Part shown: positions 1 to 64,000 of the stretch, piece after piece
How positions within the stretch are numbered: position 1 is the first letter of the stretch
Layout of the letters: each line of letters starts with the position of its first letter
NCBI GenBank assembly: GCA_965202585.1
Contig: OZ241833.1
Location: 43,958,001-44,022,000, forward strand
Source of the DNA: Thalia democratica
Taxonomy: Eukaryota
Length of the DNA: 64,000 nucleotides
Direction of reading: 5' to 3'
The notes under the pieces: model-generated
Database searches by the model: none
Seen by the model: the letters and a program-made list of their open reading frames with translations, nothing else
What the model was told of the DNA's origin: nothing
Translations under genes and position numbers: made by a program

Positions 1-1171
1 TTTATTTCTGATTTTCAGAAGACTAAAGTTTTTATTTTTTTCGTTTTTTAGTCAAAAGTATTATGATTAATAAAAATACCAGATATCTATAACAGTTTAT
101 ATTCTTTAACATACTGGTAACTAGAGTTAGGTTGAGCAGCGATTAGTGCTACTAAAGTTTTCATCTATTATTTAGCATATAGTCACTTTAATATCATGTT
201 ACTGTGCTAAGTAAAAACATATTATACATAGTTAGTGGTACTTTACTCCATTTCTTATACTTGAAGTATATTTATGTTTCAGTAATTTAAATGTTTGCAA
301 TTTCGATATGGTTTAGTTTCACTTATGAATTAATTTTTGTCTACACTACTTGTACTCCTTAGTGTAACATTTTTATAAAAAAGTGTTAAATTTTTAGAAC
401 GAACGTTAGGGGTTAAGGAAAATTTAAATTTTTGAAATAAAAAATTAAAACACTAGCTGTGTATTTCCTTTCTTAAAAAAAGATTATATATAAAAAGAAA
501 CTATGACTTCATTAAATATCAAAATAAAAGTTATTAAATTGAAAATAAAAAAAACTCACTTTATTCATATATTCTGTTAAAAGTTTATAATATGTTATTT
601 TGCTAAACAAACACATGTTTTACTTAGTTATACTTTACTCTAATTCTTATACTTAAAATATAGTTAATAAATTTATAAAAAATTATATATTTTATGGTTA
701 AGTTTTATTAATGGAATTAACTTATATTGTTTATATTATTTATTGTATAATTTAAAAAAAATTATAAATCTTTTTCTTCAATGTTAAAAAAAAAAGATAA
801 AATTTGTTATTGTAGAAAAAAACTAAGTACATTAATATTTACCTTTATAATAATATATAAACAAAAAGATTTTATAAGTTCATTAGAAGTCAGAACAAAA
901 GTTATAACGTTCAAAAAAATAAAAACTCACTTTTTTTTGTTTTAAAGTGTATTAGAAACTTAATAAGTTGCTAACTATCTACGTTATTTACCATACATTA
1001 AAACTTTAAGTATTAGTTTATATTCACGAAATCCTGTTTTATTAATATATAAATTGTTTTAAAATAGCCTATATTCAGTATAAATGTTACTAAAATCTTT
1101 CCTTAAATCTAAAAAAAAATATTAATTTATTCAATTTAAAACACTTTTATCTATTTACAAGTCTACTTGCA

Positions 1172-1549
1172 ATGATAAAGCTTTCATTTAAACTTGATGT
1201 TAGTTCGACCAAGTTGCTTATTGGATTTGTTGGAGTGTCAGCTACATTGAGAGCTCTTTTTTACTTGTCCCGTCAAAATAAATCAACCAAATCTTTAAAA
1301 AGTTTTGACAAAACACCCACAAAAAATCAAAATTCTGGTAGGTTGAATGGAAATAAAGTAGGGTTAGTAATTCAAAATATGGAAATTGTTTCGGATATGC
1401 GTAAGTTGCATGCTGAAAATGATCATCAAAAAATAAACTTTCCATGTGAAAGAATTCAGGCATTGGTTAATGATCCACAATCACAAATTTTTGTATATAA
1501 ATTGTTTCAGACTAATTTAATAAAATATAAACACTTTAAAAACTTTTAA
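1172..1549 (+). pseudogene. Family copy 1: 5'-only truncated copy (anchor plus start of linker, 125 aa)
   Basis: ORF starts MIKLSFKLDVSSTKLLIGFVGVSATL. Homology to intact copies ends at ~1485 (gatccacaatcac), then reads into AT-rich non-coding sequence. The upstream acceptor AG is changed to AT (1149-1150). Confidence 0.8.
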
Positions 1550-1623
1550 ATATTAGGGCTTTTGTTTAAAATATTTTTTTAATCAATTTAAAGCACTTTT
1601 AGTTGTATATAAGTTTATTTGCA

Positions 1624-2265
1624 ATGATAAAACTTTCATTGAAACTTGATGTTAGTTCGACCAAGTTGCTTATTGGATTTGTTGGAGTGTCAGCCACGTT
1701 GGGTGCTCTTTATTGCTTGTCTCATCAAAACAAATCAACTGAATATTTAAAGAGTGACGATGAAGTATCCACAGGAGAAAGAGAAAAACCTGGTAGATTG
1801 GATGAAAATAAAGCAGGGTCAGAAAATCATAACGTGAAAGTTGTTTCAAATATTTGTGAATTGCATGCTGAATATGATCATCACAATACAAACTTTGCAT
1901 GTGAAGGAATTCAGATGTTCGATAACAATTCGCAATCACGAAACACTGAAGCAACATTGACACAAGACAAGGATAAAACAGTTAATTCGGGTGGCTCTGA
2001 TGTTGAAAATAACAATAATGAAACTAACGATGATAATCCAGTAGAAAATAAATCTCCTGTAAATGATAAACCATTTATACCTAGAACACAAGAGCGCAAT
2101 GAAACCAATGAAGCTCCTAATAGTCGTGAAGACAAAAATATTGTTAGAAGAAATGAAGAAGAAACTACATTGGCAGAAGAATCAGCAGAAAAAGATATCG
2201 GAGAAGCTAATGTTTTCATCTATTATTTAGCGTATAGTCACTTTAATATCATGTTACTGTGCTAA
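1624..2265 (+). pseudogene. Family copy 2: truncated copy (anchor plus most of linker module, no C-terminal domain)
   Basis: ATG at 1624 (the ORF track extends upstream to 1603). Linker is nearly identical to copy 3. At ~2211 the sequence jumps into a repeat of the upstream region (gttttcatctattatttagc, cf. 158-177). Confidence 0.82.
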
Positions 2266-3222
2266 GTAAAAACATATTATACATAGTTAGTGGTACTTTA
2301 CTCCATTTCTTATACTTGAAGTATATTTATGTTTCAGTAATTTAAATGTTTGCAATTTCGATATGGTTTAGTTTCACTTATGAATTAATTTTTGTCTACA
2401 CTACTTGTACTCCTTAGTGTAACATTTTTATAAAAAAGTATTAAATTTTTAGAACGAACGTTAGGGGTTAAGGAAAATTTAAATTTTTGAAATAAAAAAT
2501 TAAAACACTAGCTGTGTATTTCCTTTCTTAAAAAAAGATTATATATAAAAAGAAACTATGACTTCATTAAATATCAAAATAAAAGTTATTAAATTGAAAA
2601 TAAAAAAAACTCACTTTATTCATATATTCTGTTAAAAGTTTATAATATGTTATTTTGCTAAACAAACACATGTTTTACTTAGTTATACTTTACTCTAATT
2701 CTTATACTTAAAATATAGTTAATAAATTTTGAAAATTATTTATGATATGATTTAGTTTTATTAATGGAATTAACTTAGATTGTTTATATTCTTTATTGAA
2801 AATTTTGAAAAAATATATAAATTTTTTAATCAATCTTAGAAAATAAGATAAAACTTGTTATTATCAAAAAAACAAAGTACATATATATTTACCTTTATAA
2901 AAAAATGTATAACCAAATAGATTTTATAAGTTCATTAGTAGTCAGAATAAAAGTTATAACGTTGAAGAAAATAAAAACTCACTTTGTTTTGTGTTTAAAG
3001 ATTATTAGAAACTTAATAAATTGCTAACTATCTTAATAATATACCATACATTGAAACTTTAAGTGATAGTTTATATTCACGAAATCTTGTTTTATTAATA
3101 TATAAATGGTTTTAAAATAACCTATATTCAGTATAAATGTTACTAAAATCATTTCTTTAAATCTATAAAATATTATTTTATTCAATTTAAAACACTTTTA
3201 GCTATTTAAAAGTCTACTTGCA
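2212..3222 (+). repeat. Direct duplicate of upstream region 159-1171 (upstream type P1)
   Basis: Near-identical text over the first ~500 bp, more diverged after. Related blocks occur at ~28490-29580 (+), ~20150-21300 (-) and ~58330-59090 (-). Confidence 0.9.
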
Positions 3223-4542
3223 ATGATAAAACTTTCGTTGAAATTTGATGTTAGTTCAACCAAGTTGCTTATTGGGTTTGTTGGAGTGTCAGCCACGTTG
3301 GGTGCTCTTTACTACTTGTCTCATCAAAATAAATCAACCAAACCTTTAAAGAGTGACGATGAAATATCCACTGGAGAAAAAGTAACTTCTTGTAGATTGA
3401 ATGGAAATAAAGTAGGGTTAGTAAGTCAAAAAATTGAAAATGTTCAGGAAATTAGTGAATTGCATGCTGAATATGATCATCACAATACAAACTTTGCATG
3501 TGAAGGAATTCAGATGTTCGATAACAATTCGCAATCACGAAACACTGAAGCAACATTGACACAAGACAAGGATAAAACAGTTAATTCGGGTGGCTCTGAT
3601 GTTGAAAATAACAATAATGAAACTAACGATGATAATCCAGTAGAAAATAAATCTCCTGTAAATGATAAACCATTTATACCTAGAACACATGAGCGCAATG
3701 AAACCAGTGAAGCTCCTAATAGTCGTGAAGACAAAAATATTGTTAGAAGAAATGAAGAAGAAAATACATTGGCAGAAGAATCAGCAGAAAAAGATATCGG
3801 AGAAGCTAATGATCCACAAAAAGATACCGAAGACAAGAAAAGTGTTGATAAACATAGTCAAAAAGTTCAAATTGAAAACTTAAACGAACCAATTACTAAA
3901 AATCAAGCCTTTGATATATTAAATTCTTATTATAGAAATTTTAAAACTCTCAGTCAGTATTTAAGTGTTGATAAACAACAATTCAAAAATTTGCGTAGCT
4001 TGCTGGACAGTTATGTTGGCAAAAAAAGAAACAGGTTGATTGTGATTCAAAAAATAAAAAAACAATGTCAGAATTTTGATGAAGTTTACGAAAATATTCA
4101 AGGTAGGCTTAGGAATGCAGCTATACAAAGCATAGTGAACCAAATATTCGTTTTGAGAACAAATTTGTGGAAGGAAGTTAAATGTGTAGAAGCGCGCATC
4201 AGTAATTCAAAGGTCGCTGATGAAATTGAAAGTACTAAAAAGTTGGTTGATCGAATAATCGAATTTCTAGAAAAGTTTAAAAAGGCAGTAGACTCAGCGG
4301 TTAAAGCGGTAGATTTTGCGCACAAAGTCCTATTATGTAATGAATCTGATAAAACTGAAAATTTTAAATCGGCTCATAGTGCATACAATAACAATTTGAA
4401 GTGTTCGCTTGATACACTTGACACATGTAAATGCATTAGTCTGCATGAAGATATGAAAATTGGTATTACTTTCACAGCAAATGTAATTCCTTTCTTTTTT
4501 GATAAATTTAATAAAAGTATTGCTGAAATACTTAGAAAATAA
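3223..4542 (+). CDS. Family copy 3, intact short (type A) member, 439 aa: N-terminal signal-anchor, one linker module, helical C-terminal domain
   Basis: Uninterrupted 439-aa ORF in very AT-rich DNA, with a paralog at 13910-15226. Hydrophobic LLIGFVGVSATLGALYYL followed by basic residues. AATAAA at 4692-4697 is conserved in the paralog (15375-15380). Confidence 0.88.
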   Translation: MIKLSLKFDVSSTKLLIGFVGVSATLGALYYLSHQNKSTKPLKSDDEISTGEKVTSCRLNGNKVGLVSQKIENVQEISELHAEYDHHNTNFACEGIQMFDNNSQSRNTEATLTQDKDKTVNSGGSDVENNNNETNDDNPVENKSPVNDKPFIPRTHERNETSEAPNSREDKNIVRRNEEENTLAEESAEKDIGEANDPQKDTEDKKSVDKHSQKVQIENLNEPITKNQAFDILNSYYRNFKTLSQYLSVDKQQFKNLRSLLDSYVGKKRNRLIVIQKIKKQCQNFDEVYENIQGRLRNAAIQSIVNQIFVLRTNLWKEVKCVEARISNSKVADEIESTKKLVDRIIEFLEKFKKAVDSAVKAVDFAHKVLLCNESDKTENFKSAHSAYNNNLKCSLDTLDTCKCISLHEDMKIGITFTANVIPFFFDKFNKSIAEILRK

Positions 4543-7500
4543 TCTAAGTTAATACTTGTAGACTCTGAGCCTTAGATAATCTGGTCCTTTGGAAAAATTT
4601 ACTAGTTTTTGTTACGTTTCTTTAATATTTACATGTAACTTTATTTTTATTGACTCAGTTGAAGTTTGTTACTATGCTTTTTATTTTTTACAATAAAATT
4701 TTTGTTGATCAAACTTATAAATGCTAATTTGTTTTTAAATAAAACAAATTTATAACGGACTTTTGTTATCAACTAGTAAGAGCTCAGAAAAATACAACTT
4801 CGCTTTAGCACGGATTAAAACTATAGCATGAAGTGTAACTTTTGCAAGCACGTTTGATATTTTTTTAATTAGTAGTTAAACAATAATTAACGTTAAACCA
4901 AACATTTTTAAATCGAACTTAATACAGTCAGCATCTTGTTGAATACGCATTTTAGGCACTTTATAGTGTTATTTCAAGGAGAAGAATACTTACCAAAGAT
5001 AATTTTATTTAAATTTTTATCTAACTAAAGCAGAAATTATACTAGAAAGCTGGTCATCCGGTTTAATAGATTACCATTTATACTAAAAGAAACCATTCGC
5101 AAGTAGCATAAAGTTAAAAAACATCTTTTCTAGGCTTTTCTCTTAGTAAAGAACTATGTTATAACATCTTGATAGTCAATTTTCTTTTAACTAACTCTAC
5201 AAACTTTTTTGAGAACTTTACATTAAGAGTTTTGTAAACTATTTACACAAATTAAACACAGTTAAGATTTTATACTAAAGGCCCAAACAAATTAAAAGTA
5301 TGTAAACAGCTCTTAAGTCTAGCTAGAGATTAAAGCCATTTGAGCCTAGAGTTGTTTATAAATTACACAATTCGAGAGTAAGCATGTGTCTGTAAAAAAA
5401 GTGTACCACAACTACTTATTATATTATTTTTTCATGTCATTTTTCTATGTTGGTAGCATATATTGTACATGTTTAATTTATTTAGTATGTTGTTAACTGA
5501 CCTTTAGAAAAAAAGTAAAAAATCTTTTTGCTTGATCTGTTTTTCAAAACTTTTAAAGCAGTTAAAATATTTTAAGAACTTGGCAGTGATTTCAATAAAA
5601 GGTTTTTAGGGAGAACAATGTAATGCTAATTGCATTTTCTAATTATTAGAATGTAGTTATTTGAGCGTTTATTTATTTTTGTTTAGAAACGCATGCTTCG
5701 ATTTATTTTGGCTGATTCGATTCTTTTTTTTAGCTAATTGCAACCATGATTTTATGGTCCTTAAACTCGGTACTTGCTAAACGATGTTGTATGTTTTAAG
5801 TTAGATTGTTAAACCGAGGAATCTTCTCTTGTGGTGATTTGTTAGTAAAGTTTTGTTTTAATTGTTACTTGATGTGCTAGTTTTACAGTTCTTTTATGTT
5901 CACACTTATTAATTGTAAAACACATTTTTCTAATAACAAACTCGGTTTTAGTTTAAACAACAGTATAATTTCAGTAAAAACTTAATAAACCTATTAGGTT
6001 AAAAAACGTAAGTAGTTTAAAAGCTAACTTAAGTGTGTACATAAAGTATAAAGCTTGAATGTCAGTTATTTTCCATGTTATATATATCATTAAGCACATA
6101 CTTCAGTTGGATTGCCCCGTATCGTGTGTTAGTGCAGTTTTTAGCAATAAAATAGATAAATTACTATATTTTTACATATTTTTTAACAAGATTCATGTGC
6201 GAAAACTGTTATAAATTTTTATTATAATTTACTTTTTATCTCACAAGCTCAATCTATCGTTTAACTTATAAGTTTTTGTTGTATAATGTACGTACTGAAC
6301 TTTGTTCTAGTGTGCCTTTAAGTTTTGTTCCTATTTACATCAAAGTCGATGTAACTTTTCAATTATTCATACATAAACATATTAAAAATTCATGTAAAAA
6401 TATAAGCTAAATCTATTTTAAAAAAATTTGAAGTATTTTAGTGAGTAGTAATCTTAAAACTTTAAATACAAACTAAGTTTAAATAATGGTACAATTTTTG
6501 TAGATTAATTCGAGTGAAATAAAAAATTGTATTGCTTTTATTGTAGCAGTTAACTTTCTTTTGAAAAAGCTGTTGTTTTAACATCGTATAAATAAAAGTG
6601 GATTTTTAGACCTGGTAAAAAAAGTATCAAAGTGAAAATATAAAATTTGGTACATAAACTAAACTTCTATTAAACAATTTGTTCCCTGAATCGTCCGTAA
6701 TTTCATAATAATAAATTTTATAATGTATTTTTTACCTACTTAAAATAGTTTACAATTAGCTTTTAACTACATTTAATTGAATTTAAGTTTTGTGTCAAAT
6801 AATATTTTAATTTATACTCAAGTTTAGTTTTAATACATTTAGAACGTTATTAACATTTAAACAGGTATAATTTATTTTTTTACAGATGTATTTAGACAAA
6901 TTTTGTCAATTTAGTTATTATTAGATTTTGAAAACAGTAAGTCGTGCAAAAGTGATGACTGGCGCAAATTATGGCATCAGTAAAAATTGATGTCATGCAA
7001 ACAGTTGTGCAAAGTGCAGTCATAAAAAAGTGATAGTTTGTAGAAAAGTGACACTGGAAAAATAACTCTCCGTGCAATTGATGCTGTGTAAAAATGACGT
7101 ACTTAATTGATTGGATGGAATCTGATCGATTGTTCCGGGTAGGAATTTATCGTTTGGGAATTGGTCGGTTAGAAATGTGCGCGGGTTAAAACTTAGCAGT
7201 TCTATGTTAAATGTTATCATTTAATAAATGTATTTTATGAATAGAGGCTTTAATGTGTCTTATAAGGATTTCCAAACTACAAATTGCTACATCCATGTAT
7301 AAAAACATTGAATAACTAAACTACTATTGAAGATTTAACAAAAAAGGAATGCTAAAACTCTTTAGTTTTTTATATGATGATGTTATTGATCAGTTAGATT
7401 ACTAGGTAACTTTGTGGTAGGATTTAACTAATGATGACACTAAAGAATAAGCACAAAAAAAAACGGTTTTAAACTAGTTTATGTTATATATTCTTATTCA

Positions 7501-7696
7501 AAACAACTAGAGTATTTTATAATTAACAAAAAGTTTATTGTAGTAAATTCAACGTAAAAAAACTCCAAAAGTTGAAAACAAAAACAACAAAATCATTTTA
7601 TACACAAACATATTACAAAAGTAACAAAAAAATAATATAATCTTTTTCAATAGATTCATAATATGAAGCTCATAATAATATTTCAAAAAAGTACTT

Positions 7697-9562
7697 TCAT
7701 GTATATCCAACAACACCTTCTTCATACCATGTAAAAAAAGATTTAGTCAGCATAATTATATCTAATATGTCGTTTCGGACTTCATTAACCTCACTAAACG
7801 CTTTAGAGTTATTAAGCTTTTCAAGCGTTGACTTCAAACTGTTTTTGTATTTACTAAAAGCCGAGCTCAGGTCTTGCTGTTCATTATATTTATCAGCCTG
7901 GTCATTTTGTACCACTTGATATAATGATAATAAGCTTTGAATAGCGAAGCCTACTGCTATGTTAAACTGTTCTAAATATTCTACTATTCCATCAACTAAC
8001 TTTTTAGTACTTTCAGTCACTTTAAAATGGTTTTTAATTATTGAGTTATTGCTTGATGCTTTTTCAGATTTTACTTCTTTCCACAGATTTGTTCTCAAAC
8101 TGAATATTTGATTAACTAAAAATCGCAGATCAGGGTACGATAAACATTCTTGAATTTCGTCGTAAATTATGCCGAAAGTCTGACATCTTACTTTAATATT
8201 ATTGAAATTTTTTCTTCTATTTGTTTTGTTCCTTTTATGATCATTGAGCAAACTACGTAGGCTTTTGAACTGTTGCAGATTGACATTTATATACTGACTA
8301 AGAATTTCTAAACTATGTAAACAATAATCAAAATTAACTGGGTCTCTTTCGCTTTCTATTTTGTTAGATTTTTCATTTTGAACATTTTGACTATGCTTGT
8401 CAACACTTTTGTTGTTTCTGGCATCTCTTTGAGGACCAGTAGCTTCTCCTGTATCTTTTTCAGTTGATTCTTCTGTCAATAGGGGTTCTTCTTTTGTTCC
8501 AACAATCTTTTTGTCTTCATGAATATTATGAGGGTCATTAGTTCCATTGAGTTCTTTTGTTTTGGGCTTAACTAATTTTTCATTCACAGGAGATTTGTTT
8601 ACTTCTGGTTTCTTATCGTTAGTTTTACTATTGTTATTATTTACAACCAGTGGCCCTACATCAGATTCATCCAAACTGACCATTTTGTCCTTGATTTGTG
8701 TGATTGTTGCATCGGTATCAAGCAGTTGTTGATTGTTATTAAAAGTCTGAACCTCTTCAAAGTTTTTTGAATCTTCTACCAATTTAGATCTTTTATTTGT
8801 TCCAAAACCATTTTTGTCTTCACGACTTTTATGAGCATCATTAGCTTCACTTTGTTCCTTTGCTCTTGATTTATCTGGTTTCTTACTTACAGAAGAGTTA
8901 TTGTTTGAGTTTTCATTTTGAACAACACGGTTTACTTTACCAACATTTCTATTATTTTTGGTATATTTTTGAGGATTATTAGCTTCTCCGATATCTTTTT
9001 CTGCTGATTCTACTGCTAATGTAGTTTCTTTATTTCTCCCAACACTATTTTCGTCTTCACGACTATCAGGAGCATCATTGGTTTCATTGGGCTCTTTTTG
9101 ATTTATATCGTCTGGTTTTTTATTCACAGGAGAATTATTCACTTTTAGTTTGTCATCGTTAGTTTTACTATTATTGTTTTGAATATCAAAACCATCAGAA
9201 TTGACTATTTTTTCAATGTTTTGTATCAATGTAGCTTCAGTGTTAGGTGATTGCGAATTACTATCCAAAGCCTCATTGCCTTCAAGTACACAGTTTGTTG
9301 TGTGATGAACATTATCAGCATGAACTTTACAAATATTTGAAACAACTTTCACGTTATGATTTTGTGACCCTGCTTTATTTCCATTTAATCTACAAAAATT
9401 TTCTCTTTCTCCTGTGGATATTTCATCGTCAACCTTTAAAGATTTGGTTGATTTATTTTGATGAGACAAGTAGTAAAGAGCACCCAACGTGGCTGATACT
9501 CCAACAAATCCAATAAGCAACTTGGTCGAACTAACATCAAGTTTCAACGAAAGTTTTATCAT
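7697..9562 (-). CDS. Family copy 4, intact long (type B) member, 621 aa
   Basis: Uninterrupted 621-aa ORF with the same N-terminal anchor and ~2.5 linker modules. The C-terminal domain shares QQFKxLRSLL, LVNQIFxLRTNLWKEVK and TKKLVDxIxEYLEQF motifs with type A. Confidence 0.88.
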   Translation of the reverse strand: MIKLSLKLDVSSTKLLIGFVGVSATLGALYYLSHQNKSTKSLKVDDEISTGERENFCRLNGNKAGSQNHNVKVVSNICKVHADNVHHTTNCVLEGNEALDSNSQSPNTEATLIQNIEKIVNSDGFDIQNNNSKTNDDKLKVNNSPVNKKPDDINQKEPNETNDAPDSREDENSVGRNKETTLAVESAEKDIGEANNPQKYTKNNRNVGKVNRVVQNENSNNNSSVSKKPDKSRAKEQSEANDAHKSREDKNGFGTNKRSKLVEDSKNFEEVQTFNNNQQLLDTDATITQIKDKMVSLDESDVGPLVVNNNNSKTNDKKPEVNKSPVNEKLVKPKTKELNGTNDPHNIHEDKKIVGTKEEPLLTEESTEKDTGEATGPQRDARNNKSVDKHSQNVQNEKSNKIESERDPVNFDYCLHSLEILSQYINVNLQQFKSLRSLLNDHKRNKTNRRKNFNNIKVRCQTFGIIYDEIQECLSYPDLRFLVNQIFSLRTNLWKEVKSEKASSNNSIIKNHFKVTESTKKLVDGIVEYLEQFNIAVGFAIQSLLSLYQVVQNDQADKYNEQQDLSSAFSKYKNSLKSTLEKLNNSKAFSEVNEVRNDILDIIMLTKSFFTWYEEGVVGYT

Positions 9563-11699
9563 TGTAAATAAACTTGTTGTTTGCTGAAATCTTTAGTTAA
9601 AAAAAATTACAAAATTTAATAATTTAGTTATAAATAAAAGTTTTAATGATCTATAGTTTTTTATGTTAATATATTTCATCTAAATAATTTTTATAATAAG
9701 TTTAAGTCTTTGTGAATTTGAATAACATTGTGTGATTCAAACGTTTAGAACATTAATAATAATTTAACAGATTTAGAACAAAATTCAAACATTATTTGGC
9801 TTTTTAAAATCAGCTTGATTTTATTTTTAACTCAATAACTTTTATCTTTTAAGGTAAAAATTAAATCTTGAGCAACTAATTTCTTTTGATGAGATTTTTT
9901 TAAATAAAGTAAATTTAGCAACGTTTTAAATTTGTCATATTTACAGAAACATATTTGTTAATATATCAAAATTTATATCAATTTTATTGTAGAGTACCAG
10001 CCTAAAACTACTGTTTTATTATAAATGTACTAAATTTTATATCTAACAGTAGCTGAAAAGATAATTGTAATTGAAATTTAATAACAACAGTTGTACTGCA
10101 AATTATTCATGTAAGTGCATTTGTTAATTTTTCAAGGAAAACATTCTGTTTGTTAACTTGTTAGGTGTTTAAACACTATTAATCATTTTCATTTATTGAT
10201 TAAGTTTGAATTATTAGAAGTTTCAAAGGAATACATACTTACTTACAAATAAGATGATTTAATAACTGATTTAAACAAAACAATTTCAATTTTAACAAGT
10301 TTTACGTAGTTTTAACAGAGTCAAAAAATATTTAACAACTATGCAACATTTTTTAATTTAATTATAAAATAAAAAATGACAATAATCCCATTTAACGAAG
10401 CTAGAAAATCAAAATTTCAAAAAAAGGGTATACATTAGTGGAATAGTGTTGAAACAAAACACATTTTTATACATTGTTAGACAAAACATGATAATTATGT
10501 TGAGTTCTGTCTCAATATGTACTACGTAGAAAATTTAAACAAATTTTAGGAGCTTTGATAGTTAATTTTAGTTTTCATTAAAAGTCTACGTTCATTTATT
10601 AACTACTAAACAAATTCAAAGTTGGAACTCTATAGTATACTTCACAACAGTGCATACAATAAAGTAATTGTCAAATGATTTGTTATACGGATTTATTCTT
10701 GCATATTTATGTTGGTGCAAGTTTTTAGATTCGTCTAAATTTATTTAACTAGTGAAGATCACTGAAAACTACAGTAAGCAATAAAAACATAGCTAAACTA
10801 AATTTATATATTTAATATGTTTAAAGTTATATAATAAGTTTAAATAAAGTTAATTTATTAATTTAAAAAGTTTTGTAACTGTCAAAACATAAAATAAGTT
10901 AATTATTTTTTTCTATTATATACTTAATCTAGCTTAGCCTTAAAATTTCTCATTTTCTTTACTAAATTATACTATTACAAGGATAATTATAATTCATATT
11001 AAAACACTAATTTTTCAACTAAAATTGAGTTGAATTATACAAATCATAAAAGTTTTGACCGGTAATATTCATAAAACATATTGTTTATATCGACAGTTAA
11101 ACGAAAGTAAAAAACATATATGTTTTGTAATTCTCAGCTTAACACTACTTGTATCTAGTCAAGTTGTTGTTTTTAAACATTTTTAATAAAATTAAAAACT
11201 TGCATGACATATTTCTTTATATCGTAGTAATTTTTTTTGTAAAAATAGATAACAAAAAAAACAAACATGGTTTCTTTTAATTGTTGTAATACCGATGCTT
11301 GATTTTTGTTACAGTGATTTCTATAAAAAAAAACAAACAAAAGTTTAGCATATAAAACGTTTAAATTAAGTGAACTTAATATAAATTTTTATACATAATA
11401 TCTTAAAAACTATTTTTACTTAAATATTATGTACTAAATTTTTACGTTTTTTTTTTCATATTGTTTTATTTTATTAGTTTAGTTTTCTTTTCTATATAAT
11501 TATAAGTTAAAAAATAATCTTCTCTTTTTAGTAGTTTTTACTATTCGTGTGTCATCTGTTAAAGTGCCTGAGGTATTAAATTATAATTTTAACGTTAAAA
11601 AAAATAATAAAGATACTAAAAAGCATACAGCAAAACATTTAATCATTAAAGCTATTTACAAATGCTATTTCATAAACTTTTCAAACAGTCAAAACATCG

Positions 11700-11880
11700 C
11701 ACAATGCCGTTCAGCTGTAGTTCACTTGAGCGGCATTGTGACGTAACAAAATGAAAATAGCAATTAATTTTTTTGAGCGCGGACAAGAATGAAGTGCTGA
11801 AATAAGTTGATTGACCATGAAATTTATCTTAGCGCTCACTTATTTAAAGTCACCTCGGCGGCTATGCGTTTGCTACCATT
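11700..11880 (+). promoter_or_regulatory. Conserved non-coding module with TGACGTAA (CRE/ATF-like) site; copies at ~32380-32550 and ~40780-40950
   Basis: TGACGTAA at 11739-11746, 32408-32415 and 40804-40811, each followed by conserved gaaaatagcaatt...gagcgcg...gtgctg and a ggcKatgcgt motif, while flanks diverge. Confidence 0.45.
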
Positions 11881-12375
11881 ATCAAAATTATAATTACTTA
11901 AAAGTAAGTTTGAGTGAGTTTAGCTAAATTTATAGTTTGCATTTAGTACAGTTATTTTTTGTGTTTATGACAATACATTTATAGTTTTATTACTTAGCAC
12001 TGTTAGAAAACAGATTTAGTTTGTTTAGTTAGTAATTAACTAAAAATTAGTATTAAATGTTTAATGAAAAAGGTTAGCTTTTTAAAGAGATGTAATAAAA
12101 GTATATGTAATTGACAATAGTAATATTTAATGATAAATTTGTTTAGATAATAATAACAATGTATACTTCGTTAAGACAATCGTTTCTATTGAAACTGTTA
12201 ATTATTTAAAAACTAAAACAAATAAACTGTTAATAATAAAATATCATAAAAACTGTTAATATATAAGTTTTGTAAATTCTAAATCTTTAATCTACGATAC
12301 CCACATGTACAACAAGTAAATCGACAAATTAAGCTTGTTTAATTAAAACTTTAAATAAACACAAGTCAGATTTAG

Positions 12376-13909
12376 GCAACTAGAGACTTATTTTGCTGAT
12401 GGTAGGTAGTGTTTTGTTGAACACTAACCAAAAACTCGTTAGAATTATAAAATACTCTTTTTTTTGATGAGCTAAGCCAATACGTGCAAATTTTTTTCTT
12501 TGCTAAACCGACTACACTACCGTAACTACCGTACGTCTTAACGATTTCGTACTATGGGACAAAAGAACGTAAAAATAAAACGAATAATTTCACTTTTAAA
12601 TGCTATAAATAAAATTGGTCTTGTCCAAACAGCTGTAAATAAACCGAACTGTGCAGTGTTAGGTGTAATATTCATATCATGCTCGTGTAGTATTGGATCT
12701 GATGTTTAATCGAAAAATTCTCTTATACTCAATATGAATTCAAGAAAGTGTGTGAAGAGTAATTAGATAATTAGTAGCTTCAGATAATTCCGATGTAAGA
12801 TTAGAATCTTATTGTGAAATTACTTCCAATGAAGATAGTAGTTCAAAATTACATTCATTCAGCTGGAAACTTGTCACTTAGTAAGAAGGCCACAGTCAAA
12901 GTTGCAATTAATTTAAATGAATACATACAAAGGTTTCTAACTTGATTTAATTTATAAGACTATGTGAGTTAAGTTATATGTAAATATTTAAAAAATATAT
13001 AACAAGGTTGGTAACCAACAAAAAATATGTAAATAAAATAAGTACTTTTATCATTCAGATTATGCGCTTTTACTTTTTTTGAAGGCTATTATGTAGAATA
13101 GGTATATGAATTTAATAAAGTCTAATTTAATCTAGTTAAGAAAGTATAAAAAAATAAAAAGAACTTGGTGCTAAGAAAAAAAAATAGTTGGTTAAATCTT
13201 TATTAGACTTATAGATCACACAGCTTACGAACTACGAAAATACATTAATTTGAAAACTTTTAACTGACTTTTAACCGCAAAGTATAATTTATAACCTCAA
13301 CTTATTTAAAAAAAATTATTTTATGTTATAAGGTGTATAAATAGCTGTATTAAAACATTTTTGATTGAAATTAGTTTTAATTACTCTCCATTAATCATAA
13401 CTATATCTTAATAACATATGAACTGTACTTTACACATGATAAAAATGTAAATAGCTTAATAACTTAATTTGTTCTAAAGGTTTACTAGTCCCAAAACATT
13501 GAATTTAGACAGATTAAAAACGTTTATGATTAATTGTAACATTAACATATTTATAAAAATTTTTTATAAATAAATTTATATTGTTACTCATTAATCCCTA
13601 TACCAACTTTTTTTTATTATCAATTAGTCCTGTAAGCTACTTCTACTCATGCAAAATACTTTAGTAAAATTAAAAGACACACAAAATTTTCAACACAGAA
13701 CTATTGTCGCCAATAATGTTTTTAGCATGATTAAGTAGTGTGTAAAATTTTTTTTTTTTGTTTTTTCTTTGACTTTTTATATTAGAATTATTAACAAAGT
13801 TTTAGCTACTTTTTTACAAATTAAGAATATTAGATTTATTGTTTAAAAAAGCTGTTTTATGTGTTTGTTGAATTAAAAATAAATTCAGGTATTTACAAGT
13901 CTATTTGCA
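12376..13909 (+). promoter_or_regulatory. Upstream region type P2, shared with 24190-25718; part also at ~33200-33545 and ~41575-41890
   Basis: Shared blocks such as gatttcgtactatgggacaaaagaacgtaaaaataaaacgaataa and gtgcagtgttaggtgtaatattca lie at matching distances from the ATGs at 13910 and 25719. Confidence 0.6.
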
Positions 13910-15226
13910 ATGATAAAACTTTCATTGAAACTTGATGTTAGTTCGAGTAAATTGCTTCTTGGATTTGTTGGAGTGTCAGCCACAATGGGTGCTCTTTACT
14001 ACTTGTCTCGTCAAAATAAAACAACCAAATCTTTAAAGAGAGACGATGAAATATCGACAGGAGAAAGAGAAAAACCTGGTAGGTTGAATGGAAATAAAGT
14101 AGGGTTAGTAAATCAAAGAATTAAAAATGTTCCGGAAATTAGTGAGTTACATATTAAAAACGATCATAACAATACGAACTTTGCACGTGAAGGCATTCAG
14201 ACTTTGGATCATAACTGGCAGTTACCTAACACTGAAGCAAGATTCACACAAAACAAAAATGAAACAATTAATTCGGGTGGCTCTGATGTTGAAAATAACA
14301 ATAATGAAACTAACGATGATAATCCAGTAGAAAATAAATCTCCTGTTAATGATAAACCATTTATACCTAGAACACAAGAGCGCAATGAAGCTAATAATGT
14401 TCATAATAGTTGTGAAGACAAAAGTGTTGTTGGAATAAAAGAAGAACTTGAACTGACGGAAGAAACAACTGAAAAAGATACAAGAAAAGCTAATGATCCT
14501 CAAAAAGATATTAAAGATAACAAAAGTGTTGATAAACATAGTCAAAAAGTTCAAATTGAAAACTCAAACGAACCAATTACCAATAATCAAGCCTTTCGTA
14601 CATTAAATTCTTATTATAGAAACTTCAAAACTCTCAGTCAGTATTTAAATGTTGATGTACAACAATTCAAAAATTTGCGTAGCTTGCTGGACAGTTATGT
14701 TGGCAAAAAAAGAAACAGGTTGATAAAGATTCAAAAAATAAAAAAACAATGTCAGAATTTTGATGGAATTTACGAAAATATTCAAGGAAGGCTTAGGAAT
14801 GCAGCTATACAAAGCATAGTGAACCAAATATTCGTTTTGAGAACAAATCTGTGGAAGGAAGTTCAATGCGTGGAAAAGCAAATCAATAATTCAAAGGTCG
14901 CTGATGAAATTGAAAGTACTAAAATGTTGGTTGATCGAATAATCGAATTTCTAGAAAAGTTTAAAAAAGCAGTAGACTCCGCGGTTAAAGCGGTAGATTT
15001 TATGCACAAAGTCCTATTATGTAGTGATTCTAATAAAACTGAAGATTTTAAAACGGCTCATAGTACATACAAAAACAATTTGAAGTGTTCGTTTGATACA
15101 CTTGACACATGTAAGTGCGTTAGTCTGCATGAAGATATGAAAATTGGTATTACTTTCACAGCAAAGGTAATTTCTTTCTTTTTCGATAAGTTAAATAAAA
15201 GTATTGCTGAATTACTTGGAAAATAA
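13910..15226 (+). CDS. Family copy 5, intact type A member, 438 aa
   Basis: Uninterrupted ORF. C-terminal ~230 aa are highly similar to copy 3; parts of the linker differ. Confidence 0.88.
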   Translation: MIKLSLKLDVSSSKLLLGFVGVSATMGALYYLSRQNKTTKSLKRDDEISTGEREKPGRLNGNKVGLVNQRIKNVPEISELHIKNDHNNTNFAREGIQTLDHNWQLPNTEARFTQNKNETINSGGSDVENNNNETNDDNPVENKSPVNDKPFIPRTQERNEANNVHNSCEDKSVVGIKEELELTEETTEKDTRKANDPQKDIKDNKSVDKHSQKVQIENSNEPITNNQAFRTLNSYYRNFKTLSQYLNVDVQQFKNLRSLLDSYVGKKRNRLIKIQKIKKQCQNFDGIYENIQGRLRNAAIQSIVNQIFVLRTNLWKEVQCVEKQINNSKVADEIESTKMLVDRIIEFLEKFKKAVDSAVKAVDFMHKVLLCSDSNKTEDFKTAHSTYKNNLKCSFDTLDTCKCVSLHEDMKIGITFTAKVISFFFDKLNKSIAELLGK

Positions 15227-18200
15227 CCTAAGTTAATACTTGTAGACTCTGAGCCTAAATAATCTGATCCTTTGGAAAAATTAACTAGTGTTTGTTACGT
15301 TTCTTTAATATTTACATGTAACTTTATTTTTATTGACTCAGTTGAAGTTTGTTACTATGCTTTTTATTTTTTACAATAAAATTTTTGTTGATCGAACTTA
15401 TAAGTGCTAATTTGTTTTTAAATAAAAAAAGTTTTTAACGGACTTATGTTATCAACTAGCAAGGGCTTAGAAAACTACAACTTCGCTTTAGCACGGATTA
15501 AAACTATAGCATGAAGTATAATTTTTGCAAGTACGTTTGATAGTAAGTTTAACAATAATTAACATTGTATCAAACAGTTTTTTTAAGTCGAATTTAATAC
15601 AGTCAGCATCTTGTTGAATACGCATTTTAGGCTCTTTGAAGTGTGATTTCAAGGAGAAGAAAACTTACCAAAGTTACTTCTTATTTAAATTTTTATCTAA
15701 CTAAAGCAGAAATTACACTCGAAAGCTGGCCATCCGGTTTGATAGATTACCATTTATACTAAAAGAAATCATTCTCAAGTAGCATAAAATTAGAAAACAT
15801 TTTTTCTAGGCTTTTCTCTTAGAAAAGAACTATGTTATTAAATTTTGATAGTTAATTTTCTTTTATTTAACTCTACAATTTTTTTTGACAACTTTACATT
15901 AAGAGTTTTGTAAACTATTTACACAAATTAAACACAGTTAATATTTTATATTAAAGGCCCAAATAAACTAAAAGTATGAAAATAGCTCTTAAGTCTAGCT
16001 AGAGATTAAAGCCATTTGAGCCTAGAGTTGTTTATAAATTACACAATTCGAGAGTGAGCATGTGTCTATAAATAAAAAGTACCACAACTACTTATTATAT
16101 ATTTACTTTTTTTTCATGTCATTTTTCTTAATTGGTCTACTTGCATTTTCTCGTTTTGAGAACATCATTAGTCAAGCGTTTATGTTGTTTTATTTAATTT
16201 CTTATGCTTTGATTTATTTCGGCTGGTTTTGAGTTTGTTGTTCTAGCTATTTGCAGCCATGATTTTATATTCTTTAAACTCGTTACTTGCTAAACGATGT
16301 TGTATGTTTTAAGTTAGACTGTTAAACCGATGAATTTTCTCTTGTGGTGATTTGTTAGTAAAATGTTGTTGTATTTGTTACTTTATGTGTTAGTTTTTAC
16401 AGTTTACAATTTTTAGGTTTACATTTTATGTTCACATTTATTAATTGTAAAATACATTTTTCTAGCCACAAACTCGGTTTTAGTTTAAACTATAGTATAA
16501 TTTCAGTAAAAAATTATTAATCCTATTAGGTTGAAAATTAAAGTAATTAAAAACTAACTTAGGAGTGTCAACATAAAATAAAAAGCGTTATTGTCAGTTG
16601 TTTGCCAGGTCCATGCTATATATATATATATATCAATAAGCACACACTTCAGTTGGTTTTAACTGATTGAACCGTATCGTGTGTTAGTGCAGTTTTTAGC
16701 AATAAATTAGATAAATTACAATCTTTTTGCATAATTTTTAACGAGACTCGTGTGCAAATACTGTTATAATTTTTATTATAATTTACTATATGTCTCACAA
16801 GCTCAATCTATCGTTTAACTTAGAATTTGTTTGTTTTATGATGTATGTACTGATTCTTGTTCTAGTGTGCCTTTAAGTTTAGTTTTGTTTTACATGAAAG
16901 TCGATGAAACTTTTCAATTATTCATACCTAAACATATTAAAAATATAAGCTAAAACTATTAAAAATTTGTTTTGAAGTATTTTGGTGAGTAGTAATCTTA
17001 AAACTTTAAATACAAACTAAGTTATAACAATGGTACAAATTTTGTAAATTAATTCAAGTGAAATAAGTAATTGTATTGCTTTTTTTGTTAGCAGTTAACT
17101 TTCTTTTGAAAAAGCTGTCGTATAAATAAAAGTGGATTTTTAGACCTGGTAAAATATAAACAATGAGTATTAAAGTGAAAATGAAAGTTTCGTACAAAAA
17201 ACAAAACTTAAATTAAAAAATTTATTCCTGAATCGTCCGTATTTTCATAATAAAATTTTTTTTTTATGTATTTTTTACTCTACTTATAATAATTTACAAC
17301 TCGCTTTTAGCTATACTTAATTGAATTTAAGTTTTATATCAAACATACTTTAATTTATACTCACGATTAGTTTTAAATACACTAACAACGTTATTAATAT
17401 TTAAACAGGTAAATTTTACATATTACACAATATTAGTATAATTTTTACAGATGTATTTAGAAAAATTTTGTCAATTTAGTTTATTAGATTTTGAAAACAG
17501 TAAGCCGTGCAAAAGTGATGACTGGCGCAAAGTATGGCACCATTACAAAATTGATGTCATGTAAACAGAACGCTTTGTGCAAAGTGCAGTAATAAAAAAG
17601 AGATAATTTGTAAAAAAGTGACACTGGAAAAGTTACTCTCCGTGCAATTGTGATGCTGTGTAAAAATGACGTACTTAATTGATTGAATGGAAATTGATGG
17701 AGTGGTTTATCCGGGTAGGAATTTATCGTTTTGAAATTTATCGGTTGGAAATGTTCGCGGGTTAGAACTTTGCGGTTCAATGTTAAATGTTAACTTTTTT
17801 TTTTAAGAATTTTATGAATTGACGCTTTTAAGTGTCTTATCAGATTTTCCAAATTAGCAATTGCTACATCCTTAAACAAAAATATTGAATAATTTTACTA
17901 CTATTGAAGATAATTTCAATAAAAAAGGTATGCTAAAAACTATTTAGTTCTTTATATGATGATGTTATTGATCAGTTAGATTACTAGATAACTTTGTGGT
18001 AACAGTTAACTAATAATAACACTAAAGAATAAACACAAAAATAACTGTTCTCAACTATTTTATGTTATATATCCTTATTCAAAACAACTAAACACTTTTG
18101 AAAATAAACAAAAAGTTTATTTTAGCAAATTCAACGTAAAAAAACTCCAAAAGTTGAAAACAAAAACAACAAAATCATTTTATACACAAACATATTACAA

Positions 18201-18277
18201 AAATACCAAAAAAATAATATAATCGTTTCCAATAGATTCATAATATAAAGCTTATAACAATATTTCAAATAGTACTT

Positions 18278-20144
18278 TCATGTATATCCAACAACACATT
18301 CTTCATACCATGTAAAAAAATATTTAGTCAACATAATTATATCTAGAACGTCATTTCAGACTTCATTAACCTCACTAAACGCTTTAGAGTTATTAAGCTT
18401 TTCAAGCGTTGACTTCAAACTAATTTTGTATTTACTAAAAGCCGAGCTCAGGTCTTGCTGTTCATTAACTTTATCAGCCTGGTCATTTTGTACCACTTGA
18501 TATAATGATAATAAGCTTTGTTTAGCGAAGCCTACTGCTATGTTAAACTGTTCTAAATATTCAACTATAACACCAACTAACTTTTTAGTACGTTCAGTCA
18601 CTTTAAAATGGTTTTCACTTATTGAGTTATTGCTTGATGCTTTTACAGATTTTACTTCTTTCCACAGATTTGTTCTCAAACTGAATATCTGATATACTAA
18701 AAATCGCAGATCAGGGTACGATAAACATTCTTTTATTTCGTCGTAAATTATGCCGAAAGTCTGACATCTTAATTTAATTTTATTGAAATTTTTCCTTCTA
18801 TTTGTTTTGTTCCCTTTATGATCATTGAGCAAACTACGTAGGCTTTTGAACTGTTGCAGATTGACATTTATATACTGACTAAGAATTTCTAAACTATGTA
18901 AACAATAATTAAAATTAACTGGGTCTTGTTCGCTTTCTATTTTATTAGAGTTTTCATTGTGAACATTTTGACTATGCTTGTCAACACTTTTGTTGTTTCT
19001 TGCATCTCTTTGAGGACCAGTAGCTTCTCTTGTATCTTTTTCAGTTGATTCTTCTGTCAATAGGGGTTCTTCTTTTGTTCCAACAATCTTTTTGTCTTCA
19101 TGAATATTATGAGGGTCATTAGTTCCATTGAGTTCTTTTGTTTTGGGCTTAACTAATTTTTCATTCACAGGAGATTTGTTTACTTCTGGTTTCTTATCGT
19201 TAGTTTTACTATTGTTATTATTTACAACCAGTGGCCCTACATCAGATTCATCCAAACTGACCATTTTGTCCTTGATTTGTGTGATTGTTGCATCGGTATC
19301 AAGCAGTTGTTGATTGTTATTAAAAGTCTGAACCTCTTCAAAGTTTTTTGAATCTTCTACCAATTTAGATCTTTTATTTGTTCCAAAACCATTTTTGTCT
19401 TCACGACTTTTATGAGCATCATTAGCTTCACTTTGTTCCTTTGCTCTTGATTTATCTGGTTTCTTACTTACAGAAGAGTTATTGTTTGAAATTTCATTTT
19501 GAACAACACGGTTTACTTTACCAACATTTTTATTATTTTTGGTATCTTGTTGAGGATTATTAGCTTCTCCGATATCTTTTTCTGCTGATTCTACTGCTAA
19601 TGTAGTTTCTACTTTTCTCCCAACACTATTTTCGTCTTCACGACTATTAGGAGCATCATTGGTTTCATTGGGCTCTTTTTGACTTATATCGTCTGATTTT
19701 TTATTCACAGGAGAATTATTCACTTCTAGTTTGTCATCGTTAGTTTTACTACTATTATTTTGAATATCAAAACCATCAGAATTGACTATTTTTTCATTGT
19801 TTTGTGTCAATGTAGCTTCAGTGTTAGGTGATTGTGAATTACTATCCAAAGCCTTATTGCCTTCAAGTACACAGTTTGTTGTGTGATGATCATTTTCAGG
19901 ATGCAATTCACAAATATTTGAAACAATTTTCACATTATGACTTACTAAACCTACTTTATTTCCATTCAAACTACCAGAATTTTTCTCTTTCTGCTGTGGA
20001 TATTTTGTCGTCACTTTTTAAATATTCGGTTGTTTAATTTTGATGAGACAAGTAGTAAAGAGCACCCAACGTAGCTGACACTCCAACAAACCCAATAATC
20101 AACTTGGTTGAACTAACATCAAACTTCAATGAAAGTTTTATCAT
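18278..20144 (-). pseudogene. Family copy 6, type B pseudogene
   Basis: ATG at 20144. In-frame TAA at 20036-20034 right after the anchor, a +1 insertion near 19980, and CGA>TGA at 18358-18356. The internal 552-codon frame is otherwise open and very similar to copy 4. Confidence 0.85.
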
Positions 20145-23100
20145 TGCAATTAGACTCGTAAATAGCTAAAAGTATTTTAAATTGAATAAAATAATATTTG
20201 TTTAATATATGAAGAAATGATTTTAGAAAAACTTATACTGAATATATGTTATTTTAAATCAATTTATATATTAATAAAATAGAATTTGTTTTGAATATAA
20301 GCAATCATTTAAACTTTCTATGTTTTGATTAGACAATTATCAAGTTAATAAGTTTCTAATAAACATTGAACACGAAAACAAGTGGTTTTTTTTTCAATTT
20401 TATAATTTTTATTTTGACTTTTAATGAGCTTATAAAATCTATTGGTTATACATTTATTCAAAAAAGGTAAATATAATTGTTTTTTTGTTTGAAAATAACC
20501 AACATTATCTGATTTTCTTAAATTAATTGAAAAATTTTTACACTTTTTTTTAAATGTTACAATAAAGTGTAAAAACAATCTAAGTTGAATCCATAAATAA
20601 AACAAAACCATATCAGAAATAAACATTTTTTAAACTTATTTATCATAATCTTATTTAAGTATTTAAATTAGAGTAAAGTAAAGCTAAGTATAATATGTGT
20701 TTATTTAGTATAATAACATATTATAAACTTTTAACGAAGTAGATAAATAAAGTTAGTTATATTTATTTTCAATTTAATAACTTTTATTTTGATGTTTAAT
20801 GAAGTCATAGTTTCTTTTTATATATAATCATTCTTTAAGTGAAATACCAACTAGTGTTTTAACTTTTTTTTTCAAAAATTTAAATTTTCCCTTAACCCCT
20901 AACGTTGGTTCTAAAAATTTAATATCTTTTTATAAAAATGTTACACTAAGGAGTAAAAGTAGTATAGACAAAAGTTAAACTCATAAGTAAAACTAAACCA
21001 CATCAGAACTTGCAAAAATTTTAAATTACTAACCATAAATATACTTTAAGTATAAGAAATGGGGTAAAGTATCACTAACTATGTATAGTTTGTTTTTATT
21101 TAGCACAGTAACATGATATTAAAGTGACTATATGCTAAATAATAGATGAAAACTTTAGTAGCTCTAATTATTGCTTAACCTAACACTAGTTGCCAATATG
21201 TTGAAAAATATAAACTGTTATAGATCTCTGGTATTTTTATTAATCACAATCTTTTTGCCTAAAAGACGAAAAAAAAAACTTTAGTCTTTTAAAAGTCAGA
21301 ATGAAACATAAACAATTATAACAATCAGTGATTTAAATTTATATAATTATTATTTATACAGCGTTAAGTTATGTAGTCAACGTGTCTAAAAAAGAGTGAT
21401 AGTTATAATGATAAGATCGTTTTATAATAGAAAATATTTTAAATTACAGCTTTCATAAAAACTTCAAATAAAATATCGTACTAAAATAAGAATTTTCGTA
21501 ATCTAAAAGTTCCTTTTTTTAAGTATAATAAACTACGGCGAATCTAAAAACTTATTTTTACAGATATGTTTTGCAGATCATCATATTGAGAACAAATTTA
21601 CACTATTTGATTATAACGTAACAAAAATAAGGTTTAAAAATGTGTTTTCTAACATGTTTTATATTACTTTTTAATCATATGGTATGTCACAAAACATTGC
21701 ATTTTTTTATTATAGTTAAACTTCTTAGATGCTAACACCTGTTTACACTTCTTTTTTACTATTTGCTTCTCTTCTTAAAACATTATTAATTAAAAAAAAA
21801 ACGTTATTAGTATTATGATATCATGTAGATTTTTGTAGTTTTTTTAACAAGCTGGCAATTTGTCAATTCAACAGTTTTACAAACTCTTTTTTTAATATTC
21901 AATGATTACTAGGTCGTTACATTTCAAGTTTAAAGAAAAAAAAAGTTTTGTTTTATTTTTTGTATTATTAAGTGTCGACATAAAAGTTTAGTTTGAACTA
22001 GAACGAAAGTAAAGTTATTAAAGTCTTAGAAATAGTTTGACGTGAATTATGTAGTTTTAATATTCATTAAACGAAATGACTCATAGCTGTGAATGTTGCA
22101 CAGTACAACTCTACCAACACAAAATTTTGTCAAAAAACTTTTAGTCCCAACAATAAACGCATGTTTAAAACTTTCTTTGCTTTTTTTGTTGTTATGTTAT
22201 TGCAAAGTAAAATGGCTATCGATTTAACCATTCAACAAATGAAGCGACTTTGATAAAGACTTCTTAAACCAGTTCAGCATGAGAAGTTTTAGTGTTTTTA
22301 AATATTTGAATTTTTACGAAGTTTTTTTTTTCAATTTGACAAAATCATATTTTAATTTAAAACTGTATCTGACCTTGATTTGTTATAGCTTTTTATATTA
22401 ATAAATATATCTTTAAAAAAACTGAAAGTAAAAATTCGAAAAACCTGGTTCTAAATATGATGTGGTTACTGTTTTGATTATAAATATTTAGTTACTACAT
22501 TTGAAATATTTACAAAATATCTTTAATTCAGTTTAATTATCATATATTTTCAAATATTTATTCGTTACATTAGAATACAATTTTTTTACTTTTATATCAG
22601 TTCTTTTTTCTGTTTATTTTAAGCATTAAGTTTTATATCTAAAAAATACAAGGCACACTTTTAATTCTTTTTAACTTTTAAACCTATTCAATATAAACCT
22701 TTTTTAGTCAATCTAATCGTACTTTCTGTTTTTAAATTTTGTCAAGAGTAATTAAACTAAACATTAACACATCAATTTAAATAGCTTTACTATGCATTAA
22801 TATTTAATTTATCAATAATTTATTTCAGCAAACATTTCTTATTTAACATAATTATATACTTGTAGAAAAAATTTAAAAATTTAAAAAATTAAATTAACAG
22901 CCTAGATTTGTAAATTCACGTCATAAGTTGTAACAAGTCGTTAAAATCAGTTTTTACACATTCAATGCTGATAATAAACAGAGTTTTTATAAATTTACTT
23001 AAATATGATTTTTTGAACAAATTAATCGTTATTGAACAAATTTTTTAATAAATTCATTTTTATAGCTAACATTTTTAACAAACGCTTTATAAATGTGCTC

Positions 23101-23757
23101 AAAGTGATAAACATCAAAAAATATTCTACAGAAACTATTGTATCGAACTTTTGAATATATTTATTAAAACTAAGAGGTGTTAAGCATCAAGAAAAATCTT
23201 TTCGTTTAAAAAAAAAAGTTTTTAAAATTTATATGATGTTCTTTATTATTTTTGAATTTTTAGCTGTAGTTAAACTAAGCTAACTACCTGATCTTTTAGT
23301 TATTTTTTTGTTAGATACTAACTTTTATTATAAGACGTTTATGAATTGACGCTTTTAAGTGCCTTATCTGTTTTTGCAAATTACCAATTGCTATATCCTT
23401 TTTCAAAAATGTTTGATTAATTTCACTACTATGTTAATTTTAGTATGCTAAATATTCTATTGATTATCAGTAAAATTACTAAAAAACTTTGTAGTAACAG
23501 ATAGTTTATGATAATAACTAAAAAATAATCATGATAAAGCTGTTTTAAACCAGCTTTTTTTAAATGTTCTAATTCAAAACAAGTAGAATTTTTTTTTTAA
23601 TTATTGGAGTTTATTATAGTAGATTCAATATAAAAAAACGCAATTACAAAAAAAATCAATTTATACACCAAAACACAAAAAAAAAACATACAAACAATAT
23701 AATAGTTTTCAATAATTTAAAGGTATAAAGCTCACAAAAGTATTTCATAAAGTACTT

Positions 23758-23985
23758 ACAAACATATCAAACAAAATTTACTTCATACCATGTAAAAAAA
23801 GAACGAGTCAAATTAACTATATCTATCATGTAGTTTCGGACATCATTAACCACACTAAATGCTTTAGAGTTCTTTAGTTTTTCAACGAAGACTTCAAGTT
23901 GTCTTTGTATTCACTAACACTAAAGATTTTGTTGTTTATTAACTTTATCAGTCCACATATAACTTAATATAATGATATTAAACTG
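23758..23985 (-). pseudogene. Family copy 7: 3'-terminal remnant of a type B gene with its 3' flank (~22960-23757)
   Basis: cttcataccatgtaaaaaaag...gtttcggacatcattaacc...ctaaatgctttagag matches the last codons of copies 4 and 6. Confidence 0.75.
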
Positions 23986-25718
23986 CACACATATACAACA
24001 AATAAATCAAAAAATTGAGCTCATTTAATTAAAACTTGCTCGTACCTATTTCGGCCATCATCAACAAAGTTAAGATGTTTGTGCCGTCGTCATCGGTATT
24101 AGGTTGACTCGGACATGGTTGTTTTGATTTTGTCGTTTATCAATTAAAACTTGAAATAAACATGATTCAGTTTCAACCAATTAGAAGCTTACTATGCTGA
24201 TTGTGGAAAAAGTTACGTGGCACACCAGCCAACAACTTGTTAGAAACATTAAAAATTCTACACTTTTTGATGAGGCGAACAAATTTTAACCTTTTTTTTT
24301 GCTAAAACGACTACTTAGCTTGGACGTCTCAAAGATTTCGTACTATGGGACAAAAGAACGTAAAAATAAAACGAATAACTTCACTTTTAAATGCTTACAA
24401 ACAAAAGTGGTCTTGTCCAAACAGCTGTAAATAAACCGAACTGTGCATTGTTAGGTGTAATATTCAAATCATGCTCGTGTAGTATTGGATCTGATTTTAT
24501 CCGGAAAATTCTCTTATACTCAGTATGAACTCAAGAAAGTGTGTAATAAGTAATAAGATAATTAGAAGCCTCAGATAATTCATATATAAGATTAAAATCT
24601 TATTGCAAAAAAAACTTTAAATTGAAAATGGTTCAAAAATTTCAATTTTTCAGCCGGAAACTTGTCAATTGGTAAGAAAGCCACAGTCATTCTAGTTTAT
24701 TTAAATGAATACATATAAAGGTTTCCTACATAAGTTAGTCAATAAGACTTTGTGAGTTACGTTGCATGTAAATATTTCAAAAAATTATAATATGGTTGGT
24801 AATCAACAAACAGTGTTTAAATATGTAAATAATATAAGTACTTTTATCATTCAGAACATGCACTTTTACTTTATTTTATACGCTTTTATGTAGGAAATGT
24901 GTATGAATTTTATAAAGTCTAACATAATCTATTTAAGTAAAAAAAAAAATTTAATGTTTATGATCTAGTTTTTGAGCTGAACTAACAAAAGTTATTGTTG
25001 GTTAAATCTTTATTAGATTTATAGATCAAACAGATTACGAACTACGAAAATAAATTAATTTGAAAACTTTAACTGACTTTTAATCGCAAAGTATAATTTA
25101 TAAGCTCAAATTATTTTAAAATAAATATTTTTTATGTTATGTGGTGTAAATATAACTGTGTTACAAACATTTTTGATTGAAATTAGTTTTAATTGCTTTT
25201 CAATTATCTTAATTACATCTTCATAACATATGAATTGTACTTTTATCATGATAAAAATGTAAATAGCTTAATAACTTATTTTATTCATAGGTTAATTTGT
25301 CACAAAACTTTGAATTTAGACAGTTTAAAAATTTTTCAAAATTTAATGTAACTTTAACATAACTATAACACTTTTATATAAACAATTTATTATTATTAAT
25401 ACTTATTAAACCTTATCCAACTCTTTTACTATCAATAAGTCCTGTAAGCTATTTCTAATCATTCAAAATACTCTTTTAACTCTCACAAGATATTTTAACA
25501 AAAAAACTTTAAAATTATAAAGCACGTTTTTAGTAAAATTAGGTAATATGTAAAGCTAATCTTTATTTGTTAATTCTTTGACAAATTATATTATAATTAT
25601 TAAAAAAGTTTATGCTACTTTTTACAAATTAAGAATATAGAATTTACTGTTTTAAAATAGCTGTTTAATGTTTAGGTTTAATTTAAAACAATTTCAGCTG
25701 TATACAAGTGTATTTGCA

Positions 25719-27590
25719 ATGATAAAACTTTCATTGAAACTTCATGTTAGTTCGAATAGGTTACTTATTGGATTTGTTGGAATGTCAGCCACGTTGGGTG
25801 TTCTTTATTACTTGACTCATCAAAATAAATCAACCAAATATTTAAAAAGTGACGACGAAATATCCACAGGACAAAGAGAAAAATCTGGCAGATTGAATGT
25901 AAATAAAGTAGGGTTAGTAAGTCAAAATATGAAAGTTGTTTCAAACATTTGTAAACTGCATGCTGAAAATGATCATCCCAAAACAAACTTTGCATGTGAA
26001 CGAATTAAGACTTTAGATAATAACTGGCAATCACCTAACACTGAAGTAACATTCACACAAAACAAGGACAAAATGGTCGATTTGGATGGATTTGATGCAA
26101 TATCACATGTTGAATATAATAACAATTGTCAAACTAATGATGATAAAACAAAAGTGAATAAATCTCTTGTGAATAAAAAACCAGACGAAACAAGTCAAAA
26201 AGAGCTCAATGAATCCAATGATGATCCTAACAGTTGTGGAGACAAAAATATTGTTGGAAGAAAAGAAGAAACTACATTGGTAGAACAATCAGTAGAAAAC
26301 GATATCGAAGAAGCTAATGATCCTAAAAAAGATACCAAAGACAATAAAAATGTTGATAAAGAAAATCATACCGTTCAAAATGAAAACTCAAACAATAATT
26401 TTTCTGTGAATAAAAAAACTGATAAATCAAGAGCAAAGGAGCAAAGTGAAGCTAATGATACTAATAAAAGTCGTGAACAACAAAATGTTTTTGGAACAAA
26501 AGAAGGACTTACATTGGCAGAATGTTCAATAAACTTTGAAGAGGTTCATACTTTAAATAACAGTCAACAACTGCTTGATGCCGAAGCAACAATTACACGA
26601 AACAAGGATGAAATGGTTAATTCAGATGATTTTGATCTAGGATCACAGGTTAAGAATAATGACAATAATAAAATTAACGATGATAAATCAGAAGTGAATA
26701 AATCTGCTGTGAATGAAAACCCAGACAAAACAGGTCCTAAAGAAGTCAATGGAACCAATGACCCTCATAATAATTGTGAAGACAAAAAGATTGTTGGAAG
26801 AAAAGAAGAATCCCTATTAGCAGAAGAATCAACTGTAAAAGATACAGGAGAAGCTACTGATCCTCAAAAAGATACCAGAAACAACAAAAGTGTTGATAAA
26901 GAAAATCAAGTTGTTCAAAATGAGGATTATAATAAAAAAGAAAGAGTCCTGTTTAATATTGAATATTGTTCATACAATTTAAAAAAAGTAATTCAGTATT
27001 TAATTGTCAATTTGCAGCAGTTTAAAAAATTACGTAGTTTGCTCAACGATCACAAGGGCAGCAAAGCAACGAGATTTAAAAGTTTTAAAAACATCAAAGT
27101 TTTCTGTCAGACTTATGGTGATGTTTACGACGAAATTCGAGAATGTGTAGAGCACTCTGATCTGCGATTTTTAGTAAACCAGATTTTCAGTTTGAAAACA
27201 AATCTGTGGAAAGAAGTAAAATCTGTAGAAGCATCAAGCAAAAACTCAAAAAGTAAAAACAATTATATAGTGACTGAAAATACTAAAAAGTTGGTTGATG
27301 GAATAATCGAATATTTAGAACAGTTTAAAATAGCAGTATGCTTCGCCGGTCAATGCTTATTTTTTTATAAAATGAAACATATTGACCAGGCAGTTAAAGT
27401 TAATGAACAACAAGATCTAAGGTCGACTTTTAGTAAATATAAGTACAACTTAAAATTTTCGCTTGAAAAGCTTGAGAATTCTAAAGCATTTAGTGAGGTT
27501 AATGATGTGCGAAACGACATATTAGATATAATTAAGTTGACTAAATATTCTTTTAAATGGTTTGAAGAAAATTTTGTTGGATATGCTTGA
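25719..27590 (+). CDS. Family copy 8, intact long (type B-like, diverged) member, 623 aa
   Basis: The ORF track starts at 25668, but the family-conserved MIKLS start is at 25719, preceded by the acceptor tttcag 21 nt upstream. Reading frame is uninterrupted. Confidence 0.88.
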   Translation: MIKLSLKLHVSSNRLLIGFVGMSATLGVLYYLTHQNKSTKYLKSDDEISTGQREKSGRLNVNKVGLVSQNMKVVSNICKLHAENDHPKTNFACERIKTLDNNWQSPNTEVTFTQNKDKMVDLDGFDAISHVEYNNNCQTNDDKTKVNKSLVNKKPDETSQKELNESNDDPNSCGDKNIVGRKEETTLVEQSVENDIEEANDPKKDTKDNKNVDKENHTVQNENSNNNFSVNKKTDKSRAKEQSEANDTNKSREQQNVFGTKEGLTLAECSINFEEVHTLNNSQQLLDAEATITRNKDEMVNSDDFDLGSQVKNNDNNKINDDKSEVNKSAVNENPDKTGPKEVNGTNDPHNNCEDKKIVGRKEESLLAEESTVKDTGEATDPQKDTRNNKSVDKENQVVQNEDYNKKERVLFNIEYCSYNLKKVIQYLIVNLQQFKKLRSLLNDHKGSKATRFKSFKNIKVFCQTYGDVYDEIRECVEHSDLRFLVNQIFSLKTNLWKEVKSVEASSKNSKSKNNYIVTENTKKLVDGIIEYLEQFKIAVCFAGQCLFFYKMKHIDQAVKVNEQQDLRSTFSKYKYNLKFSLEKLENSKAFSEVNDVRNDILDIIKLTKYSFKWFEENFVGYA

Positions 27591-29580
27591 AAGTACTTTT
27601 TTGAAATATTATTATGAGCTTTGAATCATGAATCTTTTAAAAACGATTATATTATTTATTTGTTATTTTTTTATATGTTTGTGTATAAATTGAATTTGTT
27701 GTAATTGTGTTTTTTATATTGAATTTACTATAACAAACTCTTCAATAATAAAAAGAATCTACTTGGTTTGACTTATAATATTTAAAAAAAGCTGGTTTAA
27801 AAAAGCATTATCATAATTATTTTTTAATTATTATCATAAACTATCTGTTACCACAAAGCTTTCTAATAATCTAACTAATTGTAAACAGAAGATTTAGCAT
27901 ACTAAAATTAACATGAAAGTTAAATTAATCAAATGTTTTTGTACAAGAATGTAGCAATTGGTAATTTGCAAAAATTGATAAGGATCTTACGAGCGTTAAT
28001 TCATAAAATTTATATAATAAAAGTTAGTATCTAACAACAAAATAATTAAAAGATCAGATAGTCAGCTTAGTTTAACTATAGCTATAAATTCAAAAATAAC
28101 AAAGAGCATCATATAAATTTTAAAGTTTCTTTTTTAAATGAAAAGATGTCTCTTGAAGCTTGACACCTCTTAGTTTAAACAAATATATTGAAAAGTTTCG
28201 ATACAATAGTTTCTGTATAATTTTTTTTGTCGTTTATAATCTTAAGCACAATTATAAAGCGTTAGTTAAAAATGTTCGCTATAAAAATAAATTTATTAAA
28301 ACATTTATTCAATAGCGATTAATTTGTTCAAAAAAGCATATTTACGGTAAATTTATAAAAAAAATTATCGTCAGCATTAAATGGGTAAAAGCTTATTTAA
28401 ACGACTTAATATAACTTAAATCAACTTCACAACATAATGCTTGTTAAATGTTTTTTAAATCAGTTTTAAAACGCTTTTTAGTCAAAAAGGTTGTGATTGA
28501 TAAAAATACCAGAGATCTATAAAAATTTATATTTTCAACATTTTTGCAAATAGTGTTAGGTTAAGCAACGAAAAGAGCTACTAAAGTTTTCATTTATTAT
28601 TTAAAATATAGCCACTTAAAAACCATGTTACTGTGCTAAATAAAAACCCACTATACATAGTTAGTGATACTTTACTCCATTTGTTATACTGTACATTTAT
28701 GGTTAGTTTTTTTAAATGTTTGCAGTTTTTGATATGGCTTAGTTTTACTTATAGATTATTTTTTCTTTAATGCTCGTACTCCTTAATGTAACATTTTTAT
28801 ATAAAAAAAACATTAAATTTTATGAACCGACGTTAGAGAATAAAATAAAATTAAAAATTTTTTAAATCAAAACACTAGCTGTGTATTTTTTTTCTAAAAA
28901 ATACATAAAAAAACTACGACTTCATTAAACATCAAAATAAAAGTTATAAAATTTAAAACAAACAATACTCACTTTATTTATCTATTAAGTTAAAATTTTA
29001 TAATATGTTATTATACTAAACAAACACATATTTTACTTAGTTATACTTTACTCTAACTCTTATACTTGAAATAAGATTATGGTTAATAAATTTAATAAAT
29101 TTATTTATGATATGGTTTAGTTTTTTTAATGGAATTAACTTAGATTGTTTATATTCTTCATTGTAAAATTTAATAAATTTCAATCAATGTTAGAAAATAA
29201 GATAAAATTTGTTACCATCAAAAAAAAACGAAGTACGTTTGTATTTACATCTATAAAAGAATGTACTACCAAATAGATTTTAGAAGTTCATTAGAAGTAA
29301 GAATAAAAGTTATAACGTTGAAAAAAATAAAAACTCACTTTGTTTTTATGTTTAAAATTTATTAGAAACTTAATAAGTTGCTAACTATCTAAATTATATA
29401 CCATACATTGAAACTTTAATGACAGTTTATATTCACGAAATCTTGTTTTATTAATATATGATATGTTTTAAAACAACCTATATTCATTCTTAATATTACT
29501 AAAATCATTTCTTTAAATCTAAAATAATTCTTATTTTATTCAATTTAAAACACTTATAGCTGTATACAAGTCTATTTGCA

Positions 29581-29832
29581 ATGATAAAACTTTCACTGAA
29601 ACTTGATGTTAGTTCGAGCAAATTGCTACTTGGATTTGTTGGAGTATCAGCTACAGCTGGTGCTCTTTACTACTTTTCTCATCAAAATAAATCAACCAAA
29701 TCTTTAAAGAGTGGCGACAAAATATCCACAAGAGTGAAAGAGAAATCTGATAGGTTGAATGAAAATCAATTAAAAACACTGTTAGCTGTATATAAGTTTA
29801 TTTGCAATGATAAAACTTTCATTGAAACTTGA
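29581..29832 (+). pseudogene. Family copy 9: 5' stub (anchor only) tandemly duplicated onto copy 10
   Basis: Homology ends ~29765 and is followed directly by acceptor plus a second ATG at 29807. Confidence 0.8.
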
Positions 29833-31136
29833 TGTTAGTTCGAGCAAATTGCTTCTTGTATTTGTTGGAATATCGGCAACTATTGGTGCTCTTTACTACT
29901 TATCTCATCAAAATAAAAAACAACCGAATGTTTAAAAAATGACGACAAAATATCCACAGGAGAAAATAAAAATTCTTGTAGATTGAATGAAAATAAAGCA
30001 GGGTTAGTAAGTCAAAATATGGAAATTGTTTCGAGTATTAGTAAATTGCATGCTAAATATGATCATCACAATACAAACTGTGTATGTGAAAGCAATAAGA
30101 CCTTGGATAATGATTCGAAACTAACACCTAACACTGAATCAACATTTACACAAAGAAGGACAAAATGGTCAGCTTGGATGATTCTGATGTAGGCTCACAT
30201 GTTGAATATAATAACAATAGTAAAACTAACGATGATAAACCAGAAGAGAATAAATCTTCTATGAATGAAAAATTAATTAAGCCCAGAATAAAAGAATGCA
30301 ATAAAACTAATGACCCTCATGATAGTCACGAAGACAAAAAGATTGCTGGAACAAAAGAAGAACCTACTTTAGCAAAGGGGTCAACTAAAAAAGATACAAG
30401 AGAAGCTACTGATCCTCGAAAAGATACCAGAAACAACAAAAGTGATGATAAACATAATGTGTTCTAAATGAAAATTCTAACAAAATAGAAAGCGAACAAG
30501 ACCCAGTTAATTTTAACTTATGTTTACATGGTTGAGAAATTCTTTGTCGTTATATAAATGTCAATCTGCAACAGTTCAAAAGCTTACGTAGTTTGCTCAA
30601 TGATAATAAAGGGAACAAAGCAAAAAGAAGGAAAATACTTTATAAACTATATTAAAATGTCAGGCTTTCGGCATAATTTACGACGAAATTCAAAAATGTT
30701 TATCGCACCCTGATCTGTGATTTTTAGTAAATAAGATATTCAATTTGAGAGCAATCTGTGAAAAGAAGTAAAATCTGTAGAAGCATCTAGCAATAACAAT
30801 TTTAAAGTGACTGAAAATACTAGAAAGTTGGTTGGTGGAATAGTTGAATATTTAGAACAGTTTAACATAGCATTAGGCTTCGCTATTCAGAGCTTATTAT
30901 TATTATTATTATATCAAGTGGTTCAAAATGACCAGTCTGATAAAGTAAACGAACAGCAAGATCTGAGCTCGACTTTTAGTAAATACAAAATGAGTTTGAA
31001 GTCAACGCTTGAAAAGCTTAATAAGTCTAAAGCATTTAGTGAGGTTAATGAAGTCCGAAATTACGTTTCAGATATAACTATGTTGACTAAATCTTATTTT
31101 ACATGGTATGAAGAAAATTTTGTTGGATATGCTTAA
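29807..31136 (+). pseudogene. Family copy 10: type B-derived pseudogene with a single linker module
   Basis: Fragments 29983-30192, 30165-30467 and 30807-31136 are in different frames. Nonsense codons at 30465-30467 and 30533-30535. Confidence 0.85.
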
Positions 31137-33966
31137 AAATACTATTTGAAATATTGTTATAAGTTTTATATTATGAATCTATTGAACACGATTATATTAT
31201 TTATTTGTTATTTTTGTAATATGTTTATGTATAAATTGATTTTCATGTATTTGTGTTTAGTTTTTGAAGTTTTTTTTACGTTGAATTTACTACAAAAAAC
31301 TCTTTGTTAATTATGAAAAATTTTTACTTGTTTTGGTAAAAATATATAACATAAACTAGTTGAGAACAGTTATTTTCGTGTTTATTCTTTAGTGTTATCA
31401 TTAGTTAACTGTTACCACAAAGTTATCTTGTTAGCTAAGTGATAACCAATAACATCATCATATAAAGAACTAAAGAGTTGTTAGCATATTTTTTGTATTG
31501 AAATTAACATTAATAGTACTTAAATGATTCAATATTTTTGTACAACAATTTAGCAATTGATAATTTGGAAAATCTAATAAAGGATTTAAATCATCCAATT
31601 CATAAAATTCATAAAATTCATATAATAAAAGTTAGAATTTAACAGGGAACCGCTAAGTTTTAACTCTCTCTTTCCAACTGGTCAGTTCCTAAACGATAAA
31701 TCCCTACCTGGATTAATCACTTGATCATTTTCCACTTAAGCAATTAAGTACCACTTTTACACAGCATCAATTGCACGGAGAGTTGTTTTCCGGTGTCACT
31801 TTTCCACAAATCATCACTTTTTTATGTCAGCACTTAGCACGAAGCCTTCTGTTTACATGACATCAATTTTTTACTGGTGCAACTTGTTCTTTTCTAAGAG
31901 TAAAGCCTAGAAAAGATGTTTTCTAACCTTTTGCTACTTGCGAATGATTTCTTTAAGAGTAAATGGTAATTTACTTAAACAAGCTGACAGGCTTTGTAGT
32001 ATAATTTCTTCATATTTAAAAAAAAAAACTTAGCATATTTAAATTTCAGAATGAAGTGAAGTAGATATTAATTTTTATACATATTATCTTATAAATTGTT
32101 TTTACTGTTTACTTAAATATATGTTCTAAATTTTTATAAGTTTTTTTCTCGATTTATTGTATCAAATGCTTTCTGTTAAGTTTTTGTTAATTAATTAAAG
32201 TTTTAGAAATAGTCATATCATTGCACAATTATTTATGTTTTTGTATAATATTTTTAGGTCGCACTAAACAATTTACACTTATTTGTTTTTTTAAGTTATT
32301 TGCAAATGCAACTTGTTTTTTCTAACCGAACAACATGCGTTTATTTTTGATTAATACTAATTTATGATTAATTTATATGCACTTGTTTGAGCACCTGTAA
32401 GGCATTATGACGTAACAACGTGAAAATAGCAATTAAAAATTTTTGAGCGCGAATAAGAAACAAGTGCTGTTATAATCAATAACTTTATAAGAAATATTTT
32501 GTTGTCTCTGGAATTTTTAAAGTCGCCTTTGTCGGCTATGCGTCAACTAATTTTAGTACAGTTATTCAAAAAAAAAATTTGAATAAGTTTAGCTAAACTG
32601 CAAGTTTAGTCCCTTAATTAAATCTCTATTTAATCCCTATTCGTAAAATTTAATCCGTTAGCATTGTAAGAAAACTAATTTAGGCTGGTTAGTTAATCAA
32701 AAATTAGTAGTTAGTACAAATTTTTGACAAAAAGTTTTTAATTTACTTAAATGTTATTGAAATAAATGTTTAAAAATAAATAGTAATGATTTATGAGAAT
32801 TTTGGTTAGAAAACAATCGGTGTATACGTTATTAAGACAAACTTCTGTATTTGAACTGTTATCTATTAATAAGCAGTTGCAATGTTGTGTTACTTCTCCT
32901 GTTTTAAAATGTTTCTGATAAATTAAAATTTTTATCTTTTTTAACTTTTAGTAATAAAAGATAGTTACTTAGAAAAGTAACCTAATGTCTACTGAGATTA
33001 ATGTGATTAAAAAAATATACTTCCTCTTATTTCGTCTCCTTCTTTGCAAAGTTTTCTGCAGAAGTTTGAAAGGCAATTAAAAGGAAATAAATAAGTATTG
33101 TAAAATCTGTACCCTTTCGTCTATCCACCTTACCCAAAAATATAAAAAAAAGGTGGAAAGAAATAGATTACTTAATTAGAGAATAAACAGAATTAAAACT
33201 TTAGCCAACTAGAGGCTTATTTTACTGATGCACAGCCCACCAACAACCAACTCCTTAGAATCATTAAATAAACCTAAACTTTTTGATAAGCTGAGTTACG
33301 CCATACAAATTTAATTTTTTTTTTTTGCTAAAACAACTGCATAGCCTCTGCGTCTTATGTTTTTTTTTTGTATAGAACAAAAAACGTTAAGGAAAAACGA
33401 AGATCTTTAATTAAAATGCGAAGCAAAACATAATAGAAATTGTTCATATTTTCTCAAAAAGCTTCTTAATGAACCAACTTGTGCAGCTTTAAGTTTATAT
33501 AAAGATGCAGTGTTAAGTGTAATATTTCCATCATACTCGTATGTGAATTAAAATACACTAATATATCGTAAAAAAAAAACAGTACCAATCTTTCTTCATC
33601 TACCTTCTTTTCTAGTATGTGTAAACATTTTTCATGTCAATAAAAACAAATATTTTGAACTATATGATACATTTATATCGTTTTTACATTTTAAAGCTAA
33701 GAAGGTAGTATACTATTGTTTGTATGTGTAATTTTGCTTTTTTTATTTTTTCATCTAAATTATATTTCTATAATCGAGCAATTCTTATTATTGTATAAAA
33801 ACTTTTTTCAAACATCGAGTAAAAATATACAACAGCTTAATTATTAATAATTAAATTAAATTAAAAAATTCTTTAGTAACAAGAAGATATTTGATTGCAG
33901 TAAAAATAAATTATAATGTAGCATTAACTTCAACGGATATTATAGAAAAAAAGGATATAAATTCTA

Positions 33967-34290
33967 ATGATAATAAATTCCAAAAGATTAAGAAAAATTA
34001 TACGTTTTAACCCTCCGATTTGCAATTCTGTAAAAACCAATATAGGAAAGAGATTTTTGGACCTTGTCGGTCTACATTTTCCCAAAAACAACAAATTTCA
34101 CAAGAATTTCAACAGCCATACAATCAAAATCTCGTACATCTGCTTGCCTAACATGAAAAATATCATCAACTAACATAATAAGAAAAATTTTAGAGGTTGC
34201 AAACAGAACGAACAGAAAATGCAATCACAGAAACAAGATGAAATTTCCTTTTAATAGTGAAAGCCTTTTAAAAGATGTATAGTATAATCC
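33967..34290 (+). mobile_element. Degenerate Penelope-like retroelement fragment (RT-to-GIY-YIG linker)
   Basis: RKIIRFNPPICNSVKTNIGKRFLDLVGLHFPKNNKFHKNFNSHTIKISYICLPNMKNII matches the remembered PLE motif WFNPP...TNIG..FL.L...HFP.....KIFN..T.KVSYSC.PNM. A decayed C-N-C-R..CP.. motif follows. Confidence 0.75.
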
Positions 34291-34544
34291 AAAATTCTAC
34301 AAAAAATTTTTGGTAAGCTAATATTTTGGCTAGCTTGCAGGCATCGTTTACAAGAGCTGCTACTAGAAAAAATTTTCAATTTCTTGAACCGTAGAAAAAA
34401 CAACAACACCCGAGATAGAAGTCTACAAAATAAAATTAAAAAGTTTGCTAAATATTATGCAGCACTTTGATGGAAGCTATGTTTTTAATTTAGAGTTTAC
34501 TTCTAAAATTCGTCAAAAATAACAAAGTTTTTGATTGCCTTGTC

Positions 34545-35390
34545 TGCGGGTGATTATAAAAATATTCTCAAACTAGCCAAATTTTACATCGAACTTTAGC
34601 CCTCGCAAGGTTTCACTCTTCAACGTCCTGGAGCTGTTTCTAAAGCTAGATGGATGTACAAAGTCATTTACGCTCTTAAATTAGTTTTGATTTTACAATA
34701 GAACTCACTAAAAACAATTTTAGACACCGCATTTTTAAAACAACTGAAACTTTTTTTTTTTTGAATTTTACTTTCTCTATTAGATCAGTTATACTGTAGC
34801 TTCTACAACTCCTGACAATTACTCGGACCTATAAACCAAACAAAACTACAAAAGTACTGATAAGTTTTGTGCAACCTCTGCGTTAAGTACTATGATAAAC
34901 CATCTCTGGTGTCTTGTTAGAGAAATTGTTCCTTTAAGCTTGTTTGATGATTGTACCACTAAATCAGTCAAAGCTAAGGTTGCTGATCTTTAAATCATCT
35001 AATAAATCAGTAAAGCGCCTAAACATTTAGAAAAAACAATAATTTATAATAATCGTCATATTTAATCTAATGAAAAGTAAGATTTAATAGAAATTATTGA
35101 AAATAATTACATGCTCTTTTTTTATCTTAGACTGCAGTCATTCATTTCATATTAAACCGACAGAACAATGGACTAGCGACAAAGACTACTTAGAGGCAAG
35201 AGAAATACTTAATTACATGAAAGTAGTCAATGATGCCGTCGAAAGAGGTGTAAAATTGTCCAACGATTTTGTAATTTCGTCGAGAAATGAAGTCACGTAT
35301 CAAAATAGTTTATAATTTATCAAGGAGGATAGGAAGCAACTACCAAACCTTGGACTTATAAATAGTTCAAGAAAGAAGATATTGTAATTC
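34545..35390 (+). mobile_element. Degenerate DNA transposase remnant (hAT superfamily, hATm-like)
   Basis: Translates to GDYKNILKLA...RPGAVSKARWMYKVIYALK (PGA at 34627) and MKVVNDAVERGVKL (in 35097-35315). Both motifs are typical of this transposase group. Stops and frameshifts are present. Confidence 0.7.
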
Positions 35391-36995
35391 GTTTACTTTC
35401 GAGTTTAATAAAATACTTCAATTCCCAACGAATATTTGTGGTTATTGTTTTTTGTTAAGCGTTAATGATCTGAATAAACGCTTTAGATTTTTTTAGAAAT
35501 AAGTAGTAGAAGTTATTTGCTAACAAAACTTTTAAAAAAGTAAAAAAAAATAAAAATAAAATCGACCTTTTCCAAATATACCGATTTGATGCAGAGTTTT
35601 CAAAATTAATTAGCTCCAACATGCTTAAAGCTAGGAAACTTTTATTTTCTTTTTTCTATTTATGTGAATTTCCTACAACCTACAAAAATAGATTGAGCAA
35701 ATTTCTAATTTTTTGTTTTTGATTGGCAACAGATGCACCATAAAGTATACAAAGCCACAGCCACATATAAGGGATACATTTGTTAAAGGGAAGTTTCTTT
35801 CAAATCAAGATGGCAACAAAACAAGTACAGCTTCCTCAAGAAATTACAAACAACAGTCCCGGCTAAAGTCACTATATCAAAATATATTGAATTCTCAAAA
35901 GTTAAGTTGCAAATGCTATTTAAAATCAAACTGCTCAGTACCCAGAATGGCAGACAAATTTTCTATACGATATCTAGAAAGAATTGCTACTGTAGAAGCG
36001 GACAGAGATAAAGCGATTTATGTAAGAAAAGAACTAACTTCCGTGTGCCCTTGTTTTATATCTAGTTATTTATATTTCTTATTTATTTTTTGTCATTTTG
36101 TAAAGCTATTATTATTTATGTTATCCTAACTTTTTTTTAATCATTAATGTGAGTTTTTTTTGAAGTGTTTTTTGATTTTGACGAGTGTTTTTGCTTACTT
36201 TTCATTTTAGAATTAATCAATGTTTTTTATAATTACTTAGATACATAATTACAATGAGGAATAAATTACAAATTAATTAATTTCACGTTACTTGATCTTA
36301 CGACAATATTTGAGTTATTTTATTGTTACCTATAAAACTCTGAGGATACTTTTAGGAGAAAAAGTGTCAGCTAAAGTAACAATTGTCGAATAAAGTTATA
36401 ATAAAGTTAAAGTACATTTTTTTGCACATAAAAGCTCTGATTGTAAATTTTACTACTGATCAAAGCTAGTAAAGTTTAAATCTATAGATTAACTTTTTGT
36501 GTACTTTTCTTATACTAAAATGCAAAAAGTTTTAACTTAAATGTTGCTTTTTAAGTACCTAAAAGGTTTTAAGTTAAAACACTTTTACCTTACTTAGTTT
36601 ATTTGTAACTTGACATTTAGATATCTTTTTACAGAATAATTAAAAAATCTTAACTTATAAAAGCTTGTTTGAGTATAAAGCTTTGCAACGAAAATGACCA
36701 CTGGATTGGTTTAATTTTAAGCATTAATATAAAACGTAAGCTGACAACTACAAGTACATAAAAACCTACTATAAAAATATATTCAAAATAATAATAGACT
36801 TTTTCAAAAGTATTAAAAATATTTAATTTTAATTAGTTTGGAAGATATTTTGTCACTATGTTTTAAGAAGGAATACATATTTTCTAGAATATTACCAAAC
36901 ATAACATTTAAAAAGAAAAAACACATGATGTAGCTTTTTACAAATGTTTGAAAACTAAATATATATATATATACATATTAAACATGTGTTTAGCG

Positions 36996-37235
36996 CTGAG
37001 TTTTCCAAAGTGGGCCGTGACAGATACTCAGGGGCAACGAGCAGCAAAGGGGTAAGAGCGGGGCCATGAGTCATAAGTTGAAACTTACACTAGATATTCT
37101 TGAGTCGCAGATGAAGAGAAAAAAAAGGTTTTTGGTGTTTTTTATCGTAGTTTATAAGTAATCTTGTTAAAGGGGGCCATGACTTTTTCAATTTCTTTAA
37201 AGGGGGCTATTTGCAAAAAAATTTTGGAAACCCTG
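36996..37235. mobile_element. hAT-type MITE, 240 bp, with 8-bp target-site duplication
   Basis: Right end ttttggaaaccctg, left end degenerate ctgagttttccaaag. Flanks gtttagcg (36988-36995) and gtttagtg (37236-37243) match at 7/8. Confidence 0.7.
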
Positions 37236-37678
37236 GTTTAGTGGTACTATTACAAAATCGCTTATTTATAACCAATAGTTTACAATTATGTTAATAAAAA
37301 TTTGTCAACTAACTTAAACAATACTAGTTTTAAATTTTCCTCCCTAAAGAGTTAGTCTTTAAAAAATTTCTGTGCAAGTGCCAGTCATAAGTTTATTTAA
37401 CTCTAAATATGTAAGTAATTAAAATGAAAATAAATTAAACTAACTTATATAAGTTCATACTTGAAATACTTTTCATCCACACAATAATATGCTTTATAAA
37501 CAATAAGACTAAAAATTTTACACCACTAAAACTTAAACTAGTTATAAATACAACTTAGATACAATCACTTGACATATAAAATTTTAGTATATCAAAATTA
37601 ATGTATATCACTAAATTATGTAGTTTTGTGATTTTTATTCAATTCAAATTATTTTAGCTATTTACAAGTCTACTTGCA

Positions 37679-39567
37679 ATGATAAAACTTTCTTTTAAAC
37701 TTGATGTTAGTTCGACCAAATTGCTACTTGGATTTGTTGGAGTGTCAGCTACGATTGGTGCTCTTTACTACTTGTCTCATCAAAATAAAACAACCAAATA
37801 TTTAAAGAGTGGCGACGAAATATCCACAAGAGTGAAAGAGAAATCTGGTAGATTGAATGGAAATAAAACAGGGTCTGTAAATCATAACGTGAAAGTTGTT
37901 TCAAATATTTGTGAAATACATGATGAATATGATCATCACACAACAAACCTTGCATGTGAAGGAAATCAGATATTAGATAATGATCCACAATCACCTAACA
38001 CTGAAGCAACATTCACACAAAACAAGGAAAAATTGGTCAGTTTGGATGAATCTGATGTAGGATCACATGTTGAAAATAATAACAATAGTAAAACTAAAGA
38101 GGATAAACCAGAAGTGAATAAATATCCTGTGAATAAAAAACCAGACGATATAAGTCAAAAAGAGCACAATGAAACCAATGATGCTCCTACTAGTCGTGAA
38201 GACAAAAATATTCTTGGAAGCAAAAAAGAAGCTACATTGGCAGAAGAATCAGCAGAAAAAGATATCGGAGAAGCTAATGATCCTAAAAAAGATACCAAAG
38301 ATAATAAAAATGTTGATAAAGTAAACCAAGTCGTTAAAAATGAAAACTCAAACAACAAATCTCCTGTAAATGAATACCTAGAGAAATCTAGAACACAAAA
38401 GCAAATTAAAGTTAATGATGCTCATAAAAGTCGTAATGACAAGAATGTTTTTAAAGCAAAAAAGACCTGTATTGGTAAAAGATTCAATAAACTTTGAAAA
38501 GGTACAGAATTTGAATAATATTTAACAACTGCTTGATGCCAAAGCAACAATCACACAAAACAAGGATGAAATAGTTAATTCGGATGAGTCTGATCTAGGA
38601 TCACAGGTTGAAAATATTAACAATAGTAAAACTAACGATAACAAACCAGAAGAGAATAAATCTTCTGCCAATGAAAAATTAGTCAAGCCCAGAACAAAAG
38701 AATGCAATAAAACTAATGACCCTCATAATATTCATGAAGACAAAAAGATTACAGGAACAAAAGAAGAACCTACTTTGGCAATGTGGTCAACTAAAAAAGA
38801 TACTGGAGAAGCTACTGATCCTTAAAAAATACCATAGACAGCAAAAGTGTTGATAAACATAATCAAAGTGTTCTAAATGAAAATTCTAACAAAATAGAAA
38901 GCGAACAATACCCAGTTAATTTTAATTTATGTTTACATAGTTGAGAAGTTCTTTGTCGTTATATAAATGTCAATCTGAAACAGTTCAAAAACTTACGTAG
39001 TTTGCTCAATGATCATAAAGGGAACAAAAAAATAGAAGGAAAATATTTAATAAAATTAAATTAAAATGTCAGACTTTCGGCATAATTTACGACGAAATTC
39101 AAAAATGTCTATCGTACCCTGATCTGCGATTTTTAGTAAAACAGATATTCAATTTGAGAACAAATCTGTGGAAAGAAATAAAATCTGTAAAAGCATCTAG
39201 CAATAACAATTTTAAAGTGACTGAAAATACTAAAAAATTGGTTGGTGGAATAGTTGAATATTTAGAACAGTTTAACATAGCAGTAGGCTTTGCTATTCAG
39301 AGCTTATCATCATTATATCAAGTGGTAGATAATGACCAGTCTGATAAAGTTAATGAACAGCAAGACCTGAGCTCGGCTTTTAGTAAATACAAAATTAGTT
39401 TGAAGTCAACGCTTGAAAAGCTTAATAACTCTAAAGCGTTTAGTGCGGTTAATGAAGTCCGAAGTTACGTTTCAGATATAACTATGTTGACTAAATCTTT
39501 TTTTACATGGTATGAAGAAAATGTTGTTGGATATGTTGAAAAGTACTTTTTTGAAATATTATTATAA
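37679..39567 (+). pseudogene. Family copy 11: long type B pseudogene
   Basis: 272-aa 5' ORF to 38497, frameshift and stops in 38450-38950, C-terminal frame 39154-39567. Confidence 0.85.
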
Positions 39568-42309
39568 GCTTTGTATTATGAATCTATTGAACACTATATT
39601 ATTTATTTGTTATTTTTGTAATATGTTTATGTATAAATTGATTTTCATGTATTTGTGTTTAGTTTTTGAAGTTTTTTCACGTTGAATTTACTACAAAAAA
39701 CTCTTTGTTAATTATGAAAAATTCTTACTTGTTTTGGTAAAAATATTTAACATAAACTAGTTGAGAACAGTTTTTTTCGTTTTCATTCTTTAGTGTTATC
39801 ATTAGTTAACTGTTACCACAAAGTTATCTTTTAAGCTAAGTGATAACAAATAACATCATCATATAAAGAACCAAAGAGTTGTTAGCATATTTTTTGTATT
39901 AACATCAATAGTACTTAAATGATTCAATATTTTTGTACAAGAATGTAGCAATTGATAATTTGGAAAATCTGATAAGGGAATTTAAAGCGTCAAGTTTATA
40001 AAATTCATATAACGAAAGTTAGAATTTAACAGGGAACCGCTAAGGTTTAACTCTTTCTTTCCAACCAATCAATTCCTAAACGATAAATCCCTACCTGGAT
40101 CAATCACTTAATCAGTTTCCACCCAGCAATTAAGTACCACTTTTACACAGCATCAATTGCACGTAGAGTTGTTTTCCGGTGTCACTTTTCCACAAATCAT
40201 CACTTTTTTATGTCAGCACTTTGCACGAAGCCTTCTGTTTACATGACATCAAATTTTTACTGGTGAAACTTGTTCTTTTCTAAGAGTAAAGCCTAGAAAA
40301 GAATTTTATAACCTTTTGCTACTTGCGAATGATTTCTTAAAGAGTAAATGGTAGTTTACTTAAACGAGCTGACAAGCTTTGTAGTATAAATTCTTCATAT
40401 TTAAAAGAAAAATAAACGTAGCATATTAAAATTTCAGAATGAAGTGAAGTAGATATTAATTTTTATACATATTATCTTATAAATTGTTTTTACATTTCTA
40501 CTTAAATATATGTACTAAATTTTTATAAGTTTTTTTTCGATTTATTGTATCAAATGATTTCTGTAAAAATTTTTTTTAATTAATTAAAGTTTTAGAAATA
40601 GTCATATCATTGCACAATTATTTATGTGCTTGTATACTATTTTTAGGTAGCACTAAACAATTTACACTTATTTGTTTTTTTAAGTTATTTGCAAATGCAA
40701 CTTGTTTTTTCTAACCAAACAACATGCATTTATTTCAATTAATAACAATTTTAAATTAATTTATACGCACTAGTTTGAGCAGTAGTTCACTTGTAAGGAA
40801 TTATGACGTAACAACGTGAAAATAGCAATTAAAAATTTTTGAGCGCGAATAAGAAACAAGTGCTGTTATAATCAATATTTTTATCAGAAAGATCTTGTTG
40901 TCCCTGGAATTTTTAAAGTCACCTCTGGTGGCCATGCGTCAACTAATTTTAGTACAGTTATTCAAAATAAATTTGAATGAGTTTGGCTTAACTACAAGTT
41001 TAAAAACAGTTCCTTTTGTGTTTTATCCCTTAGCATTGTAAGAATACTAATTTAGGATGTTTAGTTAATCAAAAATTAGTAGTTAGTACAAAATTTTTAC
41101 AAAAAAGTTTTCAATTTACTTAAATGTTATTAAAATAAATGTTTAAAAATAAATAGTGATGATTTATGAGAATTTTGGTTAGCAAATAATCACAGTTTGT
41201 ACGTTAACTTCCGAATTTAAACTGTTAGTTATTTAAAAACTGTTGCAATGTGTTTTGTTACTTCTCCTATTTGGAGCTGTTTTTGATAAACTAAAACTTT
41301 CATCTTTTTAAACTTGTCGTAATAAAAAATAGTTACCTAGAAAAGTAACTTAATTTCTACTGAAATTAATGTGTTTAAAAAAAAATCTTCCTCTTATTCC
41401 GTCTCCTTCTTTACAAAGTTTTCTGCAGAAGTTTGAAAGGTCATCAATATTAAAAGGCAATAAATAAGTTTTGTGCAATATATACGCTTACGTCTATCCA
41501 CCTTACCCAAAAAAAAATTCGAATGAAATAGTTTACTCAATTAGAGCTTAGAATACACAGAAGTAAAACGTCAGCCAACTAAAGGCTTATTTTTCTGATG
41601 ATGATGCACAGCACACCAACAACAAACCCCTTAGAATCATTAAATAAACGTAAATTTTTTGAAAAGCTGAGTTACGCCAAACGCATTGTTTTTTTTGCTA
41701 AAACAACTGCATAGCTTCTGCGTCTAAACGTTTTTTTTATAGAACAGAAAACGTAAAAAAAAAAAGAAGAACTTCAATTAAAATGCAAAGAAAAACATGA
41801 TAGAAAGCTTCTTATTGAACCAATTTGGGCAGCTTTAAGTTTATATAAAGATGCAGTGTTTAGTTTAATATTTGCATCATACTCGTGTGTTAATTAAAGT
41901 ATACTAATATATCGTAAAAAAAACAGTGCCAATATTTCTTTATATACCTCCTTTTCTAGTATGTGTAAACCTTTTTCATATCAATAAAAACAAACAGTTT
42001 GAACTATATGATACATTTACATCGTTTTTACACTTTTAAGCAGAGAAGGTAGTATACTATTGTTTGTATGTGTAATTTTGCTTTTTTTATTTTTTCATCT
42101 AAATTTTATTTCTATAATCGAGTAATTCTTATTATTGTATAAAAACTTTTTTCAAACATAGAGTAAAAGTATACAATAGCTTAATTATTAATAATTAAAT
42201 TAAATTAAAAAATTCTTCAGTAACAAGAAGATATTTAATAGCATTAAAAAAGATTATAATGAAGCATTAACTTCAACGGATATTATAGAATAAAAGGATA
42301 TAAATTCTA

Positions 42310-42630
42310 ATGATAATAAAATCCAAAAGATTAAAAAAAATTAAACGTTTTAACCCTCCGATTTGCAATTCTGTAAAAACCAATATAGGAAAGAGGTTTT
42401 CGGATCTTGTCGGTCTAAATTTTCCCAAAAACAATAAATTTTACAAGAACTTTAAAAGCCATACAATTAAAATCTCGTACATTTGCTTGCCTAACATGAA
42501 AAATATCATCAACTAACATAATAAAAAATATTTTAGAGGTTGCAAACAGAACGAACAGAAAATGCAATTACCGAAACAAGATGTAATTTCCATTTAATAG
42601 TGAAAGCCTTTTAAAAGATGTATAGTATAA
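42310..42630 (+). mobile_element. Second copy of degenerate Penelope-like fragment
   Basis: Near-identical translation to 33967-34173. Confidence 0.72.
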
Positions 42631-42889
42631 TTCAAAATTCTACAAATATTCTTGGTAAGCTAATATTTTGGCTAGCTTGCAGGCATCGTGTACAAGAGCT
42701 GCTACTAGAAAAATTTTTCAATTCTTTAACCGTAGAGAAAACAACAACACCCGAGATAGAAGTCTCTAAAATAAAATTATAAAGTTTGCAAAATATCTTG
42801 CAGCACTTTGATGGAAGCTATGTTTTTAATTTAGAATTTACTTCTAAAATGCGTCAAAAAAAAAAAACAAAGTTTTTGATTGCCTTGTC

Positions 42890-43740
42890 TGCGGGTGATT
42901 ATAAAAATATTCTCAAACTAGCCAAATTTTACATCGAACTTTAGCCCTCGCAAGGTTTCGCTCTTTAACGTCCTGGATCTGTTTTTAAAGCTAGATGGAT
43001 GTACAAAGTCATTTACGCTCTTAAAGTAGTTTTGATTTCACAACAGAACTCATTAAAAACTATTTTAGACACCGCATGTTTAAAACAACTGAAACGTTTT
43101 TTTTTACATAAACTGCTACCTTCCCTATTGGATCAATTGTACTGTAGCTTCTTCAGCTCCTGGCAATGAGTTGGACCTATTAATCAAACAAAAATACAAA
43201 AGTACTGATAAGTTTTGTGCAACCTCTGCGTTAAGTACTATGATAAACCATCTCTGGTGTCTTGTTAGAGAAATTGTTCCTTTAAGCTTGTTTGATGATT
43301 TTACCAGTAAATCAGTCAAAGCTAAGGTTGCTGATCTTTAAATTATAAAACAAATCAGTAAAACACCTAAACATTTAGAAAAAAAACAATGATTTACCTA
43401 ATCGTCATGTTTAATCTAATGAGAAGTATAATTTAGCAGACTTTCTTGGAAGTAGTTACATGCTCTTTTTTTATCCTAGACTGCAGTCATTCATTTCTTA
43501 TTAAACCGCCAGAACAATGGACTAGCGACAAAGACTACTTAGAGGCAAGAGAAATACTTAATTACATGAAAGTAGTCAATGATGCCGTCGAAAGAGGTGT
43601 AAAATTGTCCAACGATTTTGTAATTTCGTCGAGAAATGAAGTCACGTATCAAAATAGTTTATAATTTATCAAGGAGGATAGGAAGCAACTACCAAACCTT
43701 GGACTTATAAATAGTTCAAGAAAGAAGATATTGTAACTCG
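42890..43740 (+). mobile_element. Second copy of hATm-like transposase remnant
   Basis: PG...KARWMYKVIYALK near 42972, and VVNDAVERGVKL in 43446-43664. Confidence 0.68.
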
Positions 43741-45473
43741 TTTTACTTTCAAGTTTAATAAAACTCTTCAATTCTCAACCAATATTTGTTGTTATTGGAT
43801 TTTTTTAAGCGATAATAGTCTGAAAAAATATTTAAAAATCTTATTTTAAAATAAGTAGTACAAGCTATTTGTTAAACTTTAAAAAAAATTAAAAAAATAA
43901 ATAAAACCGACCTTTTCCAAATATACAGAAATAAAGAAAAATTTTCAAAATTAATTAGCTCCAACATGCTTAAAGCGAGTTATTTAATGTCTATTTATGT
44001 GAATCCCCTACACCTAAAAAAAATGGATTTAGCGAAATTCTAAATTTTTCATTATTGATGGGCAACAGATGCACCCTAATGTATACAAAGCCACAGCCAC
44101 ATATAAGGGATACATTTGTTAAAGGGAAGTTTCTTTAAAATTAAGATGGCAACAAAACAAGTACAGCTTCCTCAAGAAATTACAAACAACAGCCCCGGCT
44201 AAAGTCACTATATCAAATAATATTGAATTCTCAAAAATTAAGTGGCAAATGCTATTTAAAATCAACTGCTCAGTACCGTGAAAAGCAGATAATTGCTCTA
44301 TTTGCAATCCAGAAAGAATGGCCATTGCTGAAGCGGACAGAGATAAAGCACATAATATAAGAAATGAACTAACTTCCGTGTGTCCCTGTTTTATTTCTTT
44401 GTATTTGTAATTCTTATTTGTTTTTGTAATTTAATGTTATTTATGTTATCCTAATTTTTTTTATTCATTATTGTGAGTTTTTTTCGAAGTTTTTTTTTAT
44501 TTTACGAGTGTTTTGGCTTACTTTTCATTTTAGAATTAATCAATGTTTTTTATAATTACTTAAGTACATAAATGAATTACAAATTAATTAATTTCACATT
44601 ACTTGGTCTTACGATAATATTTGTGTGCTTCGTATTATTTTATAAAAACTTATAAAACTCTGAAGTTGCTTTTAGTAGAAACAGTGTCAGCTAAAGTAAC
44701 AATTGTCGAACAAAGTTATAATAAAGTTAAAGTACATTTATTTTGCACATAAAAACTCTGATTGTAAATTTTACTATCGATCAAAGCTATCTAAGTTTAA
44801 ATCTATAGACTAACATTTTGTATACTTTTCATATACTACTTAAAGTGCAAAAAGTTTTAACTTAGGTGTTGCTTTTTGTATTTAAGTTAAAATTGTTTTA
44901 GCTTAACTTAGTTTATTTATAACTTGACATTTAGATATTTTTAAACAGGATAAATTAAAAATTTAAATTAGTACAAGTTCGTTTGAGTAGAAAGCTTTAC
45001 AAATAAAATGACTACTGCATTGGTTTTTGTTTAAGCCTTAATATAAAAAGTTAGCTGATAATTACAAGTACATATAAAATTTTACAAAAATATATACAAA
45101 ACAAAAGTTGAACTTTTTATAAGAATTAAAGATATTAAACTTTAATTAGCTAAACCATAGTTAGTCACTTATATTAAGAATAACAACTCGTCAACCAACT
45201 TGAACAAAAATTATATTAAATTTTCCTTCCTAAAGAGTTACTTTTAAAAAATATTTGTCAAAGTGCAATTTATGTGTTCATAATTCTAAACTTATAGACT
45301 ATTTAATTGAAAATAAATCAAACTGACTTGTAGAAGTTTAATGATGTTCATTTTTTCATACACTCGAAAAATGCTTAATAAACTATAAAACATTATAATT
45401 TTTACTAATTTATGTAGTTTTGTAAATTTCATTCAAATTGAAACACTTTTAGCTGTTTACAAATCTATTTGCA

Positions 45474-46800
45474 ATGATAAAGCTTTCATTGAAACTTGAT
45501 GTTAGTTCGACCAAGTTGCTTATTGGATTTGTTGGAGTGTCAGCCACGTTGGGTACTCTTTACTACTTGTCTCATCAAAATAAAACATCCAAATCTTTAA
45601 AAAGTGACGATGAAATGTCCACAGGAGAAAGAGAAAATTTTGTAGGTTGAATGGAAATAAAGTAGGGGTAGTAAGTCATAATGTAAAAATTGTTTTGGAT
45701 ATTCGTAAATTGCATGCTAAAAATGATCATCACAATACAAACTTTGCATGTGAAGGAATTCAGACATTGGATAGTAATTGGCAATCACCTAACACTGAAT
45801 CAACATTTACACAAAACAATAAAGAAATGGTTAGTTTGGGTGGATCTGATGTATGCTCAAGGGTTGAAAATAGTAATAATAGTAAAACTAACGATGACAA
45901 ACCAGAAGAAAATGATTCTCCTTTAATTGAAAACCTAGAAGAAATAAGTCAAAAAGAGCTTATTGAAACAAATGATGCTCTTAATAATTATGAAGACAAA
46001 AATTTTGATTGAAGAAAAGAAGAAACTACATTGGAAAAAGAATCATCTGAAAAAGATTCAAGAGAAGCTACTGATCCTCTTAAAGATACCAGTGGCAACA
46101 AAAGTGTTGATAAAGAAAATCAAGTTGTTCAAAATGAAAACTCTCACAAAATAGAAAGCGAAAAAGACCAAGCTAATTTTGATTGTTGTTTATTCAACTT
46201 TAAAATTTTTATTCAGTATATAAAAGTTGATTTGCAGCAGTTCAAAAAATTACTTAAAATGCTCAACGATCACAAGGGTAACAAAAAAATAAGATTGAAA
46301 AGTTTTAACAATATTAAAGCAAAATATCAGATTTTCGGTGAAGTTTACGAAGGAATTCAACAATGTTTATTGTACTGTGATCTGCGAAATTTAGTAAACC
46401 ATTTATTTACTTTGAGAACAAATATATGGAAAAAAGTACAATCTGTAGAAGCATCCAGCAATAACTCAATAAGTAAGAACAATTATATAGTGACTAGAAG
46501 TACCAGAAACTTAGTTAATGGAATAGTTGAACATTTAGCATAGCTTAAAGTAGCAGTATGCTTCGCCGGTCAATGCTTATTATTTTATAAAGTGAATCGT
46601 ATTAACCAGGCAACTAAAGTTAATGAACAACAAGATAATTGTTTGGCTTTTGGTAAATACAAAGACAACTTGAAGTCTTTTTTGAAAAGCTTGAGAACTG
46701 TAAAGCGCTGAGTGTGGTTGACGATGTCGGAAACGACCTGATAGATATAATTAATTTGACTCGTTCTTTTTTTACATGGTATGAAGTAATTTTTGTTTGA
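45474..46800 (+). pseudogene. Family copy 12: pseudogene with one linker module and a C-terminal domain closest to copy 8
   Basis: ATG at 45474. Fragments 45647-46012 and 46031-46543 with stops and frameshifts. gtagcagtatgcttcgccggtcaatgcttatt is shared with copy 8. Confidence 0.85.
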
Positions 46801-48299
46801 TAAATTCGAAAGTACTTTGTGAAATAATTTTGTGAGCTTTATTTCATTAATTTATTGAAAACTATTATATTATTTGTTTTGTTATTTTTTTATGTTTGTG
46901 TATAAGTTGAATTTGTTGTAACTGTGTTATTTTTTAGAATTTACCATAATAAAGTCTCCGATAATTAAAAAAAATTCTACTTGTTTTGTAAAGTAAATAA
47001 ACTAATTTAAAACAGCTTCATTGTGCTTATTTCTCAGTGTTATCGAAAATTATCTGTTACCACAAAGTTTTATAACTGATAATCATTAAGTCACTAGAAG
47101 AACTCTATAATATTTAGCATACTCAAATTAACAACAATAGTAGTTAAATTAAATTAATATATTTGAACAAAGATATAGCAATTGGTAAATTGCAAAAATT
47201 GATAAGGCATTTAAAAAAGTTAATTCATAAAATGTATACAATAAAAGTTATTATCTAATAATAGAATAATTTAAAGCTCAGGTAGTCTTCTTGTTATAAA
47301 ACATCAAGTTAAGTTTTGAAGTTCTTACTAGTTAAAAAATATTTAAAAACGTTTTAGAAGTTAAAAAAGCTTTTTTTTTGCGTCATTCCTAAATATTTTT
47401 TTATATTTTTTTTAAGTAGTTCTGTTTATAAAACAGAAGTTGGCAGCCTTTTACAAGAAAATTTTCGAAAAAAAATTGCTCGCGAGCAGCATTGTATAAA
47501 AAAAAGTCTTACGCAAGTAAAACTCAATCTTGTTACGTTTACACAAATGCTTTTTTATTAACTGATGCGGAAGAAACACTTCTTCACTCGAATTCTTAGT
47601 TGTTTTTTTTATCTATAATGTATATTAAAGCTATATATTGATATATTTAAAACCTTTTTCATAACAAACCTAATTCAAACAGATTAAAAACTATACAAAA
47701 TAAGGTTTTAATATTAAAAATAAGATAAAAACTTTTTTTAGACAACTCAGCAAATATGCAAATCAGACTGACTTTTAAGTTTACCAGCCGCAGCGACTAC
47801 TTTTTTGTTCACAACAAATCGTAAAAGTTCAAAACTAATATTTAGCAAAAAAATTTTTACGTAGCAAAATGAGTTACTCTAGCTGCAGTGTAATCTAAAG
47901 TTTAAAGTTTCAGTCGGCAGTTTAGATTTGGAAAAATTTAGTCTTTTGCGCGCCTGAGCATTTCAAATACGTTTAAAGTACAAAAATAACTTGATTTTGC
48001 GATTTATTTCGACTAAACTCATGAAATCTTTTCTATGCTATGTAAAACTTAAACTAAAAATTTACCGTGAATTGTCTTTTTTTTTATCTGCATTTTAAAT
48101 CCGCAATACAAGGAGTGAGTTTTAAAATCAGATTCACCAGGTAAGACTTAGATGCTCTCGGTCTGCACTTTTCCTTTTGCCGGCCGAGCTCCACATAAGT
48201 TTCGGTTATTTTCAACTCAGGAGCCGGATGGCTCGCAGACCGTTGGCTGACCAACTTTATCTTAAATAGACAATTAATTGAAAACACATGGTATGGTGG

Positions 48300-49700
48300 T
48301 ACACTAAATGAAACTTTACAAATGATTGCAAATGGAGTACGTGATTGCACCATACCACAATCAAACATGTTAAATCTTTTAAAGTCTGTTACTGGAGGTT
48401 TGTTCCAATATAATAAGCAATTATATACACAAATAGATGGCGTAAGCATGGGAAACCCACTAGCGCCTACTATAGCAAATTACTTCATGGGAACATTGGA
48501 AAAAAATCTGTTTAACACCGAAGATGAAAATAATCCAGTTTTATATCTTCGATATGTCGACGACATATTCTGTATCTTCCAAAAAGATGTTCCATTCGAA
48601 AAATTCCACAAAAAGTAAAACAAACTACATAAGTCTATCAACTTCACATATAAATTAGGTGGAAACGAACTCCCATTTTTGGACATTAACATCAAACTAA
48701 AGAGAGAGGAAATAACAACAAAGGTACACAAAAAAGAAATTGATAAAGATGTCATTTTAAATTTTAGTGCAGTGGCACCAATTAAATGGAAAAGAGCTCT
48801 AATACTGTGGTTTGTAAACAGAGCTAGAATTATAGCTTCTACGCATAACATTTACAAACAAGAAATCACAAACTTAAAAGAAAAATTCTTTAAAAATGGT
48901 TATCCAAAGAAATTTGTTGATGACATAATTGAAAGATCGCTTAGTATTAATAAAGACTGCACTAAACAAAAACTAAGTAACTCAGACTTCAAAAATATTG
49001 TAAAGGTACCTTATATTGAAAAACCTAGCATCGAGTATAAAAAGAAACTAGAAAAGCTTCTAAACAATTACATCGAAGACTTCAAAGTAATTTTTACTAC
49101 AACAAAAGTAAGCAATTACTTCAGTAATAAAGATAAGACACCCCATGAATTAAAATCAAACGTGGTCTATGAGTATAAATGCTCTTATGATAAGAGTATC
49201 CAGTATATTGGATTCACTTCACGACCATTAGTAGAAAGAATTAAAGAACATTTAAAAGACAAAACATCTGTATCGGACCATATTAGTAGTTGTAATGTTT
49301 GTAAAAATGAAAAGATAACTGTTAATAATTTTGGAATTTTAAAAGAATGTAGAAATAAATTTGAGACCCTGATAAGTGAAGCTCTACTAATTAAACGATA
49401 TAATCCAATTTTAAATAAACAATTAATTAAACCGGGTATTACCCATACTCTAAGAGTTTTTGATTAGTTTGATATATAATAGTTTAACAATTTGTTAGTA
49501 TTCATGTAAAATATAATTTTATTATAGTTTATAATCTTAATTTATAAAAAATTTTATATAATGTATCACTTAAAAAAAAAAAATTTTTGTAAACATAGTT
49601 GTTTATCACTAATTTTAGTTATTTTTGCACAGTATTTTGTTGATAATGACTAATGGATAGTCGAAACGTCGTCATGCGAATAAATTTTAAACTGAGAATG
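48300..49700 (+). mobile_element. 5'-truncated Penelope-like retroelement (RT C-terminal half plus GIY-YIG endonuclease)
   Basis: QIDGVSMGNPLAP and YLRYVDDIF RT motifs (48322-48618). One in-frame TAA at 48616-48618, then the same frame continues (NFTY..., LPFLDI, KNGYP) to VVYEYKC...YIGFTSRPLVERIKEH (GIY-YIG). Stop at 49467. Confidence 0.93.
49640..49675 (+). ncRNA. Minimal hammerhead-ribozyme-like motif (U3/A8 core variant) at the PLE 3' end
   Basis: TTGATAAT, stem GACTA/TAGTC with loop ATGGA, then GAAAC-GTC. Position and form fit PLE hammerheads, but helix I is poorly paired. Confidence 0.5.
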
Positions 49701-50182
49701 TGTTTCTTATTGAATTGGTAAATAAAAACTCCAGTATCCCCACCTGTTTTTTAGTTTTTATTGATATTAAAAGGTTTTTAGATTTAAATACAGTATATTT
49801 AAGAAATATGCAAAATATTAAAAAAATTAGGATAACAAAGTAATTTAAATAATGTTTAAGGACAGATATAAGTTAATTTGCGAAACAAAAAAGATATCTC
49901 AGGATAAATTTAATATGTAAGGGTAGTTTTTTTTTTGCTCTTAAAAAATGGCAATCCTAGTGATATAGAACTAATTAAGGATTAAATAGTCTTTCAAATA
50001 CTTAAGTATAGTTTAAATAAAAAAACAAATTGTTCTTAATGATGTTTAAGTTTACCTAAATCTTAGCTTGTAAACTTTTGAATTGATTTCTTGGAGTAAT
50101 TCCTAAAGTTTTCCATTTGAAAAAAATACTGAAATGGCACTTACCAAGTAAATTTTTTAACTAAAAGCCACACCTATTTTAA

Positions 50183-50519
50183 CAGGGTTACTACTTTACC
50201 TAGAAAAACCTGGAATTTGACAATTAAGGCAAAAAAATCTGGAATTTTAAATTATTTTTACATGTTAAGTGGAAAATTTTGTTTGTCACAAAAATTTACC
50301 ATATAGATAAATTAGTTTGTCGTCATCAATTTTTTTTTTAATAAAAAACTTATTTAAGTAGCTTAATAGTAAATTTTCAATTATTTATACTATTTAACAC
50401 AGTTTTTTACCTTAAACTAAAGTTTAAATTGAAAATAGACCCAACAAAAGTACTTTAGAAAACCTGGAAGAAATTTTGAAGTCCTAGAAAAAATTTGCCA
50501 AAATTCAGTGGCAACCCTG
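50183..50519. mobile_element. MITE with CAGGGTTGCCAC-type terminal inverted repeats (probably hAT)
   Basis: Left cagggttactac, right gtggcaaccctg. No convincing TSD seen. Confidence 0.65.
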
Positions 50520-51338
50520 TGTTAAACTAAGTGCTTGTAGTATTTTAATGAATTTTAAAATGGTGAATATTAAAATAATCTTAATATATAAAAGTTTATT
50601 CTCATTTCAATAAAATCATTTTTAATTAGTCCAGCTAGAAGCAACAAAATTGAAATAGGGTTGATTAAAATTCAGATACTCAGAAACTTTTTTAAAATTT
50701 TTAGTTTCAGTCTAACTCAGGCTAGCCTTATTGTTTTGCATGCAGGGTGGTTCAAGCCACTACGGTGTTATTATAAAACATTTGAGGTAATTTTAAGTGT
50801 TTTTAAAATTCCTAGTCCCTTTGAATTCTCTTAATCATAAATGAGATATTGTTGTTCCATATTTGATAATGTGATATATTATAGCAAAATTTTTTCAATA
50901 AGTTAATTTTTATTGTTATTAAAAGGTTTTTAGATTTAAATACAATATATTTAAGAAATATGCAAAGTATGAAAGAAAATCAGGATAACAAAGTATTTTC
51001 TAACAATCTTTAAGGTCATTAAGGACAGATTTAATTCAGTTTGCCAAACAATAAAGACATCTCAGGATAAATTTGGTATGTAAGGGTAGTTTTTTTGCTC
51101 TTGAAAAATGGCAATCCCAGTGATATAGAATTTATTCAGGATTACATAGTCTTTTAAATTCTCCAGTATAGTTTAAATAAAAAAACAAGTTGTTCTTAAT
51201 GATGTTCAAGTTTACCTAAAGCTTAGCTTGTAAATTTTAATGATGATTTCTGGAGTCATTCATAGACTCTTCTATAAAAAAAAACAGAAATTAGACTTAC
51301 CAAGTAAATTGTTTAACTGAAAGCCACACCTATGTCAA

Positions 51339-51653
51339 CAGGGTTGCTACTTTGCCTGGAAACCTGGAAAAACCTTGAATTTGACAGTTTAAGCAAAAAA
51401 ACATAGAATTTTAAATTATTTTAATATGTTTGGTAGAAAATTTTGATTTGACACAAAAATCATCAAACATTTTTATTAAAAAACACATTTGAAGTAGCTT
51501 AATAATATATTTTCAATTTTTATACTATTTAACACAGTTTTTTACTTTAAACTGAAGTTAAAATTAAAATAGACCGAAAAAAAGTACTTTAGAAAACCTG
51601 GAAGAAATTTTGAAATCCTAGAAAAAATTTGCCAAAAGTCAGTGGCAACCCTG
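51339..51653. mobile_element. Second copy of the same MITE inside tandem unit 2 (third, left-decayed copy ends at 52778)
   Basis: cagggttgctac ... gtggcaaccctg. Confidence 0.68.
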
Positions 51654-54045
51654 TGTTAAACTAAATGCTTGTGGTATTTTAATGAATTTTAAAATAGTGA
51701 ATATTTAAATAGACTTAAGATATAAAAGTTTATTCTCATTTCAAAAAAATATTTTTTAGTTAGTAGAGCTTGAAGCAACAACATTGAAATAGGGTTGATT
51801 AAAAGTTAAATACTCAAGAAAATTCTTAGTCTCAGTCTAACTCAGGCTAGCTTTTTTGTTTTGCATGCAGGATGGTTCAAGCCACTATGATTTTATTAAA
51901 AAACATTTAAGGTAATTTTAGGTGTCCTTAAAGTTCCTAGTTTCTTTTTAATTCTCTAAATCATAAATGAGATATTGTTCCTCCATATTTAATGATGTGA
52001 TATTTTATAGCTAAATTTGTTCAACAACTTATATTTTATTGTTATTAAAAGGTTTTTAGATCTAAATACAATATATTTAAGAAATATGCTAAGTATTAAA
52101 GTAAATCAGGATAACTAAGTATTTTCTAATACTGTTTGAGGTCATTAAGGACAGATTTAAGTGAGTTTGCCAAACACAAAAGATATCTCAGGATAAATTT
52201 GATATGTAAGGGTAGTTTTTTTTGCTCTCAAAAAATGGCAATCCTATTGATATAGAACTTAATAGAGATTATAGTTTAAATTGAAAAACAAGTTGTTCTT
52301 AATGATCTTCGAGTTTACTTAAAATTTAGCTTGTGATTTTTAATAATAACCTGGAATTATTCCTAGAGTCTACCATTAAAAAAAAATTGGAACTACATTC
52401 ACCAAATAGATTTTCAACCAAAAATCCACACCTATCTTATCAACACTTATGTTGCTACTTTGCCATTGAAACCTGGAAAAACCTGGAATTTTATACAATT
52501 TTTACATGTTAAGTAGAAAGACTTAGATTTGACACAAAAAATCTACTATATAGATAAAATATTTTTCATCATCAAAAATTATTTTATTAAAAAATAAATT
52601 TTAAGTAGTTTTACAGTATCTTTTCAATGTTTTTATAGTATTTAACACAGTTTTTACCCTAAAGTTAAGTTTAAACTAAACTTAAACTAAAAATAGACCA
52701 AAAAACAAGTAGTTTTAAAGACCTATAAGAAATTTTGAAAACCTGTAGAAAATTTCCAAAAAGTCCATGGCAACCCTGTGTTACGCTTAAATAACCACAA
52801 TATTTGTTTTTAAATAAAAGTAACTAATGTTTAAAATTTTCAAAAATTTACATTGTACTAAAAATAGTTTCAATAGTAATGTGGTTTAAAACTAATTTGT
52901 CACACTAACATGAAAACTTTAGCACACTTGAATTTTTATTTCTCAGTCTGACTAAAGGTAATTTATTTAACTCCTGATAGTTAAAATATTTCCTAAAATA
53001 TAAGACAGGTTTTTCTAAATTGGAAACGAGGTTACGTGAAAAACTCAGGACAGTTTAAGGTTATTCAGTACAGATTCTTCGATTAAAAAAGTAGCAACAG
53101 TGTATAATCAATTGCAAACACAAAATAAAGCTATCTGTGATAATCTTATAAAGCAATCTTAGAATATGTATATGTTGCTAACAGCTTAATTTTTAACTTG
53201 CTTAGCAGAAAAAGTGACAATCTTTTCAACCCTGAACTTCACAGAGTGCAAAAATTTAGTTTTTGAAATGAACAATATCAGCTAAACGTATGCAGATATT
53301 GTAAACAATTATTTCTGGTCAAAGAGTAACAAAATATATAAAAAATTTTTTTTAATTTCGCTAATTTTAATGCAGTTTTTTTGTCGTTTTTATTTTTCTT
53401 TAACATCGTTGTTATATACAGTTAATCTAATAAAGTAAGAATTGTTGAAATTAATTTAAGTATGTAGTTAATACTTGAAGTATTTTAGGACCACTGGGTA
53501 TTTAGTAAAGATAGCGGAGATATGTGTTAAAAATTAGTATAAAAGAGGAAAGCAATAAAAGTAATGTGAAAATAAGGTTAAATAAAAAAAAATCATAAAA
53601 AAAGTATCAAGTTAAAAATTTATAAGTTTTATTTGATATTATAATTACATGTTTAAATTAAAATATTTACTTAACTATTTATAAGCGTAAAAGCATGTTA
53701 GTAAAGTTAATTAAAAGCTGTTACGTATTCCTGCCACTAGAGGCCCTTTAAAGTTAGATACTTGGTTGCACAGAGAGTTTAGTTTATGTGTACATATTTT
53801 TATTAGCTGGTTTAAAGAGCTAAAGGTAGCAAAACAGGTTTTAAATTTTTAATAAATTTACTAGAGTTTGAGCTTTAAGTCTTTTTTTTTAGAATTGACA
53901 CCAATATTTTGCTTCATGACTTACGAAATTTATATCCAAACAACAACCATTGTCTAAACTTTGTTTTTATTAATTTGCACACTTGGTGTATAATTATTCT
54001 GATAAAATTGTTATTGCAGATATACACCTAAGTAATAAAATTAAA

Positions 54046-54870
54046 ATGTCCACTGATACGACAAACTCATCTGATAGCGAATTTTCATACTCCGTTGATT
54101 CGGACACGTACTCATCAGACTCGAGCTGCGACGAATCAGCAACCGAAGTGGCGGACCGCTTCGAAGATCAATGCTCGGCAGGAGACAAAGTTTGCTTAAA
54201 GTGCAAGCAGCCGTCGCACTACCCCCTGGCGTGCGCGATGATGAAAGACTGGATGGACAAACGCCAGAAAGTAGAAGAACCGGAAGAGAGCGACTCCGAC
54301 GCGGATAGCGATGAAGGACCTGAAGACGGTGAACGTGAAGACCAGACGCTGAAAGGCTGGTTGGAACAGAAGTTTGTTAGCATAGAACAAGAACAAAACG
54401 GCTCCGTCAGCGATGAAGGGCCTGAAGACCAGTTCGCGGAGTACTTGCGGGTGTACTCCAAGCATGAAAAGAGCATCGAGAAAGAAGGTAAAGTCTCCAT
54501 GGAAGAGGTGTACGAGAGGCTCGAAAATCCTGCCGAAAATGATGATGAACAGATGGAAGTTGACGACAAAAGACCGTCCACCTTCCACGAGCGAACGTTC
54601 TTGCAAAGGGCGCGCAGAGCTTTGAGAGAGTCCCGCCGATGCGTGATGCTAACCTGCGTGTACCGCTACAACATCGCTGGTGAAAAAAAAAGGATAATTT
54701 TCAAAGAAAGCACGGACATCTTGCAGTCGCACGTTGAAAAGCTCGGCGAGTTTTTGGAAAATGACGTCAGCAAGCTGTTTGACGGCGGGAAAATGAGGGA
54801 GATGGAGTTGCTTGTTAGCCTTTGTGAAGAGCAAAGCAAAGCCATCCTCGAGTATATCAAGGAAAATTAA
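54046..54870 (+). CDS. Ariadne/ARIH-derived RBR-like protein lacking RING1 and RING2 (acidic N-terminus, one IBR zinc site, Ariadne domain), 274 aa
   Basis: CSAGDKVCLKCKQPSHYPLACAMMKDW matches the IBR end (C-x2-C-x4-H-x4-C at 54193-54234). FAEYLRVYSKHEKS, FLQRARRALRESRRCVMLTCVY, IIFKESTDILQSHVEKLGEFLENDVS and LCEEQSKAILEYI match remembered ARIH1 Ariadne-domain helices. Likely start is AAAATG at 54046, with acceptor-like ttattgcag at 54011-54019 and AATAAA at ~54930. Confidence 0.82.
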   Translation: MSTDTTNSSDSEFSYSVDSDTYSSDSSCDESATEVADRFEDQCSAGDKVCLKCKQPSHYPLACAMMKDWMDKRQKVEEPEESDSDADSDEGPEDGEREDQTLKGWLEQKFVSIEQEQNGSVSDEGPEDQFAEYLRVYSKHEKSIEKEGKVSMEEVYERLENPAENDDEQMEVDDKRPSTFHERTFLQRARRALRESRRCVMLTCVYRYNIAGEKKRIIFKESTDILQSHVEKLGEFLENDVSKLFDGGKMREMELLVSLCEEQSKAILEYIKEN

Positions 54871-55567
54871 CTTTTGAATGTTTTTTAGGAATCGTTTGGC
54901 GCTTTCCAAACTGACTGATTTTAGCGCTGAATAAACTAGTATAATTAAATTTGCTTAGTGTTGTGTATTATTCAAGTTTTTTAAAATGAACCAATAGACT
55001 AAAGTTATATGATTGATAAAAGTAAAACTAAATTGCTCATTGATCCAATTTACAACTAATAGTTATTACACTAACTAGTTAAGAGTGTATAACACAAAAT
55101 TTATTAAATTTAAGTTTTACCCTGCCAAAAAGTAACTACCCTTATATCTTTAAAAAAGTCAAAATCACGCTGAAAAAATATAAAGGATTAATTATCTAAA
55201 ATTGTAGTATTAATTTTTTTTTGATTAAAACTGATAAAGCTTGAAAGTTATAAAATACAAATCAAGTTTACTAAAAATAAAGTAATATTATAAACTGCAA
55301 TATAATGCTTTAACTTAAAATATGGTAAAATAAATAAATTAGTCGTATCTTAACAGACCTTTGTGCCTAAATAAAAATAAATTTAATATTGGCAATCCTG
55401 TAACAGAGTATACAAAATAGCTCTAACTGTACAGTGTGTGTCTGTCAAAAAGCCAACATAACAAACATATATGTAATTATAAAACAAACATAACAAATCT
55501 TTTATACATTTTTTTTTTGCTGCTTCAGGCTCAAAACTACAAGTATTAAGTAACATTCAAAATATTC

Positions 55568-56384
55568 TCAAAAAAATCCAGCAAAATTTTTAATAATACC
55601 CCCTAAAAAGATATCAATTACGAAGTTTGTGTGAATAATACTTCTTATGACGTTATCACAAATACTGGTGTGGCTACAGCTGTCAAGTTTTTCATGTGAT
55701 AACTTCAAATTTTCTGTGTATTCATTGGAAACAGAATTGAATTTTTCAGTCAATTGAGTTTGATTAGAAAATAGCAGTTTGTGCATAAAAAACAAACTTT
55801 AACCTACTAAGTCTACTGCTATTTTGAACTGTTTTAAAAATTCGACTATATGACCAATCAACTTTATAGTACTTTCAGTTTTGTCACCGACCTTTGAAGT
55901 ATTTATGCATGATACCACACATTGCATTTCTTTCCATAAGTTCGTTCTCAAAGCGAATATTTGGTTCACTATGCTTTGTAAAAGTAAATTCGTAAACCTT
56001 CCTTGAATATTTTCGTAAATTTCGCCATAAGTCTGACATCGTGTTTTTTTAATTTCGTTGAACACTTTTATCCTGTTTCTTTTGATGCCATCATAATCGT
56101 TAAGCAAGCTACGCAAACATTTAAACTGTTGCTAATCAACATTTAATTACTGAGAGTTTTGAAGTTTTAGTAATGACAATCTAATGTATAAACGGCTTGA
56201 CCATTGTAATTGGATTGTTTGAGTTTTCGTTTTGAACATTTTGCTTAAATTTATCAGCGCTTTTATTGTCTGTTATATCTTTTTGAGGAATATTAATTTC
56301 TCTCATATCTTTTTTAGTTGACTTGTCTATCGATGTAGCTCCTTTTTTGTTCCAAAACACTGTTTTAAGTCCGATTTTGAACAA
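55568..56384 (-). pseudogene. Family copy 13: C-terminal half of a diverged type A (A') pseudogene
   Basis: Fragments LRSLLNDYDGIKRNRIKVF...IVNQIFALRTNLWKEM in 55799-56116, in three frames. No 5' half. Confidence 0.8.
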
Positions 56385-56783
56385 CTTTTTTAGTATGTTA
56401 TTAATACTTAAGTAACTTACTAACTAAAAAGTATCAATGGTGTTACATGCAAAATTTACATTCCGTGCTAAAGTGACGCTGTACTTTTCTGAAACCTACA
56501 TAGTTAATAATACTAAGAAGCGGTCATAAAGTTGATTTCTTTAAATACTAATTTAGAATTTTTTATAAATAGATATTTACAATGGTACTTGTAAAGTTTG
56601 ACCAACAAAAGGTTTAATTAACCTTAAAATTAATAACAATCTAAACTAAGTCCAACAAAAACTCAACAAAATAAAGTTATATGTATGCATGAAAGAAACA
56701 TAACAAACAGTTATCTTTTTATTAGGTTTTTTGCTTCAGGCTCAAAATTGCAAACATTAACTTAGCTAACATTTAAAGTACTC

Positions 56784-58330
56784 TCAATAGATTCCAGAAA
56801 ATTTTTAATCATGTTCCTTAAAAATATATCAGTTATATAATAAGTGAAAACAATACTTCTTTTAACATCTCCATCAATGCTTATGAAATTACAACATTGA
56901 GTTCTTCGAGTGAAGACTTCAAGTTGTCTTTGTATTCACTATGAACAGAATTGCGATTGTCAGTTAACTCAGTTGGGTTACAAAATAGAACTTTGTGCAT
57001 TAAAAGCAAACTTTGACCGGCTAAATCCGCTGCTATTATAAAACTGTTCTAAAAATCCGACTATTCTATCAAGCAACTTTTTAACACTTTAAATTTCATC
57101 ATCGACCTGTAGAGATTTTATGCGTGCTTGTACAGATTGAAATTCTTTCCACATCTCTGTTCTCAAAACGAATATTTGGATCACTATGCTTTGTAAAGCT
57201 GCGTACATAAACCTTCCTTGAATTTTTTCGTAAATTTCACCATAAGTCGGACACTATTTTTTTATTCTGTTAAACATGTTCAACCTGTTACTTTTCTTGC
57301 CACTGTCGAGCAAGCTACGCAAGTTTTTGAACTGTTGTAAATCAACACTTAAATACCGACAAAGAGTTTTAAAGTTTTCATAATTTCATTTAATGTTTTC
57401 ATAATGACTTTATCATTGGTAGTTGGATCGTTTGAATATTCATCATAAACATTTTTCTTTTCTTTAACAGAAGTTTTATTGTATTTGGGATATTTTTGAA
57501 GTTCATTACCTTCTCCTGAAACTTTTGTACTTGACTCTTCTACAAATGTAGGTCCTTTTTTTTCAAAAATGTTTTCGTCTTCACGACTTAGATGAGCATT
57601 ATTAGCTTTAATTTCCTCCTTTGCTCTTAATTTACCTAGTTTTTCATTTACAAAAGATTTATCTTTTGATTTTTTTTCTGGACAACATGGTTTTCCCTAT
57701 TAACATTTCTATATTCTTTGGTATTCTTTAGGTTCAGAGGATCATTATTTCTTTATTGGTTAATACATCTGCCAATGTAGGTTCTTCTTTCATTCCATCA
57801 CACTTTTGTCGTCACAATTTTTAGGAGCATCAGTAGTTTTACAGAGCTTTATTTGACTAGTTTCGTCTTAGTTTTCATTTAAAAGTGATTCAATTTCATC
57901 TGGTTTGTCGTCGTTGGTTTAATGTTGTCATTATTTTCAACCTGTGAGCCTACATCAGCTCCATCCAGACTGACCATTTTGCCCTTGGTTTGTGTCAATG
58001 TTGATTCAGTGTTAGGTAAATGCAAATCATTATCCAAGGTCTCATTGCCTTCACATGCAAAGTTTGTTTTGTGATGATCATATTCAGCATGCAATTCACA
58101 AATATTCGAAACAACTTTCACGTTACGATTTTCTGACCCTACTTTATTTCCATTCAACTTACCAGATTTTTTTCTTTTTCCTGTGGATATTTTGTCGTCA
58201 CTTTTTTAAGATTTGATTGTTTTATTTTGATGAGACAAATAGTAAAGAGCACCAATGTTGCTGACACTCCAACGAATCCAAGAAGCAATTTACTCGAACT
58301 AACATCAAGTTTCAATTAAAGCTTTATCAT
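56784..58330 (-). pseudogene. Family copy 14: full-length diverged type A (A') pseudogene
   Basis: ATG at 58330 with acceptor 21 nt upstream. Anchor, linker and C-terminal motifs are recognisable, with multiple frameshifts and stops. Confidence 0.82.
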
Positions 58331-61300
58331 TGCAAATAGAAATGTAGATTCCTGAATGTGTTTTGAACTGTAGAAAACAATATTTTTTTTAGAATTTAAG
58401 AAATAATCTTAAAACTATTTATACTGAATATAGGTTGTTTTAAAATAGTTTATACATCAATAGAACTGAATTTTGTGAATTTATTTAATTTATTAATTAT
58501 TTTTATAATTAAAACAAAACCGTATCAGATTTTTTTTAAATTTTTAAACCATAATCTTATTTCAGTATAAGAATTAGAGTAAAGCATAACTTGTATATTT
58601 ATATATGTTTATTTAATACTATAACATATTGTAAATTTTTAACACAATTTTAAAATAAAGTGAGTTTTGTTTATTTTCAAATTTATAAGTTTTATTTTGA
58701 TGTTTAATGAAGTCATAGTTAGTTTTATATATATAGTTATTCTTTAAGAAAGGAAATACACAGCTAGTGTTTTAGCTTTTTTTTTAATATAAATTTTATC
58801 TTATTCCGTAATGTTGGTTCTTAAAATTCAAGATTTTTTAATAAAATTGTTGCACTAAGGATAATAATTAGTATAGATAAAAATTAATTCATAAGTAAAA
58901 CTAAACTATTTCGGAAATTGCAAAAATTTTAAATTACGAACTATAAATATACTTCAAGTATAATAAATGGAATAAAGTGTCACTAACTATGTATAATATG
59001 TTTTAATTTAGTACAGTAAAATGATATTAAAGTGACTATATTTTAAATAATAGATGAAAACTTTAGTAGCTCTAGTCGTTGCTCAACCTAAATTTGTAGT
59101 GTGTAACGAAAGCAGTTATTTAAGTTTTATAAAATATTTCTGAAAGCAAACTATCACAACTCTGTAGAACAAAATATATTTCAGATAGTTCTCAACAGTT
59201 TTAGTAACTAAACTGATGAAGAAATTTTAACTTTAACAAAAGTAGCTTTAAAATTTTTTATTGTTTACTTAAAGCTACTAAATTTTGTTTTAACAAAATC
59301 TTTTTTTTAATTGATGTTCTGTCCAGAGTTTTTGATAAATCAGTAGCTTCCTAACTTAGTAATTTTTAACATTTATGTCAAAATATTGAAAAACAAAACT
59401 AAATATAGCAGTTCTGTCTTAATAAACCAGAGCAAAAGATAAATTACTGCACAACAATGAAATATTAATGAATCATGTAAAATTTACAAATATGTAAAGA
59501 TTCGGGAACATCAAGAAATTGTCAAAAAAAAAAACTACTTATTTTAAAGATGATATATTAATTAGCTCTTGAATATTAACATGAAAGTCAAAATTAGAAA
59601 GAGGTTAAAAAAAGAAGTACTTTAGTACAATAGAAAGTTGATAAACAAAAATGAAATGCTATCCTTGTAACATTATTAGTAAAACATATATTTGTAAGCT
59701 TAGTGAAAATATTTTTCAAATAGCTAAGTATCTTATTTCTTTCAATAGCTTTGTTAGTTCACTACAGCTTTAGTTTAGTGATACCTTTAACAGAAACATT
59801 TTTCAAACCAACAAAGCTTACAGATTCGATGCTTCTGGAATTAAAAATAAGTCTGTAGATGAGCCTTGTAAGACCCTCATTTGTATATTTGACTTTAGAA
59901 TGAAAAGGTTTTAGATTATATATTGCAGTTAAGCTTAAACAAATAGGTGTCATAATGTCGAAGAACATTTAAAATCGAAATTTAAACAAGACAGCTGTTT
60001 TAAAAGCCATTAGAACAACAAATAAAGTTTAAAAGATGTGCTTACAACTTGATTAAGAACAACTAAGCAAATAGTTTTATGTTAACTTATAAGCACATAC
60101 AAAAAATAAAGTATAACAAACTTTATCAAAAAGTTTTGTACAAAAATACAAAAGTTTAAAAGATAACTGAACTTTATTAACAAAAAAAAAGTTGTTTGCC
60201 ATGCAATGTTGCCAGCATATTCTGGCAAACGCCATACTAGATTTTACAATAAATCTATAAATTATTATATACTTCACAACAACTAGCTTTGAGAATCTTA
60301 TCAACAATGTTATTCAAAACAGTAGTTTTTTGTAAACTTATGTACTTTTCTTAATATTTTAAACTTTTTTTAATTTCGAATGCTGTATTTCTTTTAAGTT
60401 TTGAAGTATACGTGTTACTTTGTTTAAATAGTTAATCTTAAATGTCCAAAGAATTTTAAAGAAGATTAACTTGTACAAAAACAGATAACAGTTCTTTGAA
60501 AATAAGCCAAACTTATAAGTGTAAATTTCTTTCTTTACTGAGTAATAACTTTCACAATTTAAGCATTCTAAATTTATTCTTTTTCTGAATTTTTGATGAT
60601 TTTCTTTCAAATGGTTACTGCTACTCCGAAACTAGATGATATTTCAATTTTAATGTTTTCTACGACTATCAAAAATAAAACCGAAGTCTTGCATTATGCA
60701 CAATAAGAAAGAAACAAAGATAACCAACTGTAAGTAAATAAGTGGCAAATATACTCAAAACTTTTGAAAAACAACGTTTTAAATTTACCTTATTATCTTA
60801 AGTACTAGTTTTGTTTCAAAACCTTTGTACTTAAGAAATTTAATATTCTTTTAGCAGATGAGGATTTTAAAAATATTTATCTTCGAATATTAATATAAGG
60901 ATTTTCTATACTTAACTCCAAATTTTAGACTTATTTGTTAACTTTCTTTATTTACTTCAATTTTTTTTAAACTGTAAACTTATCTTTGTGCAGTAAAAGT
61001 TGTTTCTTCTTCTAGATTACTTGTCAACTAACTTGAACAACACTAATTCTAAATTTCCCTCCCTAGAGAGTAAGTTTTTAAAGATATACTGTGCCAGTGC
61101 TATTCATAAGTTCATTTGTCTCTAAATATATAAGTTATTACAATGAAGGTAATTTAAACTGACTTATAGCAGTTTATACTTTTCATATTTTTCATACGCT
61201 CGAAAAATGCTTAATAAACATTAATACTGAAAACTATAAAAGTTTACTTGTTCTTATTTAAAATTAAACAACTTAGATAAAATAACTTAACATATAATAT

Positions 61301-61397
61301 TTTTGATTATCAAAGTTAATGTTTATCACTAAATTATGTAATTTTGTGATTTTTATTCAATTTAAAACACTTTTAGCTGTTTACAAGTTTATTTGCA

Positions 61398-62097
61398 ATG
61401 ATAAAACTTTCATTGAAACTTGATGTTAGTTCAACCAAGTTGCTTATTGGATTTGTTGGAGTGTCAGCTACGATTGGTGCTCTATATTACTTGTCTCATC
61501 AAAATAAAACAACCAAGTCTTTCAAAAGTGATCACAAAATATCCACAGGAGAAAGAAAAAAAATTTGTAGATTGAATAAAAATAGAGTAGGGTTAGTAAG
61601 TCAAAATATGGAAACTGTTTTGGATATTCGTAAATTGCATCCTAAAAATGATTATCACAATACAAACTTTGCATGTGAAGGAATTCAGATATTGGATAAT
61701 TATTCGCAATCACCTAACACTGAAGTAACATTCACACAAAACAAGGAAAAGTTAGTCGATTTGGATGGTTTTGATATTCAAAATAACAATAATAAAACTA
61801 ACGATGATAAATCAGAAGTAAATAATTCTCCTGTGAGTGAAAATCCAGACGATATAAGTCAAAAAGAGCACAATGAAACCAATAATGCTTCTAGTAGTAG
61901 TGAAAACAAAAATATTGTTGGAAGAAAAGAAGAAACTACATTGGCAGAAGAATCAGCAGAAAAAATATCGGAGAAGCTATTAATCCTAAAAAAGATACCA
62001 AAGATAATAAAAATGTTGGTAAAGAAAATCATGTAGTACAAAATGGAAACTCAAACAATAAATCTTCTATAAATAAAAACCAAGAGAAATCAACAAC
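61398..62097 (+). pseudogene. Family copy 15: 5' half only, frameshifted near 61965 and interrupted at ~62097
   Basis: 212-aa ORF with anchor and first linker module. Homology stops after gagaaatcaacaaca. Upstream type is shared with copies 11 and 12. Confidence 0.8.
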
Positions 62098-62730
62098 ATT
62101 AAATCAAATTTATCACATTAAAGACAAAATTTATCAAAACGTTTAATTTTTTTTTTAATTTTTTTCTATTTATTCTATTACTTTTTAAGCTTAAGTAAAC
62201 ATCTACGTTTTAAGTTTTTGTTCTCGATAAGATGGTTTGTTATTATTAATTAGTTTTAGAAATTGGCATAATAGGACCATTGTAAAACATATTGAATAGG
62301 CTTTGATATAAAAAAAATATGTATAATGTAAGAAAAACTTGTAGGATCAAGTGACCAGTGACCGTTATTAAGAAACTCAAACAACTTCTAGATTTTTTTT
62401 TGTAAAAATAGTTAAACATTGAAATATTGCCTCAAATAACCGTTAAAAAAATAATTTATAGCAGGAATAAAGAACTGCTGTGTTGTTTTTACGAGTAATT
62501 GCTCTTAATTTTAATCAATTTAAAAGTAAGTTTTTTTTATAAGTTCTCTTTTCAACACTGCTTATTCCTTCGTCCTTTCTAAGTTAAATGTTTTTGTAAT
62601 AAAGTTCATATAAAAAACAATTGTTAACCAATATTAATTCTTCTCTCTATTTAATTTTCATATTAGAACAAAATTTTTAACATTGTTTTTATTTTTATAA
62701 TAAGTCCAAAAAAGGCTAAAAATTTTTCTT

Positions 62731-62865
62731 ATCGGGTTAGATAAGATCGGGTTATAACATATCAGATTAGAAATAATCAGGTTAGAATTGATCGGGTAAG
62801 AAGTGATCGGGTTGGAAATGATTGGGTTAGAAACGATCAGGTTAGAAGTGATAGGGTGAGATATG
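62731..62865 (+). repeat. 15-bp minisatellite x9 (consensus ATCGGGTTAGAAATG)
   Basis: Nine consecutive 15-mers read directly. More decayed relatives at ~7105-7200, ~17675-17775 and, reverse-complemented, ~31650-31745 and ~40040-40130. Confidence 0.9.
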
Positions 62866-64000
62866 TTTTACTCCCGATTTTAAGTCTTTATCTAATATTT
62901 TACTAGAAATTCGAGAACTAGATTACTTTTTAAGGTGTTACATAGTTTTTTACTGGTGTATTTAAATTTTTTAAAGTTTAAAAATTTTTATGTATCTAAA
63001 AAATTTTAGACAATTATGTTGTTTTTTAAAGTTGTCTATTAAAATCTAATAAAATAAAAAATGCTTAACCCCACAACAAAAAAAAATCCAGACACGCCCC
63101 TTGTTTGTAAGTATAAATTAAACCTACAACAGTTTTTTTTTCATGTATTAACTTTTGAGTTGTAGCCCGTCAAACATTTTTTTAAGAAAATAAGTTGTCA
63201 GAAATTGAACTATGCAGATTTGAATAGTCGTACACCCTTAAATAAGTACTACAATGAAGTTAAACCTTAATAAATGCATAAAAGCTAGCCTTTTATAAAC
63301 CTGATATAAACTTACTCAACTTAAAAAATTTTTTATAACCGTGATTACTCGCCTTCATAGATACCTGAATGGGAATTATTAAATGCAAGGAAAAATTTGT
63401 TGAAAGAAATAAGAAAGTCTAAAGAACATAAAATTATTTGGTGAAAAGTAAAAAGAGAGCTAGAAAATAATAACTATGATTGAACTTTTAATAATAAGTT
63501 TTTAAGTTTCAATAACAAATTTTTTAAACTTGAAATAAAATAGCTTATCACATAAATTTGAAAGGCTTTAGATTATTTTCTTATTTGTTTTTGACGTACC
63601 AAAACTTGTGCATTAATTATTTATTTATTTAAAGTAGTTTTAATTTACTAAGTATCGAGAGCTTCAAAGACCACTAAGCGTATCTTGAGTAAATTTATTT
63701 CAAAAATCTTTTAGTTTTTTGTAGTTTTTTAAATATATACTGAACTAAACTTTTAAAACTTAACTGAAATTTTTATTATGTTAAATAATATTACAGGTAA
63801 TATGTTTCTTAAAATATTACTTGCAAATATTTGGTAACATTATAACCTTAGGTTTGAAGTTAATAGTTTTTTTTAACTGCTGAAGCTTCTGGATGTTTTA
63901 CGAAATCCCTGTAAGGATAGGTATAAGTTTCAAACAAACTGTGTAGTTTAACTTTTATGATAATATTCCCTCGAAAAATTATAAAGTTTTTAAATAAATT

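Follow-up and report, generated by a model that had tools for sequence, protein, structure and literature searches.

Fifteen loci of one family lie on both strands between positions 1172 and 62170 of the window, the whole 64,000-nucleotide stretch of DNA analysed here, as mapped by a tblastn search of the window with the intact copies. Four of them are intact, and these fall into two types. The A-type genes, at 3223..4542 (+; 439 aa, stop codon TAA) and 13910..15226 (+; 438 aa), share about 89% DNA identity, flanks included. The B-type genes lie at 7697..9562 (-; 621 aa, stop codon TGA; tblastn), with one extra repeat unit in the linker, and at 25719..27590 (+), where the frame runs for 623 aa from the conserved ATG and a further in-frame ATG stands upstream at 25668, beyond the conserved acceptor-like AG.

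The other 11 loci (73%) are broken, either by truncation or by nonsense substitutions and frameshifts. Truncated copies detected by both tblastn and a start-codon motif are the N-terminal fragments at 1172..1486 (+; ~106 aa of homology, in an ORF reaching 1549) and 29581..29772 (+; ~64 aa), a copy with the anchor and 196 aa of linker at 1624..2211 (+), whose homology stops at 2207 with the start of a further upstream module, and a locus with only anchor and linker at 61398..62170 (+). A B-type C-terminal remnant at 23761..23955 (-; tblastn) carries four in-frame stops and is followed by homologous 3' flank. B-type pseudogenes lie at 18281..20144 (-), 29807..31130 (+; tblastn), 37679..39537 (+) and 45474..46790 (+). 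The first, 95% identical to the intact gene at 7697..9562, has one nonsense substitution at codon 37 (AAA to TAA) and another at codon 596 (CGA to TGA), with a +1 insertion at codon 54; the second has frame changes and at least six in-frame stops, the third three frameshifts and three nonsense codons, and the fourth two frameshifts, two nonsense codons and a 540-nt deletion in the linker. Tblastn and the tree assign two further loci to an A' type: a C-terminal fragment with stops and frame changes at 55580..56366 (-) and a pseudogene with many stops at 56860..58330 (-), the latter falling within the A clade alongside the metagenome copy P0001.

The start-codon motif, 37 nt long, occurs 13 times in the window vs. 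zero times by chance expectation, and the two loci outside these occurrences are both reduced to C-terminal fragments. Together with the tblastn mapping, this bears out the count of 15 loci on both strands, four intact and 11 truncated or disabled, given in an earlier note on this DNA. Pairwise divergence among the copies is 5-30%, so they are not assembly duplicates, and the window contains no N letters. The lesions include substitutions creating stop codons and homopolymer indels; as the former stand beside the latter, the broken copies are pseudogenes and not only sequencing slips. Introns were rejected as the source of the frame changes, since the tblastn pieces adjoin or overlap one another and nonsense substitutions occur as well. 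The intact genes stop with TAA or TGA at the aligned C-terminus, which makes an alternative genetic code unlikely. The functional genes are intronless ORFs in a very AT-rich eukaryotic genome, and an acceptor-like TTTTAG or TTTCAG precedes the ATG by ~22 nt in most window and metagenome copies. Downstream poly(A) signals are uninformative at such AT content. Rfam and tRNA scans gave no match, and an exact look-up of one protein from the window matched no record.

Segmental duplication and neighbouring sequences

Segmental duplications, both tandem and inverted and with the flanks included, enlarged the locus, and most copies decayed afterwards. Duplicated blocks pair 3177-5454 with 13864-16136 (89% identity), 5626-9577 with 16137-20159 (88%) and 30137-36869 with 38542-45180 (88%). 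The copies duplicated in tandem, diverged into subtypes and frequently became pseudogenes, and the cluster evolves by birth and death, as had been proposed.

Transposon-like ORF fragments lie between copies at 34-36 kb and 42-44 kb, and a degenerate Penelope-like retroelement occupies 48199..49467 (+), where an RT block with YVDD is followed by a GIY-YIG endonuclease and one in-frame stop falls at 48616-48618. The presence of such an element would be more in keeping with an animal-like genome than with those of the parasites considered further below. Such debris, along with the 0.4-1.5 kb of conserved upstream sequence that travels with the copies, would be expected if a transposable or viral element carried the family gene, as cargo or as one of its own coding genes, and multiplied it. 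However, the upstream modules vary by subgroup, and the large size and irregular outline of the duplicated blocks are those of segmental duplication. Pfam detects no transposase, RT or capsid domain in the protein, an IMG/VR scan for the family found no relatives, its fold found no match in BFVD, and all copies known here lie in one cluster. We consider mobilisation by an element extremely improbable.

Another neighbour outside the family is an intact ORF of 274 aa at 54046..54870 (+), with ~50-55% GC within DNA of 25% GC (GC3 of 0.61 vs. 0.23) and a weak collinear match to the IBR end and Ariadne domain of ARIH1 (whole-sequence E 3.7e-4). Residues 59-95 weakly match the last IBR zinc knuckle of ARIH1, and in Pfam only the last ~30 positions of the IBR profile are covered (E 0.019, 15.5 bits vs. 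a cut-off of 24.3). By phmmer, residues 190-294 resemble ARIH1 chain residues 354-458 (i-Evalue 0.0073), with no Pfam Ariadne match. The ORF has no RING1: Pfam gives no RING hit, the N-terminus is an S/D-rich acidic stretch, and the + strand of the 1.3 kb upstream contains no ORF of at least 35 aa with a Cys/His cluster. Between residues 85 and 228 the sequence is acidic and of low complexity and has no Cys, positions being counted along the 295-aa ORF as listed. This interval separates the IBR knuckle from the Ariadne-like part, and its lack of Cys indicates that there is no Rcat and no catalytic Cys. Neither a word search limited to proteins of 150-480 aa, in which full-length RBR ligases would be missed, nor an IMG/VR scan found relatives. 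The description of this ORF as a catalytically dead, foreign-looking ligase module fits its GC3 and its missing RING1 and Rcat. The same note took it to make a host-pathogen context more plausible, yet nothing ties the ORF to the family except position.

Protein architecture and restricted distribution

Each protein consists of a conserved hydrophobic helix at the N-terminus, an acidic, disordered linker that varies in length and an all-alpha C-terminal domain of ~215 aa, referred to here as the head. AlphaFold2 and a Kyte-Doolittle scan both agree with the anchor, linker and helical-domain architecture put forward earlier. In the AlphaFold model of the full-length A protein, a helix spans residues 12-35, disorder residues 36-225 (pLDDT ~30) and the helical domain residues 226-437 (pLDDT 75-97). 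The model of the C-terminal domain (pLDDT 84.7, pTM 0.85) predicts seven alpha helices and zero strands. The AlphaFold modelling draws on eight sequences only. The acidic linker, or stalk, consists of 1-3 repeat units, and the net charge of the head is +12 (basic) in the A type and +3 in the B type. Sequon counts are uninformative at the Asn content of these proteins.

The single hydrophobic helix of each protein has its maximum at residues 15-33 and is preceded by a tail of 11-14 residues without a signalling motif. Its flanking charges are ambiguous, with Lys on the N-terminal side in window copies and none in P0011, and no C-terminal GPI-like hydrophobic signal was found in the family proteins. 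The N-terminus is n-h-c-like and the helix moderately hydrophobic (mean Kyte-Doolittle 1.6-1.7) with a core of only ~18 residues, raising the possibility that it is a cleaved signal peptide and that the linker and bundle form an extracellular or glandular product, such as a matrix, adhesive or lipid- or membrane-binding factor. Secreted product families are often tandem arrays and lineage-specific. However, the hydrophobic segment is the best conserved part of the protein (pairwise nucleotide identity 0.84-0.93, with codon positions 1 and 2 more conserved than 3), and its GFVG.SA motif is invariant even in P0011, at 28% identity. Cleaved signal peptides are seldom so well conserved, and this favours a helix that is retained and functional over a disposable one. 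The head also has no conserved cysteine pairs and one invariant Cys only. A secreted family is accordingly an unlikely reading.

The family has no significant match in Pfam-A, NCBIfam or PADLOC, the best Pfam hits (E 0.07-0.19) being far under the gathering scores, and no match in PDB sequence searches with a single protein or a profile (profile E at least 0.17). With fold membership set at a Foldseek E of at most 1e-3 or a TM of at least 0.5 to the confident head model, the best values were E 0.057 and TM up to 0.38 in the PDB and E 0.048 and TM up to 0.44 in BFVD, and the matches in both were generic helical bundles only. A HMMER search with the head profile found 11 proteins among 1.84 billion representatives; all come from ENA marine metagenomes and lie on short contigs. 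A word search with the whole A protein found four metagenome proteins, two of which were also found with residues 1-110 alone; scans of JGI metagenomes with the protein profile and with the 37-nt motif found no family member. The family is a taxonomically restricted orphan whose only detectable relatives are in marine plankton metagenomes. It had been called unrecognised and lineage-specific: the first is upheld in the collections searched, the second in the sense of lineage-restricted, and no known housekeeping or transposon-derived protein matches it in Pfam, NCBIfam, PADLOC or the PDB.

Mosaic descent and selection

The C-terminal-domain tree supports the subtypes A, B and A' and separates A from B with 100/100 support. 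Both lineages are old, occur among the metagenome copies and retain intact copies in the cluster. The A/B split is absent from the 5' half (vs. 100/100 in the 3' part), and dS between A and B is ~0.96 in the head vs. 0.12-0.29 in the anchor and near-neutral linker. With no A/B signal in the 5' half, A and B have probably swapped their anchor and stalk portion by gene conversion or unequal crossing-over. In an AU test of the short 5' alignment, A-monophyly was not formally rejected (p = 0.18).

Purifying selection acts on the anchor and the C-terminal domain core (dN/dS 0.2-0.6), and pairwise dN/dS is below 1 overall in every partition. The linker evolves near neutrality (dN/dS 0.5-1.0) and is also interrupted at the metagenome P0004 locus (L004), which, with nearly three quarters of the copies dead, would suit a decaying, non-functional family in which the four ORFs are merely the youngest copies, not yet hit. 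Against this, stop-free ORFs of 438-623 codons are very unlikely by chance at 25-32% GC, the anchor keeps the codon-position bias noted above, and the head shows a dN/dS of 0.27-0.57 among copies whose dS reaches 1.4. The divergent homologue P0011, at 28% identity, moreover retains anchor, acidic linker and head. Simple decay is thus very improbable.

From the turnover of the cluster, a lineage-specific genetic-conflict system had been proposed, in which innate immunity, allorecognition or an A+B toxin-antidote or drive pair would be subject to an arms race. The birth-and-death turnover and the extremely narrow distribution are consistent with such a system, as is the faster evolution of the last third of the head (window dN/dS 0.4-1.3, noisy). 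The two old types are also kept intact and adjacent as a convergent A/B pair, at 3223-4542 (+) and 7697-9562 (-). However, in the duplicated convergent pair, 13910-15226 (+) with 18281-20144 (-), the B partner is dead, so the pairs are not maintained as units. Pairwise and windowed dN/dS give no robust sign of positive selection in the family, the single high window being due to a dS estimate near zero. In addition, Pfam, PADLOC and NCBIfam reveal no defence, toxin, immune or drive domain, and turnover alone is equally typical of many non-conflict lineage-specific families. With dN/dS below 1 in both anchor and C-terminal domain, the proposal has no direct support, and we doubt that it is correct. 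A more elaborate version, in which the A and B heads, held at the same membrane by a shared, homogenised anchor, would interact as the two components of a toxin-antidote or self/non-self system and the foreign Ariadne-only ORF might be a cullin-RING/ARIH decoy, seems quite improbable. It would make the cluster a novel sort of conflict locus among eukaryotes, with a helical fold not seen before.

Interpretation and comparison with known systems

On balance, we favour a taxonomically restricted multigene family of anchor-stalk-head proteins, evolving by duplication and decay with exchange of anchor and stalk, and perhaps presenting a membrane-tethered binding head. Under this scenario, the helix would tether the protein to a membrane and the length-variable stalk would keep the head at a distance from it. 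The head may work through binding and not catalysis, and A and B may be non-redundant, possibly pairing via the small-residue face of the anchor, GFVG.SA. For location, an exoplasmic or surface position and a cytosol-facing one on an organelle or the ER are equally plausible, each short of an even chance; secretion after signal cleavage appears unlikely.

If the intact copies are expressed, they would constitute a new protein family whose architecture is clear and testable and whose domain is an orphan at the fold level, and would open a way into the lineage-specific membrane biology of an abundant group of marine plankton. The cluster is also a tidy example of mosaic evolution, with a swapped 5' half and two ancient 3' halves. 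At present it is one among many taxonomically restricted tandem families.

Several known systems resemble the cluster in part. Toxin-antidote and drive genes like wtf and Spok, for which multi-pass proteins or nuclease or kinase domains were the criterion, differ from this family, with its single hydrophobic helix and no catalytic domain. The likeness to ARIH1/HHARI, an Ariadne-subfamily RBR E3, concerns the neighbouring ORF only, where weak collinear matches to the IBR knuckle and Ariadne domain are offset by the missing RING1 and Rcat and by a GC3 of 0.61 in a genome of GC3 0.23. BAR-domain and other membrane-binding bundles were the top-ranked Foldseek descriptions, and the basic charge of the A-type head would fit them; however, TM is 0.17-0.33 with E above 0.05 and the B-type head is only +3, so this is not a membership.

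Parasite surface arrays are among the weak fold hits, including trypanosome VSG, HpHbR-type proteins, Borrelia PFam12/CspZ and Plasmodium SPECT1. They share with the family long-helix bundles, pseudogene-rich arrays, mosaic gene conversion, N/K/E-rich low complexity and an AT-rich genome. However, the Foldseek matches are insignificant (E of at least 0.057, TM of at most 0.38), the family anchor is N-terminal without a C-terminal GPI-like signal, and dN/dS is below 1. The KLR/Ly49 natural-killer gene complex differs in its C-type lectin head, the family head being all-alpha with no sequence or fold relationship found, and the short family tail has no signalling motif; a type II orientation of the family proteins in the membrane is only putative. 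Nevertheless, in both a stalk joins a membrane helix at the N-terminus to a globular head at the C-terminus, and in both the genes form a tandem array on the two strands in which pseudogenes are numerous and paralogues exchange sequence.

A lineage-restricted family with a conserved three-part architecture

The 64-kb window contains no N and has a GC content of about 25% all along, except for an 800-bp island at 54.05-54.87 kb, and its long ORFs carry the recurrent N-terminus MIKLSLKLDVSS.KLL.GFVGVSAT.GALYYLS. Using the four longest ORFs as tblastn queries against the window, 15 loci of this family (L1-L15) were mapped, ten of them in forward (+) and five in reverse (-) orientation. Four are intact: two with the A-type C-terminal domain (3223-4542, +, 439 aa; 13910-15226, +, 438 aa) and two with the B-type (7697-9562, -, 621 aa; 25719-27590, +, 623 aa). 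Across the start codon runs a degenerate 37-nt motif with 13 occurrences in the window and none in dinucleotide shuffles; the two of the 15 loci without it (23761-23955 and 55580-56366) are both C-terminal fragments only.

These loci represent a real, protein-coding and lineage-restricted family. Its proteins match no family in Pfam, NCBIfam or PADLOC, no PDB sequence in either single-protein or profile searches, and no fold in the PDB or BFVD (best E about 0.05, TM at most 0.44). Relatives were recovered from environmental DNA, four proteins by a word search and 11 matches to the profile of the C-terminal domain by a full HMMER search of 1.84 billion representatives. All come from ENA marine metagenome assemblies, most of them Tara Oceans PRJEB4352 with one further sample, where their contigs measure 0.5-2.9 kb with a GC content of 27-31%; of the contigs retrieved, none looked human. 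JGI metagenomes and IMG/VR yielded no relatives. The N-terminal 110 residues alone retrieved family members only, and an exact look-up of a window protein returned no record. One metagenome homologue, P0011, is 28% identical and keeps the N-terminal helix (LSL.LDVS...GFVG.SA), the acidic linker and the C-terminal helical head; the three-part architecture has therefore been conserved across real divergence.

A Kyte-Doolittle scan found a single strong hydrophobic segment, at residues 15-33 (mean 1.6-1.7). From a full-length A sequence and a family alignment of 8 rows, AlphaFold2 predicted a helix spanning residues 12-35, a stretch lacking structure at 36-225 (pLDDT about 30) and a helical domain at residues 226-437 (pLDDT 75-97). 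The N-terminal helix is likely a retained membrane anchor, given that its conservation, which extends to an invariant small-residue face, is atypical of a cleaved signal peptide. A lysine lies on the N-terminal side of this helix in the window copies, not in P0011, and another follows the helix in both. The linker is acidic (net charge -17 in A, -9 in B), with N, E, K, S and D abundant. Its building unit measures about 125-175 aa; A has one such unit, B about two and the metagenome copy P0001 about three, and the linker likely serves as a stalk, a spacer of variable length. The head modelled by itself (pLDDT 84.7, pTM 0.85) folds into seven helices, of which four span 27-44 residues. Among eight sequences 32 head positions are invariant, many of them polar (Q, K, R, C, Y, W, D, E). 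The role of the head is probably binding, not catalysis.

Selection, upstream signals and the two head types

Pairwise dN/dS by the Nei-Gojobori method lies at 0.27-0.57 for the head, 0.5-1.0 for the linker and 0.1-0.7 for the anchor. Conservation across the 15 copies peaks in the first 120 nt (pairwise identity 0.84-0.93), with codon position 3 less conserved there than positions 1 and 2; the three positions are equally conserved in the linker. In sliding windows, dN/dS of 0.2-0.45 shows purifying selection over the initial two thirds of the head. Values in the last third are higher and noisy (0.4-1.3, besides one window of 4.98 that is an artefact of near-zero dS), which hints, rather than demonstrates, that one end of the bundle evolves more quickly.

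Upstream of the family start codons, conservation is restricted to about 45 nt (for example 3178-3222), beyond which the copies diverge. A pyrimidine tract and AG (TTTTAG or TTTCAG) precedes the ATG by about 22 nt in most window copies, as it does in the metagenome loci of P0002, P0003 and P0011. Judged from sequence, this conserved AG is a putative 3' splice acceptor, either of a 5'-UTR intron or of spliced-leader trans-splicing. AATAAA occurs about 150 nt past family stops and is uninformative at this AT content.

A head DNA tree (IQ-TREE) separates A (L3, L5, L14 and P0001) from B (eight rows) by a long branch with 100/100 support. As metagenome copies are found on both sides, the split is old. 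The first 330 nt gave a star tree without A/B signal, the split being recovered in 0% of bootstrap trees; an AU test on this region did not formally reject it (p = 0.18). Adjoining A and B genes differ by a dS of about 0.96 in the head versus 0.12-0.29 in the anchor and near-neutral linker. Most simply, this suggests that gene conversion or unequal crossing-over swapped the 5' half between A and B, the heads remaining distinct. The two types are likely non-redundant.

Growth by segmental duplication and decay of most copies

Self-comparison of the window matched 3177-5454 to 13864-16136 (89%) and 5626-9577 to 16137-20159 (88%), together a duplicated unit of about 10.7 kb with a convergent A/B pair, and 30137-36869 to 38542-45180 (88%). 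Gene flanks were duplicated along with the genes, a 1.1-kb upstream module is common to several 5' ends of family copies, and the truncated copies L1 and L2 stop at the start of the next upstream module. Duplicated flanks and common upstream modules are typical of segmental duplication and unequal crossing-over. The cluster grew by segmental duplication, and most copies then decayed.

Eleven of the 15 copies are broken or truncated. Lesions were read from three broken copies, L6, L11 and L12, each aligned to its nearest intact copy; every broken copy entered the comparisons unmended, either as raw DNA or piece by piece from tblastn. Between them the three carry A-run frameshifts and substitutions to stop codons: AAA>TAA at codon 37, +1 at codon 54 and CGA>TGA at codon 596 in L6; three frameshifts and three nonsense codons in L11; two of each, and a 540-nt deletion in the linker, in L12. 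Homopolymer sequencing error cannot have caused all lesions, since it is not to blame for stop-creating substitutions. The frame changes are not due to introns, as the tblastn pieces abut or overlap, and the 5-30% divergence between copies rules out assembly duplicates. The A-run at codon 54 (AGAAAGAG-AAAA) was hit twice, by +1 in L6 (19984) and -1 in L12 (45634), and is a frameshift hot spot inside the family. The metagenome locus of P0004 (L004:2-406 and 480-1379) has a stop within its multi-unit linker; thus environmental relatives also include broken copies. An earlier note had counted about 15 loci, four of them intact, on both strands and had proposed birth-and-death evolution; the count agrees with our mapping, and duplicated flanks, two old head types and the extent of decay bear out the proposal.

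Transposon debris lies between family copies, and a search of the window for further conserved host genes, tRNAs and Rfam RNAs came up empty. A degenerate Penelope-like retroelement (48199-49467, +) encodes a reverse transcriptase block with YVDD followed in the same frame by a GIY-YIG endonuclease, the frame being broken by a single stop (48616-48618). Directly downstream, 49751-52783 holds about 2.6 tandem copies (80% identity) of a unit some 1.15 kb long, a period exceeding the TRF range; they may be pseudo-LTR-like remains of the element. Transposon-like ORF fragments at 33961-34170/42304-42513 and 35091-35312/43437-43661, with motifs NPPICNSVKTNIGKRF... and EQWTSDKDYLEAREILNYMKVVNDAVERGV..., sit in the duplicated 6.7-kb block (30137-36869/38542-45180).

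The ligase-like ORF and the conflict reading

The GC-rich island is an intact ORF (54046-54870, +, 274 aa) of about 50-55% GC within 25% GC DNA. Its phmmer match to human ARIH1, an RBR E3 ligase, is weak but collinear (whole-sequence E 3.7e-4): numbered on the 295-aa ORF as listed, residues 59-95 resemble the IBR end with its last zinc knuckle, and residues 190-294 the Ariadne domain. RING1 is absent, and the stretch from one matched part to the other contains no cysteine and hence no Rcat. Given these absences and a GC3 of 0.61, versus 0.23 in family genes and 0.24 in the retroelement, its earlier description as catalytically dead and foreign-looking holds. A word search among candidates of 150-480 aa only, and IMG/VR, returned no relatives. 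An acceptor-like TTGCAG lies about 28 nt before the ATG of this unrelated ORF, and AATAAA 60 nt past its stop. The ORF could have been acquired recently from a foreign source, or be a decoy-like derivative of an RBR ligase.

Of the earlier interpretation, the unrecognised family, matched by no known family, PDB sequence or PDB or BFVD fold, and its birth-and-death evolution stand, while its reading as a conflict system is still speculation. Either orientation of the membrane helix is plausible: the cysteine-poor, acidic stalk and head look cytosolic; the evolutionary mode is commoner among surface proteins. What is new is the orphan family; its evolutionary mode is familiar.

Follow-up and report, generated by a model that had tools for sequence, protein, structure and literature searches.

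In ARIH-family RBR ligases, RING1 docks E2~ubiquitin and RING2, or Rcat, bears the catalytic cysteine. These enzymes form E3-E3 assemblies with neddylated cullin-RING ligases, and their Ariadne domain is both an autoinhibitor and a docking element. The window analysed here, a 64 kb stretch of eukaryotic DNA, contains an open reading frame on its forward strand (54046-54870; all features below lie on the same strand) that appears to encode an Ariadne domain with neither RING domain. The locus raises two questions: whether this frame is a functional gene in its own right, and what is left for an Ariadne domain to do once the catalytic parts of the ligase are gone.

Gene structure and composition

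The frame begins with an ATG at 54046 and ends with a stop codon at 54868-54870. It is an intact, intronless CDS for a RING-less Ariadne-family paralog of 274 residues. The GC content of the CDS is 50% (GC3 61%) and that of the flanks 25%, and the ORF is the sole long GC-rich island in a eukaryotic window of 25% GC. Horizontal transfer as the cause of this contrast was considered and rejected, since the ARIH-like genes on related contigs are likewise GC-rich coding sequences in AT-rich flanks. A viral origin was also rejected, as the BFVD fold library gave no match at E <0.3 and IMG/VR contained no relatives. The term 'host ARIH', by which a sequence-only reading of the locus had implied a foreign or viral gene, does not fit a window of cellular eukaryotic DNA. 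The window also holds a tandem array of lineage-specific genes and a Penelope-like retroelement; no rRNA, tRNA or Rfam matches and no conserved housekeeping genes were found in it. An AATAAA polyadenylation-signal-like hexamer lies at 54930-54935, in a 3' flank that is conserved with L002, one of the related loci described below.

The protein has the layout that the sequence-only reading had given it: an acidic N terminus, a Trp-containing helix, an acidic linker and a helical domain. The N-terminal tail (aa 1-27, 54046-54126) is rich in Ser, Asp and Tyr, contains no Lys or Arg, has a pI of 4.05 and is predicted to be disordered (pLDDT <50). Similar tails occur in P0025 and P0001 in the alignment. 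Judged by sequence, the likeness of the tail to the acidic N-terminal regions of ARIH proteins is compositional only, and the amphipathic Tyr-Tyr helix of ARIH2 is not identified in the window protein. The IBR remnant and the post-IBR helix follow (54127-54276; assigned from the IBR profile and the ARIH1 alignment), with W69 in the helix formed by residues 60-77 of the AlphaFold model. The acidic linker (aa 78-128, 54277-54429) takes the place of RING2/Rcat, where alignments with full-length RBRs and ARIH1 show a gap. Its 51 residues include 20 Asp or Glu and no Cys, and their pLDDT is mostly <50.

Within the linker is a window-specific insert of 34 residues (aa 88-121, 54307-54408), which is missing from L001, L002, L004 and L006. 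Direct repeats of 21 nt flank it (54307-54327 and 54409-54429, spacing 102 nt). It is not recognisable as a tandem duplication of the next 102 nt, since outside the 21-nt repeats the identity does not exceed that expected from shuffled sequence (P 0.15). The motif that had been equated with the post-IBR landmark SETSNWIAAN sits in this insert, which is absent from every relative, so that it has to be given up as a landmark.

Relationship to the Ariadne family

The best PDB sequence match of the single window protein is ARIH1 (phmmer, E 2.5e-4), with the Ariadne part aligned to ARIH1 residues 441-545. The family profile matches ARIH1 at E 4e-13 in a single alignment that begins in the IBR tail, has a gap where Rcat would lie and covers the Ariadne domain to its end; its match to ARIH2 is weaker (E 3e-4). 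The Pfam Ariadne model gives a faint match (E 0.033) in one family member. The Ariadne domain (aa 129-274, 54430-54867), supported by phmmer, profile, AlphaFold and Foldseek, is a helical bundle with pLDDT mostly >90, falling to ~64-79 in the loop of residues 161-179. When the AlphaFold model is compared with the PDB by Foldseek, ranks 1-14 are every one ARIH1 or ARIH2, with ARIH2/TRIAD1 (PDB 7OD1, 7ONI) at ranks 7, 9 and 11-13. The alignment with 4kbl_B covers 153 columns with an rmsd of 2.6 Å and a probability of 1.00. In a tree of Ariadne domains made up wholly of environmental sequences, the family forms a clade (100/100) inside a larger clade (99/99) with the full-length proteins P0006/P0033, P0007 and others. 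Profile, fold and tree thus bear out the proposed descent from an Ariadne-type RBR ligase, and sequence and model together assign a predicted Ariadne domain to the window protein.

ARIH1/HHARI (PDB 4KBL, 5UDH, 7B5L) is the best match in both sequence and fold. The two proteins have in common the second zinc site of the IBR, a post-IBR helix with a conserved Trp and the four-helix Ariadne domain, and the window protein has equivalents of ARIH1 E431 and E503. Compared with ARIH1, it lacks the UBA-like domain, RING1, Rcat with the catalytic cysteine, the C-terminal aromatic tail and two of the IBR ligands; it has a Lys at the F430 position and an acidic insert between Ariadne helices 1 and 2, and its identity to ARIH1 is only ~21% in the Ariadne domain.

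The closest full-length relatives are P0006/P0033, P0007 and P0011, which are intronless and environmental, some of them marine (28-29% overall identity, tblastn E 1.6e-26), and which lie in the same 99/99 clade. They share with the window gene an insert and a motif after Ariadne helix 1, a coding sequence that is GC-richer than its AT-rich flanks, and an acceptor-like site before the ATG. They differ from it in having a UBA-like domain, RING1, a full IBR, Rcat with the catalytic-cysteine motif and a hydrophobic residue at the F430 position.

IBR remnant and lost domains

Six of the eight zinc ligands of the IBR are kept (C28, C43, C50, C53, H58 and C63), and all six are invariant across the intact copies and the aligned full-length RBRs. 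The second zinc site is complete and the first is half-kept. The C-x2-C-x4-H-x4-C knuckle had been placed correctly at 54193-54234 (C50, C53, H58 and C63) by the sequence-only reading; to these last four ligands, C28 and C43 are to be added. Positions 34-65 of the Pfam IBR profile align to residues 37-63 at 15.4 bits, below the gathering cutoff of 24.3. The match is confined to the C-terminal half of the profile, and the remnant is not a complete eight-ligand IBR. The profile and structure searches called for at the outset have thus given a sub-cutoff IBR match and an ARIH1/ARIH2 fold.

The alignment with full-length RBRs shows that the window protein lacks RING1, and its Pfam scan gives no match to a RING family. 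In the same alignment it has no UBA-like domain, as the 27-residue tail runs straight into the IBR remnant, and no Rcat with its catalytic cysteine. When seven ARIH-like RBR proteins, five of them full-length and two partial, were compared by tblastn with the 64 kb, they matched the window ORF alone, and no other RBR coding sequence was found there. The absence of both RING domains with the frame preserved is therefore confirmed. With the UBA-like domain, RING1 and Rcat all gone, ubiquitin can be neither accepted nor transferred, and the catalytically dead state that had been proposed follows from the loss of every catalytic part. The window protein is, with high confidence, an Ariadne relative by identity and a dead ligase. 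Binding of partners would be the only activity left to it.

Gene family and selection

Relatives of the window protein were recovered by an exhaustive representative search. A word-indexed homolog search with the window protein alone gave no match, and full-length ARIHs fall outside its length band. Scans of IMG/VR and of the JGI metagenomes returned zero relatives, and exact-sequence look-ups in a gene catalogue gave no record for the window protein or for one neighbouring gene product. The relatives are environmental ORFs, all from genomic contigs, and three of them trace to the Tara Oceans PRJEB4352 metagenomes. These three are the only pointer to marine plankton, from which the AT-rich eukaryotic DNA of the window probably comes. 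No description of a truncated or RING-less Ariadne protein was found in the literature searched, in keeping with the earlier view that the architecture is undescribed.

Besides the window copy there are two more intact copies, 63% and 44% identical to it, also on environmental contigs. Between the window copy and L002 and L001, dN/dS is 0.31-0.33, at dS values of 0.8-1.3 among the three intact copies. By bootstrap, its upper bound is 0.52-0.54 in the Ariadne part and 0.75-0.98 in the N-terminal part. A dN/dS of ~0.3 is moderate rather than strong constraint. Within-family conservation far exceeds conservation with full-length RBRs in every segment; helices H2 and H3 of the Ariadne domain are those most like full-length RBRs, and a Cys-containing motif of helix 2 is family-specific and invariant in A2. 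Other copies are broken: L004 has a stop codon, a frameshift and two lost zinc ligands, L006 is degraded by frameshifts and L007 is only a fragment. The dN/dS of the L004-L006 pair is 0.68, with a confidence interval that spans 1. These broken copies indicate birth-and-death turnover, and the family is dispensable enough for members to be lost.

Upstream signals and the status of the gene

A 3' splice-site-like element, consisting of a CTGAT branch-point-like motif, a pyrimidine-rich tract and CAG, is located at 53999-54019. It is conserved in the alignment of five homologous loci (window, L001, L002, L004 and L006) and ends 26 nt upstream of the window ATG, a distance that varies from 22 to 28 nt over the loci. 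It suggests either a 5'UTR intron or a spliced-leader acceptor. The interval from the acceptor to the start codon (54020-54045) is a putative 5'UTR. Since the homologous stretch has an in-frame TAA in L002 and L004, no in-frame upstream coding exon can be joined through this acceptor, and the start is the ATG at 54046. An equivalent acceptor lies ~22 nt before the ATG in an unrelated neighbouring gene family, which points to a general 5' processing signal.

The splice-site-like element and the frame that stays open from it to the ATG in the window would fit a larger conventional RBR gene of which the ORF is the last exon or exons, RING1 being encoded far upstream. Rcat, however, is missing from the middle of the ORF, so that upstream splicing cannot restore a ligase. 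The TAA codons of L002 and L004, the ATG and first residues that are conserved in five loci, and the acceptor of the unrelated neighbours all argue in the same direction; nor do the 54 kb upstream and the 9 kb downstream contain any coding sequence that resembles RING1 or Rcat, or the window a second GC-rich coding island. A terminal exon is extremely improbable, and the spliced-in RING exons that the sequence-only reading had foreseen as a possible refutation are argued against by the TAA codons and by the lack of RBR coding sequence in the window. That the ORF is a dead or dying copy, a relic of the birth-and-death expansion of ARIH genes left open by chance, is very improbable. The clear degradation of L004, L006 and L007 and the L004-L006 ratio, whose interval includes 1, would fit such a relic; but 822 nt are open in an AT-rich genome, in which chance often produces stops, the dN/dS of 0.31-0.33 has upper bounds below 1 in both parts at dS of at least 0.8, all six zinc ligands are retained, and conservation extends to the acceptor, the 5'UTR and the AATAAA-bearing 3' flank. 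Neutral decay, the other refutation foreseen, is thereby rejected for the window copy in comparison with its intact relatives. By its substitution pattern, the window gene is real and is maintained by evolution under purifying selection.

Origin of the truncation

The truncation would have arisen once, in the ancestor of the small gene family that forms the 100/100 clade, with duplication and loss under purifying selection thereafter. The window ORF is continuous, the related ARIH gene L005 is interrupted by an intron where the Ariadne domain starts, and the closest full-length paralog, L003, is also intronless. In L005, a polypyrimidine-CAG acceptor is located exactly where the homology of the family to RBRs resumes, and on its 3' side the Rcat deletion stops within ~1 residue of the intron position in this related gene. 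This hints at exon loss, or at a retrocopy of an exon-skipped transcript, as the origin. The copy does not have the edges of a processed retrogene, which would show a poly(A) remnant and target-site duplications: no A-tract follows the AATAAA. Since the copies stay homologous over ~60 nt before the ATG, into the acceptor-like element, and no A-tract is present, the present copies spread as DNA and not as mRNA.

The P0005 cluster (164-169 aa), which looks 'Ariadne-only', was considered as a further truncation and rejected. L005 shows that it is the last exon of an intron-containing gene, and its appearance arises because ORF-based gene calling cut this gene. P0024/L008 is like the window gene in being intronless, in having AT-rich flanks and in passing from the IBR region to the Ariadne domain without an Rcat. 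It differs in belonging to a separate clade with P0023 (100/100), in keeping the UBA-like domain, RING1 and a Leu at the F430 position, and in having lost the second IBR zinc site. From these sequence differences, its loss of Rcat is an independent event.

The switch helix and the proposed masking of Rcat in trans

A hydrophobic residue of the switch helix secures Rcat in both ARIH1 (F430) and ARIH2 (L381) (PMC7904520, PMC8460447), and the F430A/E431A/E503A mutant of ARIH1 is open and bypasses neddylation (PMC7904520). The equivalent residues of the window protein are K146, E147 and E231, so that the triad is incomplete. The F430 position is L, I or F in every aligned full-length RBR. In the family, six of the seven rows with a residue there have a charged one (K/E/E/E/E/D); the remaining row is P0043, an ORF that looks broken. 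The Glu equivalent to E431 is kept in all family rows with a residue, again except P0043, and the E503 equivalent is kept in most members, being G, W or Q in three.

These residues bear on the proposal that the free Ariadne domain masks Rcat of the same organism's full-length ARIH paralogs in trans, the clamping of RING2 that the sequence-only reading had considered. The retained Glu residues would suit such an inhibitor, as would the co-occurrence, in one environmental sample (ERZ17174914), of an intronless full-length paralog with an intact Rcat (P0006/L003) and a family member (P0001/L001). The charged clamp residue and the three replacements at the E503 position speak against it; this pattern is what would be expected of an Rcat-binding groove freed of constraint after the loss of Rcat, and the IBR-Rcat linker, which helps to secure Rcat in cis, is deleted as well. 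Masking of Rcat in trans is disfavoured and improbable. A different alternative is that the protein is a neofunctionalised scaffold unrelated to cullins, in which the helical bundle and the zinc knuckle would serve some other partner and the acidic tail and linker might be phospho-regulated or chaperone-like. Divergence from ARIH1 is large (~21% identity over the Ariadne domain), the family has conserved motifs of its own such as that in helix 2, its internal conservation is throughout above that with full-length RBRs, and the zinc knuckle is conserved despite the loss of RING1 and Rcat, apart from which it has no known role. Other partners, however, have no positive support, and to our knowledge the only documented functions of Ariadne domains are Rcat autoinhibition and cullin-RBX docking. 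A scaffold of this kind is unlikely.

Proposed role at cullin-RBX

A non-catalytic cullin-RBX binder appears to be the most plausible role for the window protein. It would act through binding alone, with an Ariadne domain that is free of its Rcat partner and charged at the position of the usual Rcat clamp. In the ARIH1 complex, the Ariadne domain contacts a composite surface of the RBX1 RING and CUL1, alone among the ARIH1 domains is still seen once ubiquitin has been loaded, and uses an RBX1 surface that it has in common with the E2 UBE2D (PMC7904520). ARIH2 has just two points of contact with CUL5-RBX2, its Ariadne domain and an acidic region at the N terminus (PMC8460447); Ariadne helices 3 and 4 bind the RBX2 RING. 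Elements of both kinds are kept in the window protein. Its Ariadne domain could occupy cullin-RBX, in competition with full-length ARIH paralogs or E2s, or it could act there as a non-catalytic adaptor.

Two features weigh against a role at cullins. The NEDD8-binding UBA-like domain of the ARIH1 complex is absent, so that a neddylated cullin might be bound with low affinity. In place of the loop by which ARIH2 docks on CUL5, between Ariadne helices 1 and 2, there is an acidic insert that is common to the full-length paralogs of the lineage. The competitor mechanism at cullin-RBX is tentative. That the family, as a stand-alone Ariadne domain with an acidic tail, is an endogenous competitor capping the surface of RBX RING and cullin that ARIH-type E3s and E2s use is possible but rather doubtful. 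The account as a whole, of a functional intronless gene encoding a dead ARIH-type derivative that acts by binding, is on balance slightly favoured.

Glomulin, a helical protein that is not an enzyme, inhibits cullin-RING ligases by masking the face of the RBX1 RING to which E2s bind. It offers a functional analogy alone, in having the same mode as that proposed here; it has no kinship with the window protein in sequence or fold, and binding by the latter is hypothetical. The inhibited RBX1 complex is PDB 4F52 (cited in PMC7904520).

Implications

The window protein would be a ready-made probe of the activity that an Ariadne domain has of its own. If it is indeed a competitor, it would be the first natural protein with an Ariadne domain as an autonomous module, and CRL/ARIH E3-E3 ubiquitylation would be tuned by it in an animal or protist lineage with greatly expanded ARIH genes. 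Binding to cullin-RBX would make it a natural case of E3 regulation by a dead paralog. The lineage, probably a planktonic one, has a dynamic ARIH expansion with at least two independent losses of Rcat. If cullins are not bound, the family would still be a clear example of neofunctionalisation after domain loss, of narrower interest.

Gene structure and domain layout

The ORF begins at ATG 54046 and ends with the stop codon at 54868–54870 on the forward strand, the position at which the sequence-only reading had placed it, and its product has 274 residues. The window has a GC content of about 25%, while the ORF (54046–54870) reaches 50%, with a GC3 of 61%, and is the sole long stretch above 40% GC within the 64 kb. 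The order of elements is also as first described. An acidic Ser/Asp/Tyr-rich tail (aa 1–27) leads to a C-x2-C-x4-H-x4-C knuckle (C50, C53, H58 and C63; 54193–54234), a helix carrying W69 and a very acidic linker (aa 78–128), from which a helical domain extends through the C-terminus.

Upstream of the ORF lies a conserved element (53999–54019) made up of a CTGAT branch-point-like motif, a pyrimidine-rich tract and CAG. This acceptor-like element ends 22–28 nt before the ATG in 5/5 homologous loci. Since an in-frame TAA separates the acceptor from the ATG in two environmental relatives (L002 and L004), anything spliced at this acceptor is non-coding and translation starts at ATG 54046. On the 3′ side, an AATAAA at 54930–54935 lies in a flank conserved with L002. 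A neighbouring unrelated gene family has a conserved TTTTAG about 22 nt ahead of its ATG, and acceptor-like sites precede each of its MIKLS... starts (for example at 3198–3222, 13885–13909 and 61373–61397). An AG acceptor-like site 22–28 nt 5′ of the start codon is thus common to two unrelated, otherwise intronless gene families. Such sites just before the start of intronless genes are typical of spliced-leader trans-splicing or short 5′UTR introns, and their sharing here suggests a general 5′ processing signal of one of these kinds.

Relationship to the Ariadne proteins

The homology of this protein with the IBR and with the Ariadne domain is genuine, as phmmer, the family profile, AlphaFold and Foldseek demonstrate. 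The only Pfam match is below threshold and covers the IBR model in its C-terminal half; phmmer against PDB sequences and the family profile both reach ARIH1. In the phmmer match, aa 39–74 correspond to the IBR tail of ARIH1, and aa 169–273 align without gaps to ARIH1 residues 441–545, in the Ariadne domain. The profile of the truncated family, which comprises this protein and its relatives without RING1 and RING2 (Rcat), matches ARIH1 with an E-value of 4e-13 in a single continuous alignment that starts at the IBR tail, runs through the whole Ariadne domain and leaves a long gap precisely at Rcat. The AlphaFold model, built from an alignment of 27 sequences, has pLDDT mostly above 90 for aa 126–273, with the tail and linker at low confidence. 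When this model is compared with the PDB by Foldseek, ARIH1 or ARIH2 occupies all ranks from 1 to 14 (for example 4kbl_B, rmsd 2.6 Å over 153 columns), and matches below rank 14 are insignificant. The protein belongs to the Ariadne lineage by descent and fold, as the sequence-only reading had proposed.

Absent domains and catalytic status

The protein was aligned with the ARIH-like RBR proteins P0006, P0007, P0009 and P0013, of which P0007 is partial and the others are full-length. Missing from it are the UBA-like domain, RING1, the entire Rcat and the C-terminal aromatic tail, together with the first IBR Cys and the fourth IBR ligand. Six of the eight IBR zinc ligands are kept and are invariant; the last four had been recognized correctly, but C28 and C43 are retained beside them. 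A tblastn search of the whole window with seven ARIH-like RBRs (five full-length, two partial) matches the ORF only, and no RING-coding exon is found in the 54 kb on its 5′ side or the 9 kb on its 3′ side. Because RING1, the UBA-like domain and Rcat are all missing, the protein is unable to position E2~ubiquitin or to form a thioester and is not a ligase, which upholds the earlier view of a catalytically dead module without either RING. Three defining features of RBR ligases, RING1, a complete IBR and Rcat, are wanting, and annotation of the protein as an E3 ligase is to be avoided. No description of an Ariadne protein without RING1 and Rcat was found in the searchable literature, in line with the first impression that the architecture had not been described.

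Relatives, selection and phylogeny

An exhaustive search of 1.84 billion representatives returns 24 matches, all of them ORFs from environmental assemblies; loci L004, L005 and L007 come from Tara Oceans marine metagenomes (project PRJEB4352), the one pointer to the habitat of the organism. The same start-to-stop architecture is found in two intact copies, P0025 (246 aa, 63% identity) and P0001 (243 aa, 44% identity), whose contigs (L002 and L001) are genomic DNA in which AT-rich sequence flanks the ORF. Pairwise Nei-Gojobori dN/dS for the three intact copies, which are possibly paralogs rather than orthologs, is approximately 0.31–0.33 at dS 0.76–1.29, and the bootstrap intervals lie below 1 in both the N-terminal and the Ariadne part. 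Other copies are degraded, though coverage of the relatives' contigs is low where stated (2–4x) and some apparent frameshifts or breaks may be assembly errors: in its IBR remnant, L004 (347–1098) carries a frameshift and a stop codon and is short of two zinc ligands, L006 (116–877) has frameshifts in the same region, and L007 (1351–1626) is a fragment of about 60 codons. L004 and L006 still have an open frame across their Ariadne part, and dN/dS for this pair is 0.68, with an interval that includes 1. With intact copies constrained and others broken, the truncated family thus shows birth-and-death turnover, the window copy being on the maintained side.

In the maximum-likelihood tree of Ariadne domains, the truncated family is supported at 100/100 and is nested (99/99) among full-length ARIH-like RBRs (P0006/P0033/P0011, P0007/P0008 and P0005/P0012), apart from the canonical ARIH1-like sequences. 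This nesting places a single truncation inside a lineage-specific ARIH expansion. The nearest full-length paralog, L003, is intronless, with a GC-rich coding sequence in AT-rich flanks and an acceptor-like site ahead of its ATG. Since it has the same GC pattern, the GC contrast of the ORF is a property of the gene lineage, and horizontal transfer as its source is rejected. In a different clade, P0024 (L008, 142–1380) is an intronless ARIH-like ORF of 412 aa in which the UBA-like domain, RING1 and the first IBR half are retained and the Ariadne domain follows directly. Its catalytic domain was lost independently, which shows that Rcat losses recur in these plankton lineages.

Origin of the deletions and of the insert

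In L005, a polypyrimidine-CAG acceptor lies immediately ahead of the first Ariadne-domain residues, which identifies the 'Ariadne-only' proteins of the P0005 cluster (164–169 aa) as an artefact of ORF-based gene calling. This intron position matches, to about one residue, the place where the truncated family regains RBR homology (Q129/F130 in the window protein). The coincidence fits exon loss or retroposition of an exon-skipped transcript and, involving one edge in one paralog, serves as a lead to the origin. The present copies have about 60 nt of upstream sequence in common, including the acceptor, and carry no poly(A) remnant, so they spread as DNA.

The motif equated earlier with the post-IBR landmark 'SETSNWIAAN' is not supported as that landmark; it sits in a 34-aa insert (aa 88–121) which is flanked by a 21-nt direct repeat, is missing from all other members of the truncated family and has no significant similarity to the RBR linker. 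Beyond the repeats, the insert is not recognizable as a duplicate of neighbouring sequence. The window copy branches within a polytomy of the family, and repeat-mediated deletion of the stretch in the other members is a formal alternative to insertion.

Genomic setting

The Ariadne-derived gene sits inside an array in which copies of one lineage-specific gene family stand in tandem and inverted order; the array covers 1172–62036 on both strands and makes up most of the window. Thirteen starts begin MIKLS..., and many copies are broken. Members lie, for example, at 3223–4542, 13910–15226, 25668–27590, 37679–38497 and 61398–62036 on the forward strand and at 7697–9562 on the reverse strand, with degraded copies at 55571–58330 (reverse). 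The products, of 212–640 aa, are modelled with a membrane-anchor-like N-terminal helix (aa 13–35), a disordered Asn/Lys/Asp/Glu-rich part of about 190 aa and, at the C-terminus, a confidently modelled helical domain of about 215 aa (pLDDT 80–97). The family has no Pfam match and no significant PDB fold match, and its only relatives are three ENA environmental ORFs.

A Penelope-like retroelement remnant (48199–49467, forward), broken into several ORFs, has a reverse-transcriptase (RVT_1) fragment with a YVDD motif (Pfam E 1.4e-6) and, after it, a GIY-YIG endonuclease domain (E 1.8e-6). Its presence points to the window being eukaryotic, probably animal, DNA. Within the array, a segmental duplication (~33930–36130 and ~42270–44430, about 8.3 kb apart) repeats short ORF fragments in the same order (33961–34170 as 42304–42513; 35091–35312 as 43437–43661); these have no significant Pfam match and are probably pieces of a transposable element. 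At 36961–37140, AT-rich DNA between genes has a short GC-rich blip reaching 50% GC, which contains no notable ORF, has no Rfam match at E ≤1 and is possibly a repeat fragment. The array and the Penelope-like remnant, together with the lack of any relative in IMG/VR and of any match in BFVD, rule out a viral origin, and nothing indicates the virus or host relationship implied by earlier mention of a 'host' ARIH.

Functional implications

ARIH1's Ariadne domain binds to a surface that the RBX1 RING and CUL1 form together, is alone among the ARIH1 domains in staying visible on CUL1-RBX1 once ubiquitin has been loaded, and occupies the RBX1 face that the E2 UBE2D also uses (PMC7904520). ARIH2 binds CUL5-RBX2 through two elements, its Ariadne domain and an acidic region at the N-terminus (PMC8460447). 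By analogy, we infer that the parts retained in the truncated family are those that touch cullin-RBX in ARIH enzymes. The protein may then be a non-catalytic cullin-RBX binder or competitor, the most plausible of the readings weighed here though a tentative one, in which it would act as a constitutively open, binding-only Ariadne module. Overall, the IBR remnant is the segment that most resembles full-length RBRs; among the Ariadne helices, helices 2 and 3 come closest to them.

The switch-helix residues bear on how such a module might work. The ARIH1 mutant F430A/E431A/E503A is 'open' and dispenses with neddylation (PMC7904520). The equivalent of F430 is hydrophobic in every aligned full-length RBR but is charged (K/E/E/E/E/D) in 6/7 rows of the truncated family, while the E431 equivalent is kept and that of E503 varies. 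The Rcat-binding groove thus looks relaxed, which is compatible with the open, binding-only module and argues against the earlier proposal that the protein clamps RING2 in trans; the retained E431 equivalent notwithstanding, inhibition of Rcat in trans seems quite improbable. A role unrelated to cullins is a somewhat stronger candidate, though still an unlikely one. These likelihoods need not sum with those of other rival explanations. Cullin-RBX binding by this protein, if true, would make the finding clearly interesting; at present it is moderately so.
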